From NCBI GenBank assembly GCA_044070495.1, contig JBIPSI010000008.1:111585-175584 (forward strand): 64,000 bases of DNA. The letters run 5' to 3'. The position numbers were made by a program, and so were the translations under genes. This document shows, piece after piece, positions 1-64,000 of the stretch. The DNA is from Spirulina sp. Its GTDB lineage: Bacteria > Cyanobacteriota > Cyanobacteriia > Phormidesmidales > Phormidesmidaceae. Every line of letters starts with the position of its first letter. Position 1 is the first letter of the stretch. Below the pieces are notes generated by a model. The model saw only the letters and a program-made list of their open reading frames with translations. It was not told the origin of the DNA and did no database searches.

Positions 1-96
1 GCGGTTGTTACGGAGGGGCTAGCCGAGGGGGATCAGGTGATTCTCTACCCCGACGACCAGATCGAGCCAGGGGTACGGGTGCGGGGCAGAGGCTAA
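1..96 (+). CDS. 3' end of a probable HlyD/RND efflux periplasmic adaptor (partial)
   Basis: Frame 1 reads AVVTEGLAEGDQVILYPDDQIEPGVRVRGRG*; GLxxGDxV is typical of membrane fusion protein C-termini. Confidence 0.65.
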   Translation, partial: AVVTEGLAEGDQVILYPDDQIEPGVRVRGRG

Positions 97-133
97 CAGG
101 GTTGAGGCGGACGGGTTTTGCCAGATCAGGCCA

Positions 134-1039
134 TTAGCCCCGAAACTCGGAGGCCACAATCATGGAGCCGATGCCGAGGTCGGTGAAGATTTCGAGCAGC
201 AGGGCGTGGGGAATGCGGCCATCGAGGATGTGGGCGGCTCCGACCCCTTGGGCCAGGGAGCGCACGCAGCAGTTCACCTTGGGAATCATGCCGCCGGAGA
301 CAATGCCCACGTCGATGAGCTGGCGGGCCTTTTGGATATCCAGCTTGGGCAGCAGGGTGCCGGGGTCGGTGTAGTCCTCTAAAATTCCCTTGGTGTCGGT
401 GAGCAGGATCAGCTTTTCGGCCCCTAGGGCGGCGGCAATTTCCCCAGCCACGGTGTCGGCATTGATGTTGTAGGCTTGGCCGTGTTCGTCCCTGGCCACG
501 CTGGAAACAATGGGAATGTAGCCCGCCTCCACCAGGGTCTTGATCACGCGGGAATCCACGCCGCTAACTTCGCCCACAAAGCCTACCCCCTCGGCCCCCT
601 GGGGACGGGCGGTGATCAGGTTGCCATCCACGCCGCACAGGCCCACGGCTTTGCCCCCGGCCTGGTTAATGAGGCCCACCAGTTCTTTGTTGACGCGGCC
701 CACCAGCACCATTTCCACTACGTCCATGGTGGGGGCATCGGTGACGCGCAGGCCGTCCTTAAACTGGGGTTCGATGTTCAGCTTGCCCAACCAGGTGTTG
801 ATCTCCGGGCCACCGCCATGCACCACCACCGGACGCAACCCCACGCAGGCCATAAACACAATGTCGCGGATCACGTCGGCCTTGAGGCTGCTGTCCTTCA
901 TGGCCGCGCCGCCATACTTGACCACCACCGTGCGGCCCCGAAACTGCTGAATGTAGGGCAGGGCTTCGCTGAGGATCTGCACCCGTGTGGCCTCGGCGGC
1001 ATGGATACCGTCGGCACTGGAGGAAGAGGACTGAACCAT
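134..1039 (-). CDS. argB: Acetylglutamate kinase
   Basis: [29 protein letters not shown] and GGMIPKV motifs; start placed at MVQSS. Confidence 0.97.
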
Positions 1040-1079
1040 AGGGCTAGGGCGATAGGAATGATAGGCTCTCGCTAGTGTA

Positions 1080-1643
1080 TCAATTGAGCTGGGCCGAGGG
1101 CGCATCCGCCCGTAGTCTTTCGTCAACAAGGCTTAAAATTTGCGCGGCGATGGCCTCCACGCTGTCCTCCGTCCCCACGGGCACCCGCACATCCGCCTGG
1201 GCATAGAGGGGCTGGCGCTGCTCCACCAAATCCGCCAGGGTTTGCCGCCAGTCGGGCCGTTGCAGCAGGGGCCGTCCCGTTTCCCCCGATAGGCGCTGCT
1301 CTAGCACCGCCAGGGGCACATCCAGCCACACCACAATGCCGTGGTGCAGATAGCTCCAGTTTTGCCGCTGGGTAACCATGCCGCCCCCCGTGGCAATCAC
1401 CAGCCGCCGATAGGCCGAGAGCTGCGCCAACACCTCCGTTTCCTGCCGCCGAAAGGCCGCTTCCCCAGCTTCGGCGAACATTTCAGGAATCGTTCGCCCC
1501 GCCGCCGCCTCTAGCACCGCATCGGTATCAAAAAACTGATAGGCCAAGGCCTGAGCCAGGGCGGTTCCGGTGCTGCTTTTGCCCGCCCCCATCATGCCAA
1601 CGAGGTAGAGATTGGTGCCTTGGAGTCGTTCGGTAAGGGTCAT
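1080..1643 (-). CDS. aroK: Shikimate kinase
   Basis: [10 protein letters not shown]-loop, DTD, ATGGG, RPLL. Confidence 0.96.
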
Positions 1644-1669
1644 GGGGAATCGATAAATGGGATGGGGGG

Positions 1670-1849
1670 TTAGGGCGCACTGCTAGGCGTCCGTAAGGCC
1701 AGTTGGGGTATCCCGGCAATTTTGCCAGCGGCGCCCAGGGTGACAAGCTCCTGTTGAAATAGGGCCACTGCGACCGCTTTCAGACAGTCTACCTCTGACA
1801 ACGCATGGCCCCCTGCAAGGCTATCAGAAATCTCTAGGGTAATTTTCAT
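1670..1849 (-). pseudogene. UPF0175-family (predicted antitoxin-like) small protein, probably frameshifted/truncated
   Basis: Hand translation MKITLEISDSLAGGHALSEVDCLKAVAVALFQQELVTLGAAGKIAGIPQLALRTPSSAP*; the AVALFQQxxVTLGxAxxIAG motif resembles UPF0175; 59 aa, so absent from the ORF track. Confidence 0.6.
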
Positions 1850-1898
1850 GGCGTGGCGAGGCCGGTTTGAGCATCGTAGACCAGAGGAACACGGTCTA

Positions 1899-2041
1899 AT
1901 ACTAAATCCTACTTAGCTAACCCCGATTCCCCGATGGTGCATTGCGGCTAATCAAGGTGGTCAGGGCGTCGCCAGGTAGGGGATAGCCGCGAATGCCCCC
2001 TACGATTCTGCCTTTTGGGAATCGGGGTTATGGGATTCGGA
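1899..2041. repeat. Inverted-repeat element enclosing a GTAG-type REP palindrome
   Basis: Perfect 14-bp IR TAACCCCGATTCCC (1918-1931) / GGGAATCGGGGTTA (2017-2030); GTAGGGGATAGCCGCGAATGCCCCCTAC at 1976-2003; related arm at 46128-46152. Confidence 0.65.
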
Positions 2042-2130
2042 GAAGATTTGGGGCTTGTTGGTTCTGCTATCGCGCCACCCAACCTACTTTGGAGATGGGG
2101 CAGGCAATCAGGGGCTAGAGTCCATGGTTC

Positions 2131-3858
2131 CTAGGCGAAGGCTTCGTCCTCTGGGTCGTCTGTGGTGGTGGTGCGATCAGGAGCAGAACGACGGGCAAAG
2201 GCAGTGCAATAGCCATCGGGGCTGACTTGCATTCCATATAGCGGCGAGGCCATACCCCGACAGCGTCCGTTATAGAAATGGCGGCAGCGTTGGCAGCTAT
2301 CGGGCTGTTCGGGGCGATCCTCTGGCTCCACCTGTCGCAGCAAATCGCGCTGGGTAAGGCCCTTAATCACCAGTTCATCCCCCTGCCAGCGGGCTTGCAC
2401 GATGCCGGTGTCGGCCAGGGTGCGCCAGCGGGGGTCGGCGGTAAGGCGGTCGGGCAACAGCAGCAGCACGCTGTCGTCCATGGCGGTGATTTCCCCCTCA
2501 AACAGCGGATCGGGGGCGGCGGGCTGCAAAAAACGGTCGCCAATGGGAAACTCTACCCGCTTCCCCACGGAGGGCAGATGGAGTTGGTAGCGGGTTTGCA
2601 GTTCCTCTAGACTGGCTAGGTCGGCCAGGTGATTGGGGGGGCCATGAACAAAGGCCACATGCTGAGGACGCAGGTTGTGAATCAGTTGGGTGGTGCCGAC
2701 GGCGTCGCTGTGGGTGGTGAGCAGATAGGTATCGAGTTGCACTCGGCCTGTATCGAGATCGGGGGCCAGGGTTTGCAACCAGGCCAAGGTAGACCCCGCT
2801 TCAGATTCGGGGGCGGCCAACACCGCCGTGGCGAGGTGGGAGGCAAAGGCTTCGGGTAACAGCACCGTCCAGGGGTGGTTAGATTCCCGACAATAGCGGC
2901 TGAGGTCGGCGTCGCGATAGCCCAGCACAATGGCCGGGGTGGTCGGATCGGGCATCTCGCCAACCCCCAGCCGTCGAATGCGAGGCCGCACCCGTTCGTC
3001 CCAAAACAGGGGCTGGTGTCGGGCAAAGTTTTGCACACTGCTGGGCAGGTAGGGCAACAGTTCCAGGTAGTGATCGCAGCCCGCCGCCACCGTGGCATCC
3101 ACCCACACCGTCACATCCTTGCCCGTGAACTGGTGATGACTTCGCAACAGCATCACCAATTCCTGCCCCTGGCCGAGGGTGGGCACGGGCAACAGAACGG
3201 AACGTCCCGCTTGCAGACGGTCGTAGATGGTCTGGGCCAGTTGATTTTCCTGCTGTCGCCGATGGGGATGACGGGCAGTGCCAGCGCTCCCCTCAATGAT
3301 CAGCACATCGGGGCGCACCCCCCGCAGAGCCTCTAGGGGCAGACCATCCACTAGCCGCGAGTTGGAAATAAAAAAATCGCCCGTGTAAAACAGGGTGTAG
3401 GGGCGCTGGGGTGTGGTGTAGGTCAACAGCACACAGGCGGCACCGGGCAAATGCCCCGCTGGCCACAGTTGCAGGGTAAGGTCGTCCGTAAGCTGGAGGG
3501 GCGTATTCCAGGGCAACGCCTGACACAGATGGGGCGGCACCTGTTCGGGACGATCTAACCAGTTCAGCGGCAATAGCTGGGCGGTGACCTCACTGCCATA
3601 GATGGGCACCTGGGGAAAGGCGCGATGGAAATCCAGCAGGCCACGGGCATGATCGCTGTGGGCGTGGCTGCACAGCAACATATCCGCCCGCTCTATCCGA
3701 TCCCGTGCGGCCTCCAGCAGAGCCATGTTCGATAGGCCACAGTCCAGCAAAATCCGCCGTGGCCCTAGGCTTACCTCTAGGCAAACGCCCTCGCCACCGT
3801 GACCCGCCCCAAAGGCCAAGCAGGATAGTTCACTCACGGTTGCCGATACCGAATCCAC
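2131..3858 (-). CDS. MBL-fold metallo-hydrolase of beta-CASP type (putative RNA-processing nuclease) with Cys-rich C-terminus
   Basis: SHAHSDH, AGHLPGA, YTGDF, FVHG motifs; C-terminal CQRC..C..YC. Confidence 0.85.
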   Translation of the reverse strand: MDSVSATVSELSCLAFGAGHGGEGVCLEVSLGPRRILLDCGLSNMALLEAARDRIERADMLLCSHAHSDHARGLLDFHRAFPQVPIYGSEVTAQLLPLNWLDRPEQVPPHLCQALPWNTPLQLTDDLTLQLWPAGHLPGAACVLLTYTTPQRPYTLFYTGDFFISNSRLVDGLPLEALRGVRPDVLIIEGSAGTARHPHRRQQENQLAQTIYDRLQAGRSVLLPVPTLGQGQELVMLLRSHHQFTGKDVTVWVDATVAAGCDHYLELLPYLPSSVQNFARHQPLFWDERVRPRIRRLGVGEMPDPTTPAIVLGYRDADLSRYCRESNHPWTVLLPEAFASHLATAVLAAPESEAGSTLAWLQTLAPDLDTGRVQLDTYLLTTHSDAVGTTQLIHNLRPQHVAFVHGPPNHLADLASLEELQTRYQLHLPSVGKRVEFPIGDRFLQPAAPDPLFEGEITAMDDSVLLLLPDRLTADPRWRTLADTGIVQARWQGDELVIKGLTQRDLLRQVEPEDRPEQPDSCQRCRHFYNGRCRGMASPLYGMQVSPDGYCTAFARRSAPDRTTTTDDPEDEAFA

Positions 3859-3878
3859 CCCTTAGCCACCTCAATGGC

Positions 3879-4001
3879 CTAGTGAGCCGACCCGTTGCCG
3901 TGGTAGCTATCGGTGTCGTAGAAGCCGTTTTTGGTGCCAAAGAACAGGGTGGCCACTACGAACAGCCCCGTCAAAACCGCCAAAACCAGTTTGATATCCA
4001 T
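3879..4001 (-). CDS. ndhP: NDH-1L complex small subunit NdhP (40 aa)
   Basis: MDIKLVLAVLTGLFVVATLFFGTKNGFYDTDSYHGNGSAH; single TM plus the NdhP C-terminal FFGTxNGFYDTDxYHGNGSAH signature. Confidence 0.92.
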   Translation of the reverse strand: MDIKLVLAVLTGLFVVATLFFGTKNGFYDTDSYHGNGSAH

Positions 4002-4275
4002 AGGAAATCCGTAAAAAAGGGATAAACCGCGTTTGCTATGCTCCATCCAGCCTGCAAGCCATGCACCCATCAAGGTCACACTTCCAGCCCAGACTTAGAC
4101 AAAGACTAGCTTAGCAGGCCCGCCAGAGGAGCCAATGTAACGGTTTTTGACACCCTCACTCCAGCCCAGTATCGACGATACCCGTTTTCTCCCTCCTTCC
4201 CAGACTCCGGCTGGGAACACCCAATCGAGGCTGGAGCCTCGGAGAAGGAGCAGAGCGCTGGGAGAGGGGCCGTGG

Positions 4276-5718
4276 TTACGGCAGGTTATCAATGGCCTCG
4301 GCTTCCTCTGGCGTGGCAACGGAGGAAAACAGCGCACTCTTTGCTGCCCCTAGGGCCTCCGTTAGCACCAGCGGAAATTCAGCTTCCTGGGACGCGGCTT
4401 CGACCCGTTGCTTGAGCCTGTTCACCATGCGGCGGTTGCGGTCGGCCAGGTTGGTTTCTTCGCCAGGATCTTGGGCGAGGTTAAAGAGTTCGGTCTTGGA
4501 GGGGATGGTAATTTGCCAAACCAGTTTCCAGTCGCCCTGGTGGACGGCGGCGCGGAAGGGTTCAACATCATAGCCTAGGGCATCTCGATCCAAGGATTGC
4601 CCCTCGGCTAGGGCGGGCCAGATATTGAGGCCATCCAGGGGTTTGGTTTGATCGAGGGATGCCCCAGCCAGGTTGGCAAGGGTCGGATACCAATCGATAA
4701 TGTGCATGGGCTGGTTTGCCACGGAACCCGGTTCGATCCGTCCCGGCCAGTTGGCGAGGGCCACAACGCGAGTGCCCCCTTCGTAGAGTGCCCCCTTGCC
4801 GCCACGAAACGGGCCATTATCCGCAGGAATGGTGCCCCCAGAGGTGTCCACTTCCCCGGTAACCGCAGCAGACCGAGGGCCACCGTTGTCGCTCTGGAAG
4901 ACGATCAGCGTATTGTCGCGCATTCCACGCCGTTCCAGCGCTTCGACAACCTGGCCAATCTGTTCGTCCATCACCGTGATCATGGCAGCATAGGCGCGAC
5001 GGTTAGGATCCTCAATATTGGCGTATTGGGCGATAGCTTCCTCCGGTGCTTGGTAGGGAGCGTGGGGCGCGGTAAAGGCCAGGTACATAAAGAGCGGGGT
5101 ATTGGTGTCGTGCTCGTCGATCAGCTTTACGGCATCCTGCCCTAGCAGAGTCGTAACGTAGCCCTCTTCCTCTACCAGTTCATTGTTGCGATACCAGTCA
5201 ATAACGCCGTGGGCCGAGTGGGTGAAATAGTCAATCTCGCCCAGAATTGGGCCATAGTGGTAGTCAAACCCCCGCTGCAAGGGCCAATATTGGCGATCTG
5301 CGTGGCCTAGGTGCCATTTACCCACCAGGGCGGTGTCATAGCCCGCTTCTTTCAGCGCCTGGGGCAAGATCCATTCATCGGTGGCTAGCCCGTAGGTCGC
5401 CGCCGATGGAATTGCAATGGTCTGCAACCCGTAGCGGAAGGGATATCGCCCCGTCATCAGGGCCGCCCGCGACGGCGTACACCAGGGATGGGCATGGTAA
5501 TGTTCGAGGCGGACTCCAGTTTGGGCCAGCCGATCTAGGTTAGGAGTCCGAATGTCAGAACCATGGAATCCGACATCTTTCCAACCTAGGTCGTCGGCCA
5601 TGATGTAGACAATATTAGGGCGCGGCGATTCCTGGGCCACTGCCGCTGGGGGCAACCAGCCTCGGATTCCCACCAAAAAGGCCACCAAGAAGGCGACCAA
5701 GAGACTCAGTTTCTTCAT
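4276..5718 (-). CDS. Secreted arylsulfatase (formylglycine-dependent, Cys type)
   Basis: Signal peptide, PNIVYIMADDLG, CTPSRAALMTGR, GKWHLG, SDNGG; start could be 5736. Confidence 0.92.
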   Translation of the reverse strand: MKKLSLLVAFLVAFLVGIRGWLPPAAVAQESPRPNIVYIMADDLGWKDVGFHGSDIRTPNLDRLAQTGVRLEHYHAHPWCTPSRAALMTGRYPFRYGLQTIAIPSAATYGLATDEWILPQALKEAGYDTALVGKWHLGHADRQYWPLQRGFDYHYGPILGEIDYFTHSAHGVIDWYRNNELVEEEGYVTTLLGQDAVKLIDEHDTNTPLFMYLAFTAPHAPYQAPEEAIAQYANIEDPNRRAYAAMITVMDEQIGQVVEALERRGMRDNTLIVFQSDNGGPRSAAVTGEVDTSGGTIPADNGPFRGGKGALYEGGTRVVALANWPGRIEPGSVANQPMHIIDWYPTLANLAGASLDQTKPLDGLNIWPALAEGQSLDRDALGYDVEPFRAAVHQGDWKLVWQITIPSKTELFNLAQDPGEETNLADRNRRMVNRLKQRVEAASQEAEFPLVLTEALGAAKSALFSSVATPEEAEAIDNLP

Positions 5719-6010
5719 ACTAGGCATTCCTTCCATTGATCATCCGTGGCTAGAGGCAAGGGATCTGGGGGTAGGTCTAAACCGCACAACGCAGCCGAGC
5801 AACATTAACCAAGATGAATCCGTGAATTCCTCGAATCCGTAAATTCTTTATGCCTTGACCCTAGGGCACCAGCGTAGAAGTTCGCTAAAATGATGGCTAT
5901 CCCAAAATTGCAAGATCACAAAAACGAAATATTAAGAATCATCAAAAACATCAAGCCCCCTCTGCTGAGGGGCGTCTTTTCTAGGAGATACACTATTACT
6001 TGGCCAAGAA

Positions 6011-7003
6011 ATGACGTCACTGAAGGACTTAGGCGATCAATTTCTAAACGATGCTGGCCCTAGCACTGCATCGCTTTATAGTTTTAGAGATATTGATGAG
6101 TTAGCGGTTTTTTTGCCCGAAGATGTCCGTCTGACGCCCCTGGAGTGTGAGCCTTTTCGATGTCAGTCTGCCTTCCTCAACCTTGGTGCGGTTCAATTTA
6201 CCTTTAACCACGTCAACCGAAATCTCTACGCCACGGGGGGTAAACAGACAGACTTTTTAAGTTTTTCGATGATCCTTCAGGGGAATGGACAGCACGGCAT
6301 TGAAAATAATCGCCTGGTCAACGAAGACTATTTGTTTGGCTTTGATCCAAGTCGCAAGGCCGATCTGGTCTTTCCAGGCAATTGTCTCTACTGTGCAGTC
6401 TACATTCAACCGACTATTTTTAAAGCCTATGTCCAGGCCATGGATCGCCTAGATCTGGATAGCAAATTCTTGGCCACCAACTATGCTTATATAGCAGGTT
6501 CGTTCGCCCCTTTACGATCCTATCTCAAGCAGATTTATGCCTTACTGATTCAGCAATCCAATCGATTACAAAACCGAGACTTTCAGAAAATTATCGTACA
6601 AGACTTTATTCCTTTGTTGATTGCCGCATTGCCAGTCGGATCATCCTCCCAAAACGATACCAAATTCCTACGTCGTTCGCGCTTAGTCAAACAGGCGGAT
6701 GACTACATGCAATCTCGCCTCGATCAGGCACTCACCCTTACGGATCTTTGTGAAGCCCTTGGCACGAGTAGCCGCGCCCTTTGCTACGGATTCCAGGAAA
6801 TGTTTGGAACCAGTCCCATGTCCTACCTGAAAATTCTTCGGTTAAAAGCGGCCCATCAATTGCTCAAGACAGCTAGTCAAAATGCAATAACGGTCACGGA
6901 ATCCGCAACTCAGTTTGGTTTTTGTCACTTGGGGTATTTTTCCCGCGACTACAAACAGATGTTTGGCGAACTGCCCTCAGCAACCTTGAGGCAGCGCTTG
7001 TAG
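6011..7003 (+). CDS. AraC-family (EutR-like) transcriptional regulator
   Basis: C-terminal double HTH (LTDLCEALGTSSRAL...FGFCHLGYFSRDYKQMFGELPSATL). Confidence 0.9.
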   Translation: MTSLKDLGDQFLNDAGPSTASLYSFRDIDELAVFLPEDVRLTPLECEPFRCQSAFLNLGAVQFTFNHVNRNLYATGGKQTDFLSFSMILQGNGQHGIENNRLVNEDYLFGFDPSRKADLVFPGNCLYCAVYIQPTIFKAYVQAMDRLDLDSKFLATNYAYIAGSFAPLRSYLKQIYALLIQQSNRLQNRDFQKIIVQDFIPLLIAALPVGSSSQNDTKFLRRSRLVKQADDYMQSRLDQALTLTDLCEALGTSSRALCYGFQEMFGTSPMSYLKILRLKAAHQLLKTASQNAITVTESATQFGFCHLGYFSRDYKQMFGELPSATLRQRL

Positions 7004-7098
7004 AATTGGCATTTTTCAAGGCCATAACTCTCCACGATGGCATTGCCCCCTGCGAAGGCTGAGCAAACCCAGGAAGTTCTGCCCTGGGGCGAAGAGGG

Positions 7099-9093
7099 CT
7101 ACCAGGTGAAGCGGAGACCTTGGGAAACCAGGAAGGCTTGTAGGGCAGGCATTTGACCTGTTACCACAATTTGGGACGGGGTGAGGTCGGCGGGTTTGCC
7201 TTCGCGTAGGAGCCAGCCAGCGGTGGCCCCTGCCGCGCCGCCAATGCTCCATTCCCCGTAGTGAACGCGGGTAACGCCGTTGACGATATGGCTAACGGCA
7301 ATGCTCTTGCCACCAATTAAGACGTTATCCACGCCCTGGGGCACGATGGCCTCCAGGGGAATTTGCAGGGGCCGCACCACAAATTCCTTGATGCTGGCGG
7401 CGGCGGCTTCGTAGGTGGGTCGCCCATCGCGATAACGGCAGCCGTGGATGTCGATGTCGTAGTGGGCCAGCGCAACGGCGGTGAGGCTAAAGTCTCGGCC
7501 CCCGGTCATATCTTCGCGCAGGTCGGCTTCTACGGCCATGAAGCTGTCTTGGCCATAGGCAGGGCGGCCCAAAATGCGGCGACCTTCGCGGATGTAGGGC
7601 ACCATACTAAGGCCAGACTGGGTGCCCAGGGGCGCGTCTTTGCCCGTCAACAGGGTGAGGGGCAGTTTGTCAGTGGATTCCCGATCAATCAGCCATTCCG
7701 CAAACATGAGAGAGTGAATTTCGCCATAGTTGAGGGATTCTGCCGACAAACCGCCCATCCAGTTCTGTTTTTGTCCGTCTAGGCGAAGATCCTCTTCGGT
7801 CAACACCAGGGGCGGATCCATAAAGTGCCAGTCGTTGCCCTTGTTCCAGTTCATCAGCGTCATTTCCCCCGGTCGGGTGACGTTGACATTGCCGCTGTCG
7901 GTGGCGTGGCTGACGATGCGGCGATAGTTAAACACGCTGCTGCTGTTAAAGAAGGGAAAGCCTTCTAGATCAAACGATTGCCAGTGCTCTTCCCGCGTGA
8001 AGGCCGGTTCAATTTGTTGCAGTTCCTTCAGGCTAGCCTTGCGGTCATCCAACGTGGCCAGCACAAAGGGATAGGTGTAGGCCTGGGTGCAGTCGGGGTT
8101 TTCGCGGGGGGCGGCGTTCACCTCCCCGGTAAAGGATTGGGCATCGGATCCGACGCGGTGGGGCAGATTGGCCCAGCCCACCAGTTCTCCGGTGTCGGTG
8201 GCGTCGATCACCACCATGCGACCACCGGGGGGCGGCTGGAGGCGGACGGGGATCTTGTTGTAACTGTCGCTATCCGACCAGCTATACCACTCCGATAGCT
8301 CGCGGGAGAGCCGCCCCGTGGGTACATAGTTAGGATCGAGGGGAATCCGCCGTACGCCGTAGATGGCCGTTACCACCCGACCCGACGCATCAAAGGCCGC
8401 GCCCTTAAAGGCCGTCGAGGTCGCCCAGCGACTTTCTGGCGCACTCTGAACCGCCTGCCGCATCCACATTTCCGCCGCCGTGGCCCCCGCCTTGGGGGAA
8501 AAGCACAGTTCCCCCACCCAGCAGCTATTCACGGCACTCACGGGCTTGGGGCTGGGCATCCCCGTCCAGTCAGGCAAATGCACGGGCTGTCGCTGAATTA
8601 ACGCCTTGAAGGACTCCCAACTGGGGGAGAAATTCCGCCGCCAGCGCATCGCCCGCGATTCATCAATGGCCGAAACCCCCTGGGAACTAATTTGCCCGCC
8701 CAGCCAGGGAGTGAGTTCAATCATGCAGGTGGTGGCCCCGGTTTTCATGGCGTGGGAGGCCGCCGCAATGCCGCCCAGGGTGCCGCCAATCACCACCACT
8801 TCGCAGGTCCACACTTCCTCGGCAATGGGCAGCGGGTTCAACACCGGACGCCCGTTCGCCGTTTGAATTTGGCGCACCCCCTGGGCCACCTCCGCCCGGT
8901 TTACCACCTGCCCCACCGGGCGCTGGGCCATCACCACCGGCCCCCGCCAGTGACCACTCACCGAGCGAAAGGCCGCCAGCAACAAACTACTCCCCAACAC
9001 CGCCACCATCACCAAACCCGATAACCGGGTCATGCGGCGCTGGGCACGTCTGCGCTTGAGGGGAAGAGAACGATACCGACGGCGTTCCAGCAT
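7099..9093 (-). CDS. FAD-dependent oxidoreductase with N-terminal membrane anchor
   Basis: VVVIGGTLGGIAAA, LGGQISSQG, IDATDTGEL, PYIREGRR motifs; start uncertain (9093 or 9150). Confidence 0.8.
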   Translation of the reverse strand: MLERRRYRSLPLKRRRAQRRMTRLSGLVMVAVLGSSLLLAAFRSVSGHWRGPVVMAQRPVGQVVNRAEVAQGVRQIQTANGRPVLNPLPIAEEVWTCEVVVIGGTLGGIAAASHAMKTGATTCMIELTPWLGGQISSQGVSAIDESRAMRWRRNFSPSWESFKALIQRQPVHLPDWTGMPSPKPVSAVNSCWVGELCFSPKAGATAAEMWMRQAVQSAPESRWATSTAFKGAAFDASGRVVTAIYGVRRIPLDPNYVPTGRLSRELSEWYSWSDSDSYNKIPVRLQPPPGGRMVVIDATDTGELVGWANLPHRVGSDAQSFTGEVNAAPRENPDCTQAYTYPFVLATLDDRKASLKELQQIEPAFTREEHWQSFDLEGFPFFNSSSVFNYRRIVSHATDSGNVNVTRPGEMTLMNWNKGNDWHFMDPPLVLTEEDLRLDGQKQNWMGGLSAESLNYGEIHSLMFAEWLIDRESTDKLPLTLLTGKDAPLGTQSGLSMVPYIREGRRILGRPAYGQDSFMAVEADLREDMTGGRDFSLTAVALAHYDIDIHGCRYRDGRPTYEAAAASIKEFVVRPLQIPLEAIVPQGVDNVLIGGKSIAVSHIVNGVTRVHYGEWSIGGAAGATAGWLLREGKPADLTPSQIVVTGQMPALQAFLVSQGLRFTW

Positions 9094-9496
9094 GGGCCAA
9101 AGGGCAACAAAACTCAAAATCTTGACTGTGAGTGTAACAACGAAATTCAAAGACGACGCAGGAACTTTTCCCTAGGCCAATGCTTCCCCCAATGTTCGCC
9201 ATGCCCAAGGCCAAGCGACCCAGGGCACCCCCCTAGGAAGTCCTGGAAAATCTGAGGCATGGCCCAGGAAATATGTTAAGTTGTGTGAACAGCCTAGGGG
9301 TTGTCATCTGTCAATAGCGGTGTGCTGGTTGAGTTTGCGAGCAGGTTCTCTGTGTCGCGAACAGGTTGGAGGAAAGTTCCCCAGCCCAGCCGCACCCCAG
9401 ATCACCCTAGAGCCACAGCAATGGGAGGACGGTGCAAGGGTTTCTTCCTGATGCTGAAGGATCGCGCTTGTACACGTCGTTGCTTGGAAGAAACGC

Positions 9497-10819
9497 ATGG
9501 GGCTAAAGCCAACCGTTGCCTTTAACCATTTGGGATGCGAGAAAAATCGCGTTGACACCGAACATATGCTGGGTCTGCTGGTGCAGGCAGGCTATGGCGT
9601 AGACGCCAACGAGGAATTGGCCGACTACGTGGTAGTCAACACCTGTAGCTTCATCGAAGACGCCCGCCGGGAATCGGTGCGAACCCTGGTGGAACTCGCG
9701 GAAGCCAACAAAAAAATTGTGATCACGGGCTGCCTCGCCCAGCATTTTCAGCACGAACTCCTCGACGAAATTCCAGAGGCCGTGGCCCTGGTAGGCACAG
9801 GAGATTACAACCGCATCGTCGAAGTAATCGAACGGGCCGAAGCCGGGGAACGGGTCAAAATCGTCTCCCCAGAACCCACCTACATTGCCGACGAAACGGT
9901 ACCCCGCTACCGTACGACCGCCTCCAGCGTGGCCTACCTGCGGGTGGCCGAGGGCTGCGACTATCGCTGCGCCTTCTGCATCATTCCCCACCTGCGGGGC
10001 AACCAGCGATCCCGCTCCATCGAATCCATCGTGGCCGAGGCTAAACAACTCGCGGACGAGGGAGTGCAGGAACTGGTGCTGATCTCGCAAATCACCACCA
10101 ACTACGGCCTAGACCTCTACGGAAAACCCGCTCTAGCCAAGCTCCTGCGGGCCTTGGGCGAAGTCGATGTGCCCTGGATTCGGATGCACTACGCCTACCC
10201 CACGGGCCTCACCCCGGAGGTGATTGCCGCCATTCGCGATACCCCCAACGTCTTGCCCTACCTGGATTTACCCCTTCAGCACTCCCACCCGGAGGTGCTG
10301 CGGGCCATGAATCGTCCCTGGCAAGGGCAGGTCAACGACGACGTGATCCAGCGCATCCAGGAAGCCCTACCCGAGGCGGTGCTGAGAACCACCTTCATCG
10401 TGGGCTTTCCGGGCGAAACGGAAGCCCACTTTGACCACCTGATGGCCTTTGTGGAACGCCACCGATTCGATCATGTCGGCGTCTTTACCTTCTCCCCAGA
10501 GGAGGGTACCCCCGCCTACAGCCTGCCCAACCCCGTGCCTGAAGCCGTGGCCGAACAGCGTCGCGAAGCCCTGATGTTGGCTCAACAGCCCATTGCCTGG
10601 GCCAAAAACCAGGATGACATTGGCAAAACCGTGGACGTATTGATTGAGCAGGAAAATCCCGCCACGGGGGTCAGCATTGGCCGATCCGCCCGCTTCGCCC
10701 CAGAGGTAGACGGCCTGGTTTATGTAAAAGGCTCAGCCCCGTTGAACCAAATTGTTCCTGTCACCATCACCGCCGCCGACACCTACGACCTCTTTGGCCA
10801 AGTAGCCACAGATCCCTAG
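9497..10819 (+). CDS. rimO: Ribosomal protein S12 methylthiotransferase
   Basis: LGCEKN, NTCSFI, radical [12 protein letters not shown]-terminal TRAM with APEVDG. Confidence 0.96.
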
Positions 10820-10909
10820 GCCATGCCTTCCCTAGGCCGCTGATCCCCAGCCTCGTTCCCTTGCCCTACCCCTTCTCCCCGACTCTGTAATCTCCTTAGA
10901 GGATTCGTT

Positions 10910-12340
10910 ATGACCTTCTCCTTTGCCAGCCTAGGATTGTCGGCTGCCCGTGTCAGCCACCTAGAGTCTCTGGGTTACCACGAGCCTACCGCCATCCAGG
11001 CGGAGGCCATTCCCCACCTGCTATCGGGGCGGGATCTGATTGGTCAGGCCCAGACGGGGACGGGCAAAACCGCTGCATTCTCCCTGCCGCTCATGGAGCA
11101 GGTGGATCCTAACAACCCTGCGGTTCAAGCCCTAGTGCTCACCCCCACCCGTGAGTTAGCCCTTCAGGTCTGTCAGGCCATGCGCAGCTACCGCATCCAA
11201 GGACGACCCAAAATTCTGGCCCTCTACGGTGGCCAATCCATTGATCGCCAGCAGGAACAACTGCGGCGCGGTGCCCAGATTGTGGTGGGCACCCCTGGGC
11301 GCATCCTCGACCTGCTCAACCGGGGCACTCTCTCGCTCAAAAACCTGGGCTGGCTGGTGCTCGATGAAGCCGACGAAATGCTGAATATGGGCTTCATTCA
11401 AGATGTGGAAAAAATCCTTAGCAAGGCCCCGGCCCAGCGCCAAACCGCCTTTTTCTCCGCCACCATGGCCCCGGAAATTCGGGAACTGACCACCAAGTTT
11501 CTGCAAACCCCGGTCACGGTCACCATCCAATCGGCCAAGGCTTCTCCCCGCCACATTCAGCAAATTTCCTACGTGGTGCCCCGAGGCTGGACGAAGGTAC
11601 GCGCCCTCCAGCCCATCCTCGAAATTCAGGATCCCGAGTCGGCCATTATCTTTGTGCGCACCCGCCGCACCGCTAGCGACCTGACCCGTCAGTTGCAGGC
11701 GGCTGGCTATAGCGTCGATGAGTACCATGGCGACCTCAGCCAGTCTCAGCGGGAACGGCTGCTGATGCGGTTCCGCCAGCAGCAGGTGCGCTGGGTGGTG
11801 GCCACCGATATCGCCGCCCGTGGCATCCATGTGGATGACCTCACCCACGTCATCAACTTTGACCTCCCCGACGCCGTGGAAAACTACGTGCACCGCATTG
11901 GCCGCACCGGGCGGGCCGGAAAGCCGGGGGTGGCCATTTCCCTGGTGTCGCCCCTAGAAAAGTACAAGTTGCGCCAGATTGAGCGGCAAACCAAGCAGCC
12001 CATGGTGTTTATGCAGATTCCCACCCGGGCTGAGATTGCCGCCCGTAATCTGGAGCGTCTGCGCAGCCAAGTACGCGAGGCCATTACCAGCGAACGGCTG
12101 GCCTCCTTCCTGCCCATCGTCTCTCAACTAAGCGAAGAGTACGACATCCACACCATCGCCGCCGCTGCCCTGCAAATGGCCTACGATCATACGGTACCGG
12201 CATGGCAACGCACCGACCACCAGGTGCAAGCGGAGGATGGCCACAAGGAATCGGGATCGAATAAGCCCGTCCCTGCCCCCAAAAAGCGGGTACAGCGGAA
12301 CCCTAAAAATCAGCAGCCCGTGGAGTCCTCCGGAAACTAA
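10910..12340 (+). CDS. crhR: DEAD-box RNA helicase (CrhR type)
   Basis: AQTGTGKT, PTRELA, DEAD, SAT, HRIGRTGRAG; follows rimO as in the known cyanobacterial rimO-crhR arrangement. Confidence 0.9.
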   Translation: MTFSFASLGLSAARVSHLESLGYHEPTAIQAEAIPHLLSGRDLIGQAQTGTGKTAAFSLPLMEQVDPNNPAVQALVLTPTRELALQVCQAMRSYRIQGRPKILALYGGQSIDRQQEQLRRGAQIVVGTPGRILDLLNRGTLSLKNLGWLVLDEADEMLNMGFIQDVEKILSKAPAQRQTAFFSATMAPEIRELTTKFLQTPVTVTIQSAKASPRHIQQISYVVPRGWTKVRALQPILEIQDPESAIIFVRTRRTASDLTRQLQAAGYSVDEYHGDLSQSQRERLLMRFRQQQVRWVVATDIAARGIHVDDLTHVINFDLPDAVENYVHRIGRTGRAGKPGVAISLVSPLEKYKLRQIERQTKQPMVFMQIPTRAEIAARNLERLRSQVREAITSERLASFLPIVSQLSEEYDIHTIAAAALQMAYDHTVPAWQRTDHQVQAEDGHKESGSNKPVPAPKKRVQRNPKNQQPVESSGN

Positions 12341-12481
12341 GGGCTACCTGCTTACCCTAGGGATTAGGTCGGTGTTGTTGCATTAGATTACGTATGAAAG
12401 AGCACAGCCTAAACCTTGGGGCATCCTAGAATTAGGGCAGCACGGGATCACTCCGCTGCCTATCTTGGGAGGTGTTGAGCC

Positions 12482-12682
12482 ATGTTAGTCATGATGACTG
12501 AGAACCAGATCATCTCACCCCATACGGTGTGTCAAAACTGCGTGTTGGCGGATCACAATGGTCAACCTCGCTGGCGGCACGGCAGTCTGGGCTGCGGACG
12601 CCTATTGACGGGTGGCCTAGATCACGGTCAGCCTGCCCAGTTTGAATGTCAGATGGGCTTCCGGGTTGCCAGTATCGATTGA
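12482..12682 (+). CDS. Small Cys-rich hypothetical protein
   Basis: GGAGG Shine-Dalgarno upstream; CQNC..C..C pattern in 66 aa. Confidence 0.7.
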   Translation: MLVMMTENQIISPHTVCQNCVLADHNGQPRWRHGSLGCGRLLTGGLDHGQPAQFECQMGFRVASID

Positions 12683-13125
12683 TTTCTAGCGACCGGATTC
12701 CAGCGATTGATTTCCAGCGATGAATCGCTCCAATTGTCTTGATCGTTGTCCCATCGGTTTTAGCTGGACTGGGCTAGCATCCCGATAGCGGTAAGTCCTG
12801 TGGGTGAGCCGTTTTCTGTGTGCTGTCCTAGGGTCATAAAACTAGGGTTATAAAAGGGAGGGGCTCTGGGGCGCGTTCTTCCCCTCGGCTATGGGCAGGG
12901 CTGGGCGAAGAATCCTGAGAGAGTCTTGGCCTGGCGGTGGGGCATGGATTTTTGTAACGCTGTGTGAACATTAAGCTGCATGAACGACTGGGCCAGAATT
13001 GGCTAGGCCATGACCGAATGTGTTACCAGTAGGAATACTGGCGGAATGCCTGTGCTGCTTGACTGAAGCACTTTTCGGCCAATTGTTAAAACGTGAATTT
13101 AAACCGCTTTAAAACCTTTGAGTTC

Positions 13126-14565
13126 ATGCCAGTTGTTCCTTACTGCTTGCCTAGCCGCCAGGATCTGCAATCTGTTCAGCCCTTTGTTAACGAATGTTTA
13201 GGTCGGGTGGGACAGGGGTATGGGCCACAGGTTGCCAGCCTCAGCTTTGCCATTCCGGCCATGGATCCCCTGCTGGCCTTGGCTCCCTTGGCCCACCGGC
13301 AGGGCTATCACCTCTACTTAGAACAGGCTTCGGCTCAAGAGGCGGTGGTGGCCTTTGGGCAGGCGGTGGCCGGACAGTTTTTTGGTGAAGACCGCTTTGC
13401 GGCAACCCATCGTTTTATCGAATCCTGGCAGCAAAACCTCCACAGCTACCAGGACGAAGACTTGGCGGGGGTACCCCTGGCCCCACGCTTCTTCTGTAGT
13501 TTTAGCTTTTTCTCCCAACCTTCCCAAGGCCAGATCGAGTTTCCGGCGGCGATGGTGGTGCTACCCCAGTGGCAGATTCTTCGGCGGGGCAGCCTCCATG
13601 TGCTGACAGTGAATTTGCTCCTCACCCCCGAAACCACCCTGGGTAGCGTGCTCAAAACCCTAGAGGATCGCCTTGCCACCGTCCAAGGGTTACCCCAAAC
13701 CTATCCCAACCCCTACGCACCGCCCCGTTCCCTGGCCCTCAGCGACGGCATGGCATGGCCCGACGCCTTGGCCAGTCATCACTTTCAGGACTCTGTGACC
13801 CAAGCCCTACGGCACCTTGACCACCACATCCAAAAAATTGTGCTGGCCCACGCCTTTGACATGGTGCGGGAGACACCCTTTCAGGTGTTGCCCTCTCTAG
13901 CCAAGCTGCGCCAGCGCTACCCCGATTGCTACGTGTTTGCGGTGGGCAATGGACGGGGGAGTACCTTTATGGGGGCCAGCCCAGAACGGCTGCTGAGCAT
14001 CGCCCACCACCAGTTGATGACCGATGCCCTAGCCGGATCGGCTCCCCGTGGTCGCAGCGCCCAGGAGGATCGCCAATTGGCCCTGCAATTGCTGCATAGC
14101 CCTAAGGAACAGGGAGAGCATCAACTGGTGGTCAAGTTTCTAAATCAGCGGCTGCGGGGGCTAGGGCTGCAACCCCAATACCCCACCCGCCCCACTCTGC
14201 TGCGACTGTCTAATATTCAGCATCTGCATACCCCCATTCAGGCACGGGTGGCCAGCTACATCCACCCCCTGCATTTGGTGGAAGCCCTGCACCCGACCCC
14301 CGCCGTGGCTGGGGTGCCCACCGCCACCGCCTGCGAGCATATCCATCGCTACGAAGGGTTTGACCGGGGGCTGTATGCGGCCCCCCTGGGCTGGGTGGGC
14401 ACGAACGGGGACAGTGAATTTATTGTGGGGATTCGCTCGGCCCTGATTAGCGGCAACTGGGCCAGATTGTACGCCGGGGCTGGTATTGTGGCAGGATCTG
14501 ACCCGGCGCGGGAGTGGGCGGAAATTAACCTCAAATCCCGTGCCCTGGGCGAATCTCTGGTGTAG
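13126..14565 (+). CDS. menF: Isochorismate synthase
   Basis: KIVLA, GASPERL, ALAGS, LHPTPAV, YAGAGIV; adjacent to menD. Confidence 0.92.
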   Translation: MPVVPYCLPSRQDLQSVQPFVNECLGRVGQGYGPQVASLSFAIPAMDPLLALAPLAHRQGYHLYLEQASAQEAVVAFGQAVAGQFFGEDRFAATHRFIESWQQNLHSYQDEDLAGVPLAPRFFCSFSFFSQPSQGQIEFPAAMVVLPQWQILRRGSLHVLTVNLLLTPETTLGSVLKTLEDRLATVQGLPQTYPNPYAPPRSLALSDGMAWPDALASHHFQDSVTQALRHLDHHIQKIVLAHAFDMVRETPFQVLPSLAKLRQRYPDCYVFAVGNGRGSTFMGASPERLLSIAHHQLMTDALAGSAPRGRSAQEDRQLALQLLHSPKEQGEHQLVVKFLNQRLRGLGLQPQYPTRPTLLRLSNIQHLHTPIQARVASYIHPLHLVEALHPTPAVAGVPTATACEHIHRYEGFDRGLYAAPLGWVGTNGDSEFIVGIRSALISGNWARLYAGAGIVAGSDPAREWAEINLKSRALGESLV

Positions 14566-14577
14566 TGCGCGGTTTCC

Positions 14578-16509
14578 ATGACCTTCGACTTTCGCAATAG
14601 GAATACCCTGTGGGCCTCGGTGCTGGTGGGCACCCTGGCCCGGTTGGGCCTCACCACAGCGGTGATCTCTCCCGGTTCTCGATCCACACCGCTGACCGTC
14701 GCCTTTGCCAACGATCCGAGCATTGAGGCCATTCCCGTTTTAGATGAACGTTCCGCCGCCTTCTTTGCCCTCGGCATCGCCAAACGAACGGGACTGCCGG
14801 TAGCCCTGGTCTGCACCTCCGGCACCGCTGGGGCCAACTACTACCCAGCCATTATCGAAGCCAGGGAGAGCCAGGTGCCGCTGTTGGTGTTCACCGCCGA
14901 CCGCCCCCCCGAACTGCGGGACTGCGCCTCTGGCCAAACCATCGATCAACAAAAGCTGTTTGGCGATTTTCCCCAGGGATACACCGAACTAGCCGTCCCA
15001 GCGGCGGATCTGGGCCTGCTGCGCTACCTACGACAAACCCTGGTGCAGGCGTGGCGACAGAGCCTCTATCCGGCCCCTGGCCCTGTCCACCTGAATTGCC
15101 CTTTTCGGGATCCTCTGGCTCCGATCAGCGATGGTTCTACCGAACACCTGCGGGAGGTTTTGAATCAGGACTTTTGGAGGGGGTTAGCGCCCCTTGGCCC
15201 GGACGGCCCTCACCCCGTGGGAGAGGGGCCGGGGGTGAGGGCGGCTCCCTCAGAAGAGAAGTCGGGGGTGAGGGCCAAACCTTGGTCGCCTATCGTTTCG
15301 ATGACCGCCACTATCCACGCCGATCTCCTATCAACTTGGCAAAGCAGTGATCGTGGCCTCATCATCGCTGGCCCCGCTCAACCTGTAGACGCTGAGGGTT
15401 ACTGTCAATCCGTTGCGGCCCTAACCCAAAGCCTTCAGTGGCCGATTTTGGCAGATACCCTTTCTCCCCTGCGCCATGCCGCCAAGCTCAATCCTTACCT
15501 AGTCACCACCTACGACGCCATTTTGCGCCAAGAGGCTTGGGCGACGGATTTGCAACCCAGCCAGGTGATTCAGCTTGGGCCGTTGCCCACCAGTAAGGTG
15601 CTGCGGCAGTGGTTAGAGCGTCATAACCATCGCCGTTGGGTGATTGACCCAGCCAGCCGCAACCTCGACCCCTTGCATGGCCTGACCACCCATCTGCCGC
15701 TGACCGTGACAGATTTGGCGGTCAATGTGGCGAATTTCATCGCTAGTTCCAGCCCCATCTCCCCGATCAACCTGGCCAATCGTAGGGGCGGGGTCTCCCC
15801 GTCCGAGCATCATCCAACTGGAGATGACCTCATCTCCGACCAACGCACCAGCCCTGCTATCTATGGGAACCTGTGGCTGACCCTAGATCGCAAGGTGCGA
15901 CAACACTTGGATCAGTCCCTAGCGGCGATGACGGACTTATTTGAGGGCAAAGTGCCTTGGCTGATGGGCCAGCACCTACCCCAGGGCACAGCGGTGGTGA
16001 TCTCGAATAGTATGCCGATTCGCGATGCGGAGTGGTTTTGGCCGCCCAACCAGCACCACCTGCGAATTTTTGGCAACCGGGGAGCCAACGGCATTGATGG
16101 CACCCTTTCCACCGCCCTCGGCATTGCCCAGCGGGGGGCACCCACCGTTCTGTTAACGGGGGATTTGGCCCTGCTTCACGACACCAACGGCTGGCTGAAT
16201 GTGCCTCGCCTGCAAGGGCATTTGACCGTGGTGTTGATCAACAACCAGGGCGGCGGCATTTTTGAAATGCTTCCCATCGCCCAGTTTGACCCTCCCTTTG
16301 AAGACTTCTTTGCCACCCCCCAAACCGTAGACTGGAACCACCTCTGCGCCGCCTACGGGGTGAACTACGAGCGCATCAAAACCTGGAGCCAGTTGCAGTC
16401 CCGCCTAGGGTTTTTGCCTTCCCAGGGGGTGCGGGTACTGGAGGTGCGCTGTGATCGCAAACAATCCACCCAAATCCGGCAAGCCCTGCTCCAGGAACCC
16501 ATCGGCTAA
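14578..16509 (+). CDS. menD: SEPHCHC synthase (ThDP-dependent), with two repeat-derived in-frame insertions
   Basis: SPGSRSTPL, DERSAAFFALG, TSGTA, NRGANGIDG, GDLALLHD, NNQGGGIF. Confidence 0.95.
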   Translation: MTFDFRNRNTLWASVLVGTLARLGLTTAVISPGSRSTPLTVAFANDPSIEAIPVLDERSAAFFALGIAKRTGLPVALVCTSGTAGANYYPAIIEARESQVPLLVFTADRPPELRDCASGQTIDQQKLFGDFPQGYTELAVPAADLGLLRYLRQTLVQAWRQSLYPAPGPVHLNCPFRDPLAPISDGSTEHLREVLNQDFWRGLAPLGPDGPHPVGEGPGVRAAPSEEKSGVRAKPWSPIVSMTATIHADLLSTWQSSDRGLIIAGPAQPVDAEGYCQSVAALTQSLQWPILADTLSPLRHAAKLNPYLVTTYDAILRQEAWATDLQPSQVIQLGPLPTSKVLRQWLERHNHRRWVIDPASRNLDPLHGLTTHLPLTVTDLAVNVANFIASSSPISPINLANRRGGVSPSEHHPTGDDLISDQRTSPAIYGNLWLTLDRKVRQHLDQSLAAMTDLFEGKVPWLMGQHLPQGTAVVISNSMPIRDAEWFWPPNQHHLRIFGNRGANGIDGTLSTALGIAQRGAPTVLLTGDLALLHDTNGWLNVPRLQGHLTVVLINNQGGGIFEMLPIAQFDPPFEDFFATPQTVDWNHLCAAYGVNYERIKTWSQLQSRLGFLPSQGVRVLEVRCDRKQSTQIRQALLQEPIG

Positions 16510-16519
16510 GGGAATCTGA

Positions 16520-16548
16520 GGTTGGGGCGCACAGCGGTGCGCCCGTAC
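16520..16548. repeat. REP-like palindrome
   Basis: Reverse complement GTACGGGCGCACCGCTGTGCGCCCCAACC, 28/29 identical to 61059-61087. Confidence 0.75.
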
Positions 16549-16556
16549 GGGGGGGA

Positions 16557-16910
16557 TTAGCTGCCCAATTTGAAGGCTTCCACAATCAGGGCGTAGGTGC
16601 CCCCTAGCTTGATGCTGTTGAGGCAGTCTAGCCATAGCGGTCTGGGCACCTTGCGCACGAGGGCCGGATCCCGCCAGCGACGGCTATAGACCAACCAGCT
16701 AATCGCCTCCGCCCCTAGCACCAAAAACAGCGACACCGTCACATCTTGAACCGCTGCCTGCCCCGCAATGGCCGATAGCGCCACCGCCGCAAAGTAGCCG
16801 CCCAACAAGCTAATAATCACTAGGGAAACCCGCCGCCAGGGGTTAATCAACCACAGGCTGAGCTGATCGCCTAATTCGTCAAACAGGAGGCTAAGGCGAG
16901 TGCGTTGCAT
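16557..16910 (-). CDS. DUF565/Ycf20-family membrane protein
   Basis: MQRTRL..NPWRR..and C-terminal EAFKLGS motif. Confidence 0.85.
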   Translation of the reverse strand: MQRTRLSLLFDELGDQLSLWLINPWRRVSLVIISLLGGYFAAVALSAIAGQAAVQDVTVSLFLVLGAEAISWLVYSRRWRDPALVRKVPRPLWLDCLNSIKLGGTYALIVEAFKLGS

Positions 16911-17132
16911 GGCTAAAGGCAGAACTCGGCGGCATGGGGCAAAACAATGAGGTAAGCGTTAGGCCAGAGAACAGCTTCTATGGTAGGCCGTTTGTCTGCC
17001 CAGAATCTTTATTTTCTGCGCTTCTAGACAGGAAAGTTCGATTGCCCTAGGAACATGGCCCAACCAAGACACCTCGCAGGCCCAAACCCTGAGACGCAGA
17101 CTAATCCTGGGGGAAAGCAATGGAGCCTAGTC

Positions 17133-18278
17133 CTAGGGGTGATCCGTCGGGGTGGAGATAGCAGGGGCATCGGCCAGGGAGGGGCTGGGGGCAGCGGTGT
17201 CTGAGATCACATCCTCCATCACCTCCTCAATGGCGGCTTCGACCGCTTCAATCGCCTCCTCCACGGTCAATTCTAGGGAGGACTCAACCGCTTCGGCGGC
17301 TTGGCCAAGACTGGCTACCCAGGCGGCGATTTGTTCCCGCTGGTTCACCAGGTAGACGCTAATTAGCGTGAACACCACGCCAATCCACTGAAACTGGCTG
17401 AGTCGTTCCCCTAAAAACAGGCTACTAAACAGCAGGGCAAAGACGGGGGTAAGAAAAATTAAGGCGCTGACGCTGGTCATGTTGCCCACCGCCGCCAGGT
17501 AGAAAAAGATGCCGTAGGTGACGGCGGTACCAAATAGCGTGGCATAGCCCAGGCCCAGCCAGTCTAGGGGTTGCAGGGCCGAGACCTGCCCCACCTCCCA
17601 CAGTCCCGACAGCAGCAGCAGCGGCAGCCCGCCCAGAATCATATGCCAGCCCGTAGCCACCACGGGGTCGGTGTGTTGCTTCACGTAGCGCACAATGATG
17701 GTGCCGACAGACATGGACAGGGCCGCCATCAGCATCAAAAATTCGCCGCTGGCCAGCAGCCCCTCCAAGCTAAAGGCAGTGCCAGCTCCGGCATTCAAGA
17801 CCGCCAGGGGCGATTGAAACAGCGTCTCTAGCCATGGCCCAGGCAAGCCACAGAGACAGATTCCGGCAATGCCCACCGCCAGCCCCAGCCAGCCCCACAG
17901 GCCGATAAATTCTGCAAACAACAGCCGCGACAGCAAGGCCACCACCAAAGGCTGCGCGTCGATCAGCACCGCCCCCAAGCCCGCCCCAGTTTTCACTAGA
18001 CCCGTGGTCAAAAAGCCCTGGAACATCGCCCCATCAATCACAGAGAACAGGGCAATCCACAGCCAGCCCTGGAGGGTTTTGGGCTGGGGCAGCTTCAGCA
18101 CCGCCGCTAGGATTAGAATCATCACCCCGGCGGGCAAGAGCCGAAAAGCGGCCAAAAACAGCGGTGTGGTGTGGGGGATAATCAGCTTCATCACCACCAT
18201 GGCCGTGCCCAGGAAAAAGAAGGGGGCTAGCAAAAAGAGCGGCGACTTGACGAGCTTCTCCTGGGCCATGGCAGACAT
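17133..18278 (-). CDS. DMT/EamA-family transporter with acidic C-terminal tail
   Basis: About ten hydrophobic segments in two EamA-like halves. Confidence 0.85.
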   Translation of the reverse strand: MSAMAQEKLVKSPLFLLAPFFFLGTAMVVMKLIIPHTTPLFLAAFRLLPAGVMILILAAVLKLPQPKTLQGWLWIALFSVIDGAMFQGFLTTGLVKTGAGLGAVLIDAQPLVVALLSRLLFAEFIGLWGWLGLAVGIAGICLCGLPGPWLETLFQSPLAVLNAGAGTAFSLEGLLASGEFLMLMAALSMSVGTIIVRYVKQHTDPVVATGWHMILGGLPLLLLSGLWEVGQVSALQPLDWLGLGYATLFGTAVTYGIFFYLAAVGNMTSVSALIFLTPVFALLFSSLFLGERLSQFQWIGVVFTLISVYLVNQREQIAAWVASLGQAAEAVESSLELTVEEAIEAVEAAIEEVMEDVISDTAAPSPSLADAPAISTPTDHP

Positions 18279-18498
18279 AGACTTCTCTGGGAATTTGCGG
18301 CCCGATCTTACCCCTCGCCTGGCTCCCTAAACGGTAATTTAGTGAACACAATCGTCCCCTGGAGGCATCGCCCCAGGCAGAGATGTCCAGCTTTCCTAGG
18401 GCGAAGGTGTTCGGATCAGGACGCATAAAGGGCGGATCGATGTAACGGAGGGCTGTCAGTATAGATACAGCCTGGATAGGGAATGTTGAGGAGAACCA

Positions 18499-19683
18499 AT
18501 GGAACGAGAGGAAGTTCTGACCCAGGGTGTATTCCCAGGACGGAGAGGATTGCGGGGAATACTGCTGCTCATGGGCTTGGTGCTGATGCTGGGCAGTTGC
18601 GCCATTCCCCAAATTAAGGCCGAAGAACGCCTGTTTCTGCCCCTCTCGGCGGAGGTGCTGGATGTCTATACCCTGCCGTCCCAGGAGTTTCAGGGCACCA
18701 CCGTGGGCGGCTTATCGGCCCTCGCCTACGACCGCTCTGTGGATCAGTTCTATGCCCTCTCCGACGACCGGGGGCGCTACGGCCCACCCCGATTTTATGA
18801 GCTGGCGATGGTCTTTGAGGTCGATGAAGACGGTCAGCCTCGGTTTAAGGACGTTTCTATCGAGTCCGTGACCCCCCTGACCGATGCCGAGGGCAATCCC
18901 TATCCCCAAGGGCAGCTTGACCCGGAGGGCTTTGCCCTGTCCCCCAGAAACACGGTACTAGTCAGCAGTGAGGGCGACATCGACCAAGGGATTCCACCCT
19001 TTCTGGGTGAGTTTGATCGAGAAACAGGGCGGCTGGTCACCTCGTTTCGTATTCCGGATCGGTTCCTGCCCGATGATGCCGATCCACCCACCCAGGGCGT
19101 CCGCAACAACCTCAGCTTCGAGTCCCTAACCATCAACGCTGCACCGAGTACCGCTGGACAAACGGAACCCTTTCGTCTGTTTATCGCCACCGAATCAGCC
19201 CTGGTGCAGGATTACGAATCTGACCCGGCCCAACCCCTCCAAAGTCGCTTTTTACACTATTTATTAGGGGAAGATCAGTCCACCCTGATTGCCGAACACG
19301 CCTACCCCCTGGATTTGGAACCCTCCGGGGCGGTGGTCAATGGCCTGACAGAACTGCTGCTGCTGGATCAGGGCGGTCACTTCCTGGGTCTGGAACGGGC
19401 GTTTGGTCTGCGGGGATTCAACGTGCGGCTGTATCAACTGGCCACGGGTGGGGCAACAGATATCTCCACCATCGCCAGCCTACGGGGGGCTGAGGGCATT
19501 TCACCCATCCGTAAGCAATTGGTACTAGATTTTGCTGACACAACGGTTCCCGTAGATAACCTGGAGGGCATGACCCTAGGCCCACGATTGCCCGACGGTA
19601 GCCAGAGTTTGATGGTGGTTAGCGACAACAACTTTGAGACCAACCGCCCCACACAGTTCATTTTGCTGCGTTTGCGAGGATGA
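18499..19683 (+). CDS. Esterase-like activity of phytase family lipoprotein
   Basis: Lipobox LGSC, GGLSAL, LSDDRG, DPEG, DNLEGM, VSDNNF. Confidence 0.82.
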   Translation: MEREEVLTQGVFPGRRGLRGILLLMGLVLMLGSCAIPQIKAEERLFLPLSAEVLDVYTLPSQEFQGTTVGGLSALAYDRSVDQFYALSDDRGRYGPPRFYELAMVFEVDEDGQPRFKDVSIESVTPLTDAEGNPYPQGQLDPEGFALSPRNTVLVSSEGDIDQGIPPFLGEFDRETGRLVTSFRIPDRFLPDDADPPTQGVRNNLSFESLTINAAPSTAGQTEPFRLFIATESALVQDYESDPAQPLQSRFLHYLLGEDQSTLIAEHAYPLDLEPSGAVVNGLTELLLLDQGGHFLGLERAFGLRGFNVRLYQLATGGATDISTIASLRGAEGISPIRKQLVLDFADTTVPVDNLEGMTLGPRLPDGSQSLMVVSDNNFETNRPTQFILLRLRG

Positions 19684-19835
19684 CGGCGAACGGGCGAGTT
19701 TTTCCTTGAAGCGGCCATAAACTGCCCTGAATAAATCGCCGTGAAACCGTATTTGGCTTTACGGATAATTCAAGATCGGTGGTTTACAGGGTCGCTAAAA
19801 CTGGTAGATTGTCTTGGTATCAGCAACGAGAATGA

Positions 19836-20999
<1,164 letters not shown>

Positions 21000-21076
21000 T
21001 CCACGTTGGGGTCAGTGTTCCACCAGGGCACTGACCTCTCTTTAAACATTCTTTTTCCCCTAGCCCCCGGTTTCCC

Positions 21077-22210
21077 ATGCGAATTGCTCTCTTTACCGAG
21101 ACCTTTTTGCCCAAGGTTGATGGCATTGTCACCCGTCTCAAGCACACCGTTGATCATCTCCAGCGTCAGGGCAATCAGGTTTTGGTGTTTTCCCCAGAGG
21201 GAGGCCTGACCGAATATCGCGGGGCCAAGATTCATGGGGTGTCTGGCTTTCCATTGCCGCTCTATCCCGAACTCAAACTAGCCCTGCCCCGTCCCTCCAT
21301 TGGGGAAGCCCTGGATCGCTTTCGCCCTGACCTCATCCATGTGGTCAACCCGGCGGTGCTTGGCTTGGCTGGCATTTACTACAGCAAAACCCTGGATGTG
21401 CCCCTGGTGGCCTCCTACCACACCCACCTGCCCAAATACCTAGAGCACTACGGCCTGGGAATGCTGGAAGGGGTGATGTGGGAACTGATTAAGGCCATGC
21501 ACAACCAGGCTCGCATCAACCTAGTCACCTCCACCGCCATGCAAACCGAACTGTCGGAGCATGGCGTGGAGCGCATCGACGTATGGCAGCGGGGCGTGGA
21601 TACCGAACTCTTCCGGCCTGAGCTAGCCAGCGCATCCATGCGGGATCGGCTCTCTCAAGGGCATCCCGAAGCGCCCCTGCTCCTCTATATCGGACGCCTT
21701 TCCGCCGAAAAAGAAATCGACCGCATCAAGCCCATCCTGCAAGCCATCCCCGGTGCGCGGCTGGCCCTAGTGGGCGATGGCCCCTACCGGACGGAACTCG
21801 AAGCCCACTTTGCTGATACGCCCACCAACTTTGTCGGCTACCTAGCGGGTGAAGATCTCGCCTCGGCCTATGCGTCGGCAGATGCTTTTGTGTTCCCCTC
21901 CCGCACCGAAACCCTCGGCCTAGTGCTGCTAGAAGCCATGGCGGCGGGCTGTCCTGTGGTAGCGGCTAACTCCGGCGGCATTCCCGATATCGTCACCGAC
22001 GGGGTAAACGGCTTTTTGTTTGATCCCAAGGACGATGAAGGGGCGATCAACGCCACCCGCCGCCTAATCGAAGCCACCGCCGAACGGGAAACCATGCGCC
22101 AAAACGCCGTCGCCGAAGCCGAACAATGGGGCTGGGCCGCCGCCACCCGTCAGCTTCAGCAGTTCTACCGCAAAGTCCTCGCCGAGACCTCCCTGCCCAT
22201 GGCCGCGTAG
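21077..22210 (+). CDS. sqdX: Sulfoquinovosyl transferase (GT4)
   Basis: MRIALFTETFLPKVDGIVTRL; ETLGLVLLEAMAAG; directly after sqdB. Confidence 0.92.
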   Translation: MRIALFTETFLPKVDGIVTRLKHTVDHLQRQGNQVLVFSPEGGLTEYRGAKIHGVSGFPLPLYPELKLALPRPSIGEALDRFRPDLIHVVNPAVLGLAGIYYSKTLDVPLVASYHTHLPKYLEHYGLGMLEGVMWELIKAMHNQARINLVTSTAMQTELSEHGVERIDVWQRGVDTELFRPELASASMRDRLSQGHPEAPLLLYIGRLSAEKEIDRIKPILQAIPGARLALVGDGPYRTELEAHFADTPTNFVGYLAGEDLASAYASADAFVFPSRTETLGLVLLEAMAAGCPVVAANSGGIPDIVTDGVNGFLFDPKDDEGAINATRRLIEATAERETMRQNAVAEAEQWGWAAATRQLQQFYRKVLAETSLPMAA

Positions 22211-22296
22211 CCATGGACTGAACCGAGGTGAACGAGGCGTGAGAAGTCCGCTGGACTGAAGAATCTAGTTGGCTTGGGGTAAAGGAAATTGCGCGT

Positions 22297-23640
22297 CTAC
22301 GGCCTAACCCGCTGGCCGAGGATGTAGGTGGCTGCAATGGCCCGGTCGTCGCCCATGATGAGTAGGGAGAAAAGGGAATCGGTGATGGTAGCCAAATCTT
22401 CGGTAATAGGGGCTTGGTTGCGGAGGGCGAGCAGGGGCGTAGCTTTGGGATTTAGGACAACGAAATCGGCCTCGTTACCGGGGTTAAAGCTGCCGATTTT
22501 GTCGTCTAAGCAAAGGGCTTGGGCACCGCCGAGGGTAGCCAGGAATAGGGCTTTGATAGCCGAGAGTTTTTGGCCGCGCAGTTGGGCGACTTTGTAGGCT
22601 TCGTTGGTGGTTTGCAGCATAGAAAAACTGGTGCCTGCGCCCACATCGGTTCCTAGGCCCACTTTGACGGGGTGTTCGGTAGATTTGGCCTGTTCGATGC
22701 GGAACAAGCCGCTGCCCAGAAACAGGTTGGAGGTGGGGCAAAAGGAGATAGCGGCCTTCGCTTCCGATAGGCGACGAAATTCTTCATCGGTAAGCTGAAC
22801 ACCGTGGGCAAACACGGAACGTTCTCGCACTAGACCCGTTTGGTCGTACACATCTAAATAGCCGTTGTATTGAGGAAACAATTCTCGAATCCAGGCGACT
22901 TCGTTGACGTTTTCCGAGAGGTGGGTGTGCAAATATACATCAGGAAATTCGTCTAGAAGTTTTGCGGCGGCTTTCAGTTGGGCTGCGGTGGAGGTAGCGG
23001 CAAAGCGGGGGGTGACGGCATAGGACAATCGCCCTTGGCCGTGCCACTTTTCAATCAGCGCTTTCGATTGGTCGTAGCCCGTTTCAGCCGTATCCCGCAA
23101 ATAGTCCGGCGCGTTGCAGTCCATCAGTACCTTGCCGCTAATCATCCGTAGGTTGCGGGCTAGGGCCGCTTCAAAAAAGGCGTCTACGGATTCGGGAAAC
23201 ACCGCCGCAAACACCAGGGCGGTGGTGGTGCCATTCTTTAAAAGCTCATCCAAAAACAGGTCGGCCACCTGACGGGCATGGGCGGGATCTTGGAACTGGC
23301 GTTCGGTGGGAAAGGTGTATTGGTTCAGCCACTCCAAAAGCTGTTCCCCGTAGGCGGCGATCATTCCGGTTTGGGGGTAGTGAATGTGGGTATCGATAAA
23401 GCCGGGGGTGATCAGATGGCCGGAATAGTCTACCAGGGGCAGGTGGGCATAGGCCGAATGCAGGTCTGCAAAGGGGCCAAGGGCGGCAATGTGACCGTTT
23501 TCGATCACCAGGAGGCCATCGTGGAAGTAGCGCACGGCCTCGGTTTCGGGCACAAAGAAGGGGTCGGCTACGCAGTCAATCAGGGTTCCTCGTAGGGCAA
23601 CGCTGGGGCTGGGCGTAGGGGCGGCAACGGGTTGACCCAT
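22297..23640 (-). CDS. guaD: Guanine deaminase
   Basis: PGFIDTHIHYPQ, VTPRFA, HTHLSEN, CPTSN, GTDVGAG; start placed at MGQPV. Confidence 0.93.
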   Translation of the reverse strand: MGQPVAAPTPSPSVALRGTLIDCVADPFFVPETEAVRYFHDGLLVIENGHIAALGPFADLHSAYAHLPLVDYSGHLITPGFIDTHIHYPQTGMIAAYGEQLLEWLNQYTFPTERQFQDPAHARQVADLFLDELLKNGTTTALVFAAVFPESVDAFFEAALARNLRMISGKVLMDCNAPDYLRDTAETGYDQSKALIEKWHGQGRLSYAVTPRFAATSTAAQLKAAAKLLDEFPDVYLHTHLSENVNEVAWIRELFPQYNGYLDVYDQTGLVRERSVFAHGVQLTDEEFRRLSEAKAAISFCPTSNLFLGSGLFRIEQAKSTEHPVKVGLGTDVGAGTSFSMLQTTNEAYKVAQLRGQKLSAIKALFLATLGGAQALCLDDKIGSFNPGNEADFVVLNPKATPLLALRNQAPITEDLATITDSLFSLLIMGDDRAIAATYILGQRVRP

Positions 23641-23862
23641 GGAGGCTCCGGGGCTTGGGGTGAGGTGGGTAGGATTGGCTCCTGGGATTGTCGCACTAGG
23701 GCCAAGGGGATGACAATGGCAGAGGGCGATTTCCCCGTGGTTTCCCCATGATTTTCTCCATGGATGCAGAGGTTTCGGGCTTGGCGGTGGATACCCCAAT
23801 GCGGGATAGTAATGTTTGATGCACTTTTCTGATGCACCTTTGCCAATCTATCGAGGCCAGCG

Positions 23863-25197
23863 GTGATGGCTCAGCCCAAGATTATTGTTTTAGACGACGA
23901 CCCCACCGGATCCCAAACGGTACATAGCTGCCTGCTGCTGATGCGGTGGGATGTGGACACCCTGCGCCAGGGCTTGCGGGATGCGTCGCCAATTTTCTTT
24001 GTGTTGACGAACACCCGCGCCCTCAGCCCCGCCGCCGCCGAACAGGTGACCCGCGAGGTGTGCCAAAACCTAAAGCAGGCCATCGCCCTAGAGGGCGTGC
24101 AGGAATTTTTAGTAGTCAGCCGCTCCGATTCCACCCTGCGCGGCCACTACCCCATCGAAACCGATGTGATGGCCGCCGAGCTTGGCCCCTTCGATGCCCA
24201 CTTTTTGGTGCCCGCCTTCTTTGAAGGAGGCCGCATTACCCGCGACAGCCGTCATTACCTGATGGTGAACGGCGAACCCGTGCCCGTCCACGAAACCGAG
24301 TTTGCCAAGGATTCCGTCTTTGGCTATAGCACCAGCTACCTGCCCGACTACGTGGCCGAAAAAACCGATGGCGGCATCGTCGCCCCGGATGTGGAGCGCT
24401 TCACCCTCAGCGAGATTCGCAACGGCTGCCTAGATCGGCTGATGGCCCTCAAGGGCAACGTCTGCGGCGTGGTGGATGGCGAAGTGCAGGCCGATCTAGA
24501 TCGCTTTGCCCAGGATCTCCTTACCGCCGCCGCCCAGGGCAAACGGTTTTTGTTCCGCAGCGCCGCCAGCATCCTCACCGCCCTCGCTGCCCTGCCCCCC
24601 CAGCCCATCGACGCCGACCACATGGCCTCCTACGTGCGGGATGGCAAACCGGGGGCGATCATCGTCGGTTCCCACGTCAAAAAAACCACCGAACAACTGC
24701 AACACCTGCTCCAAGCCCCCGGCGTGGTGGGCCTAGAGGTGAACGTCGAAGCCCTGCGCGACGGCGACGAAGATGCCCGCGAAATTCTGCTGTTCAACCT
24801 GATCAAACAGGTCAACGCCGTCCACCGCGATGGCTGCACGCCCGTGGTCTACACCAGCCGCCAAGAACTCAGCTTCGACACCGTGCAAGCCCGCCTAGAC
24901 TTCGGCATTGAGGTTTCCCAATTTCTGATGGACGTGATCCGCAAGCTGCCCCTGGATATCGGCTTTTTGATTAGCAAGGGCGGCATCACCTCCAACGACA
25001 CCCTCAGCACGGGCCTCGCCCTCACCACGGCGCGGCTGCTGGGGCAAATTCTGCCGGGGGTTTCCGTGGTGCGTACCCCAGAGAATCATCCCCAGTTTCC
25101 CCATCTGCCCGTGGTGCTGTTCCCTGGCAACGTGGGGGATGCCGCCGCCCTCACCACCGCCTACCAACGCCTGTGGGCGGGCGGGAATGCATCGTAG
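23863..25197 (+). CDS. Four-carbon acid sugar kinase family protein (DUF1537)
   Basis: VLDDDPTG, TNTR, RSDSTLRGH, KGGITS, FPGNVG. Confidence 0.88.
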   Translation: MMAQPKIIVLDDDPTGSQTVHSCLLLMRWDVDTLRQGLRDASPIFFVLTNTRALSPAAAEQVTREVCQNLKQAIALEGVQEFLVVSRSDSTLRGHYPIETDVMAAELGPFDAHFLVPAFFEGGRITRDSRHYLMVNGEPVPVHETEFAKDSVFGYSTSYLPDYVAEKTDGGIVAPDVERFTLSEIRNGCLDRLMALKGNVCGVVDGEVQADLDRFAQDLLTAAAQGKRFLFRSAASILTALAALPPQPIDADHMASYVRDGKPGAIIVGSHVKKTTEQLQHLLQAPGVVGLEVNVEALRDGDEDAREILLFNLIKQVNAVHRDGCTPVVYTSRQELSFDTVQARLDFGIEVSQFLMDVIRKLPLDIGFLISKGGITSNDTLSTGLALTTARLLGQILPGVSVVRTPENHPQFPHLPVVLFPGNVGDAAALTTAYQRLWAGGNAS

Positions 25198-25244
25198 AAA
25201 TCTGCAACTTGGCACTCCATAGCGTAACTTTAGCGGTATAAATT

Positions 25245-25700
25245 AAGTAGGGCAAGATCAATTAAATAAGACTCATGTAGGACGGGCTACGCTTCGCTAA
25301 CCCGCTTTTTACAACGCTTAAATGCGCTACATCGGTGTATCACACAATCTACACAGGCATCTACCGAGCTACTTCGCCAAAGGTTCGCTGAAAGTCTGAC
25401 ACAAGCTCCGAAGGGCTTTGCAAGTAAGTTGTTCCAGCGCTTAACCCATCATTTATGGTCTAACGCTGCAAGGCTTAGTTGAAAGGGCTTTTGGAAAAAT
25501 AACTCTTCACCGGAGTCCAGGTTTTCCAGACATGCAGCAGGTAGTTGGTTGACTGACCAAAGTTTGGCCCTCGCCCCACCCCTATCCATCGGAAGAGTGG
25601 GAGAAATTCGTTCGTCCGATTCTGTCTCCCCACTCTGCGAGCAGGGCAAGCCCTATGGGAGAGGTTTAGGGTGAAGGTTGCGAGGATCTCGCGAACAAGT
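25245..25700. repeat. Cluster of decayed short repeats (AAGTAG...CTACTT-bounded element with internal REP; degenerate CCCTC...GGGAGAGG hairpin repeat)
   Basis: AAGTAGGGC at 25245 and GAGCTACTT ending 25374; GTAGGACGGGCTACGCTTCGCTAACCCG near 25277; hairpin-repeat remnants at 25568-25680. Confidence 0.5.
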
Positions 25701-25729
25701 TTTGGCCGTCAATTAGAGCCAGTGGCTAC

Positions 25730-25887
25730 CTAGAGGGCATTTGAAAAGGGATCCCCTGTAGCTTTAGTCACCCGCCGATCCCCCCTGCCCCCCTTGGAAA
25801 GGGGGGTACAAGTCCCCCTTTCTAAGGGGGATTTAGGGGGATCGCCACCGTTGCTACAAGCAACAGGACTTTTCAAACATCTTCTAG
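25730..25887. mobile_element. MITE with GAGG..TTTGAAAAG terminal inverted repeats flanked by CTAG
   Basis: CTAGAGGGCATTTGAAAAG ... CTTTTCAAACATCTTCTAG; internal GATCCCCC...GGGGGATC double hairpin; no ORF. Confidence 0.75.
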
Positions 25888-26023
25888 ATCGCTGTAGCCA
25901 GTCTAGTTAGGGCGCTATCAAATAAACCTGAAGAACGATCTGGACATTCTGTCCTATCGAGGGTGCCTACAGCGATATCGTCAAACGACAGAAATCGAAA
26001 ATTATATAAAGGTAGGACTATCT

Positions 26024-27730
26024 ATGCTCATTGATGCACGTCATCTAGGCGAAGCAGATGTTTTAGCAGCGGATATTTGCATTGTTGGAGCTGGGCCTGC
26101 TGGCATCACCATTGCAAGGGAATTTAACAGTAGTTCGTTCAAGGTTTTATTGTTAGAGTCAGGGGGCTTTACCCCTGATCCAAAGGTCGATGATCTATCT
26201 CGGGGCAGCAACCAAGGCGATCCATACCCAGCCCCAGATGGGATGCGGGAGCGTGGCTTTGGCGGGACGGCGAAGGTATGGCCCATCGTCCTTAATCAGG
26301 GACGTCTAGGCGTTAGGTATGTTCCCCTCGATCCCATCGACTTTGAACAGCGGGACTGGATTCCCTACAGTGGTTGGCCAATTAACCGTGAGGATCTAGA
26401 TCCCTACTATGCAAGAGCCCATGTCGTCGCTCAGTCTGGCCCATACACCTACGACTTTAAAGACTGGGAAACGGAAGATGCTAGAGCTATCGTTTTCCCT
26501 GGACATTGCGCAACCACCCAGATGTTTCAATTTGGCCCCTTAGATGCATTTACAGAAACCTATCGCCATGAATTAGAACAGTCTCAAAATGTTAGCCTAG
26601 TCACCTATGCCCATGCCCTAGAATTAAGGACGGATGAGCTAGCAAAGAGCATCACTAGTATTGATGTCGGTACGGTTGAGAGGAATCGTTTTTCAGTAAA
26701 TGCTAGGGTAGTCATCCTAGCCCAAGGAGGGTTAGAGGTTCCTAGGCTACTCATGATTTCTAATCGAACCAAGCGTTGTGGATTAGGGAACGAACATGAT
26801 TTAGTAGGTCGTTTTTTAATGGATCATCCTGTGATTCGGCCTGGGGTTTTAGTGCCTGATAATCCAAGCATTGTTAATCAACTCTCTCTCTATGATGCCC
26901 GCTGGGTGAATGGCGCAAGAGTCATTGGCAAACCGATATTAACTGCCGAAATCCAGAGAAAAGAAAAGTTAGTGAATATCAATACGGCTATCTTTCCTCG
27001 CCCTGGTTGGGCACAGATTAATCTGCTCAGAAAGATCTTTCCCAATGGGCAGCGAGTTTCATCCCCGGCACTTCAGTCTTCCCGAGTCTTAAAGCAAGCC
27101 TTAAAGCAACGAAAATGGCCTCAAGATATGCCCAGACACATGGCTGCCATCGTTTCAGGGCTAGATGACATGATCTACAGGGTATGGCGAAAGCCGGGTA
27201 GAAATCGCTTTGGGAGCTTTCCCTTATTTGGTTATGACTTTGATCATGGAGGCTGGTCGGATCTTGATTACAAGGATAAGAAATTCGGCTGTTTTGATCT
27301 GCTTCATGTCACAGAACAAACCCCTGATCCTAATAATCGAGTCCGATTATCTGAGGACTGTGATCAATTTGGCTATCGCCGGATGGTCGTTGAATGGCGA
27401 CACAGCGATGCTGACCGTTTAAGGATCAAGCGGGCCATGGAAATTTTTGCCCAAGAGTTTAAGAGTGCCGGATTGGGGATTGTAAAGGTTGAGTTGGATC
27501 ATGGCATGCCTCCCATTTGGAGTCCTAGCATTCACCACCCGATGGGAACGACCCGTATGCATGACAGCCCGACGCAGGGGGTTGTAGACAGAAATTGTCA
27601 GGTTCATGGCATCGAGAATTTATTTGTTGCCAGCAGTTCTGCCTTTCCCACGGGGGGTTATGCAAATCCAACGCTGACGATATTAGCCCTCGGTATACGG
27701 CTAGCCGATCATATTAAAACTGTAATCTAA
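26024..27730 (+). CDS. GMC-family oxidoreductase
   Basis: IVGAGPAG FAD motif, GRFLMDHP, HHPMGTTRM, ANPTLTILAL; visibly lower GC than flanks. Confidence 0.88.
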   Translation: MLIDARHLGEADVLAADICIVGAGPAGITIAREFNSSSFKVLLLESGGFTPDPKVDDLSRGSNQGDPYPAPDGMRERGFGGTAKVWPIVLNQGRLGVRYVPLDPIDFEQRDWIPYSGWPINREDLDPYYARAHVVAQSGPYTYDFKDWETEDARAIVFPGHCATTQMFQFGPLDAFTETYRHELEQSQNVSLVTYAHALELRTDELAKSITSIDVGTVERNRFSVNARVVILAQGGLEVPRLLMISNRTKRCGLGNEHDLVGRFLMDHPVIRPGVLVPDNPSIVNQLSLYDARWVNGARVIGKPILTAEIQRKEKLVNINTAIFPRPGWAQINLLRKIFPNGQRVSSPALQSSRVLKQALKQRKWPQDMPRHMAAIVSGLDDMIYRVWRKPGRNRFGSFPLFGYDFDHGGWSDLDYKDKKFGCFDLLHVTEQTPDPNNRVRLSEDCDQFGYRRMVVEWRHSDADRLRIKRAMEIFAQEFKSAGLGIVKVELDHGMPPIWSPSIHHPMGTTRMHDSPTQGVVDRNCQVHGIENLFVASSSAFPTGGYANPTLTILALGIRLADHIKTVI

Positions 27731-27809
27731 GGCCGTTAGACCAGGGGGCTCAGGTGCTAAGATCCCAGGGTTCTCTGGTCCTTCAACCTCGCAACTATCC
27801 ACCTGGCGT

Positions 27810-28664
27810 ATGGGTTCTCCAACGGCGATTTTGCTGGTGTCTTGCCCCGACCAAAAGGGGCTGGTAGCCAAGCTAGCTAACTTTATCTATGCCAACGGCG
27901 GCAACATTCTCCACGCCGACCAGCACTGCGACCCGGAAGCGGGGTTATTTTTGTCGCGGCTGGAGTGGGAGATGGAGGGCTTCAACCTGCCCCGCGAGAT
28001 CATTGGCCCCGCCTTTAACGCCATTGCCCAACCCCTGGGGGCCACCTGGCAGCTTAGCTTTTCTGACGATGTGCCGCGTCTATGTATTTGGGTGAGCCAT
28101 CAAGATCACTGTCTGCTGGATTTACTGTGGCGGCACCAGGCCAAGGAGTTCCGGGCGGAAATTCCCCTGATCATCAGCAACCACCCCACCCTCAAGCCCA
28201 TCGCCGACCAGTTCGGGATTGATTTCCACCACATCCCCATCACGAAAGATACCAAGGCGGAACAGGAACAGAGGCAACTGGCCCTGCTGAAGGAGTACAA
28301 CATCAACCTAGTGGTGCTGGCCAAATACATGCAGGTGCTCTCGTCGGATTTCCTCAACGCCTACGGCCAGGTGATCAACATTCACCACTCCTTTTTGCCT
28401 GCCTTTATGGGGGCTAACCCCTACCAACGGGCCTACCAACGGGGGGTGAAAATCATCGGCGCAACGGCCCACTACGTCACCTCAGATTTAGACGAAGGCC
28501 CGATCATCGAGCAGGATGTGGTTCGCATCAGCCACCGCGACGACGTGAAGGAATTGATCCGCAAAGGCAAAGACATGGAGCGCATCGTCTTGGCCCGTGC
28601 GGTGCGTCTGCATCTGCAAAGCCGTACCTTGGTCTACGGCAACCGCACCGTGGTGTTTGGGTAG
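27810..28664 (+). CDS. purU: Formyltetrahydrofolate deformylase
   Basis: N-terminal ACT domain (CPDQKGLV), LAKYMQ, INIHHSFLP, GATAHYV, DEGPIIEQ. Confidence 0.96.
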   Translation: MGSPTAILLVSCPDQKGLVAKLANFIYANGGNILHADQHCDPEAGLFLSRLEWEMEGFNLPREIIGPAFNAIAQPLGATWQLSFSDDVPRLCIWVSHQDHCLLDLLWRHQAKEFRAEIPLIISNHPTLKPIADQFGIDFHHIPITKDTKAEQEQRQLALLKEYNINLVVLAKYMQVLSSDFLNAYGQVINIHHSFLPAFMGANPYQRAYQRGVKIIGATAHYVTSDLDEGPIIEQDVVRISHRDDVKELIRKGKDMERIVLARAVRLHLQSRTLVYGNRTVVFG

Positions 28665-28716
28665 CTCACCTTTCGAGAGGCACAAGCAACACCCTAAACC
28701 CCTCTCCCAATGGCAG

Positions 28717-28881
28717 CTACAGCTTATACACATCTTGTTTTCGTGCTGCAAGTTCTCGGAGATCCCCCTAAATCCCCCTTAGGGCGGGGGACTTTGAATC
28801 CACTTCCCCCCTTCATAAGGGGGGCTAGGGGGGATCGCTTCCCTATTGCGTCTACGCCAAGGACTGGTGTGTACACAGTAG
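28717..28881. mobile_element. MITE with Tn5/IS50-like ends (copy 1), inside a hairpin repeat (28690-28953)
   Basis: End CTACAGCTTATACACATCT is 15/19 identical to the Tn5 mosaic end; other end GTGTGTACACAGTAG; degenerate flanking duplication. Confidence 0.85.
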
Positions 28882-29063
28882 CTCGATGGGAAAGGAACGT
28901 TGTAACTCCGGTTCCCCTTCGCCCTTGGGGAGAAGGGGCTAGGGGATGAGGGCGATCTTCGCAACGGTTCTTAACGAGGAAATCTGGCCTAGGGTAGAGG
29001 CATCGTAGCGGGGGCTACGGTTTTATAAAACTATCTGGCTCTGTAAAGACCGTCCCCATTTCA

Positions 29064-29092
29064 CAGATCGTCCTTGAACGATCTGCTTTTTT
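29064..29092 (+). terminator. Intrinsic terminator-like hairpin
   Basis: CAGATCGT-ccttga-ACGATCTG followed by CTTTTTT. Confidence 0.65.
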
Positions 29093-29215
29093 GTCACCCG
29101 TTCGGCCTAGGCCAAGACCTTAGTTCGAGCGACCCCGTGGGCAGCCTTGGGAGTCAGGGTTGTTCGATGGTGAGGCGTTGTTTTGCTGTTAGTTCTGTGG
29201 AAAACGTTTTGGGTG

Positions 29216-30514
29216 ATGGCTTGGCGATCCCTGCGGTCACTGTTGCGGCGGCGGTGGCGATGGATTGGCCTAGCCCTGCTGAGTAGCGCTATCTTTTGGG
29301 CCTACAGTCCAGCGGCGGTGTCGCAGTCGCCGGATCCGGTGACGGTGTCGTTTTTGGTGCGGGCGGTGGAGGCGGAACAGCTTCAGCCCATCGCCGATGC
29401 CTTCATGGCGGAAAATCCCGACATTCGCGTTGAGATTGTGCGTGGCCCCAATGCCGCCGATGCGGTGGAAAACCTCTACACCACCTCCTTTTTGCTGAAC
29501 GATTCTCCCTACGATTTGGTCTACGCCGATGTGGTGTGGATTCCCAAGTTGGCGGCGGCGGGGTGGCTGGCGGATTTGTCGGATCGGGTGGATGCTGCCG
29601 ATCTAAACGAATTCCTGGAGGCCGACATTGCGGCGGGGCAGTACCAGGGCGGGCTGTATCGAATGCCCTTTCGCTCGGATATGGGAATGCTCTACTACCG
29701 CACCGACCTGCTGGATGCTGCCGGACTCCCGGCCCCAGAAACCTTCGAGGATTTGATTGCGGCCTCCCAAACCCTTCAACAACAGGGGGACGTGCCCTGG
29801 GGCTTTGTGTGGCAGGGGTTGCAGTACGAGGGCTTGGTGACCAACTTTGTGGAAATTGTGGCGGGCTTTGGCGGCTTTTGGGTAGATGCGGATTCCCTGG
29901 AAGTCGGCCTCGATGCGCCGGAAGCCATTCAGGCCGTGGAGTTTATGCGCGGCGTGATTACCGACGGCATCACCCCCCCCGGTGTCACCAACTATTTAGA
30001 GGAAGATTCCCTGCGGCAGTTTGAGTCGGGCAATGCGGCCTTTTTGCGCAACTGGCCCTACGTCTGGGCCGAGGCCAACCGCCAGGGTTCCCCCGTAGCC
30101 GGAAACATTGCCCTGAAGCCCATGGTTCATGCCCCTGGACAGTCTCCGGCGGCTTGTTTGGGCGGCTGGGGCTTTGGTCTTTCTGCAACCAGCCCCCACC
30201 CCGACGAAGCTTGGCGAGTGGTGGACTACTTCACCAGCCCGGAGGTGATGAAGCGCTTTGTGGTGGACAACGCCTACGTGCCCAGCCGTCGCGCCCTGTT
30301 CACCGACCCGGAGGTGCTGGCGGCCTATCCCCACTTCCAACAACTGCTGGAGGTGGCGGAAACCACGGTGCCCCGTCCCCCGGTGGGCCAATACGCCCAG
30401 CTATCCGACATTTTGCAGCGCTACCTCAGTGCCGCCCTCACGGATCAACTTTCCCCAGCCGCCGCCATGGAAGCCGCCGCCCGTGAAAGTCGTCGCGTGT
30501 TGGGGACGACTTAA
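29216..30514 (+). CDS. Carbohydrate ABC transporter substrate-binding protein
   Basis: Signal peptide, LYYRTDLL, FLRNWPY, LGGWG; start uncertain (29183-29216). Confidence 0.9.
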   Translation: MAWRSLRSLLRRRWRWIGLALLSSAIFWAYSPAAVSQSPDPVTVSFLVRAVEAEQLQPIADAFMAENPDIRVEIVRGPNAADAVENLYTTSFLLNDSPYDLVYADVVWIPKLAAAGWLADLSDRVDAADLNEFLEADIAAGQYQGGLYRMPFRSDMGMLYYRTDLLDAAGLPAPETFEDLIAASQTLQQQGDVPWGFVWQGLQYEGLVTNFVEIVAGFGGFWVDADSLEVGLDAPEAIQAVEFMRGVITDGITPPGVTNYLEEDSLRQFESGNAAFLRNWPYVWAEANRQGSPVAGNIALKPMVHAPGQSPAACLGGWGFGLSATSPHPDEAWRVVDYFTSPEVMKRFVVDNAYVPSRRALFTDPEVLAAYPHFQQLLEVAETTVPRPPVGQYAQLSDILQRYLSAALTDQLSPAAAMEAAARESRRVLGTT

Positions 30515-31449
30515 TGCCGCGTACCACTCACCCTGAACCGACATCCACTGCTATGAAAGACTACATCCGCGAACGGGAACGCCGCACCGGGCTGTGGCTG
30601 ATTGCCCCCGCCTTTGCCCTGCTGCTGTTGGTCTATGCCTACCCCATCCTGCGGTCGTTTTGGCTGAGCCTGTTCACCGAGAACCTGAGCACCAACCTGT
30701 CTCCAGTGTTTAGCGGCGGCGAAAACTATATCCGCATGGTGGAAGATGGCCGTTTTTGGCAAAGTCTGGGCAATACGGCTGTTTTTACCAGCGTTTCCCT
30801 AGTGGCGGAACTGGGCCTGGGGATGATCATCGCCCTCGCCCTCAACCAAGCCTTCTTTGGCCGAGGCGGGGTGCGTACCATCGCCATTTTGCCCTGGGCC
30901 TTGCCTACGGCGCTGATTGCCCTGGCTTGGCGCTGGATTTTTAACGACGAATTCGGCGTCTGGAACGACCTGCTGCTGCGGCTGCAAATCATTGGCAACC
31001 CCGTCAACTGGCTGGGCGACCCCAACTGGGCCATGGTGGCCGTGATCGCCGCCGATGTGTGGAAGACCACCTCCTTTGTGGCCATTCTGCTGCTGGCCGG
31101 GTTGCAGTCCATCCCTCAAGATTTGTACGAAGCCCACGCCCTGGATGGGGCCACCCCCTGGCAAAGCTTTCGCCAAATTACCCTGCCCCTCATTGCCCCC
31201 CAAATCCTGATCGCCCTGCTGTTCCGCTTTGCCCAAGCCTTCGGCATTTTCGACCTGATCCAGGTCATGACCAACGGCGGCCCCGGCGGTGCCACGGAAA
31301 TGGTGTCGATCTATATCTATGCCACCGTCATGCGCTACCTCGACTTCGGCTATGGTGCCGCCCTGGTGGTGGTGACGTTCTTGATTTTGATTGCCGTCGT
31401 CGCCCTCGCCGCTGTCTACCTCTCCCGCCTCCGCGCCAAAACCGAGTGA
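30514..31449 (+). CDS. Carbohydrate ABC transporter permease (MalF-like)
   Basis: EAA loop LYEAHALDGA, DVWKTT. Confidence 0.92.
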   Translation: MPRTTHPEPTSTAMKDYIRERERRTGLWLIAPAFALLLLVYAYPILRSFWLSLFTENLSTNLSPVFSGGENYIRMVEDGRFWQSLGNTAVFTSVSLVAELGLGMIIALALNQAFFGRGGVRTIAILPWALPTALIALAWRWIFNDEFGVWNDLLLRLQIIGNPVNWLGDPNWAMVAVIAADVWKTTSFVAILLLAGLQSIPQDLYEAHALDGATPWQSFRQITLPLIAPQILIALLFRFAQAFGIFDLIQVMTNGGPGGATEMVSIYIYATVMRYLDFGYGAALVVVTFLILIAVVALAAVYLSRLRAKTE

Positions 31450-31473
31450 CCCTGTAGACTGCGGCCACAACCA

Positions 31474-31588
31474 CCAGGGAACGAATTCCCTGGCTTACCG
31501 CACAAGTCTGCCAAAGCAGACTAATACGCTCACCCCCCAATCCTCTTTAGAGGATTTCTGCCCTCAGCTAAGGACTTCCAGTCCTTGG
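31474..31588. repeat. Four-hairpin palindromic element within the ABC operon
   Basis: CCAGGGAA/TTCCCTGG, AGTCTGC/GCAGACT, AATCCTCT/AGAGGATT, AAGGACT/AGTCCTT. Confidence 0.7.
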
Positions 31589-31625
31589 CCCCTTGGCCCC
31601 CCAGAAACTCTACCCCCTCACCCCC

Positions 31626-32504
31626 ATGACCACCCATCCACCCACCACCTCTCCACCCCCCACCCGCGCCCTGCCCTGGATGCGAATCCTGCTGTGGACT
31701 GCCGTGGGCTTTACGGTGTTGTTTAGCCTTGGCCCGGTGCTGTGGCAGGTGTTGACCTCGATTAAAACCAACGATGCCATTACCCAAACCCCGGTGGTGT
31801 ACTTTCCGGGGCTGGATCAGCTCACGTTGGATCACTACCTGGATTTGTTTCGGCGCAATCGGTTTTACCTCTATATGGGTAACAGCGCCTTGGTGTCGGT
31901 GATTTCGACCGGGCTGTGCTTGGCCCTAGGTTCCCCCGCCGCCTATGCCCTAGCGCGATTGCGGGTGCCGGGGAAGCAGATCCTTCTAGCCCTGGTGCTG
32001 GTGGTGACCTTGTTTCCCTACATCCTTTTATTTTTGGGATTGCTGGAACTGGTGCGACTGCTGGGCTGGGCTAACAATTACCTGGCGCTGATTGTGCCCT
32101 ACACCGCCATCAACCTGCCTCTAACGATTTTGGTGATGCGAAGCTTTTTCCAGCAGTTGCCTAGGGATTTGGAAGATTCCGCCAAGGTAGACGGCTACAA
32201 CACCCTGCAAATGCTCCAGCAAATTCTGCTGCCCATGACCCTCCCCGCCCTCGTCACCACGGGCATCCTCACCTTCATCTTTGCCTGGAATGAATACCTC
32301 TTTGCCCTCACCTTCATGACCCGCGAATCCATGAAGACCATCCCCGTCGCCGCCGCCCAACTGGGGGGCACCACCCTATTTGAAGTGCCCTACGGCCCCC
32401 TCGCCGCCGCCACCGTCGTTGGCACCCTGCCCCTAGTGCTGCTAGTGCTGTTCTTCCAACGCCGCATCGTCCAAGGCTTAACCGCAGGCTCAGTCAAGGG
32501 ATAA
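31626..32504 (+). CDS. Carbohydrate ABC transporter permease (MalG-like)
   Basis: LEDSAKVDG, AWNEYLFA, QRRIVQGLTAGSVKG. Confidence 0.92.
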   Translation: MTTHPPTTSPPPTRALPWMRILLWTAVGFTVLFSLGPVLWQVLTSIKTNDAITQTPVVYFPGLDQLTLDHYLDLFRRNRFYLYMGNSALVSVISTGLCLALGSPAAYALARLRVPGKQILLALVLVVTLFPYILLFLGLLELVRLLGWANNYLALIVPYTAINLPLTILVMRSFFQQLPRDLEDSAKVDGYNTLQMLQQILLPMTLPALVTTGILTFIFAWNEYLFALTFMTRESMKTIPVAAAQLGGTTLFEVPYGPLAAATVVGTLPLVLLVLFFQRRIVQGLTAGSVKG

Positions 32505-32516
32505 CAAATTTTTAGA

Positions 32517-32670
32517 AACTCAACCCTCAACCCCTAACCTTCAATCCCCAACCTCCAACCTCAAATCTCGAACCCTCAACCTTTAACCCTCAACCTTTAA
32601 CCTTCAACTTTCAATCTTTAACCCTCAACCTTTAACCTTCAACCTTCAAACCCTCAACCCCCAACCCCCA
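32517..32670 (+). repeat. Heptamer tandem repeat tract (AACCYTY), STRR-like
   Basis: About 20 degenerate AACCCTC/AACCTTT/AACCTTC units between permease and ATPase genes. Confidence 0.85.
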
Positions 32671-32672
32671 CC

Positions 32673-33743
32673 ATGGCCAAACTCGAACTCAAAAACCTCC
32701 GCAAAGCCTACAGCGACACCATTGTTCCGGTGAAGGACATCAGCCTCACCGTCACCGACGACGAATTTCTCACCCTGGTGGGGCCATCGGGCTGTGGCAA
32801 ATCCACCATTCTGCGGCTGATTGCCGGATTGGAACAGCCCACCCAAGGCCAGGTGCAGATTGGCGAGCGCGACGTTAGCCCCCTGCCACCCGGAGATCGC
32901 AACATTGCCATGGTGTTCCAAAGCTACGCCCTCTACCCCCACATGACGGTGCAGCAAAACATCGCCTCTGGCCTGAAGCTGCGTAACTTGGCCGGGGGCG
33001 ACATCCAAAAGCGCGTCCACGAAGCCTCTAGCCTGCTGGGGCTGGATGACCTCCTCGACCGCAAACCCGCCAAGCTCTCCGGGGGGCAACGGCAGCGGGT
33101 GGCCCTAGCCCGTGCCCTAGTGCGCCAGCCCGATGTGTTCCTGCTGGATGAACCCCTCAGCAACCTCGATGCCCTGCTGCGGGAACAGGTGCGGGCCGAC
33201 CTCAAACAGCTCTTTGCCGACCAAAAATCCCCCACCATCTACGTCACCCACGACCAAACCGAGGCCATGACCCTCTCGACGAAGGTGGCGGTGCTGAACG
33301 ATGGCTATCTGCAACAACTGGGTAGCCCAGAGGAGATCTACAAACGCCCCGCCAACCGCTTTGTGGCTGGATTCATCGGCAGCCCCCAAATGAATTTGCT
33401 GACCTGTGATCGTTCGGGCCAAACGGCCATCCTGGGCGAAACCCCCATCACCGCCCCCATGCCCCTGCCCGACCACAGTACCGTGGTGCTGGGGCTGCGG
33501 CCTGAGGATGTGCGCCTACCCCGCCAGGGCGACTCGATTCTTCTACGCGGCAATGTGTTTTTGGTGGAAAATCTAGGCATGGCCAACCTGGTCAGCCTGC
33601 ACCTGAAGGGCGACCCCCAAACCACCCTCCGCACCCTCCTCCCCGCCGACGCCACCTGGAGCCGCGAAAACCTAGAACTCGCCATTGCCCCCGACGCCCT
33701 TCACTGGTTCAATGCCGAAACGGGCCAGCGGTTGGGAGTTTAG
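32673..33743 (+). CDS. Carbohydrate ABC transporter ATP-binding protein (MalK-like)
   Basis: GPSGCGKS, FQSYALYPH, LSGGQRQR, DEPLSNLD, YVTHDQ. Confidence 0.94.
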   Translation: MAKLELKNLRKAYSDTIVPVKDISLTVTDDEFLTLVGPSGCGKSTILRLIAGLEQPTQGQVQIGERDVSPLPPGDRNIAMVFQSYALYPHMTVQQNIASGLKLRNLAGGDIQKRVHEASSLLGLDDLLDRKPAKLSGGQRQRVALARALVRQPDVFLLDEPLSNLDALLREQVRADLKQLFADQKSPTIYVTHDQTEAMTLSTKVAVLNDGYLQQLGSPEEIYKRPANRFVAGFIGSPQMNLLTCDRSGQTAILGETPITAPMPLPDHSTVVLGLRPEDVRLPRQGDSILLRGNVFLVENLGMANLVSLHLKGDPQTTLRTLLPADATWSRENLELAIAPDALHWFNAETGQRLGV

Positions 33744-33812
33744 GGAAAAGTTGGGCTGGTTGAACCACAAAAGATTTTGCATCGGGTGCGGAAACCGCTC
33801 CCCCACCGTATT

Positions 33813-33978
33813 CTACTAAGTACACATAAGTCCTTAACGTAGACGATACAGGGAATCGATCCCCCCTAGCCCCCCTTAAAAAGGGGGGGAACCGGAGTCA
33901 AAGTCCCCCTTTTTAAGGAGGATTTAGGGGGATCTCCAAGGACTTGCGGTATGAAAGCAAGATGTGTGTACTTAGTAG
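33813..33978. mobile_element. MITE with Tn5/IS50-like ends (copy 2) with a perfect 11-bp target duplication
   Basis: TIR CTACTAAGTACACA / TGTGTACTTAGTAG; CCCACCGTATT at 33802-33812 and 33979-33989. Confidence 0.9.
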
Positions 33979-34133
33979 CCCACCGTATTGGGATGATGGC
34001 GTGGGCAGGTCTCCTGACCCTTGGATGGATATGGATTCTAGCAAGTTTTGTCCGGCAATCAGGGAGTTGGGGATGAGGGCAGACCACTTTTGTCAGCCCA
34101 CTAGATTCATATCCAAGGGGAGGTCTTATTAGG

Positions 34134-34670
34134 GTGGTTTTTTATAAGTCGGTCACAGTACATAGGAATCCCAACCTGGATATCATCAAGATTTCAAGCC
34201 AGCCTGAAGCATTTTCCATCGTTTTCTTCATAGCGTTGCTGATTGGGATTGTTTCACTACCCTTCACTGAATATCGGAATAATTACATGGCGTATATTGG
34301 CCTGCTCTATCCGATAGGATTAGTGGTGGGCTATTTTATTCTAAGCACCCAGGATGCCAAATTTGAGAACAAGACCAAAGTAAGCATTAGAAAAGGCTTC
34401 GACACTTGGAGCATACCCTTCGAGACTGTGACGGGCGGCTATGCCTCGTGCAGAGTGAAAACTTCCCAAGCCAGCTTAATCAAAACATATTATCTAGACT
34501 TTGAATTAAGGGTCAACCTGCCCGACAATAAGAAGTACAGCATTAGAAATGGCACAGCGAATATCTTTCACTATGGTTTTAGCCAGTGGGGAAAGGAGCA
34601 AGAAAAGATTTGGGCAAAATTTAATGAAATTCTTGACGAAAAAGGTATATCAAATCTCACCCTAGAATGA
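34134..34670 (+). CDS. Hypothetical membrane protein (two TM helices), low GC
   Basis: 178-aa ORF with two hydrophobic segments. Confidence 0.6.
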   Translation: MVFYKSVTVHRNPNLDIIKISSQPEAFSIVFFIALLIGIVSLPFTEYRNNYMAYIGLLYPIGLVVGYFILSTQDAKFENKTKVSIRKGFDTWSIPFETVTGGYASCRVKTSQASLIKTYYLDFELRVNLPDNKKYSIRNGTANIFHYGFSQWGKEQEKIWAKFNEILDEKGISNLTLE

Positions 34671-34680
34671 GGACTATTCA

Positions 34681-35223
34681 ATGTCTGATGAAAGAATACA
34701 AGCCCTAAATACCCTATTCTGGTTCGGCCTTGGACTGGGTGCCTTAGGAGGACTATTCAGCGTTTTCGGCATATATTTTCTTTTTACTGCGAATGAGTCA
34801 TGGTCATGGCCATCCGTAGAAGGCTCTGTTGTTAATTCTGAGGTTCGCAGGGACATTTCTTTACGACATAGCACCGCCGGAACCACAAGAAAAACCCACA
34901 CTAAGTATTATGTATCGGTTAACTATACCTATGATGTTGAAGGCACTTCCTATTTATCTTCCCGCTATTCCCTTGGCCAAGGTGATCGTGTTAGTCGCAC
35001 CTACAAAGATCGTTCTGATGCCGAAGCAGAAGCGGAATCTCGCTTTCCAGAAGGTACTACCGTCACCGTCCATTACGATCCTAAGCAACCCACCGAAGCG
35101 GTTCTTGCCGCCGGGTGGAACTGGGGGACATTTGTGCCCCTCTTAATGGGGATCTTTTTAGGTGGGTCGGGGTGGCTATTCTACGCCGTTAGCCGATCCA
35201 CAAATGTGACTTCAGGGCAATAA
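34681..35223 (+). CDS. DUF3592-like membrane protein
   Basis: TM, SWPSVEG, YTYDVEG, VTVHYDPKQP, TM architecture; GAGG upstream. Confidence 0.78.
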   Translation: MSDERIQALNTLFWFGLGLGALGGLFSVFGIYFLFTANESWSWPSVEGSVVNSEVRRDISLRHSTAGTTRKTHTKYYVSVNYTYDVEGTSYLSSRYSLGQGDRVSRTYKDRSDAEAEAESRFPEGTTVTVHYDPKQPTEAVLAAGWNWGTFVPLLMGIFLGGSGWLFYAVSRSTNVTSGQ

Positions 35224-35301
35224 GTCAGGGCAATAAGTCAGGACAGTAAACTTTCAGGACAATCAACCTTCAGGACAGTCACCTTTCGGGACAATAACCT
35301 T
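35212..35301 (+). repeat. Tandem repeat (2 x 13 bp then 4 x 16 bp, core TCAGGRCA)
   Basis: TCAGGGCAATAAG x2; TCAGGACAGTAAACTT; TCAGGACAATCAACCT; TCAGGACAGTCACCTT; TCGGGACAATAACCTT. Confidence 0.85.
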
Positions 35302-35345
35302 AGCGTGATCGCCCATCTTTCTTCCTTCGGCAGCAGTGATTAACC

Positions 35346-35744
35346 ATGGCTCCCATCGCTCTCGCCCTCAACATCGTCGCGCTATGTGTCACCTTGGCGG
35401 GGGTAGAAACGCTGCACGGCATTCTTCGTAATGCGTTGGTGGCTCCCAAAATTGGCACCAAACGGGCCAAAAAGCTAAGCTTAATCAGCGGCACCATCCT
35501 GCTGTTTATCGTGTGCTACCTTTGGGTGCCTCGGTTGGGCTTGGTCAGTCCTGGATCTCTACTCGCCCTGGGCCTCCTGCTTGCCATCTTCATGGCCCTG
35601 TTTGATATGCTGCTGGGCCACTACATCATCAAGCTCCGCTGGCGGGTAATCTTGAAGGACTTCGACCCTCGCCAGGGCAACTATTTGATATTTGGCTTGC
35701 TGGTGTTGGTGTTCATCCCTCTGGTGGTGATGGCGATACATTAA
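35346..35744 (+). CDS. Hypothetical 4-TM membrane protein
   Basis: 132-aa hydrophobic ORF with ETLHGILR and FD..LG motifs. Confidence 0.7.
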   Translation: MAPIALALNIVALCVTLAGVETLHGILRNALVAPKIGTKRAKKLSLISGTILLFIVCYLWVPRLGLVSPGSLLALGLLLAIFMALFDMLLGHYIIKLRWRVILKDFDPRQGNYLIFGLLVLVFIPLVVMAIH

Positions 35745-35774
35745 AGGACTTGCGCCGACTCAGCCCACCCCACA

Positions 35775-35996
35775 TCAGATCAATTTTTCCCACTCTTCTC
35801 GGCTGATTTGGGCTTGGCGAAGAATCTTGGTTAACAACGCTTTGCTGATGTCGCCCTGATGGGGATTAGGGATGGTAAGTCGCAACCCATCCCTCACCAT
35901 GAATTGATGTTTACCCCCAGAATATGGCCCATCAAAGCCGAGTTGCTTAAGATACTGAACCAGGGCACTGCGCTTGATAGGGCCGAAAGCAGGCAT
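35775..35996 (-). CDS. hicA: HicA-family toxin
   Basis: LKQLGF..GGKHQFM..LTIPNPH..DIS..LL..ILRQA. Confidence 0.9.
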   Translation of the reverse strand: MPAFGPIKRSALVQYLKQLGFDGPYSGGKHQFMVRDGLRLTIPNPHQGDISKALLTKILRQAQISREEWEKLI

Positions 35997-36241
35997 TAGG
36001 CGACTTCCTCGACAGCAGGGTTAATGTCGAGGCCGTTGAGGGTAGGCAGCCGATGGCCAAGGTGTAGCCCCAGAATAAGCCACTCTTCTAAGACGCTTTG
36101 GAGGTCTTCGCGGCAGGCTTCTAGGGTTGTGCCGTTGCTGATTACCCCTGGACAGGTGGGGATTTCTCCGTAGAAGGTGCCATCGTCTAGCAATTCGTAA
36201 ACGGCTTGATGCATAGCCGTTTGGATGTAGCGCGTCAGCAT
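35996..36241 (-). CDS. hicB: HicB-family antitoxin (short, no evident DNA-binding domain)
   Basis: FYGEIPTCPGVISNGTTLEACREDL..EEW; stop overlaps hicA start. Confidence 0.88.
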   Translation of the reverse strand: MLTRYIQTAMHQAVYELLDDGTFYGEIPTCPGVISNGTTLEACREDLQSVLEEWLILGLHLGHRLPTLNGLDINPAVEEVA

Positions 36242-36334
36242 AGGTCGTCACCGTTGGGCTATAGGGTGATCATACGTCACACCCCGGTCTGCTCACGAAT
36301 TTCCCTAGCCAAGGACTTCCAACCCTGCTATCCC

Positions 36335-36829
36335 CTAGCCCTCCACTCGGCTCTGGCAGCAGGGACACAGACCATAGATGGTAAACTGGCCATCTAGCAA
36401 GGCAAAGCCTCGATCCTGGGTTTCCTGGGTGGTCACTTCGGTAATGGCGTCGTCTTCAAATTCCTGCACATCGCCGCACTGCACGCAAACGAGGTGATGA
36501 TGCTGTTGCCAAATGGGACTTTTGAGTTCGTAGTATTTGCGCCCTTCCGCCAGTTCTAGCTCTTGCAAAAGACCCAATTTCACCATCACATGTAGTGCGC
36601 GATACACGGTGGACACGCTAATTCTTTCGCCCTGGTGGCCCAAATGCTGATGAATTTCCTCGGCACTGAGGTGATGGCGACTGGCGTTGGCTTCAAACAA
36701 AGCCAGAATTTTTTGGCGCTGCACCGTTAGCCGAAACCCTTCTCGGTTTAAGGTTTCCTTCAATATCCCAGGACTGATCAAATCTTGGGGGACCGGAGGA
36801 TCCGGTGGGCTGGCACTGTTTGCATCCAT
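36335..36829 (-). CDS. Fur-family transcriptional regulator (FurA-like paralog)
   Basis: RLTVQR, HLSAEE, STVYR, HHHLVCVQC, C-terminal CPCC; AGAGG upstream of ATG 36829. Confidence 0.92.
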   Translation of the reverse strand: MDANSASPPDPPVPQDLISPGILKETLNREGFRLTVQRQKILALFEANASRHHLSAEEIHQHLGHQGERISVSTVYRALHVMVKLGLLQELELAEGRKYYELKSPIWQQHHHLVCVQCGDVQEFEDDAITEVTTQETQDRGFALLDGQFTIYGLCPCCQSRVEG

Positions 36830-36926
36830 GTTGGCCTCTAGCATCCAAACCACGGTATTCACATCTCAATCTAAGTACAACAAGAAAGCATTTAAGGTGA
36901 CGACCTCATCGCGCCGGAAAGAGCGG

Positions 36927-37026
36927 CTATTGAAATTAACTTTCGATAAATGAGAATCATCATTGCGGAGATATCGTAGACCTTAAAGAGGTTATTGAAA
37001 ATGATTTTCGCTAATAAGAATAGAAT
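36927..37026. promoter_or_regulatory. Fur-box-like palindromes and candidate -10 in the fur/dpsA divergent promoter
   Basis: CTATTGAAATTAACTTTCGATAA (36927), TAAATGAGAATCATCATTG (36947), TTATTGAAAATGATTTTCGCTAA (36992); TAGAAT at 37021. Confidence 0.7.
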
Positions 37027-37338
37027 CCCAACGGTAGCCTACTACCCTTGTTTTTTTAGACTAAAAAAACTATCATCAAACTTCAGACTCCTTCGGTTCC
37101 TAATCATCACAGCTCTGTGAAATAGCTAAGAATCAAGGATCCAAACGACGGGACGAAGGTCAAATAGCCCACGACCACCGGATCTCAATCCACCCTTTTT
37201 GAACCACGTCATCGCATTTCTCAATGGGGACAATAGCCCATTCATGGGGAATCTAGGATTTCGATGAATGGGTTGAGAATGTTCCCCGTTGTGAATAGCT
37301 GGAATGGGCCAAATAACGCCAATTTTAAGGAGAGTGCT

Positions 37339-37875
37339 ATGCCTATCACCGAAACCCTGCTGCAATCCTACGGAGAGGTTGCGGACAACTGTATCGGGCT
37401 GGAAAAGTCGGTCACAGAGCCGATTATTGAAGGGCTGGGCACCGTTTATGCCAGCTTTATGGCCCTGTATATGCAGTACCAAAAGCATCATTTTGTGGTG
37501 GAAGGTTCGGAGTATTACATGCTCCACGACTTTTTCTCGGAGAGCTACGAGGCCGTCCAAGACCACGCCCATGAGGTGGGTGAGCGGCTGCACGGGCTGG
37601 GTGGTGTTCCGGCAGGACGACTGGCAACCCTGGCCAACCTCTGCGCCTTCGATCCGGAGGGGGATGATGTCCACCGCTGCCGGGTGATGATCGCCAATGA
37701 CCTGAAGGCCGAACAGGCCATGGTTGAGCTGATTCGTCGGCTGGCTTCCCAGGCCGAAAGTCTGGGCGACCGCGCCACCCGCCACCTCTACGAGGAAATT
37801 TTGCTGAAGACCGAAGAACGCGCCTACCACCTGGAGCATTTCCTCACCCCCGACAGCCTGAAACTGGCTTGGTAG
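37339..37875 (+). CDS. dpsA: Dps-family DNA protection/ferritin-like protein (DpsA type)
   Basis: [42 protein letters not shown]. Confidence 0.92.
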
Positions 37876-37982
37876 GCCAAGTCTATCGGCCAAGTTCATC
37901 GATCTTTGCCGCTCCATCGCCCACCTTGACCATGGCGTCATGGCGCTGAGCGTCCTTGGGTGAAATCTATCCATCCGGCCCA

Positions 37983-38732
37983 TCATTGGCAGTGGGCCAA
38001 AAGCGCGATTGCACGGTCGGGGGTAACTCGGCTGTGCATTTTTTTCTGGGGCATCACCCGCAGGTTTGGCCCCTGTTTGCAGGCTCCCATGCAGCCCGAG
38101 CCTTCCACGGTGATGTGTTGCAAATCGGGGTTGCTCTCGACTTCGGACTGAAGCGCTTGCAGGATGTGCTGCCCGCCCTGCTTAAAGCATTTGCCCTTAC
38201 GACAGACCTGAAGACAGGCTTTTTTCGGCGCGGCTGGTTTCGCAGATGATGGCTGTTTGGATCCGTGTTTCGTCAATACCTGAAGCCCCTGATCCGTTAG
38301 GCCATCCTGAACCCTTGCCAATGATGGCAACGTGGCTACATTTTTTTCTGCAACCGTGGCGGATTGAATCAGGGCATCCTTTAGGGCTTGGGGCACCTCG
38401 GCCTCAGGCCAGGGAATCAGGTTCATGCCCCGCCAGCGGTCATCGTCGCGGTCGGCCCACACCTGCACCCAAGCACCGGGTTGCAGTTCGCGCACCAGCA
38501 TCGGACGTAGATACTTGGGCAGCTTAATCGCCAGTTCACCCTCGGCAGCGTGGAGAATCAGCCCTTTAATTTTGCCCTTGGCCGACCGCAGGGGGGCCGC
38601 GTACCTGCCGCGCAGAACCTGGCCCTGGGGCTGGTGAGGACTGGGGGCGGAGGGCTGAAGGACGGGCTGCACAGGGGCGACCATCACCGCCGAGACAGGC
38701 CGGGAAAATCGAGGGGATTCATCGCGCATCAT
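37983..38732 (-). CDS. Thioredoxin-like [2Fe-2S] ferredoxin domain protein with N-terminal beta-rich domain
   Basis: C-terminal VCRKGKC...GCMGACKQGPN; start overlaps upstream stop (ATGA). Confidence 0.8.
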   Translation of the reverse strand: MMRDESPRFSRPVSAVMVAPVQPVLQPSAPSPHQPQGQVLRGRYAAPLRSAKGKIKGLILHAAEGELAIKLPKYLRPMLVRELQPGAWVQVWADRDDDRWRGMNLIPWPEAEVPQALKDALIQSATVAEKNVATLPSLARVQDGLTDQGLQVLTKHGSKQPSSAKPAAPKKACLQVCRKGKCFKQGGQHILQALQSEVESNPDLQHITVEGSGCMGACKQGPNLRVMPQKKMHSRVTPDRAIALLAHCQ

Positions 38733-39007
38733 TTCGAGATCCTTTGCTGCCAGCAGCGGTTGAGGTGGGCGACCTGGTCTGCCTTGGGGGCGATTTGGGT
38801 TTTTACGACGCTCCAAATTTGGGCCAGGGCCAGGGGCGTTTCGGCGGAAACCCGCAGGGGTTGATGCACCCCGCAATGGCAGGGAATCGAGAGATCTTGC
38901 AAGCGGCGGTAAACCTCCCAAGTGGCGACCCGATCTAGGTCGAGGGGTAGGGTAAGCGCCGGAGATGGGCTAGACAGCGGAGCAGAGGGAGAGCACAACA
39001 TGGCCAT
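38729..39007 (-). CDS. Asr1405/Asl0597-family small protein
   Basis: WEVYRRLQDLSIPCHC...QIWSV...LNRCW motif. Confidence 0.75.
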   Translation of the reverse strand: MAMLCSPSAPLSSPSPALTLPLDLDRVATWEVYRRLQDLSIPCHCGVHQPLRVSAETPLALAQIWSVVKTQIAPKADQVAHLNRCWQQRISK

Positions 39008-39214
39008 CGAAGTCAGAGAACTTCGGGATTAGGGGATGACAGCCAGGGCAAAACCCACCGCTGGCCCACGATCCTCTTGCCATTGGTTCTGAATAAAGGG
39101 TGACTGGGTGTCTAAGCCTGGGGGCTAAGATTATTCCCAAATAAGGCCCAAATTCCCTGTCAGCAACCGCTTAGGCGTTCTATGGCGCTGTAACTGAGAT
39201 ATTGGGAGCCATCC

Positions 39215-39278
39215 TTAATGAAGATCGTTTCCACTAAGATAACGAACCCCTGGGTTTAATGCAATAGATTTTCAATAA
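39215..39278. promoter_or_regulatory. Fur-box-like palindromes upstream of the Asr1405/2Fe-2S operon
   Basis: TTAATGAAGATCGTTTCCACTAA (39215) and TTAATGCAATAGATTTTCAATAA (39256). Confidence 0.6.
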
Positions 39279-39417
39279 GAAAATTCTATAAAAACCCAGA
39301 AGCCTTGTCATATCAGGTGATTCAAGCCTTAACCTGAAATTAACTCGCAATGAAATGTTGCTATAACTTAGATCAACTGGCGATAAGCACCGCCCCAGCC
39401 AACCACCGAGAACGCCC

Positions 39418-40191
39418 CTAAAACGTCTGAAGTGCGACCAGCATCTCTTCGCTGAGGGGGGTGGGGGTGAGGCTGTAGCGAATCCCCTCAGTGACGGAGA
39501 CCAGGTTGAGGTAGTAGGGATCTTCGCCATCCTTGGCCACCCGATAAATGCGAACGCCCGTTTCCGTGGAAAGCACTTCCCCCGTGATGTTGCTGAGGCG
39601 ATAGCCCTGGGCTTCCAGGTTGTCTTGAATGGATCGCGCCGCCCCTCGCCAGCCCCCCTCTACGGGGCTAGTCCAGCAGGTTTCAACGCCGCAATCGGCC
39701 TGTTGCGCCCCCTGGAAGTGGGGAAAATCGGCGTAGGGCTGGGGTTCGGGTTCCGCAATGGGTTCCGCAATGGGTTCTGGCTCTGGATCTGTGGCCATGG
39801 GTTCCGTAACGGGTGGTTCAGGAGCGACCAAGGGTTCGGCAGGAGCAGGGATAACCTCTGGGACGGACTGCTGAACAGGCGGCGCAACCCTAGGAGAGGG
39901 AACCACGGCAGCGGGACTCATTTCGGCGGGAGGGGGGGCTGGCGCGGCTGGTTCGGATTGGGGCGTAGGCAGAACAGCCACATCAATGCTGGCGGTGGGT
40001 TCTTGCATGGTTGTGGGATCTTCCGCTTCGTGGGCACGGGGCGACCAGGGTAGACCGAGGAGCACTCCATGGGCACCCAAAGACGCCGCCAAACACAGCC
40101 CGCCCAGCCAAGGCTTGAGCTTTGCGATCCTGGCTTTTTGGCCTGAGGAGCGGGGGATCGGGGTGGAATGGGCGAAAAACTGTAGGGTCAT
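39418..40191 (-). CDS. Membrane-anchored Pro/Glu-rich hypothetical protein
   Basis: TM with SLGAHG, long PEP-rich linker, globular C-terminus. Confidence 0.75.
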   Translation of the reverse strand: MTLQFFAHSTPIPRSSGQKARIAKLKPWLGGLCLAASLGAHGVLLGLPWSPRAHEAEDPTTMQEPTASIDVAVLPTPQSEPAAPAPPPAEMSPAAVVPSPRVAPPVQQSVPEVIPAPAEPLVAPEPPVTEPMATDPEPEPIAEPIAEPEPQPYADFPHFQGAQQADCGVETCWTSPVEGGWRGAARSIQDNLEAQGYRLSNITGEVLSTETGVRIYRVAKDGEDPYYLNLVSVTEGIRYSLTPTPLSEEMLVALQTF

Positions 40192-40377
40192 TATCGAAAA
40201 GCTTTGGCAGTAGTTTGTGCCGGGTAACAGGATCGGTTCACCATTAGCTTACGCCAATATACCCTAACAATCGACGATTTCATAGAGATTTCAAGGATTT
40301 AACTGGTCTCCATTGACCTGAATCGGGGGATTCTCAGTTGCCACTACCCACCACCTATACCAAGTCTTTTTCGGAGT

Positions 40378-40410
40378 TTATTGGGAAGCTGTGTCAACAA
40401 GCGCTACAAT
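40378..40410 (+). promoter_or_regulatory. Candidate futA promoter: degenerate Fur-box-like site and -10
   Basis: TTATTGGGAAGCTGTGTCAACAA followed by TACAAT at 40405. Confidence 0.5.
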
Positions 40411-40476
40411 GCGTAACGAACTGAACCCAAGGGCATCTCCCCTGAGGGCGCTTTTGAAGATTTTTGAAGGTTTGAG

Positions 40477-41559
40477 GTGTTTAAGGTGTCAAGCAAATTA
40501 GGACGACGTGCGTTTTTAGGGGCTGGAGCCGCCGCTACCGCTGTGGCCTTGGGGGGGCTGAATCGTCAACCCGCCCAGGCTCAGTTTCGTTGGGGGCGGA
40601 ACCGAGGTCGGGTCGTGAACCTCTACTCCTCTCGCCACTACGATACCGACGAGCAGCTTTATGAGCGTTTCCGGGAAGCCACGGGGATTCGGATCAACGT
40701 GGTGGAAGCCGAGGCCGACCAACTGATTGAGCGGATTAAGAGCGAAGGCCAAAACAGCCCCGCCGACCTGCTGATGACCGTGGATGCGGGTCGTCTGTGG
40801 CGGGCCGAACAGGAAGGCATCTTCCAGCCGGTGACCTCCTCAGTGTTGACCGGGGCCATCCCCAGCAACCTGCGCCACCCCGGCGGCCTATGGTTTGGCC
40901 TCACCCAGCGGGCCAGGGTGATCATGTACCGCAAGGATCGGGTCAACCCCTCCGAGCTTTCCACCTACGAAGCCCTGGTGGATCCCAAGTGGCGGGGGCG
41001 CATCCTCACCCGTAGCTCCACCAATATCTACAGCCAGTCCCTAGTTGGATCCATGATTGCCGCCCACGGCGCAACGGATACCGAAACCTGGGCACGGGGC
41101 TTGGTGGCCAACTTTGCCCGCGATCCCCAGGGTGGCGACACCGACCAAATCAAAGCCGTGGCTGCTGGCCTGGGCGATCTGGCCATCTCCAACACCTACT
41201 ACCTCGCCCGCTTGCTCAAGTCCGACAATGCGGAAGATCGGGCTGTGGCCGAGGCCATCGGGGTGTTCTTCCCCAACCAAAACGACCGGGGCACCCACGT
41301 CAACATCAGTGGGGCGGGGCTGGTGAGCACGGCCCCCAACGCCGCATCGGCCATTGAGTTTCTGGAGTACCTGGTCAGTCCAGAGGCCCAGCGCATCTTT
41401 GCGGAGGGCAACAACGAATACCCCGTCGTGGAAGGTGTGGCCATTGACTCGGTGGTGGCCAGCTTTGGCGAATTTATTGCCGATCCCCTCAATGCCGCCG
41501 TCTTTGGCCGCAACAACCCCGAAGCCCTGCGCATCACCGACCGAGCAGGCTGGAAGTAA
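40477..41559 (+). CDS. futA: Fe(III) ABC transporter substrate-binding protein (FutA/IdiA), Tat signal
   Basis: GRRAFL Tat motif, [31 protein letters not shown]. Confidence 0.93.
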
Positions 41560-41583
41560 CCCCCAGCCCCTTTCCCAAGAGGG

Positions 41584-41879
41584 CTGCTGTGTACACATAA
41601 GTCTTGACGTAGACGATATAGGGGTTCGATCCCCCCTAGCCCCCCTTAAGAAGGGGGGAACCGGAATCAAAGTCCCCCTTTTTATAGACGCTTGCGGCTT
41701 CCCGCAGGGTAGGGGGATTTAGGGGGATCTCCAAGGACTTGCGGCCTAAAAACAAGATGTGTATACACAGTAGCCCAGGGCGGGAGAGAGAGCCGGAAAG
41801 TCTTGTTTGGCCTCCCTCTCGCCCAAAAATGGGCGAGAGGGACTGAGGGGGTGAGGGCCGAGATGTGTGTACACAGTAG
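41584..41879. mobile_element. Composite MITE with Tn5/IS50-like ends (copy 3; one left end, two right ends)
   Basis: Left end CTGCTGTGTACACATAAGT; right ends finishing at 41773 and 41879; flanks CCCAAGAGGG / CCCAGGAGGG. Confidence 0.85.
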
Positions 41880-42243
41880 CCCAGGAGGGAGAGGGGAACT
41901 GGATTGGTTCAGGTGTTGTTGCAAGAACCGCCAGGGTTGTCCATGGGCAAAGTCACCCTCAGCACTAGGAAACTACGTTAAGACTTGGGCCGGATTGTCA
42001 GGGGCGATACGGTCGTGGTGGGTGGCCCTTGCTAGGGTAGAGGGGTATTCTCTAGCCACAAAATACCTTTCGGTTCAGTGTTTTAATACCTTAGCGACCT
42101 TTTGTTGCTTCCACTACCTTTTCAGCGCATTTAGGTTTTGAGCGCACATTTAACTTTATTACGTTCCCCCCTGTAGGCATTAAAAATAAAAAAGAGGGAA
42201 CTATAACAGTGGTTGACCTTTCACTTCAGGATACGTACAGGTC

Positions 42244-42492
42244 ATGGAAATTCCCCAAGCCATCATCGACGATCTCATTTTGACCCTCCATCAGTCCCAG
42301 CGATCTACAGTATTGATCGGCGGCACCAGCGGTCAAGCGGCCCACGATGTCACCCTTCACAGCCAAAACCGTCGCCATCGTCAGCAGCAGCAGGCCATTG
42401 CCTCGGCTATCGGTGCCGTGATTGAGTTTGCCAGCGAAGACGTGCAGACCCGCCTAGCCTCCAGCTATCAGAAGTCTGCTAGTTTGCCCTAG
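42244..42492 (+). CDS. Hypothetical protein (82 aa)
   Basis: ATG ORF with AT-rich upstream region and plausible composition. Confidence 0.55.
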   Translation: MEIPQAIIDDLILTLHQSQRSTVLIGGTSGQAAHDVTLHSQNRRHRQQQQAIASAIGAVIEFASEDVQTRLASSYQKSASLP

Positions 42493-42567
42493 GCTTGGTT
42501 CTTCCCGACCCCAAAGCGGTTAAGATGCCACGGTACTCTCTACCATCCCTCTAGGGGTTAGGGTTGC

Positions 42568-43800
42568 ATGGCCATCACTTTAAAGCTTTGGCGTCAGGAT
42601 TTGGGGCGCTTTTCTCGACAATATCTCATCTATTTTCTGCCGATTACCTTTCTGATTTATCTCACCCTAGAGAGCTATCAGATCGACTTTCGCAGCTTTT
42701 ACCTGGCAGGCAAATCGGTGCTGTTTGGGCTTGATCCCTACCTAAACTATGTGGGAATACGGCCTGAGTTCTATGGCCCCATTAATGCCGAAACAGCCCC
42801 CTATTCAGGCTTTCGCTATCCTCCCTTTGCGGCGCTTATGTTTGCGCCCTTGGCCCTGTTTCCCTACGCCGTTGCCAAGGCCCTCTTCACCCTGACGATG
42901 TTGATTAGCCTGGGCCTGTTGGGGTTTGGCCTGGTGCGGCGCAGTCGGTTTGCCATCCCCGGCGAGGCGCTGCTGTTTATGATGGTCAGCTTTCCGGTGC
43001 TGGCCCTGGTGGAGCGGGGGCAGGTGGACAGCGCCCTGGTGTACCTGATTGTTCTGGCCTATTGGGCCAGCCAACACCGCTATGGAAGTTGGCTGGCGGC
43101 CCTGTTCATTGGGGCGGCTGGCGCACTCAAGATTTTTCCCATCGTGGCGCTGGTGTTCTATGCCATGCGACGCCAGTGGCGGCTGGTGGCGGCGGCGCTG
43201 CTGTGGGCGGCAGGGCTGGTGCTGGTTCCCTACCTCTATTTTGGCAACGAGGTCTATGGCCACTTCTTACAGCGCACGTTTCCGGCCTATTTTGGCGAAA
43301 TCACCACCGATCTGCCGATGAGTTTGCACAATCAGGGGGTGGCCCTCAACAAGGTGGTGATCTCCATGGACGCCGATAACCTGATTGCCACCCACGATTT
43401 TGTCAATGGTTTTATGAATCCCTTGCTGAATAGCAGCACCCTGGGATCGCTGATCTCCGGTACCGTGCTGACGGTGCTGCTGCTGATTGCCCTCCACCGT
43501 TGCCCTGTGGATATGCAGTTCTATGGTCTGCTGAATGTGATTAACCTATTCAATCCAGTGGCCTGGATTATGGGCTTGGTGTGGCATATCCCCCTATTTT
43601 TGTATCTATATCCCCGTGCGACACGATTGGGCCAGTTTTTACTGTTGCTACCGCTGTTTTTACCGCCGTTTCTCAATGCTAGCGCTGTGGCGGCCTATGT
43701 GTTCACGGTGGTCTTTGCCCTGGCCCATCGGTGGCCCCCCTTGGCGCGTCATTTGCTGATCCCTGCCCAGGAAGCCGCCACGATGGATAATTCGCCCTAG
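42568..43800 (+). CDS. GT87/DUF2029-family membrane glycosyltransferase
   Basis: DFRSFY, DPY, YPP, GQVD, LKIFP in a multi-TM protein. Confidence 0.82.
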   Translation: MAITLKLWRQDLGRFSRQYLIYFLPITFLIYLTLESYQIDFRSFYLAGKSVLFGLDPYLNYVGIRPEFYGPINAETAPYSGFRYPPFAALMFAPLALFPYAVAKALFTLTMLISLGLLGFGLVRRSRFAIPGEALLFMMVSFPVLALVERGQVDSALVYLIVLAYWASQHRYGSWLAALFIGAAGALKIFPIVALVFYAMRRQWRLVAAALLWAAGLVLVPYLYFGNEVYGHFLQRTFPAYFGEITTDLPMSLHNQGVALNKVVISMDADNLIATHDFVNGFMNPLLNSSTLGSLISGTVLTVLLLIALHRCPVDMQFYGLLNVINLFNPVAWIMGLVWHIPLFLYLYPRATRLGQFLLLLPLFLPPFLNASAVAAYVFTVVFALAHRWPPLARHLLIPAQEAATMDNSP

Positions 43801-44039
43801 GGTGCCGAGCAGGGTTGGCTATCAACACAACCTAAAGGGAGATCGGGGGCATTAAGAACGGCGGGAACCTAAGGCCCTAGTCCATCGACATAGGAACGAG
43901 GGATTCCCTAAGCTGTTGGAAAACTGGGCGGGGGCTAGGCTCCGTAGATCACAACGTCCCCAAAGCCACTCGTACGGAAAGCTTTGGTGGTTTCCATCTC
44001 CTTTCATCCATCACCCATCTCCTACTGGGAGAATTCGCC

Positions 44040-46019
44040 ATGGTACGCAGAACCGCTAAACGCTTTTTGGCCTTGGCCCTTGCCGCCTACAGTTTGGCCT
44101 TGGTGATCAATGTTGGCTATGGTTTCAGCCGTCCCACCTGGGCCGCTGATCCATCTCCTGGCATGATCGTGCCCAAAAGCAAATCGCTGGATCATGGCAG
44201 TATCCCGCCCACGGATTCCCCCCTTCCCTCGCCTGCGCCGACCCCTGCGGTGATGTCTTCGGAGGTTGTGGCGGAGTCGCCCTTAGAGTCCATCGACGCG
44301 CCAGGATTACCAGTCCCAGGGGATCCGGCTGACCTAGGAATTGGCTCCACCCAGGAAGCCATCACCGAGATTCGCCCAGAGCCACTCGCCTCATATCTGC
44401 CGGAAGCGACTACGGCGCAAGTCCCCACAACGGGATCAGTCCCCGCGACCACCCAGAATCCCTCAATTGCCCAGAATCCCACGCCATCCCAAGGGCCAGC
44501 GCCAGAGGTTGCACCAGAACCCAATGCCGAACAGGATGCAGAAGCCGTCCAGGAGTCGGCAGCGGAGCCGTCCCAGACAGAAGGCGGGTCATCGGATGCG
44601 GCAGTGGCGATGGCCGAGTTGTTCATCGGGCTTTCCCCGGAACAGGCCAAACGTAGCGAGCTGTTAATGGCGGCGGATCGGTACCTATTGGCGGGGGATC
44701 AGGCGGCGGCCAATGCCCTCTACCGTCAGGCCAAGGAGGCCAAGTGGCTGGCGGAAATGACCAGCGGCGAGGCTATTGTGCCCATCACCAACCCCGAAGA
44801 TCTGCCCCCAGCAGGTCGGGTCTATTGGCGAGAGGCCCAGGCGGGTTTGGAGTCTGGCTTCCCGAACCGGGTGCTGGTGCCCCTAGAACTTTTGGTCAAG
44901 GACTATCCCGACTTTTTGCCTGCCCAGTCGCTCTACGCCCGCTACCTGATTCAGCAGGAGCGCACGGAGGAGGCGCAGCAGCTTTTGGAAGCCATCGCCC
45001 TGCGGTTTCCCTACCATCCCGATATTCTGCGGGCGCAGATTCAGCTTCAAATGGCCCAGGAAAAGTGGATTGAAGCGGCCATCACCGCCAACCAGTTTGC
45101 CCTGCTTAACCCCGAACACCCCGATGCCGGAGCCATGGAGCAACTAGCCGAGGAAAACCTAAGCCGCTTTCGGGGGGAGATCAACGCCAACCTCACCCGC
45201 AACCTGGTGACCAACATTATTACGGGGGCCGCTAGCTATTTCCTCACAGGCGGCTTGTTTGGCCCCTTCACCGCCATTAACTCAGGCATTTTACTGATGC
45301 AGGGGGAAAGTGCCCTAGGCCAGCAGGTGGCGGATCAGGTCAAACGCCAGGTGCCCATCGTCAGCGATCCAGAGGTACGCGCCTACGTCAACGAGGTGGG
45401 CCAAAAGCTAGCGGCCCTGGCCGGACGGGACGAATTCAACTACACCTTCGAGGTGGTGATGGACGACAGCCTCAATGCCTTTGCCCTACCGGGGGGCAAG
45501 ATTTTCATCAACGCTGGAGCCATCACCAACAGCTACTCCGAGGCCGAACTGGCCGGACTCTTGGGCCATGAAATTTCCCATGCAGTGCTGTCCCACGGCT
45601 TCCAAATGGTGACCCAGGGCAACCTCACCGCCAGCCTCGCGGCCTTTATTCCCATCCCAGAGGTGGCCAACATTGCCGCCAACCTGATTGTGGCCAGCTA
45701 TTCCCGCGATATGGAGCGACAGTCCGATATTTTGGGCACCAAGTTGTTGTCCACCGGGAACTATGCGGCGGATGGACTCCACAACCTAATGGCCACCCTA
45801 GAGACTGAGTACGGCAACCGCAGCGTCACCTGGTTTGCCTCCCACCCCAACCCTAGGGATCGGATTAGCTATCTCAAGCAACTCATTGATCAGGGCGGCT
45901 TCGAGCGCTACACCTACGAGGGCGTGGAAAAACACCTGAATATACGCAAAAAGACGATGCAGCTGATCAACGAATATCGCCTAGAGAACAGCCGCCAAGA
46001 CAAGCTGCCCCGGCGCTAA
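44040..46019 (+). CDS. M48-family metallopeptidase with TPR-like region
   Basis: NAFALPGG, HEISH, YSRDME, SHP. Confidence 0.88.
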   Translation: MVRRTAKRFLALALAAYSLALVINVGYGFSRPTWAADPSPGMIVPKSKSLDHGSIPPTDSPLPSPAPTPAVMSSEVVAESPLESIDAPGLPVPGDPADLGIGSTQEAITEIRPEPLASYLPEATTAQVPTTGSVPATTQNPSIAQNPTPSQGPAPEVAPEPNAEQDAEAVQESAAEPSQTEGGSSDAAVAMAELFIGLSPEQAKRSELLMAADRYLLAGDQAAANALYRQAKEAKWLAEMTSGEAIVPITNPEDLPPAGRVYWREAQAGLESGFPNRVLVPLELLVKDYPDFLPAQSLYARYLIQQERTEEAQQLLEAIALRFPYHPDILRAQIQLQMAQEKWIEAAITANQFALLNPEHPDAGAMEQLAEENLSRFRGEINANLTRNLVTNIITGAASYFLTGGLFGPFTAINSGILLMQGESALGQQVADQVKRQVPIVSDPEVRAYVNEVGQKLAALAGRDEFNYTFEVVMDDSLNAFALPGGKIFINAGAITNSYSEAELAGLLGHEISHAVLSHGFQMVTQGNLTASLAAFIPIPEVANIAANLIVASYSRDMERQSDILGTKLLSTGNYAADGLHNLMATLETEYGNRSVTWFASHPNPRDRISYLKQLIDQGGFERYTYEGVEKHLNIRKKTMQLINEYRLENSRQDKLPRR

Positions 46020-46118
46020 TAGCCTAGGCAGTCCCCTGGGAAAGGATCTGGAATATCGCTGGATTCCCACAGGGCAGGCGATAGCATCGCAAAAAACGTG
46101 TTTGGGATCGAGGGAAGG

Positions 46119-46208
46119 TATACCAAGTCCGAATTCCGTAACCCCGATTCCCAACAGAGAGATTTTTACCCTTGGGGATGTCGCGCTAGCGGCATGGACG
46201 ATTGGTAT
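46119..46208. repeat. Short element with ATACCAA/TTGGTAT ends, related to 1899-2041
   Basis: TCCGAATTCCGTAACCCCGATTCCC matches the reverse complement of 2017-2041 at 23/25. Confidence 0.55.
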
Positions 46209-46230
46209 GAGGCGATAGCAGCAGGTTGCC

Positions 46231-46265
46231 AAAAACAAAGGGGGAAGACTTTTGAGTCTTCCCCC
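46231..46265 (-). terminator. Intrinsic terminator of purA-rplY
   Basis: GGGGGAAGACT-tttg-AGTCTTCCCCC 11-bp stem with A-tract on its left (U-tract on minus strand). Confidence 0.8.
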
Positions 46266-46332
46266 ACGGCCGTCTTAACCTCTCAAGTGAGTTGGTTGGG
46301 TCGCGAAGCCGCCCAACCCCAACCTCCCCAAC

Positions 46333-46887
46333 CTAGCCCTGAAGCACGCTAGCGATGATTTGGCTTTGATCGCCAGCCACAACAGCCCCCTCCGGCAGGT
46401 TGAGATCAGCCACCGTGAGGGCATCGCCAACGGCCAGCCCAGACACATCCACATCGATCACCTCAGGAATATCCACCACCTTACACTTGACGGTGACCTC
46501 GTTCACTTCGGTGTTCAGCATTCCGCCACCGTCCTTCACGCCTACGGGCTCACCCACAAAATTCAGAGTCACGCCCACTTCTACGGCATCCTGGGCCTTC
46601 ACGGCAAAAAAGCTGAGGTGATAGACCAGATTCTTCCAGGGATGGGTCTGCACCTCCCGCAGCAGCGCCTTGCCGCTCCAGGGCATATCGGGCACATTGA
46701 TATCGATCATGGTGTTGTTGATGGCCACCTTGCGCAGCAACAGATCCGCCGCCTTTTGATCCAGGGTTAGCTCCATCGACTCCGTGCCGTTGTGGCCATA
46801 GAGCACCGCAGGCAGCAGGCCCTCCCGGCGCAGAGCATTGGGCTTCGCCTTCGGATCCCGCGCTTTACATTCAATGGTCAGTTCCAT
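46333..46887 (-). CDS. rplY: 50S ribosomal protein L25/Ctc
   Basis: LRREGLLPAVLYG, EVQTHP, GEPVGVKDGG. Confidence 0.95.
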   Translation of the reverse strand: MELTIECKARDPKAKPNALRREGLLPAVLYGHNGTESMELTLDQKAADLLLRKVAINNTMIDINVPDMPWSGKALLREVQTHPWKNLVYHLSFFAVKAQDAVEVGVTLNFVGEPVGVKDGGGMLNTEVNEVTVKCKVVDIPEVIDVDVSGLAVGDALTVADLNLPEGAVVAGDQSQIIASVLQG

Positions 46888-46941
46888 AGCAATCTCCCCC
46901 GTAGGTAATTCAATGAAAGGTCAAAAACAGGTTTCGCTATC

Positions 46942-48282
<1,341 letters not shown>

Positions 48283-48493
48283 CTAGACTCTTAAGTTCAC
48301 ACAAATTCCCATTATCATCAGCAATGGACCCCACTGTCAACTTTTAAAAATTAAGAACTGTCCAGGCCCAACGGTCTAAAGCGTGGCTCCCTGGCCCCTC
48401 CCTCGGTTTCGCATTTTAGGATTTTATATCCTAGGCAGCCGTCGCATAATAGCAGTGTGGGCAAACGATTTGGTCTTCGGGAAACCTGGAAGG

Positions 48494-48531
48494 CTGAAGG
48501 CCAGTCTTCCTACTGAAGGCCAGTCTTCCTA
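48494..48531 (+). repeat. Perfect 19-bp tandem duplication
   Basis: CTGAAGGCCAGTCTTCCTA x2. Confidence 0.85.
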
Positions 48532-48699
48532 ACTTACGCGAAGCATCGGATCCGGCTGAGGGTATCCCTTACGGAAATGGTTTCTAAAGTTTCCAGGATA
48601 TACTCAGCAACGATACGGATATAAAGGTTGGGGAGTACCGACCAGCCTAGGTTGAGGCGGGTGGGGTTAGCCCAAGGCAGATTGAGTTAAGGGCAGATA

Positions 48700-50187
48700 G
48701 TGAGTTCTATGCGGCAATGTTGGTGTGGAAATAATCAGTTCATCCCCTTCGGGCCTGAGTATGGAGAATGCCGAGTGTGTGGCACCCTGGTTTCGCTCAA
48801 TTCCCTATCCGACGAAGAACTGGTCGTGAAGGATGATGAAACCGACTTCTATGGCAAGCAATATTGGTTGCAGCATCAGGATCAAGATTTAGGGTTTCCT
48901 GACATTCATGCCCGTGCCCGCTATGATCTGACAGAGCGTAATCTCCACTGGCTGAAAACGCTTCTGCGCTATAGTTTGCCACCGGCCAAGGTGCTGGAAC
49001 TGGGCTGTAGCCACGGTAGCTTTGTGGCGCTGATGCAGCAAACGGGCTACGCGGCGGCGGGGCTGGAGATGAGCCAGTGGGTGGTCTCCTTTGGCCAAGA
49101 CACCTTTGGTATCCCCATGCATCTAGGGCCGGTGGAGGAAACCGATATCCCCCCAGGAAGTCTAGATGTCATTGCTTTGATGGACGTTCTAGAGCATTTA
49201 CCCGATCCAGAGGCAACGTTGAGGCACTGCGCTAAGTTGCTCAAATCCGATGGGTTTTTACTGATTCAAACCCCCCACTACCAGCCAGAAGTCACCTATC
49301 AAGATCTAGAGGCCTCGCAGTCGCGATTTTTAGAACAGCTTAAGGCCGATGAGCATTTGTACTTGTTTAGCCAGGGGGCGGTTCAGGCCTGTCTCAAACG
49401 GGCTGGATTCGAGCATGTGTATTACGAACCGGCCATTTTTGACGTTTACGATATGGCCCTGATTGCCAGCAAGGTGCCCCGTACCCCTAACGCCCAAGCC
49501 ACCATTGAAGCGGCACTGTTGTCCCATCCCCACAGCCGCATGAGTCTGGCTCTGCTAGATTTGCGGGAGCGAGAACTTGCCCTGCTAAGGGACTTGGACG
49601 ACTCTCGCAAAGACGGGGCAGATCGCCTCAAGCAAATTCATGTCCTCACCGCCCAGTTGCAAGAGTCGCAGCAGGATCGGGCGGATCGCCTTCAGCAGGT
49701 GCATACCCTGACGGCACAGTTGCAGGCATCAGAACAGGATCGCGCCGATCGCCTTGAGCAAGTTCAGACCCTGACTCAGTTGTTGCAGGTGTCGGAACAG
49801 GATCGCGCCGATCGGCTCCAGCAAATTCAGACCCTGACCCAGCAATTGCGGGAGTCGGAGCAGGAGCGAGAGTCGAGCCTGAAGCAGATGTGTATTCTGT
49901 TGCAGCAGTTCCAGCAGTCCATGCAGGAACGTCAGGCTTTGAGGGAAGAGGTAGATCGATTGACCCAAGGCTGGCAGGACGCTGATCGGGATCGGGCGGA
50001 GTACCTTACCCAGGTTCAGCATCTCACGCACTATGTGAAGGACTTGGAGGAAAAACTGACCCACCAGCAATCCCACCTGCAAACTCTCCAGCAAATGTTG
50101 CAGGAGTCGGAACAGGATCGAGCGGCGCGGTTTGATCAGATCCAGGCGCTAACGAATTGGCTGAAGGAAGCGCGGGGCGAAGCCTAG
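48700..50187 (+). CDS. Class I SAM methyltransferase with N-terminal Cys motif and C-terminal 21-aa coiled-coil repeats
   Basis: CWC..CRVC, VLELGCSHG, DVLEHL, IQTP; SEQDRADRLQQIQTLTQQL repeats. Confidence 0.85.
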   Translation: MSSMRQCWCGNNQFIPFGPEYGECRVCGTLVSLNSLSDEELVVKDDETDFYGKQYWLQHQDQDLGFPDIHARARYDLTERNLHWLKTLLRYSLPPAKVLELGCSHGSFVALMQQTGYAAAGLEMSQWVVSFGQDTFGIPMHLGPVEETDIPPGSLDVIALMDVLEHLPDPEATLRHCAKLLKSDGFLLIQTPHYQPEVTYQDLEASQSRFLEQLKADEHLYLFSQGAVQACLKRAGFEHVYYEPAIFDVYDMALIASKVPRTPNAQATIEAALLSHPHSRMSLALLDLRERELALLRDLDDSRKDGADRLKQIHVLTAQLQESQQDRADRLQQVHTLTAQLQASEQDRADRLEQVQTLTQLLQVSEQDRADRLQQIQTLTQQLRESEQERESSLKQMCILLQQFQQSMQERQALREEVDRLTQGWQDADRDRAEYLTQVQHLTHYVKDLEEKLTHQQSHLQTLQQMLQESEQDRAARFDQIQALTNWLKEARGEA

Positions 50188-50288
50188 GTCATGGTTTGTT
50201 TTCCTACTGTCTTGCCCATCGTGACGCTTCGGGCTAAGCTAAGTTGCCATTGCCTGACGATTGGAGCCAGCTTGTCTGCACATTCTGT

Positions 50289-51749
50289 ATGAGTCAATCC
50301 CGTAAGGTTAAGGTTGCGATAGATTTAACGCCTCTGCGTCCTGGAGGAGAAAATGGCGGCGCAAAAACCCTCGTTGTCACACTATTGCGTGAATTTGCTC
50401 AATGTCGATCCGCTGAATTTGAGTATTTACTGATTGCCGAAACTTGGAATTACGAAGAATTACGCAGTTTTGAGGCCCCCAATCTTCGCTGCTGCCTCCA
50501 AGCCGATCTACCGAATGCCCCTGATTTATCCATCGCTGAGCCGACGGAAGCTAGGGAGGTAGCGGCGGTTTCTCCCCCGCCCGTCCGCCCCGCCCACCCC
50601 TTCAAGGCGCGGTTAAAGGGGAGCCTCAAGCGCGGATTGAAACGGAGTCTAGGCCTCGTGATGCGCCTAGCTCAGCCCATTCTGCGCCAGGAGAATCGAG
50701 TTGTACAGCGGCTTAAATCGGCCACAAAACGACGAATTCTAGCCTTGCCCTCCGGGGCAGAACTACTGCCTACGCCCCCCCAGACACCCGTGGATTTGGT
50801 GCCGCAGCCCCTTCCTACCACCCGGATTCTCAAGGATCGTCACCACATTGATCTGCTTTTTTGTCCCTTTTCTTCTCCCCATCTAGCGGAAGAGGGATTA
50901 CCTTTAGTGGCCATTGCCTACGATCTTCAGCATTTGGATTTGCCGTTTTTTTTCACCCCCGAAGAAGCGCTCCATCGCAATCAGTTTCTGCGCAATTTAG
51001 TGGATCGTGCGGATCGAATCATCTGCATTTCTAACTTCACAAAGCAGAGTTTTATCCAGCATTTGAAAGCTGAAGCCAGCCAACTGATTGCGGTGCCCAT
51101 TTGCATCCACGAACGGCTAACGCCCCAGGCCGATGAGGTGGTTGCCGAGCGACTGAATAAGCTGGGTCTCCAGGTCAATCAGTATCTCTACTTCCCCGCC
51201 AACTTTTGGCCCCATAAGAACCATCGAATGTTGTTAACAGCCTATTCGATCTATCGCCATCGCTACCCCGACCAAGCCCTAGATCTAGTCTTTACCGGGG
51301 CGCTAGAGGGGCCTCAGGCCGAGCTTCAGGAAGTGGTGGATCTACTGGACTATACCGAGTACGTGCATTTCCTTGGCTTTTTGGACGAGGTAGACCTCGT
51401 AGCGCTCTGGCAGGGGTGTCGGGGATTAATCTTCCCGTCCCTGTATGAGGGGTTTGGTATTCCGGTGCTGGAGGCCATGTGGTTTGACAAGGCGGTGGCC
51501 TGTAGTACCGTGGGCAGCTTGCCGGAGGTGGGCGGGGAAGCGGTGATCTATTTTGACCCCCGCAAGCCAGAGGAGATTGCGACAGCGATGGAACAGCTCA
51601 CCAGCGATACGGAACTGACCCAATCCCTGCGGGCGGTGGCCCAAGACTGGGTGCGTCACTTTGGCCAGCGGGCCATGGCTGAACAATACCTGGCGATCTT
51701 TGATGAGGTTCTCAACGCTGTCCATACACCGACGGGGAGTGCAAGTTAA
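50289..51749 (+). CDS. GT4 glycosyltransferase
   Basis: YDLQH, WPHKNH, PSLYEGFGIPVLEAM. Confidence 0.9.
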   Translation: MSQSRKVKVAIDLTPLRPGGENGGAKTLVVTLLREFAQCRSAEFEYLLIAETWNYEELRSFEAPNLRCCLQADLPNAPDLSIAEPTEAREVAAVSPPPVRPAHPFKARLKGSLKRGLKRSLGLVMRLAQPILRQENRVVQRLKSATKRRILALPSGAELLPTPPQTPVDLVPQPLPTTRILKDRHHIDLLFCPFSSPHLAEEGLPLVAIAYDLQHLDLPFFFTPEEALHRNQFLRNLVDRADRIICISNFTKQSFIQHLKAEASQLIAVPICIHERLTPQADEVVAERLNKLGLQVNQYLYFPANFWPHKNHRMLLTAYSIYRHRYPDQALDLVFTGALEGPQAELQEVVDLLDYTEYVHFLGFLDEVDLVALWQGCRGLIFPSLYEGFGIPVLEAMWFDKAVACSTVGSLPEVGGEAVIYFDPRKPEEIATAMEQLTSDTELTQSLRAVAQDWVRHFGQRAMAEQYLAIFDEVLNAVHTPTGSAS

Positions 51750-51754
51750 CGGCC

Positions 51755-52687
51755 ATGGCTCTGACCTTTAGCGTCATTACGCCCTCCTACAATCAAGGTG
51801 CGTTCATTGAACGCACCATTCAAAGCGTTTTGGCCCAAACCGAGGTGACCTTTGACTACCTGGTGTGTGATGGGGGCAGTTCAGACCAAACCGTTGACAT
51901 CCTCAAGCAGTACAGCCAGCACCTGCGCTGGGTAAGCGAGGCCGATGCTGGTCAGGCGGATGCGGTCAATAAGGGCATTCGTCAAACCCAGGGCGACATC
52001 ATTGCTTGGCTCAACTCCGACGATATTTACTACCCCTCGGCCCTCCGGCGGGTGCAAGACATCTTTGAAACCTACCCAGAGGTGGAGGTGGTGTATGGCC
52101 ATGCGAACCACATTGACCGCGAGGATGGCTTTATTGAGGCCTATCCTACAGAACCCTGGGACTATGAACGCCTGAAGGAGGTCTGTTTTCTCTGTCAGCC
52201 AGCCACCTTTTTCCGCCGCCGCACCGTCGAGAAATGGGGTGCGTTGGATGCCAGTCTCAAGTTTTGTATGGACTATGAACTGTGGCTGCGATACGGTAAG
52301 TACGGTCGTTTTCTTTACCTGCCGGAGTTGCTGGCGGGCTCCCGCTTCTACCAAGACACCAAAACCCTAGGGCAGCGGGTGGCCGTACATTACGAAATTA
52401 ACGACATGATGTTGAAGCATTTTGCCTGCTCACCGGAAAAATGGGTTTTGGCCTATGCCTCGGTGTGGGTAGAAGACCGCGACAAAACCACCGGGCGCGA
52501 TCTTAGCCATCTGGGGGTGCAGGTGGAGCGCACCAACGAATTTTTCCTAAAGTCTGTGCGGGGCTATCAACGCTGGCGGCAATGGCGCATGTCTCCGGCA
52601 ACGGCCCAGAAGTTGCTGCGTTGGACGGTGGCGGCCTACTACCGATGGCTCAAAAGTCAATTGCCCCAGCGGAGGAGTCGCCCGTGA
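51755..52687 (+). CDS. GT2 glycosyltransferase
   Basis: SVITPSYNQ, DGGSSD, WLNSDD, MDYELWLR. Confidence 0.92.
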   Translation: MALTFSVITPSYNQGAFIERTIQSVLAQTEVTFDYLVCDGGSSDQTVDILKQYSQHLRWVSEADAGQADAVNKGIRQTQGDIIAWLNSDDIYYPSALRRVQDIFETYPEVEVVYGHANHIDREDGFIEAYPTEPWDYERLKEVCFLCQPATFFRRRTVEKWGALDASLKFCMDYELWLRYGKYGRFLYLPELLAGSRFYQDTKTLGQRVAVHYEINDMMLKHFACSPEKWVLAYASVWVEDRDKTTGRDLSHLGVQVERTNEFFLKSVRGYQRWRQWRMSPATAQKLLRWTVAAYYRWLKSQLPQRRSRP

Positions 52688-53847
52688 AAATTGGATTTGA
52701 TCTGAGCCAAACCGGGAGTCTGCGGGCGGGGTGTGGCTTCTATGCTGATACGCTGATGCGATCCTTGGTGGCCCATCATCCCACCGATGAGTTCTTGCTC
52801 TACAAAACCTTCGGCACCACCTACTGGGATCCCGATTACCAGGATCGCATTCAGATGCTGGAGGCCGATCACTGCCAGTACCTGGCCGAATTTGGTCAGC
52901 TTGCCGAAGCCAGGGCCTTTTGGGGCCATCCCAGCGGGGTAGATGAGGCCAAGATTGGATGCCCCGATATTGTCCATGCCAATAACTTCTCTAGCCCTCG
53001 GTTTGCCAGGGCGCGTCTGGTTTACACCGTGTACGATCTCAGCTTTATTGACCTACCCGAATGCACCACGGAGGCCAACCGACAGGTCTGTTTTAACGGC
53101 ATGTTAGAGGCGTCCCTGTGGGCGGATCTGGTGGTGGCGATCTCCAGCTACAGCCGTCAGCGCTTCCTGGAGGTGTTTCCCCACTTCCCGGCGGATCGGG
53201 CGGTGGTGGCCCACCTGGGCAATCGGCTGGCCGTCGATGGTGCCCTAGAGGCGGTGGCAGACCTCGATCAACGGCCCTTTCTGCTGGCGGTGGGCACCCT
53301 AGAACCTCGCAAAAACCTGCGGCGTTTGCTGAAGGCCTATCAACGCTACAGCCAAAGGATGGCCGATCCGAAGCCCCTCGCCCTCGCCGGTGGTAAGGGA
53401 TGGCTGGAGGGGGATTTGAAGGCCTACATCGAAGCACTGGGCATTCAGGATCACGTCTACGTGCTGGGCTATGTGAGCGATGCGGCCCTGCGCTGGCTCT
53501 ATCAGCACTGCTGGGCGTTCATTTATCCCTCCCGCTACGAAGGCTTTGGGTTGCCAGTGCTAGAGGCGATGTCGGCGGGGGCCGCTACCATTACCTCCCG
53601 CGTCACCAGTTTGCCTGAGGTGGGGGGCGAGGCAGCCCTCTATGTGGATCCCATGGATGAGGACAGCATTCTGGCCGCCCTGCTTAACCTAGAGGGGCAC
53701 GAGGACTATCGTCAGGATTTGCGGCGACAATGTCTAGCCCAGGCCCAGCGATTTTCCTGGGAGAACACGGCCCAGGCGGTCTATCAAGCCTATCAAACCG
53801 TGCTAGATCTGCCCCCCAGGCCTCGGCCTGCGGCGGTGCGAGCCTAG
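52684..53847 (+). CDS. GT4 glycosyltransferase (WbdB/MtfB-like)
   Basis: GTG start overlapping upstream stop; TVYDL, EPRKN, YEGFGLPVLEAM. Confidence 0.9.
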   Translation: MKIGFDLSQTGSLRAGCGFYADTLMRSLVAHHPTDEFLLYKTFGTTYWDPDYQDRIQMLEADHCQYLAEFGQLAEARAFWGHPSGVDEAKIGCPDIVHANNFSSPRFARARLVYTVYDLSFIDLPECTTEANRQVCFNGMLEASLWADLVVAISSYSRQRFLEVFPHFPADRAVVAHLGNRLAVDGALEAVADLDQRPFLLAVGTLEPRKNLRRLLKAYQRYSQRMADPKPLALAGGKGWLEGDLKAYIEALGIQDHVYVLGYVSDAALRWLYQHCWAFIYPSRYEGFGLPVLEAMSAGAATITSRVTSLPEVGGEAALYVDPMDEDSILAALLNLEGHEDYRQDLRRQCLAQAQRFSWENTAQAVYQAYQTVLDLPPRPRPAAVRA

Positions 53848-53862
53848 CTTGGGTGAGCCTAG

Positions 53863-55011
53863 ATGCGCGTTGTGGTGGAGGCGACCCCAATTTTACCCAA
53901 CCCTAGCGGGGTAGGGCTCTATGTGCTGAATCTGCTGGCGGCCCTGCACCGCCTCCAGGCCACTGAGGGGTTTGAGCTCTCCTTGGTCTACCAGCCCAGC
54001 CTAAAAAACTGGCTGCGGGGCAATTGGGCCGTACCAGACAACCTCGCCCACTACGACCGTCAAATTGTCTTACCCCTGCCCGTGCGTCTGTTGAACCTAC
54101 TGGCCGCGCTACCGGGGCAGCCGGGTCTAGCGCCCCTAGAGCGTCGCTTTCAGCGGCCTGATATCTACCACGGCACTAACTATGCGGTCTATCCCTGTCG
54201 GCACAGCCTGCGGGTGATGAATATCTACGACCTCACCTTCATCCGCTACCCCCAGTATGTAACGGCGGTGGTGCGCACCTACAATCAGCGGGTGCGGCAA
54301 TGCCTGGCCTGGACGGATCTGGTGGTGACCATTTCGGAAAGCTCAAAGCGCGACATTGTAGACTTTTTGGGAGTGCCGCCGGAGCGGGTTTGGGTGACCC
54401 CCCTAGCCAGTCGCTACGCCGAGGATACCGTTGGTCTAGATCAGCGGATACAGCGCCCGGCAGGGCTGGGGGACTGGCCCTACATTCTGTTCGTTAGCAC
54501 CCTAGAACCCCGTAAGAACGTGGTGCGGCTGATCCAAGCCTTCAACCAACTCAAGGCCACCCGCCGCCTCGATCACCACCTGGTGCTGATTGGACAGCGG
54601 GGCTGGCAGGTCGATCCCATTTTTGCCGAAATGGCCGCCTCACCCTGGCAGCACGATATCCACCACCTCAACTACCTGTCCGATGCGGAAGTGGCCTACT
54701 GCTATGCCCAGGCCGACGTCTTTGCCTATCCCTCCCTCTACGAGGGCTTTGGGCTGCCGGTACTAGAGGCCATGACCCTGGGCTGTCCAGTGGTAGCCGC
54801 CAACACCTCTTCCCTGCCAGAGGTGGCTGGAAACGCAGCCTTGCTGGTCGATCCGACCAGCGTTGATGATCTGGCCGCAGCCCTGGGCCAGGTGATTGAG
54901 GATCGATCCCTGCGGCAGTCCTTAGTGGCGCGAGGACACCAACAGGCCAGCCAATTTTCCTGGCAGCGCACGGCTCAGGCCACCCTAGCCGCCTACCGTT
55001 CCCTAGGCTAA
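53863..55011 (+). CDS. GT4 glycosyltransferase (WbdB/MtfB-like)
   Basis: SGVGLY, IYDL, EPRKN, YEGFGLPVLEAM. Confidence 0.9.
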   Translation: MRVVVEATPILPNPSGVGLYVLNLLAALHRLQATEGFELSLVYQPSLKNWLRGNWAVPDNLAHYDRQIVLPLPVRLLNLLAALPGQPGLAPLERRFQRPDIYHGTNYAVYPCRHSLRVMNIYDLTFIRYPQYVTAVVRTYNQRVRQCLAWTDLVVTISESSKRDIVDFLGVPPERVWVTPLASRYAEDTVGLDQRIQRPAGLGDWPYILFVSTLEPRKNVVRLIQAFNQLKATRRLDHHLVLIGQRGWQVDPIFAEMAASPWQHDIHHLNYLSDAEVAYCYAQADVFAYPSLYEGFGLPVLEAMTLGCPVVAANTSSLPEVAGNAALLVDPTSVDDLAAALGQVIEDRSLRQSLVARGHQQASQFSWQRTAQATLAAYRSLG

Positions 55012-55047
55012 CGACGGTTTGAGGGCCAGTATGACGGGCGGAAGCCG

Positions 55048-55860
55048 CTATTCGTCGGTGCGATAGCGCACGGTGACACGCCCCTCTCCCAGATCTAGGA
55101 TTTCGCCACCAAGGGCTTGGATGCGTTCTACGGCGATGCGTTGTACCTGCTCATCCACGGCGAGGTTGATCACCTGAATCCAGGCACTAATTTGGGCCGC
55201 CTTACTCGTGGGGTTTTCGACGAGAAAAGCGGCGGTTTGGCGAGAGGCCTGGGCCACGGCAGCGGCCTCTGGCTCATCGGATTGGTCGGCCCAGGCAGCG
55301 GCCATCTCAAAGGATTGACGGGCACCGTCGCCATCGCCCAAAAACAGTAGTTGATCAATGCCGAGGTAACGCCAGACGCGGTAGCCCCCCGGCGGTAGGG
55401 TGGCCGTCATAGACTTTAGCCCTCGCTGCATCATCGCTACAGCCCGTTCGGGCTGCCCCGCAAACATGGATGTACTGGTGGATAAAAAGATGTAGGGGGC
55501 AACAAAGCGAGGATCCCGATCAACAATCACCTCAAAAAATTCGGGACTGACGGTGTAGCCGACCTGGCGACGGGCATCAACATTGCCGAAATACTGCAAA
55601 AAGTTAAGGAACGTCCAGTTGGCAATCATATTGTCATAGCCAAAGCTGGGCATCCGGCGCAGCAGGGATAGGCGCAGACGATCCTGTTCCTCCTGAAGGC
55701 GCAATTGTTCTGGGCGCTGGGTTCCGGTGGCGACGGACTGAAGTTCCTGGAACCGCCGCCACTGCAAACCCGAAATGGCTGTACCCAGTAGAGCGGTAAG
55801 CCCCACTGTAATGAGGGCATAGCGGATCGGGCTGGATCGAGAAAAAGCCTGGGTTGCCAT
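55048..55860 (-). CDS. Hypothetical membrane-anchored protein
   Basis: N-terminal TM, PSFGYDNMIANWTFLNFLQYFG, helical remainder. Confidence 0.72.
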   Translation of the reverse strand: MATQAFSRSSPIRYALITVGLTALLGTAISGLQWRRFQELQSVATGTQRPEQLRLQEEQDRLRLSLLRRMPSFGYDNMIANWTFLNFLQYFGNVDARRQVGYTVSPEFFEVIVDRDPRFVAPYIFLSTSTSMFAGQPERAVAMMQRGLKSMTATLPPGGYRVWRYLGIDQLLFLGDGDGARQSFEMAAAWADQSDEPEAAAVAQASRQTAAFLVENPTSKAAQISAWIQVINLAVDEQVQRIAVERIQALGGEILDLGEGRVTVRYRTDE

Positions 55861-55961
55861 GGGTAAACCTAGGGGAAACCGGGGGCTAGTCATCGGCAGG
55901 GGTGATCGGGGCGGACATTCCGAACAGGTGGCCGATGCCCATCCCTCCGTGGCGGACAGGA

Positions 55962-56159
55962 TTAGTCGGCGTCGGCGTCATCGGCGTTGACCTTGGGAAT
56001 AAAGTCGGGCTTATCTTTGTTTTCCCAGCCGGGGGGGCGCTTGGAGTTGTACCAGGCAATGGATCCGATGCTGATGGCGGCGATGAAGCCCACAACATAG
56101 ACCAGCACAAAGGAGGATGGGAGACCGCTACTACCGGCCACGCCAAGGGAAAAAACCAT
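55962..56159 (-). CDS. psb35: Photosystem II assembly factor Psb35
   Basis: TM followed by GSIAWYNSKRPPGWE..PD..PKV signature; GGAG upstream of ATG 56159. Confidence 0.82.
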   Translation of the reverse strand: MVFSLGVAGSSGLPSSFVLVYVVGFIAAISIGSIAWYNSKRPPGWENKDKPDFIPKVNADDADAD

Positions 56160-56217
56160 GGTGACTTGCACTCCACACTAGAGGGATGGGCATACCAAAT
56201 TATAGAGGACAGACGGC

Positions 56218-58755
56218 CTAGCCTACCTTGGGAGTCAGGGCCGCCTTGGGGTAGGCGATGCGCTTGTGGTTATACTGCTGCCACACCTGCACAAAAATAT
56301 CGGCAATCACCGTCATGTGTTCGCGGGTGAGGCCCGACTCCACCAGTTGATTATCTTTCCAGCGGGCGCGGAGGATGCGGTTTACCATCGCCAGGGCCTC
56401 GTCGGGGGTGGCATCGGTGAGGGAACGCAGGGCCGCTTCGCAGGAATCCGCCAGCATGACAATGCCCGTTTCTGGCGATTGGGGTACGGGGCCATCGTAG
56501 CGGAAATCGGATTCCTTGACGGTGATGGAGGAATCCGCTTCGGCCATTTCCTGGGCCTGGTGATGGAAGTAGCTGATTAGCATGGTGCCCTGGTGTTCTG
56601 GAATGAAGGCTCGCAGCGCCTTGGGTAGACGGCATTTACGCGCCATCACCAGGCCCTCACTGACGTGGCGCTTGATAATCGTGGCACTGAGCCAGGGATC
56701 GTTGAGTTGGTCGTGTTTGTTGGGGCCACCCATCTGGTTTTCAATGAAGCCCAGGGGGTCGTGCATTTTGCCGATGTCGTGGTAGAGGGTGCCCGCCCGC
56801 ACCAGTTCCACATTGCAGCCCAGGGCGCGGGCCGCTGCCTCGGCTAGGCTAGCCACAAACAGGGTGTGCTGAAAGGTACCGGGGGCTTCCGAAGCCAGCC
56901 GCTTTAAAAGGGGACGGTTGGGGTTCGAGAGTTCGGCCAATCGGATGGGGGTGACCAGGTCAAACACATGCTCTAGATACGGGCTGATGCCCAGGGCCAC
57001 GATGCTGGAAAGGACGCCGTAGATACCCTGCATGGCGGATCCGGCCAAAATTCCAGACCAGGCCAACAGCAGCGACACCGGATTGACCATCACCGTCAGC
57101 AGCAGGTAGACCACGCCCTGGGTAAGCCCGACGCCACCGCCCAACAGGGCCAGTTCCTCGCGGGAACGCATCCGCCCCGCCAGCAAACTACAAACCATGG
57201 CCCCCGCCACCCCCGCCACCCAAGAAACCCCACTCACCGTGGATCCGACGGGCAACAGTAGCGCCAATATTCCGATCAGGGTTCCCCCCAGCCTTGGCCC
57301 ATAGAAACTGCCAGCCAACAGCCCAATGGCAGGCAAGCCATAGGCTGCAACGCCCAGGGTGTTGAGGATGCCCGTGCTCGTGACCATGGCGGTAATCAAC
57401 ACGTAGTCCTGCTGGCGGAGATGGTGCGGGCTCCAGCGCTCGACGAGTAAAAACACACCAATGCCGCCCCCAACTAGGCCACCAAACAGGGCCAGTCCCC
57501 AAATGTTAAAGCGACGCTGACTGAGGTTGAAATGATCCAGCAGCGCAAAGTGGCTTGGGGTAATGCTTTCCCCCGCCGCCACAATGATATCGCCCTGGCG
57601 AATATCGACAATGACCGGCTTCACGGCTTCAGCGGCCAGATCGGCCTTGAGGCGCGTTTGGTCAGAATCCTCAATCAGATTCGGCTGAAGCACCATTTGC
57701 AACAGTTGGCTGGCGATCTCCTCCCCCGGACGAGGCACCGTGCCCTTCAACTGCATTTGAGTGGCGCGATAGATCACCTCAGGGGACAGTCCAGGTGTGA
57801 TCCCTTGGGCCAGCATCCGCTCTGCGGCTCGCCGTACCCCAAGCTGGGTGCTCGTCCATTGTTCAGGGGTGAGATCTAGCGCCGTTGGCGAATAGGTTAT
57901 CCCCTCCACCTGACTAGAGAGCAGGGCCAAATTAGATTGGGCCTGCTGGTAGCTTTGGCGAGCTTGTTCCACTTGGTCAAGCAGGGCGTTGAACTCCTGC
58001 ACGGAGGATCGCTGGGAATAGTTCCAGAGTTCGCCCAAGGCCTTTTGCTGAAAGGGGGTCAGGGTTTGCCCCTGGGTTAAGCTGGCGAGGCTGAGGGTGC
58101 CTCCCTGGGCTGGGTCGGCATCAATTTCCCCTAGGGGTGAAACCAAGCTGCGCAACTTCAGCCAGGTGGCATCGTTGGATCGACGGAGATCGCCCTGAAC
58201 CTGGGTTGAGAGGACATTGGTGGGAACAAAGGGCAGCGGGCCAGCTTCCCGTCGCAGGGTAGATAGCTGGGCGATCAAATTATTCAGGGAACGTAGGGCG
58301 GCATCCGCGACCGTCGGGTCTACCGTAAGCACTCGGAGCGTTCCATTACGGGCGTCGCGACGCCGTTCCTCAGTGGTTTGTTTATCTTCCACCGACGCAT
58401 CGGCAGGGGCGATCACGGTCTCCGGAGCAACGCTGCCAACCTGCAAACCAGGCTGGTTGTAGAACCGTTGGCCGAGCACCGCTGTCAGCCCTAGGGTGGT
58501 GAGAAGAATCGCCAGACGGGGATGACGAATATGGCGATAGCGCTTCGTGGTACGGCAGGGCGAGGGCCGCCTGGATCCCTTAGGGCTATCCAAGCCAGAG
58601 ACTACAGAATTCCCCAGACCTTCGGCACCCAGGTTAGGTAAAACCCCTTGTGACCGGGAGCTCCAGAACGGCTTCGTCCGCAGTTGAGCTACGGCCTCAG
58701 GCGCTGTCGAGATCCAGTTCTCAATGGCGACGACAAGTTCCTTAAGCGCTCTCAT
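56218..58755 (-). CDS. 7TM-HD (HDIG) phosphohydrolase, PgpH-like
   Basis: Extracellular domain, multi-TM block, APGTFQH, YHDIGK, EHQGT, MLADSCEAA. Confidence 0.88.
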   Translation of the reverse strand: MRALKELVVAIENWISTAPEAVAQLRTKPFWSSRSQGVLPNLGAEGLGNSVVSGLDSPKGSRRPSPCRTTKRYRHIRHPRLAILLTTLGLTAVLGQRFYNQPGLQVGSVAPETVIAPADASVEDKQTTEERRRDARNGTLRVLTVDPTVADAALRSLNNLIAQLSTLRREAGPLPFVPTNVLSTQVQGDLRRSNDATWLKLRSLVSPLGEIDADPAQGGTLSLASLTQGQTLTPFQQKALGELWNYSQRSSVQEFNALLDQVEQARQSYQQAQSNLALLSSQVEGITYSPTALDLTPEQWTSTQLGVRRAAERMLAQGITPGLSPEVIYRATQMQLKGTVPRPGEEIASQLLQMVLQPNLIEDSDQTRLKADLAAEAVKPVIVDIRQGDIIVAAGESITPSHFALLDHFNLSQRRFNIWGLALFGGLVGGGIGVFLLVERWSPHHLRQQDYVLITAMVTSTGILNTLGVAAYGLPAIGLLAGSFYGPRLGGTLIGILALLLPVGSTVSGVSWVAGVAGAMVCSLLAGRMRSREELALLGGGVGLTQGVVYLLLTVMVNPVSLLLAWSGILAGSAMQGIYGVLSSIVALGISPYLEHVFDLVTPIRLAELSNPNRPLLKRLASEAPGTFQHTLFVASLAEAAARALGCNVELVRAGTLYHDIGKMHDPLGFIENQMGGPNKHDQLNDPWLSATIIKRHVSEGLVMARKCRLPKALRAFIPEHQGTMLISYFHHQAQEMAEADSSITVKESDFRYDGPVPQSPETGIVMLADSCEAALRSLTDATPDEALAMVNRILRARWKDNQLVESGLTREHMTVIADIFVQVWQQYNHKRIAYPKAALTPKVG

Positions 58756-58874
58756 AGGCTAGGTTGGCTAAGCAATTGGGCGCAGAAAACCAGCAGGACG
58801 ATGATATCTGGCCAGAGCCCGACTTTCCAGCAACGCCCTAGACCACCCCAGGATCTGTAGCCATTATAGGCCGT

Positions 58875-59657
58875 TCATCGATGGGCCGGAGGTGATCCAG
58901 CCCACCGTTGGTGGAGGGCGTCGGCCAAGGCGTCAAGGTCTGTGACCCCATATCCCCGCCAGCGTGGCCCTAGGGTAGGCTCTCTATGGTCTATGGAGCT
59001 ATCCATCATCTGTCCATCCATGATCAGATGTCCTATCGCCTGGAGGGGCATCCCCCCAGGGCCAGCCTGGATCGTCGCCCAGACCCCCACCAAGGCCAGG
59101 GCCGTTGCAGGCCAACCCCACCGCTGAGCTAGGGTTAGGGGGGCTATCCACTGCCCTGGCAGTGATGCTACCAAGGCCCAAAGATCCGCGACCTTGGGGA
59201 ACTCCTGCTCTGACGGTTCCCAGGGTCGGTTCTCCCACGATGACGGCCTGATTGCCTGCCCTTGGCCCAAACGTTGAAAATACCCATCGAGGGCCGCAAG
59301 GGTAGACGGCCCGAAGCCTAGGGTTGCGCCCCAGTCCTGGATGGTCAACCGGCGATGACCGTAGGGATTGGCATTGATTAGCAGGATGGGCGTAGCCAAG
59401 ATTAGCGTCACGAACGCTTGATCCTGGGTCGGTAGAGGATCCATCATCCCTAGGGCCGTCTGCCACGTCTCTGCCCCCACCGCTTTCCCGGCGGCACAGG
59501 CTTCGGCAATGGTGAGAAACGCCTCTGGCCACCGCCCTACGGCCCTGGAGCTAGCCCCCCCTATGCGCTGCGCCCAGCTATCTGCCATGGCCAGGCTGCG
59601 CACGATAGGTCGAAAGCCCAGAGGCCCTTGGTTCACAGTTCTTTCCTCCCCCGACAT
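58875..59657 (-). CDS. Hypothetical protein (possibly degenerate ADP-ribosylglycohydrolase-like)
   Basis: 260-aa ORF with C-terminal LADALHQRWAG; family call is weak. Confidence 0.55.
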   Translation of the reverse strand: MSGEERTVNQGPLGFRPIVRSLAMADSWAQRIGGASSRAVGRWPEAFLTIAEACAAGKAVGAETWQTALGMMDPLPTQDQAFVTLILATPILLINANPYGHRRLTIQDWGATLGFGPSTLAALDGYFQRLGQGQAIRPSSWENRPWEPSEQEFPKVADLWALVASLPGQWIAPLTLAQRWGWPATALALVGVWATIQAGPGGMPLQAIGHLIMDGQMMDSSIDHREPTLGPRWRGYGVTDLDALADALHQRWAGSPPAHR

Positions 59658-59845
59658 ATCCCTAGATCCCTCAACCTGTTCCCTCCATCGGTCTCCCTAC
59701 GCTATCACCCAGAGCCCGGAACGGGTTCCCCGATCAACCGAAGATGATCGGTCTATAATGGCTCTCGACAAACCCCCTAGGGTGCCTTGGTCTACCCCCT
59801 CGCGCCCGCCGATCTGCCCCGTTGCAGCCCCCTGGAGCCACCGTC

Positions 59846-60625
59846 ATGTTCTATCACCATCGTTTTTTTCGCCACCCTGTTACCCTGGGGTCTATACGCT
59901 GTCTTGGACTGGCTGCGCTGTTGACGATAGGCATGGATTTAGATAAGCACACCTGGGCACAGGAACCGACCCCTAATATCGAGAACAGCATTCCTGCAAA
60001 CCCCACAACCAGCGGCGGACGGATTGTGCGGCCCACCCTACGCCTAGGCAGTCAAGGGGAATCGGTGCGCGAACTTCAGTCGATGCTCGTTTTGCTGGGC
60101 TATTACGCAGGGCCAGTTTCCGGGGTGTATCAAGAAGATACCCAACTGGCCGTGCAGCGCTTCCAACAAGCCGCCGCCATCACCGCCGACGGCATTGTCG
60201 GCCCCGCCACCTGGAGCAAACTCCTACCCGCCCCCGCCGCAGAGATCACCCCTCCCGGCCAAACCGTCGCAACCAATCCACCCGCCACCAATCCACCCAC
60301 CGCTAATCCGGCCCCCGCCAACCCACCGGCCACCAACCCACCGGCCACCAACCCACCGGCTACGAATTCTCGACCTACCAGTCCCTCTACTACCACTGCA
60401 CCCCCAGACAGCACCTCCACTAGCCTGCCCATCCTGCGCCCCGGCATGGAAGGGGAAGCGGTGCGCTTTTTGCAGCAACGACTGACGGCCAAGCGGGTCT
60501 ATAGCGGCCCCATTAGCGGCATCTTTGGCCCCCAAACCGAGGCGGCGGTACGGCAGCTTCAGCGCGACAACAGCCTGACGGTAGACGGCATTGTTGGCCC
60601 CGCCACCTGGGGCGTCTTGAATTAG
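59846..60625 (+). CDS. Peptidoglycan-binding protein with two PG_binding_1 domains and an ATNPP repeat linker
   Basis: LRLGSQGESVRELQ..DGIVGPATW occurs twice; 15-bp repeats near 60268-60365. Confidence 0.88.
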   Translation: MFYHHRFFRHPVTLGSIRCLGLAALLTIGMDLDKHTWAQEPTPNIENSIPANPTTSGGRIVRPTLRLGSQGESVRELQSMLVLLGYYAGPVSGVYQEDTQLAVQRFQQAAAITADGIVGPATWSKLLPAPAAEITPPGQTVATNPPATNPPTANPAPANPPATNPPATNPPATNSRPTSPSTTTAPPDSTSTSLPILRPGMEGEAVRFLQQRLTAKRVYSGPISGIFGPQTEAAVRQLQRDNSLTVDGIVGPATWGVLN

Positions 60626-60902
60626 CTAAGGTTATCCCTAGGTCGGTACGATGGTTCAAAGGTAGAACTCATGGGATGGGCCACGCTGCGCTAATCCATC
60701 CTAGACAAGGCTTTGATGGGTTACGGCCAGGTCTAATGCAACCTGCCCAAGACGCCCTCAAGAGGTCGCCAACCCACCCATGGGCAAAGGGGATTGAAGA
60801 CGCAACCCATGTTCTGTTTAGCCGAGTTTTACCGCTCTATAGCCAAGCTAAACCAGGCCATTAAGCTTCTACCACTCGGCTTTAGCGTGTATTTCTTTAA
60901 AA

Positions 60903-60974
60903 CTCCCCAGGTAGGATTCGAACCTACGACCAATCGGTTAACAGCCGACCGCTCTACCACTGAGCTACTGAGGA
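60903..60974 (-). tRNA. trnN: tRNA-Asn (GTT)
   Basis: TCCTCAGTAGCTCAGTGGTAGAGCGGTCGGCTGTTAACCGATTGGTCGTAGGTTCGAATCCTACCTGGGGAG cloverleaf; CCA not encoded. Confidence 0.97.
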
Positions 60975-61058
60975 TTAAGTCGAAACTAATAGTAACGAGA
61001 AAAGCTGTCCTTTGACAACCCCTTTCCAGAAAAAATCTGTGCTACCTCAGATCCTCCT

Positions 61059-61087
61059 GTACGGGCGCACTGCTGTGCGCCCCAACC
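61059..61087. repeat. REP-like palindrome
   Basis: GTACGGGCGCACTGCTGTGCGCCCCAACC; partner at 16520-16548. Confidence 0.75.
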
Positions 61088-61115
61088 CTGGCCCCAATCC
61101 CCTGGATCCAATCCC

Positions 61116-61664
61116 CTAGCCCCAGTGGCCAAATCGCAGGCGCATCAGTTTTTCTTGGGCTTCTTGGTTCAGGCCACTCATCAACGAACGGTTGGCGGGC
61201 TGGGGGCGGCGGGGGCGGCGGCGCAGACTTTGCTGGTGAATTAGGTGAATATCGCTTTCGAGCTGGCGTGCCGACATCCATTCGGCCCCGTAGCCCGTCA
61301 CGGTGAGCTGATGGACGCGGTCTGAGGTGGCGACGATGACCCGATGGTTGCGGCGGGATTGGTGCATGAGCCTAGCGCAGACCTTTTCAATATAGGTATC
61401 GGCGGTTTGGCCAAAGTCGGTGTAGTGTACCGAGAGCCGATCGGTGATAACCTCTTGGACGCTGGGCGATTGCACCCCGTGGGCATCAAACACCAGGTGG
61501 GTATCTAACCCTTTGCGGGCACTGTAGTTGGCGAGGATTTCAATCAACTCACGGCGGGCCGCATCAAAGCCATCCTGCTGCTTTTTTTGCACCAACAGAG
61601 GCCATGCGCCGATCATGTTGTAACCATCCACTAATAGCTTGGCAATGCAATCGTTCCGCTCCAT
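61116..61664 (-). CDS. NYN-domain ribonuclease (YacP/Rae1 family)
   Basis: LLVDGYN, VFDA, TADTYIE, VATSD. Confidence 0.9.
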   Translation of the reverse strand: MERNDCIAKLLVDGYNMIGAWPLLVQKKQQDGFDAARRELIEILANYSARKGLDTHLVFDAHGVQSPSVQEVITDRLSVHYTDFGQTADTYIEKVCARLMHQSRRNHRVIVATSDRVHQLTVTGYGAEWMSARQLESDIHLIHQQSLRRRPRRPQPANRSLMSGLNQEAQEKLMRLRFGHWG

Positions 61665-61861
61665 GGCCCCATCCCCCCCGCCCCAAGGTTACATAACGAC
61701 ATAATCCCTTAATCTAATCTTACCGGGGATACCTAGCCTTTGGGGTGACCTAAAGTACAAGCCCTCACCCTCCTCTTAAATAGGTCAGATCACGTAGGGT
61801 ACATAACGCTAAGGCGAGACTAGGTCAACGCGAAGCCATGCACCACCGCGAAGCCATGTAC

Positions 61862-62536
61862 CTAAGCCGCCTGTAACAACGCCTTCAACCGTTCAGGGCT
61901 ACCCTCGTCGGTGACTTGACCCGATTGCAGCAGAAAGGCTCGGTCGCAATAGTCCAATTCCACTAGGCGATGGGTGACCCACAGGGCCGTGAGTCCTCGT
62001 TCCTTCACCAGTTTTCGTACCCGTTTTACCAGGTCAATTTGGCTGTCGGGATCCAATAGGGCGGTGGGTTCATCCAGCAGCAGCACATGGCAGTGGCGGG
62101 CGATGGCTCCGGCAATGGCCACCCGCTGCTTTTGGCCGCCGCTGAGGGCGTAGATGGGACGGCGCTTGAGGTCGAGCAAATTAATGGCGGCGAGGGCATC
62201 GTCTACCCGGTTGCGAATTTCCGCCAGGGGCAGCTTTTCTTCCACCAAGCCAAAGGCGACATCGGCTCCCACCGTGGGCATCACCAGTTGATGATCGGGG
62301 TTTTGAAACACAAAACCAACCGGAGATTCAATGAACCACTCCCCCGCCTGGGGCTTCAGCAACCCACCCAAAACCCGCAGCAGGGTAGATTTACCGCTGC
62401 CGTTGTTGCCCAGCAGCATACAAAACTCCCCCCGCTCCACCGTCAGGGAACAGTTCTGCAAGACGGGCTGACCAGAGGGCCAGTGAAATTGCAGGTTGTG
62501 AACGGCGATGGCGGCATTGGGATGGGTGGCAGTCAT
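61862..62536 (-). CDS. ECF-type ABC ATP-binding protein (EcfA/CbiO-like)
   Basis: GNNGSGKST, FQNPDHQ, LSGGQKQR, DEPT. Confidence 0.88.
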   Translation of the reverse strand: MTATHPNAAIAVHNLQFHWPSGQPVLQNCSLTVERGEFCMLLGNNGSGKSTLLRVLGGLLKPQAGEWFIESPVGFVFQNPDHQLVMPTVGADVAFGLVEEKLPLAEIRNRVDDALAAINLLDLKRRPIYALSGGQKQRVAIAGAIARHCHVLLLDEPTALLDPDSQIDLVKRVRKLVKERGLTALWVTHRLVELDYCDRAFLLQSGQVTDEGSPERLKALLQAA

Positions 62537-62623
62537 GGGCCGATCAAGGTATTTCAGTCTCGGTGGATTCGTGGATTATAAGAACCCCTGCACGCCCTCA
62601 CCCTAGATCCCTCTCCCCACGGG

Positions 62624-62787
62624 CTACCGCTTATACATCAGTCTCTATTGCGCCTGATGCCTGGGGTTGATCCCCCCTAGCCCCCCTTGTAAAGGGGGGA
62701 GCGAGATTCAAAGTCCCCATTTATAAGAGGGATTTAGGGGGATCTCCCAGGTATGACGGCAAAAAACAAGATGTGTATAAACAGTAG
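62624..62787. mobile_element. MITE with Tn5/IS50-like ends (copy 4), inside a hairpin repeat (62594-62861)
   Basis: Ends CTACCGCTTATACA / AGATGTGTATAAACAGTAG; flanks CCCCACGGG / CCCCATGGG. Confidence 0.88.
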
Positions 62788-62909
62788 CCCCATGGGAGAG
62801 GGACTTTGAGGACTGTTTCCGGCTCCCCTCTCCTCGTGGGAGAGGGGCTGGGGGTGAGGGCTAGAGGTCAGAATAGCGTATTTGTAACCTGCGACGTAAT
62901 CTACAAAAG

Positions 62910-63182
62910 CTATTGATCAGCGCTGAGGGCAAAGAACCCTGGGGGACGACCGCCCGCCACGCCAGCGGCTTTCTCGAAGATTTGCACGGCGACGACTTCG
63001 CTGGAGAGTACCATCACTTTTTTGTTAGGGATTTGATCGCAGGTCATTTCCAGCCATTGGCCGCTGCCGCTGCGAACCTCGTTAACAATGGATCCGTAGA
63101 GTGCTTCTGCGGCCTCCTGCTCTTTTTTCTGCACCGAGAGGGGCATGGCCGTGTGCTTGAGGGTCAATTCAATCGTAAACAT
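62910..63182 (-). CDS. UPF0367-like conserved cyanobacterial protein
   Basis: MFTIEL.LK..PLSVQKK..C-terminal RPPGFF. Confidence 0.75.
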   Translation of the reverse strand: MFTIELTLKHTAMPLSVQKKEQEAAEALYGSIVNEVRSGSGQWLEMTCDQIPNKKVMVLSSEVVAVQIFEKAAGVAGGRPPGFFALSADQ

Positions 63183-63572
63183 AGGTTAGAGAGTACTCGT
63201 GACGTTAACGATGGCCGATGGCGTGATGTTTCCACCCAATAATAGATAGATGTTCCCATCACACATATTCCCACCACATTTATAAGTGTAGTGCTGGCTA
63301 TGTCAAAGCTGACATGGGGACAATTTCTCTCTTCAGGATTAGGTATATCGACTTACTCGAAGCCCCAAACCTTAAGGAAATCAGCGATTAGAGGTTGGGA
63401 TCATCAAAAACACCCCCTATAATGATCACTACGGTAAAGAATAGTAAACACTCCTCATAATTCGTGGCTCACGGTCTTGACAGTCTGTCGAACCCAGCCT
63501 CCAGAATGATGGGGAAGCGCCATTATCTTCCGTGTATATAACCCGTCCATTGATGATTACGGAGATCCGCGT

Positions 63573-64000
63573 ATGACCATTGCAATGGGGCGCGCTCAAG
63601 CTCAAAGAGGATGGTTCGACGTCCTCGATGACTGGCTGAAGCGCGATCGCTTTGTCTTTATTGGTTGGTCCGGCCTACTGCTGTTCCCCTGCGCCTACAT
63701 GGCCGTTGGGGGTTGGCTTACCGGCACCACCTTCGTCACCTCCTGGTACACCCACGGCCTCGCGTCGTCCTACCTGGAAGGGGCTAACTTTTTGACCGTG
63801 GCCGTTTCTACCCCCGCCAACAGCCTGGGTCACTCCCTGCTGCTGCTGTGGGGCCCTGAGGCCCAGGGCGATTTCGTCCGCTGGTGCCAACTGGGTGGCC
63901 TGTGGAGCTTTGTGGCTCTGCACGGGGCCTTTGGTTTGATTGGCTTCATGCTGCGTCAGTTTGAGGTGGCTCGTCTGGTCGGTCTGCGGCCCTACAACGC
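63573..64000 (+). CDS. psbD: Photosystem II D2 protein (5' part; runs off the window)
   Basis: [42 protein letters not shown]...[15 protein letters not shown]...[19 protein letters not shown]. Confidence 0.98.

Follow-up and report, generated by a model that had tools for sequence, protein, structure and literature searches.

Tn5-related MITEs in a Spirulina genome and their apparent preference for the loops of palindromic repeats

Introduction

Why should four short, related, non-coding elements lying within one stretch of a cyanobacterial chromosome be found so often inside other repeats? The window, that is, the whole stretch of DNA analysed here, spans 64,000 nucleotides of Spirulina sp. 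(GCA_044070495.1, contig JBIPSI010000008.1, positions 111,585 to 175,584). A first-pass annotation of its sequence described the elements as MITEs with ends resembling those of Tn5/IS50. It proposed that a Tn5-like transposase encoded elsewhere prefers CCC..GGG hairpins as targets, and named purifying selection alone as the alternative.

Genetics and sequencing-library preparation both use Tn5 as their standard near-random transposase. IS50/Tn5, of the IS4 family, has 19-bp ends and makes 9-bp target duplications. We surveyed the elements across the source genome (G000; assembly of 74 contigs, 97% complete) and across related genomes. With a probability of roughly 0.8, and on the strength of sequence comparison, the copies are best read as MITEs of an insertion sequence (IS) whose transposase is homologous to that of Tn5 and prefers symmetric palindrome-loop targets.

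The MITE family in the window and in the genome

On re-inspection, all four elements lie where the first-pass annotation had placed them, non-coding and with the ends it had described (Table 1). They belong to a larger family. Using the four copies as queries, blastn returned 172 merged genome regions, 73 of them of at least 140 bp, and profile searching gave 276 non-redundant matches: 48 are two-ended, 27 retain just the left end and 20 just the right, and 181 cover just the internal core. The elements measure 164-190 bp, have no coding capacity, and carry the ends CTAC..TACACA and TGTGTA..GTAG. They thus combine what defines a MITE: a length under about 300 bp without coding capacity, inverted repeats at the termini flanked by target duplications, and an autonomous IS that shares the ends.

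One correction to the first-pass picture concerns the interior. An alignment of 42 copies identifies the interior as a hairpin repeat, and this double-hairpin repeat is a separate and widespread entity with 181 stand-alone occurrences in the genome. A second MITE type contains the target hairpin itself. An Rfam scan of the whole window returned one tRNA and no match to the repeats, which therefore belong to no curated RNA family.

Table 1. Coordinates of the MITEs, their flanks, and associated repeats (window numbering).
Feature	Position	Strand	Description
MITE copy 1	28717..28881	-	165 bp; old; reverse orientation; duplication degenerate
Hairpin repeat split by copy 1	28690-28953		decayed
MITE copy 2	33813..33978	+	166 bp; young subfamily A (CTACTAAGTACACA ends); outside any hairpin
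Target duplication of copy 2	left 33802..33812, right 33979-33989	.	CCCACCGTATT; perfect, 11 bp
MITE copy 3	41584..41773	+	190 bp, of which 25 bp are an internal insertion; forms the inner part of a three-ended composite
Second MITE type, right part	41774..41879	+	same ends; hairpin-repeat interior; closes with a second right end
Flanks of composite 41584-41879	41574-41583, 41880-41889		CCCAAGAGGG / CCCAGGAGGG; 10 bp, one mismatch
MITE copy 4	62624..62787	+	164 bp; inserted in the first loop of its host double-hairpin repeat
Duplication of copy 4	62615-62623, 62788-62796		CCCCACGGG / CCCCATGGG; 9 bp, one mismatch
Double-hairpin repeat split by copy 4	62594..62861	.	GCCCTCACCC ... GGGTGAGGGC
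Solo core repeat of MITE-interior type	25776..25847	+	profile positions 45-125; without transposon ends

A gene truncation adjoins copy 3. Together with nested and three-ended composites, it shows that the elements also drive rearrangements.

A parent insertion sequence in related genomes

The annotation had predicted a Tn5-like transposase encoded elsewhere, and an IS bounded by the same ends is indeed present in congeners. In the closest of these, G050, it is 1,486 bp long and occurs in three identical copies with ends CTACTAAGTACACACAA; its first 14 terminal bases are identical to those of subfamily A, the youngest MITE subfamily. The IS occurs also in G068, G017, G045, and others, and its left end is identical to that of the MITE at 20/20 positions in G017 and L103. 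Similarity is confined to the termini, and the right end of the MITE departs from the IS after 16-17 bases. Each MITE thus consists of only about 14-20 terminal IS bases per end, placed around an unrelated double-hairpin repeat.

The source-genome assembly contains no matching transposase gene (0 matches). The MITEs are therefore orphans there and can move only if an assembly gap conceals a copy of the gene, and it is from the congeners that we infer mobilisation in trans in the source genome.

The MITE ends also resemble those of Tn5. The end at 28717 agrees with the Tn5 mosaic end at 15 of 19 positions, as first reported, with positions 7-19 all identical; none of 200,000 random genomic 19-mers matched as well. 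The right ends of all 48 two-ended MITEs agree at 11 or more of the 19 positions, and eight of them at 15. The end type of the elements studied here is that of CTAATCTATGCACACATCTT.

The transposase of the G050 IS extends this likeness to the protein. Residues 35-459 of its 463-aa open reading frame (ORF) align with solved Tn5 transposase structures, among them chains of 4dm0 and 1muh (E = 2.3e-38). The ORF keeps the residues that correspond to the catalytic D, D, and E of Tn5, contains the Y-2-R-3-E-6-K signature (YREK; YRWRWQIEQFFALLK), and runs into the right end of the IS. Both ends of the IS and of the MITEs begin CTAC and so have the 5'-CT extremities that, with YREK, are among the IS50-subgroup features given in the available text of PMC2266710. 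The subgroup is also defined by a transposase gene free of frameshifts, and here the cyanobacterial IS departs from it: in 8/8 cyanobacterial copies examined, the N-terminal 24-26 codons are out of frame with the main ORF, the break falling at a conserved A4-6 G5 run. We therefore call the element a Tn5-group variant and not a plain member of the IS50 subgroup. The Pfam models for the Tn5 N-terminal DNA-binding domain (PF14706) and the C-terminal dimerisation domain (PF02281) score below their cut-offs, with E-values of 0.21 and 0.081 for the pieces on either side of the frame break in the first case and of 0.033 in the second; the alignment to Tn5 chains nevertheless reaches residue 459.

Several other candidates for the partner transposase were considered and rejected. 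PF01609 has six matches in the source genome; one is an IS4-family element (C51:237-1555) whose ends (CCTGACTGCCTGACA..) are related yet different, and the others belong to other IS types. Searching the source genome with PF02281 gave no match, and neither did the control, so that this search is uninformative. A decayed transposase fragment in G005 (C56) lacks matching ends. An end-pattern search of G005, G067, G019, G052, and G043 found 66 ends and no inverted pair 1-2.5 kb apart. Two solo ends, at C17:18464 and C5:121504, do not belong to an IS. The genus also has a second Tn5-like IS (ends CTATCC.TTA..CAAAAGTC; PF14706 and PF02281 present), which was rejected as the partner: by eye it agrees with MITE left ends at 16/22 positions and is not identical to them. 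Within the searches run, the genomes that harbor it contain no full MITEs. In the source genome it survives only as a remnant (C1:222143-222430), joined to a 31-base MITE end.

Insertion into hairpin loops

Three of the window copies (1, 3, and 4) split a C-rich/G-rich hairpin of another dispersed repeat, as the first-pass annotation had seen, and copy 2 occupies a CCC-N8-GGG site without a stem. To place this in a genomic context, insertion points were scored for a stem of at least 8 bp across them, one mismatch allowed, in the 45 MITE copies with full flanks. Such a stem is present at 32/45 copies, as against 7.8% of 20,000 random non-ORF sites: an enrichment of about nine times over random non-ORF DNA (binomial tail 1e-25). 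Perfect stems of at least 7 bp give the same picture (24/45 copies versus 1.7% of random genome sites). The junction bears an arm of a CCCTCTCCC-type repeat in 35/45 copies; most copies therefore interrupt one repeat family at a constant position, the hallmark of palindromic-repeat targeting. A stem of at least 8 bp is absent at the other 13/45 copies, and at least two clean insertions (33813 and C28:31090) lie outside complete hairpins, so that the hairpin is preferred and not required.

The parent IS behaves in the same way. Each of the three G050 copies is inserted in a hairpin loop of this type, two of them with perfect 11-bp duplications, and the IS copies of G068, G045, and G063 are likewise flanked by hairpin arms. 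An empty site supports insertion into a pre-existing repeat: at the G050 locus orthologous to that of copy 4, the hairpin repeat is uninterrupted and the MITE is absent. Relative to G000, the repeat at this locus is inverted in G050. For copies 1-3, a search of G050 gave no clean empty allele, synteny there being broken or the region rearranged.

Target duplications centred on the dyad

The duplications first read in the window were reproduced at all four copies (Table 1). Among 46 MITE copies uncut by contig ends, 12 have perfect duplications (five of 11 bp, five of 10 bp, and two of 9 bp), and a further five have duplications of 9-10 bp with one mismatch; most older copies have none that is recognisable (median pairwise identity 81%). 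The duplicated sequences vary from copy to copy, which marks the insertions as independent. The comparison with Tn5 thus stands as regards a duplication of about one helical turn and fails as regards its length, which is 9-11 bp and mostly 10-11 bp rather than the 9 bp of Tn5.

Among 25 sites with perfect duplications, 19 have a stem of at least 6 bp; the centre of the duplication coincides with the dyad in 11 of these 19 and lies no more than one base off in 17. IS and MITEs alike are thus found in the loops of short GC-rich palindromes, between direct duplications of 9-11 bp centred on the dyad. A few IS copies (L101, L113, and G018) are flanked by inverted, not direct, repeats, which we tentatively attribute to recombination between copies.

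Similar insertion sites in distant relatives

In Proteobacteria, relatives of the IS at 34-47% identity occupy palindrome loops and make 9-10 bp duplications. Across 21 loci of relatives in other genomes for which both flanks are available, a stem of at least 8 bp is present in 15 and a perfect duplication of 9-11 bp in nine. The second Tn5-like IS of the genus lies in CCCCCC-loop-GGGGGG and CCCCTCC-TT-GGAGGGG loops, again with 9-10 bp duplications. The stems hit across phyla are unrelated in sequence: CCCTCTCCC/GGGAGAGGG, TTCCCGC/GCGGGAA, and CGTCCCCGC/GCGGGGACG.

A model of target choice and its alternatives

By homology to Tn5, a transposase dimer would bind both ends, excise the element by cut-and-paste, and capture a target. 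Strand attack by its two active sites would be staggered by 9-11 bp and symmetric about the dyad, with gap repair yielding the target duplication. The two-fold symmetric complex would favor a two-fold symmetric target, with a duplicated stretch that is C-rich at its start and G-rich at its end (CCC...GGG here). Such a choice would direct insertions to intergenic repeats and away from genes.

What the enzyme reads might instead be DNA structure, an extruded cruciform or a single-strand hairpin at a replication fork, and not symmetric duplex sequence. We regard this as possible, though on the doubtful side. The unrelated stem sequences of palindromes hit in different phyla would fit recognition of shape, as would the spread of duplication lengths, 9 to 11 bp, among comparable sites. 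With DNA parameters, the repeats are also predicted to form stable folds when single-stranded (-33 and -23 kcal/mol). Against this reading stand clean insertions at stemless sites where CCC opens the duplication (33802-33812; C28:31090), and divergent transposases might each read a sequence of their own.

A host protein that sits on the hairpin repeats could also tether the transposition complex. Conservation of the target repeats extends over many cyanobacterial genera, with a core that keeps 80-92% identity in other families, which suggests a function and perhaps a binding protein. Yet distant hosts with different palindromes behave alike and would each need a separate tether, and no candidate protein was identified; we consider this account improbable.

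Insertion at random, with survivors only at harmless places such as other repeats, is the selective alternative raised at the outset. Some survivorship bias is certain, as all 48 two-ended copies are known by sequence alone, and non-ORF DNA is itself rich in hairpins, as the random sites show. However, the genome holds between 109 (strict pattern) and 198 (relaxed pattern) uninterrupted hairpins of the target type, whose loops total by arithmetic a few kb of the 0.90 Mb of non-ORF DNA, and most copies nevertheless fall across a stem. Centring on the dyad to within one base is not expected from selection, and the identical, hence very recent, G050 IS copies all lie in loops. Selection alone is thus a very improbable explanation.

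Equally hard to sustain is the idea that the hairpin repeat is the mobile unit and the MITE inside it hitch-hikes to higher copy number: the double-hairpin repeats are numerous and widespread, and the inversion at the copy-4 locus suggests that they are dynamic in some way, but loops and duplications differ among copies (CCCACAGGGAG, CCCACCGGGAG, CCCAAGCTGGG, CTCCCTCCTGG, CCCCAAGGG), MITEs occupy either hairpin of the repeat, another repeat type, and non-repeat sites with clean duplications, and the G050 orthologue of the copy-4 repeat has no MITE.

The preference of a Tn5-homologous transposase for symmetric palindrome loops can be placed within a broader and more tentative picture, to which we give rather less than an even chance. 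A Tn5-related clade extending from filamentous cyanobacteria to Proteobacteria may possess an intrinsic specificity for GC-rich palindrome loops, with cuts symmetric about the dyad. Its expression might be throttled if the conserved frame break in the DNA-binding N-terminus acts as a recoding site, full-length protein arising only after slippage and a truncated product resembling the Tn5 inhibitor otherwise. Its MITEs, by carrying fresh hairpin targets in their interiors, would let the family spread its own landing pads.

Comparison with known systems

The elements share with IS50/Tn5 a transposase homologous over nearly its whole length, DDE and YREK residues, 5'-CT ends, an ORF running into the right end, some MITE right ends identical to the mosaic end at positions 7-19, and a duplication of about one helical turn. 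They differ in that the duplication is not fixed at 9 bp, that the N-terminal DNA-binding part of the cyanobacterial IS lies in another frame, with the Pfam models of the Tn5 N-terminal and dimerisation regions below threshold, and that palindrome loops are strongly favored, whereas the available text of PMC1525189 describes the target preference of Tn5 as weak.

Targeting of REP sequences by IS is established. The accessible part of Tobes & Pareja 2006 (PMC1525189) lists IS1397, ISKpn1, ISPsy8, IS621, ISPpu9/10, and ISRm22, from the IS3, IS110, IS4, IS256, and IS5 families. There, as here, all or most copies occupy a fixed point of a dispersed palindrome, and the target is rebuilt from the duplications. 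ISRm22, of the IS4 family, inserts at the palindrome axis according to the same source; it has 6-bp repeats and belongs to subgroup IS4Sa in the available portion of PMC2266710. Against the REP-targeting IS described in these excerpts, the present elements are Tn5-related, make 9-11 bp duplications, are mainly MITEs, and show the behavior across phyla.

Bacterial MITEs in general, including Nezha of cyanobacteria (named in PMC3733652), are likewise small, non-coding, and numerous; they have inverted repeats at their termini, are flanked by target duplications, and share their ends with an IS. The present interior differs in being a separate double-hairpin repeat and not a deletion remnant of the IS. 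PMC3733652 also describes GTAG-23 of T. roseum, a GTAG-tagged REP within GC-rich palindromes, of which hundreds of copies also exist without it. The arrangement, a GTAG-ending repeat within such palindromes, is alike; GTAG-tagged REPs are 20-40 bp long and linked to a tyrosine transposase (PMC3733652), whereas the IS here encodes a DDE transposase. Since CTAC/GTAG here forms the outermost bases of the 17-base inverted repeat of that IS, the shared tetranucleotide looks coincidental.

Our literature search, which covered article text, yielded no account of palindromic-repeat targeting by an IS or MITE of the Tn5/IS50 group. Palindromic-repeat targeting by IS is thus already known; the Tn5-group case is the new part, within the literature searched.

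Implications

Judged from insertion sites in genome sequences, the usually indiscriminate Tn5 enzyme family appears to include members that are highly selective about where they land. Tn5 relatives with a sharp, symmetric target rule would reveal how this fold acquires target choice, and the enzymes and targets assembled here provide a concrete set for testing. In a compact genome, an IS family that inserts into intergenic hairpin repeats can build up dozens of copies and leave genes largely unharmed, and orphan MITEs can outlast their transposase.

MITE family, ends, and target duplications

The 4 window MITEs lie at the coordinates proposed in the first-pass annotation. A genome-wide BLASTN search with these copies as queries reveals a large family, with 172 merged regions in the same genome (G000; 5.31 Mb, 74 contigs). 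A profile made from 42 full copies returns 276 non-redundant matches: 48 two-ended, 27 left-end-only, 20 right-end-only, and 181 internal-only. The 165-bp consensus has ends CTAC(TAAG/TGTG/CGCT)TA(C/T)ACA; beyond this shared tip come ..(T/C)AAGTC at the left end and, reading inward, ..CATCTTG at the right. The proposed 15/19 match of the 28717 end to the Tn5 mosaic end holds, and the identity is complete over positions 7-19; every one of the 48 right ends reaches at least 11/19, and none of 200,000 random genomic 19-mers reaches 15/19. A young subfamily with ends CTACTAAGTACACA comprises 13 of the 42 aligned copies (median pairwise identity 97.6%); the median among the remaining 29 is 81%.

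Of the 46 copies that no contig end truncates, 12 are flanked by perfect direct duplications (11 bp in 5, 10 bp in 5, and 9 bp in 2), and 5 further copies carry 9-10 bp duplications with one mismatch. The duplicated sequences vary between copies, indicating independent insertions. In the window, the duplications first reported are confirmed: 11 bp and perfect at copy 2, 9 bp with one mismatch at copy 4, and degenerate at copy 1. At copy 3, a 10-bp duplication with one mismatch links left end 41584 to the outer right end, 41879, so that the inserted unit is a three-ended composite of 296 bp.

A partner IS in the closest congener

The only Tn5-like transposase sequence found in G000 is a remnant of 58 codons from another IS. 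The closest congener, G050 (88-92% identity in flanking genes), has three weak DDE matches, each 811 bp from an exact match to the MITE left end. They belong to the anticipated IS with the same ends, present as three identical 1,486-bp copies. The element has a 17-base inverted repeat, CTACTAAGTACACACAA, and a transposase frame of 463 codons whose stop codon lies within the right end. Against Tn5 transposase chains of known structure, the protein scores E = 2.3e-38 (residues 35-459 against 51-459) with the D, D, and E positions aligned, and it carries the Y-2-R-3-E-6-K pattern (YRWRWQIEQFFALLK); Pfam assigns DDE_Tnp_1 (33.8 bits) and, weakly, the Tn5 dimerisation domain (E 0.033).

All three copies sit in hairpin loops, two with perfect 11-bp duplications (CCCAGGACGGG, CCCAGGGCGGG). 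Two are nested in a second MITE type, which has the same ends and the CCCTCTCCC repeat as interior; such nesting accounts for the composite at 41584-41879. Of 53 genomes searched in the genus, 19 contain relatives of the transposase, and G000, G005, G019, G067, and G043 gave none; the IS copies of G068, G045, and G063 are likewise bordered by hairpin arms.

The Tn5-type DNA-binding region starts with the first 24-26 transposase codons (..AFGDxRLxKRG), which are out of frame with the main ORF. All 8 cyanobacterial copies examined (proteins 66-100% identical) have the break at a conserved A4-6 G5 run. Four distant relatives have it at an A8 or A7 run, and a further six relatives keep a single frame. 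Both pieces give weak PF14706 matches (profile 7-20 upstream, E 0.21; 24-58 in the main ORF, E 0.081). The pattern suggests programmed slippage or frameshifting as a control on full-length transposase. A passage of the IS4-family survey counts the lack of a frameshift among the hallmarks of the family (PMC2266710).

Hairpin repeats and rearrangements

The host repeat split by the MITE spans ~95 bases, GCCCTCACCC..CCCTCTCCC-loop-GGGAGAGGG..linker..CCCTCTCCC-loop-GGGAGAGGG..GGGTGAGGGC, and is predicted to fold into an outer stem and two hairpins (-33 kcal/mol, DNA parameters). The MITE interior is not derived from the IS: profile positions ~45-125 form a second double-hairpin repeat, GATCCCCCCTAG-CCCCCCTT-loop-GGGGGG..CCCCC-loop-GGGGG-ATTTAGGGGGATC (predicted -23 kcal/mol), which stands alone 181 times in G000. 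Across a 41-genome sample, this repeat occurs in 9/17 genera at 80-92% identity, and the complete MITE with ends was seen only in the genus (G000, G005, G019, G067, G052, G050, and G043). The two ~80-95-base families share an architecture of outer stem, two hairpins, and central ..CCGGA..TCAAAGT.. linker, and differ in stem sequences; one is spread over many cyanobacterial genera. Related IS of Proteobacteria are flanked by very similar arms, CCCTCACCCC..CCCTCTCCC-loop-GGGAGAGGG.

An empty site exists: the G050 orthologue of the copy-4 locus is a double-hairpin repeat without the MITE (C1:4201234-4201384), in opposite orientation to that of the window (62594-62861). The G050 regions matching copies 1-3 are rearranged. 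Beside copy 3, G000 lacks the 5' part (~330 bp) of a gene intact in G050 (C1:~3128860-3129290), and the MITE composite in its place marks this as an element-associated deletion.

Between the same two bordering genes, window 33743-35346 holds ~1.6 kb in G000 versus 127 bp in G050; the extra DNA opens with copy 2 and has two small ORFs (34134-34670 and 34681-35223). From G000 C17:18464, a hairpin loop contains a lone MITE-type left end, followed by two short ORFs resembling a toxin-antitoxin pair; no right end was found within 3 kb. At G000 C1:222134-222430 (locus L020:1444-1790), a 31-base MITE left end is fused to a remnant of a second Tn5-like IS, consisting of a reversed N-terminal remnant and an IS end. 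The flanking arms are CCCTCTCCC-type on one side and CCCCCC-type on the other, which makes this a rearrangement junction of two mobile elements.

Coordinates of features (window positions unless a contig, C, or an extracted IS locus, L, is named)
Feature	Position	Remark
MITE copy 1	28717-28881	minus strand
MITE copy 2	33813-33978	
MITE copy 3	41584-41773	second right end 41879
MITE copy 4	62624-62787	
Second MITE type, only full copy	C13:148119-148295	177 bp, 10-bp duplication
Second MITE type, fragment	41774-41879	
Gene remnant	~41900-41975	missing 5' part replaced by MITE composite
Double-hairpin repeats	62594-62861, 28690-28953, 15207-15242; G000 C1:224635-224731	
7-base periodic C/A-rich array	32508-32668	
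63-base repeats	49592-50153	
15-base repeats	60275-60364	
tRNA gene	60903-60974	minus strand
Frame-break pieces, G050 IS	L069:418-531 and 447-1835	
Further frame-break loci	L073, L074, L075, L076, L103, L105, L107, L109, L112, L123, L147	
In-frame TAA, second Tn5-like IS	L017:~1660-1680 (minus strand); L021:~1495-1520; L019:~1493-1515; L020	

Target preference

Stems were assessed at the 45 MITE copies having 30-base flanks. A perfect stem of at least 7 bp spans the insertion point in 24 copies, versus 1.7% of 20,000 random genome positions; a stem of at least 8 bp with at most one mismatch does so in 32, where 20,000 positions drawn at random outside long open frames give 7.8% (binomial tail 1e-25). 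Junction arms are of CCCTCTCCC/GGGAGAGGG type in 35 copies, CCCCCC/GGGGGG in 4, and neither in 6, and the triplet beside the end is GGG on the left in 19/48 and CCC on the right in 27/48. G000 retains 109 (strict pattern) to 198 (relaxed) uninterrupted hairpins of target type in 0.90 Mb of non-ORF DNA; by our arithmetic, hairpin loops make up far less than 1% of neutral space. Pooling all 25 sites with perfect duplications, a stem of at least 6 bp is present at 19; the duplication centre coincides with the dyad in 11 of these and is at most one base off in 17.

A scan of species-representative genomes yields 59 loci of transposase relatives. Those at 58-87% identity come, by record title, from Nodosilinea, Tildeniella, Kaiparowitsia, Leptolyngbyaceae, Elainellales, and Synechococcales; those at 34-47% come from Proteobacteria and Calothrix, with ends such as CTAATCTATGCACACATCTT. 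Among 21 loci with both flanks, 15 have a stem of at least 8 bp spanning the insertion point, and duplications are perfect at 9 (9 bp in 3, 10 bp in 5, and 11 bp in 1); the palindromes are unrelated in sequence (e.g., TTCCCGC-GCAG-GCGGGAA). Hairpins (CCCCCC-loop-GGGGGG and CCCCTCC-TT-GGAGGGG) also host the genus's second Tn5-like IS, which carries PF14706 and PF02281 and is flanked by duplications of 9-10 bp.

In that second IS, an in-frame TAA lies six codons past the ATG, within the DNA-binding-domain match, in 10 of the 14 matches listed; others have TGA, no stop, or TAG plus TAA. Some IS copies have inverted rather than direct flank repeats (L113, L101 of G068, and both L021 and L036 of G018); the inverted repetition reaches 30 bases out at L113, and in G018 the flanks of two copies appear swapped, as after inter-copy inversion.

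The earlier proposal of a hairpin-preferring Tn5-like transposase stands. Hitch-hiking of the MITE on the hairpin repeat is poorly compatible with these observations, as is selection acting alone to account for hairpin positions. According to passages of PMC1525189, REP-type palindromes are well-documented targets of IS from the IS3, IS110, IS4, IS256, and IS5 families, ISRm22 being an IS4-family case with 6-bp repeats. Passages of the IS4-family survey describe striking target-arm conservation in subgroup IS4 and ISRm22, and not there for subgroup IS50 (PMC2266710). No Tn5-group case of palindrome targeting turned up in the literature searched.

A two-fold symmetric Tn5-type transposition complex that prefers short GC-rich palindromes would explain why insertions fall in the loops, why the duplications are symmetric about the dyad, why the stagger varies from 9 to 11 bp, and why IS, MITEs, and distant relatives behave alike. 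The feature recognised by such a complex may be duplex sequence, a cruciform, or a tether.
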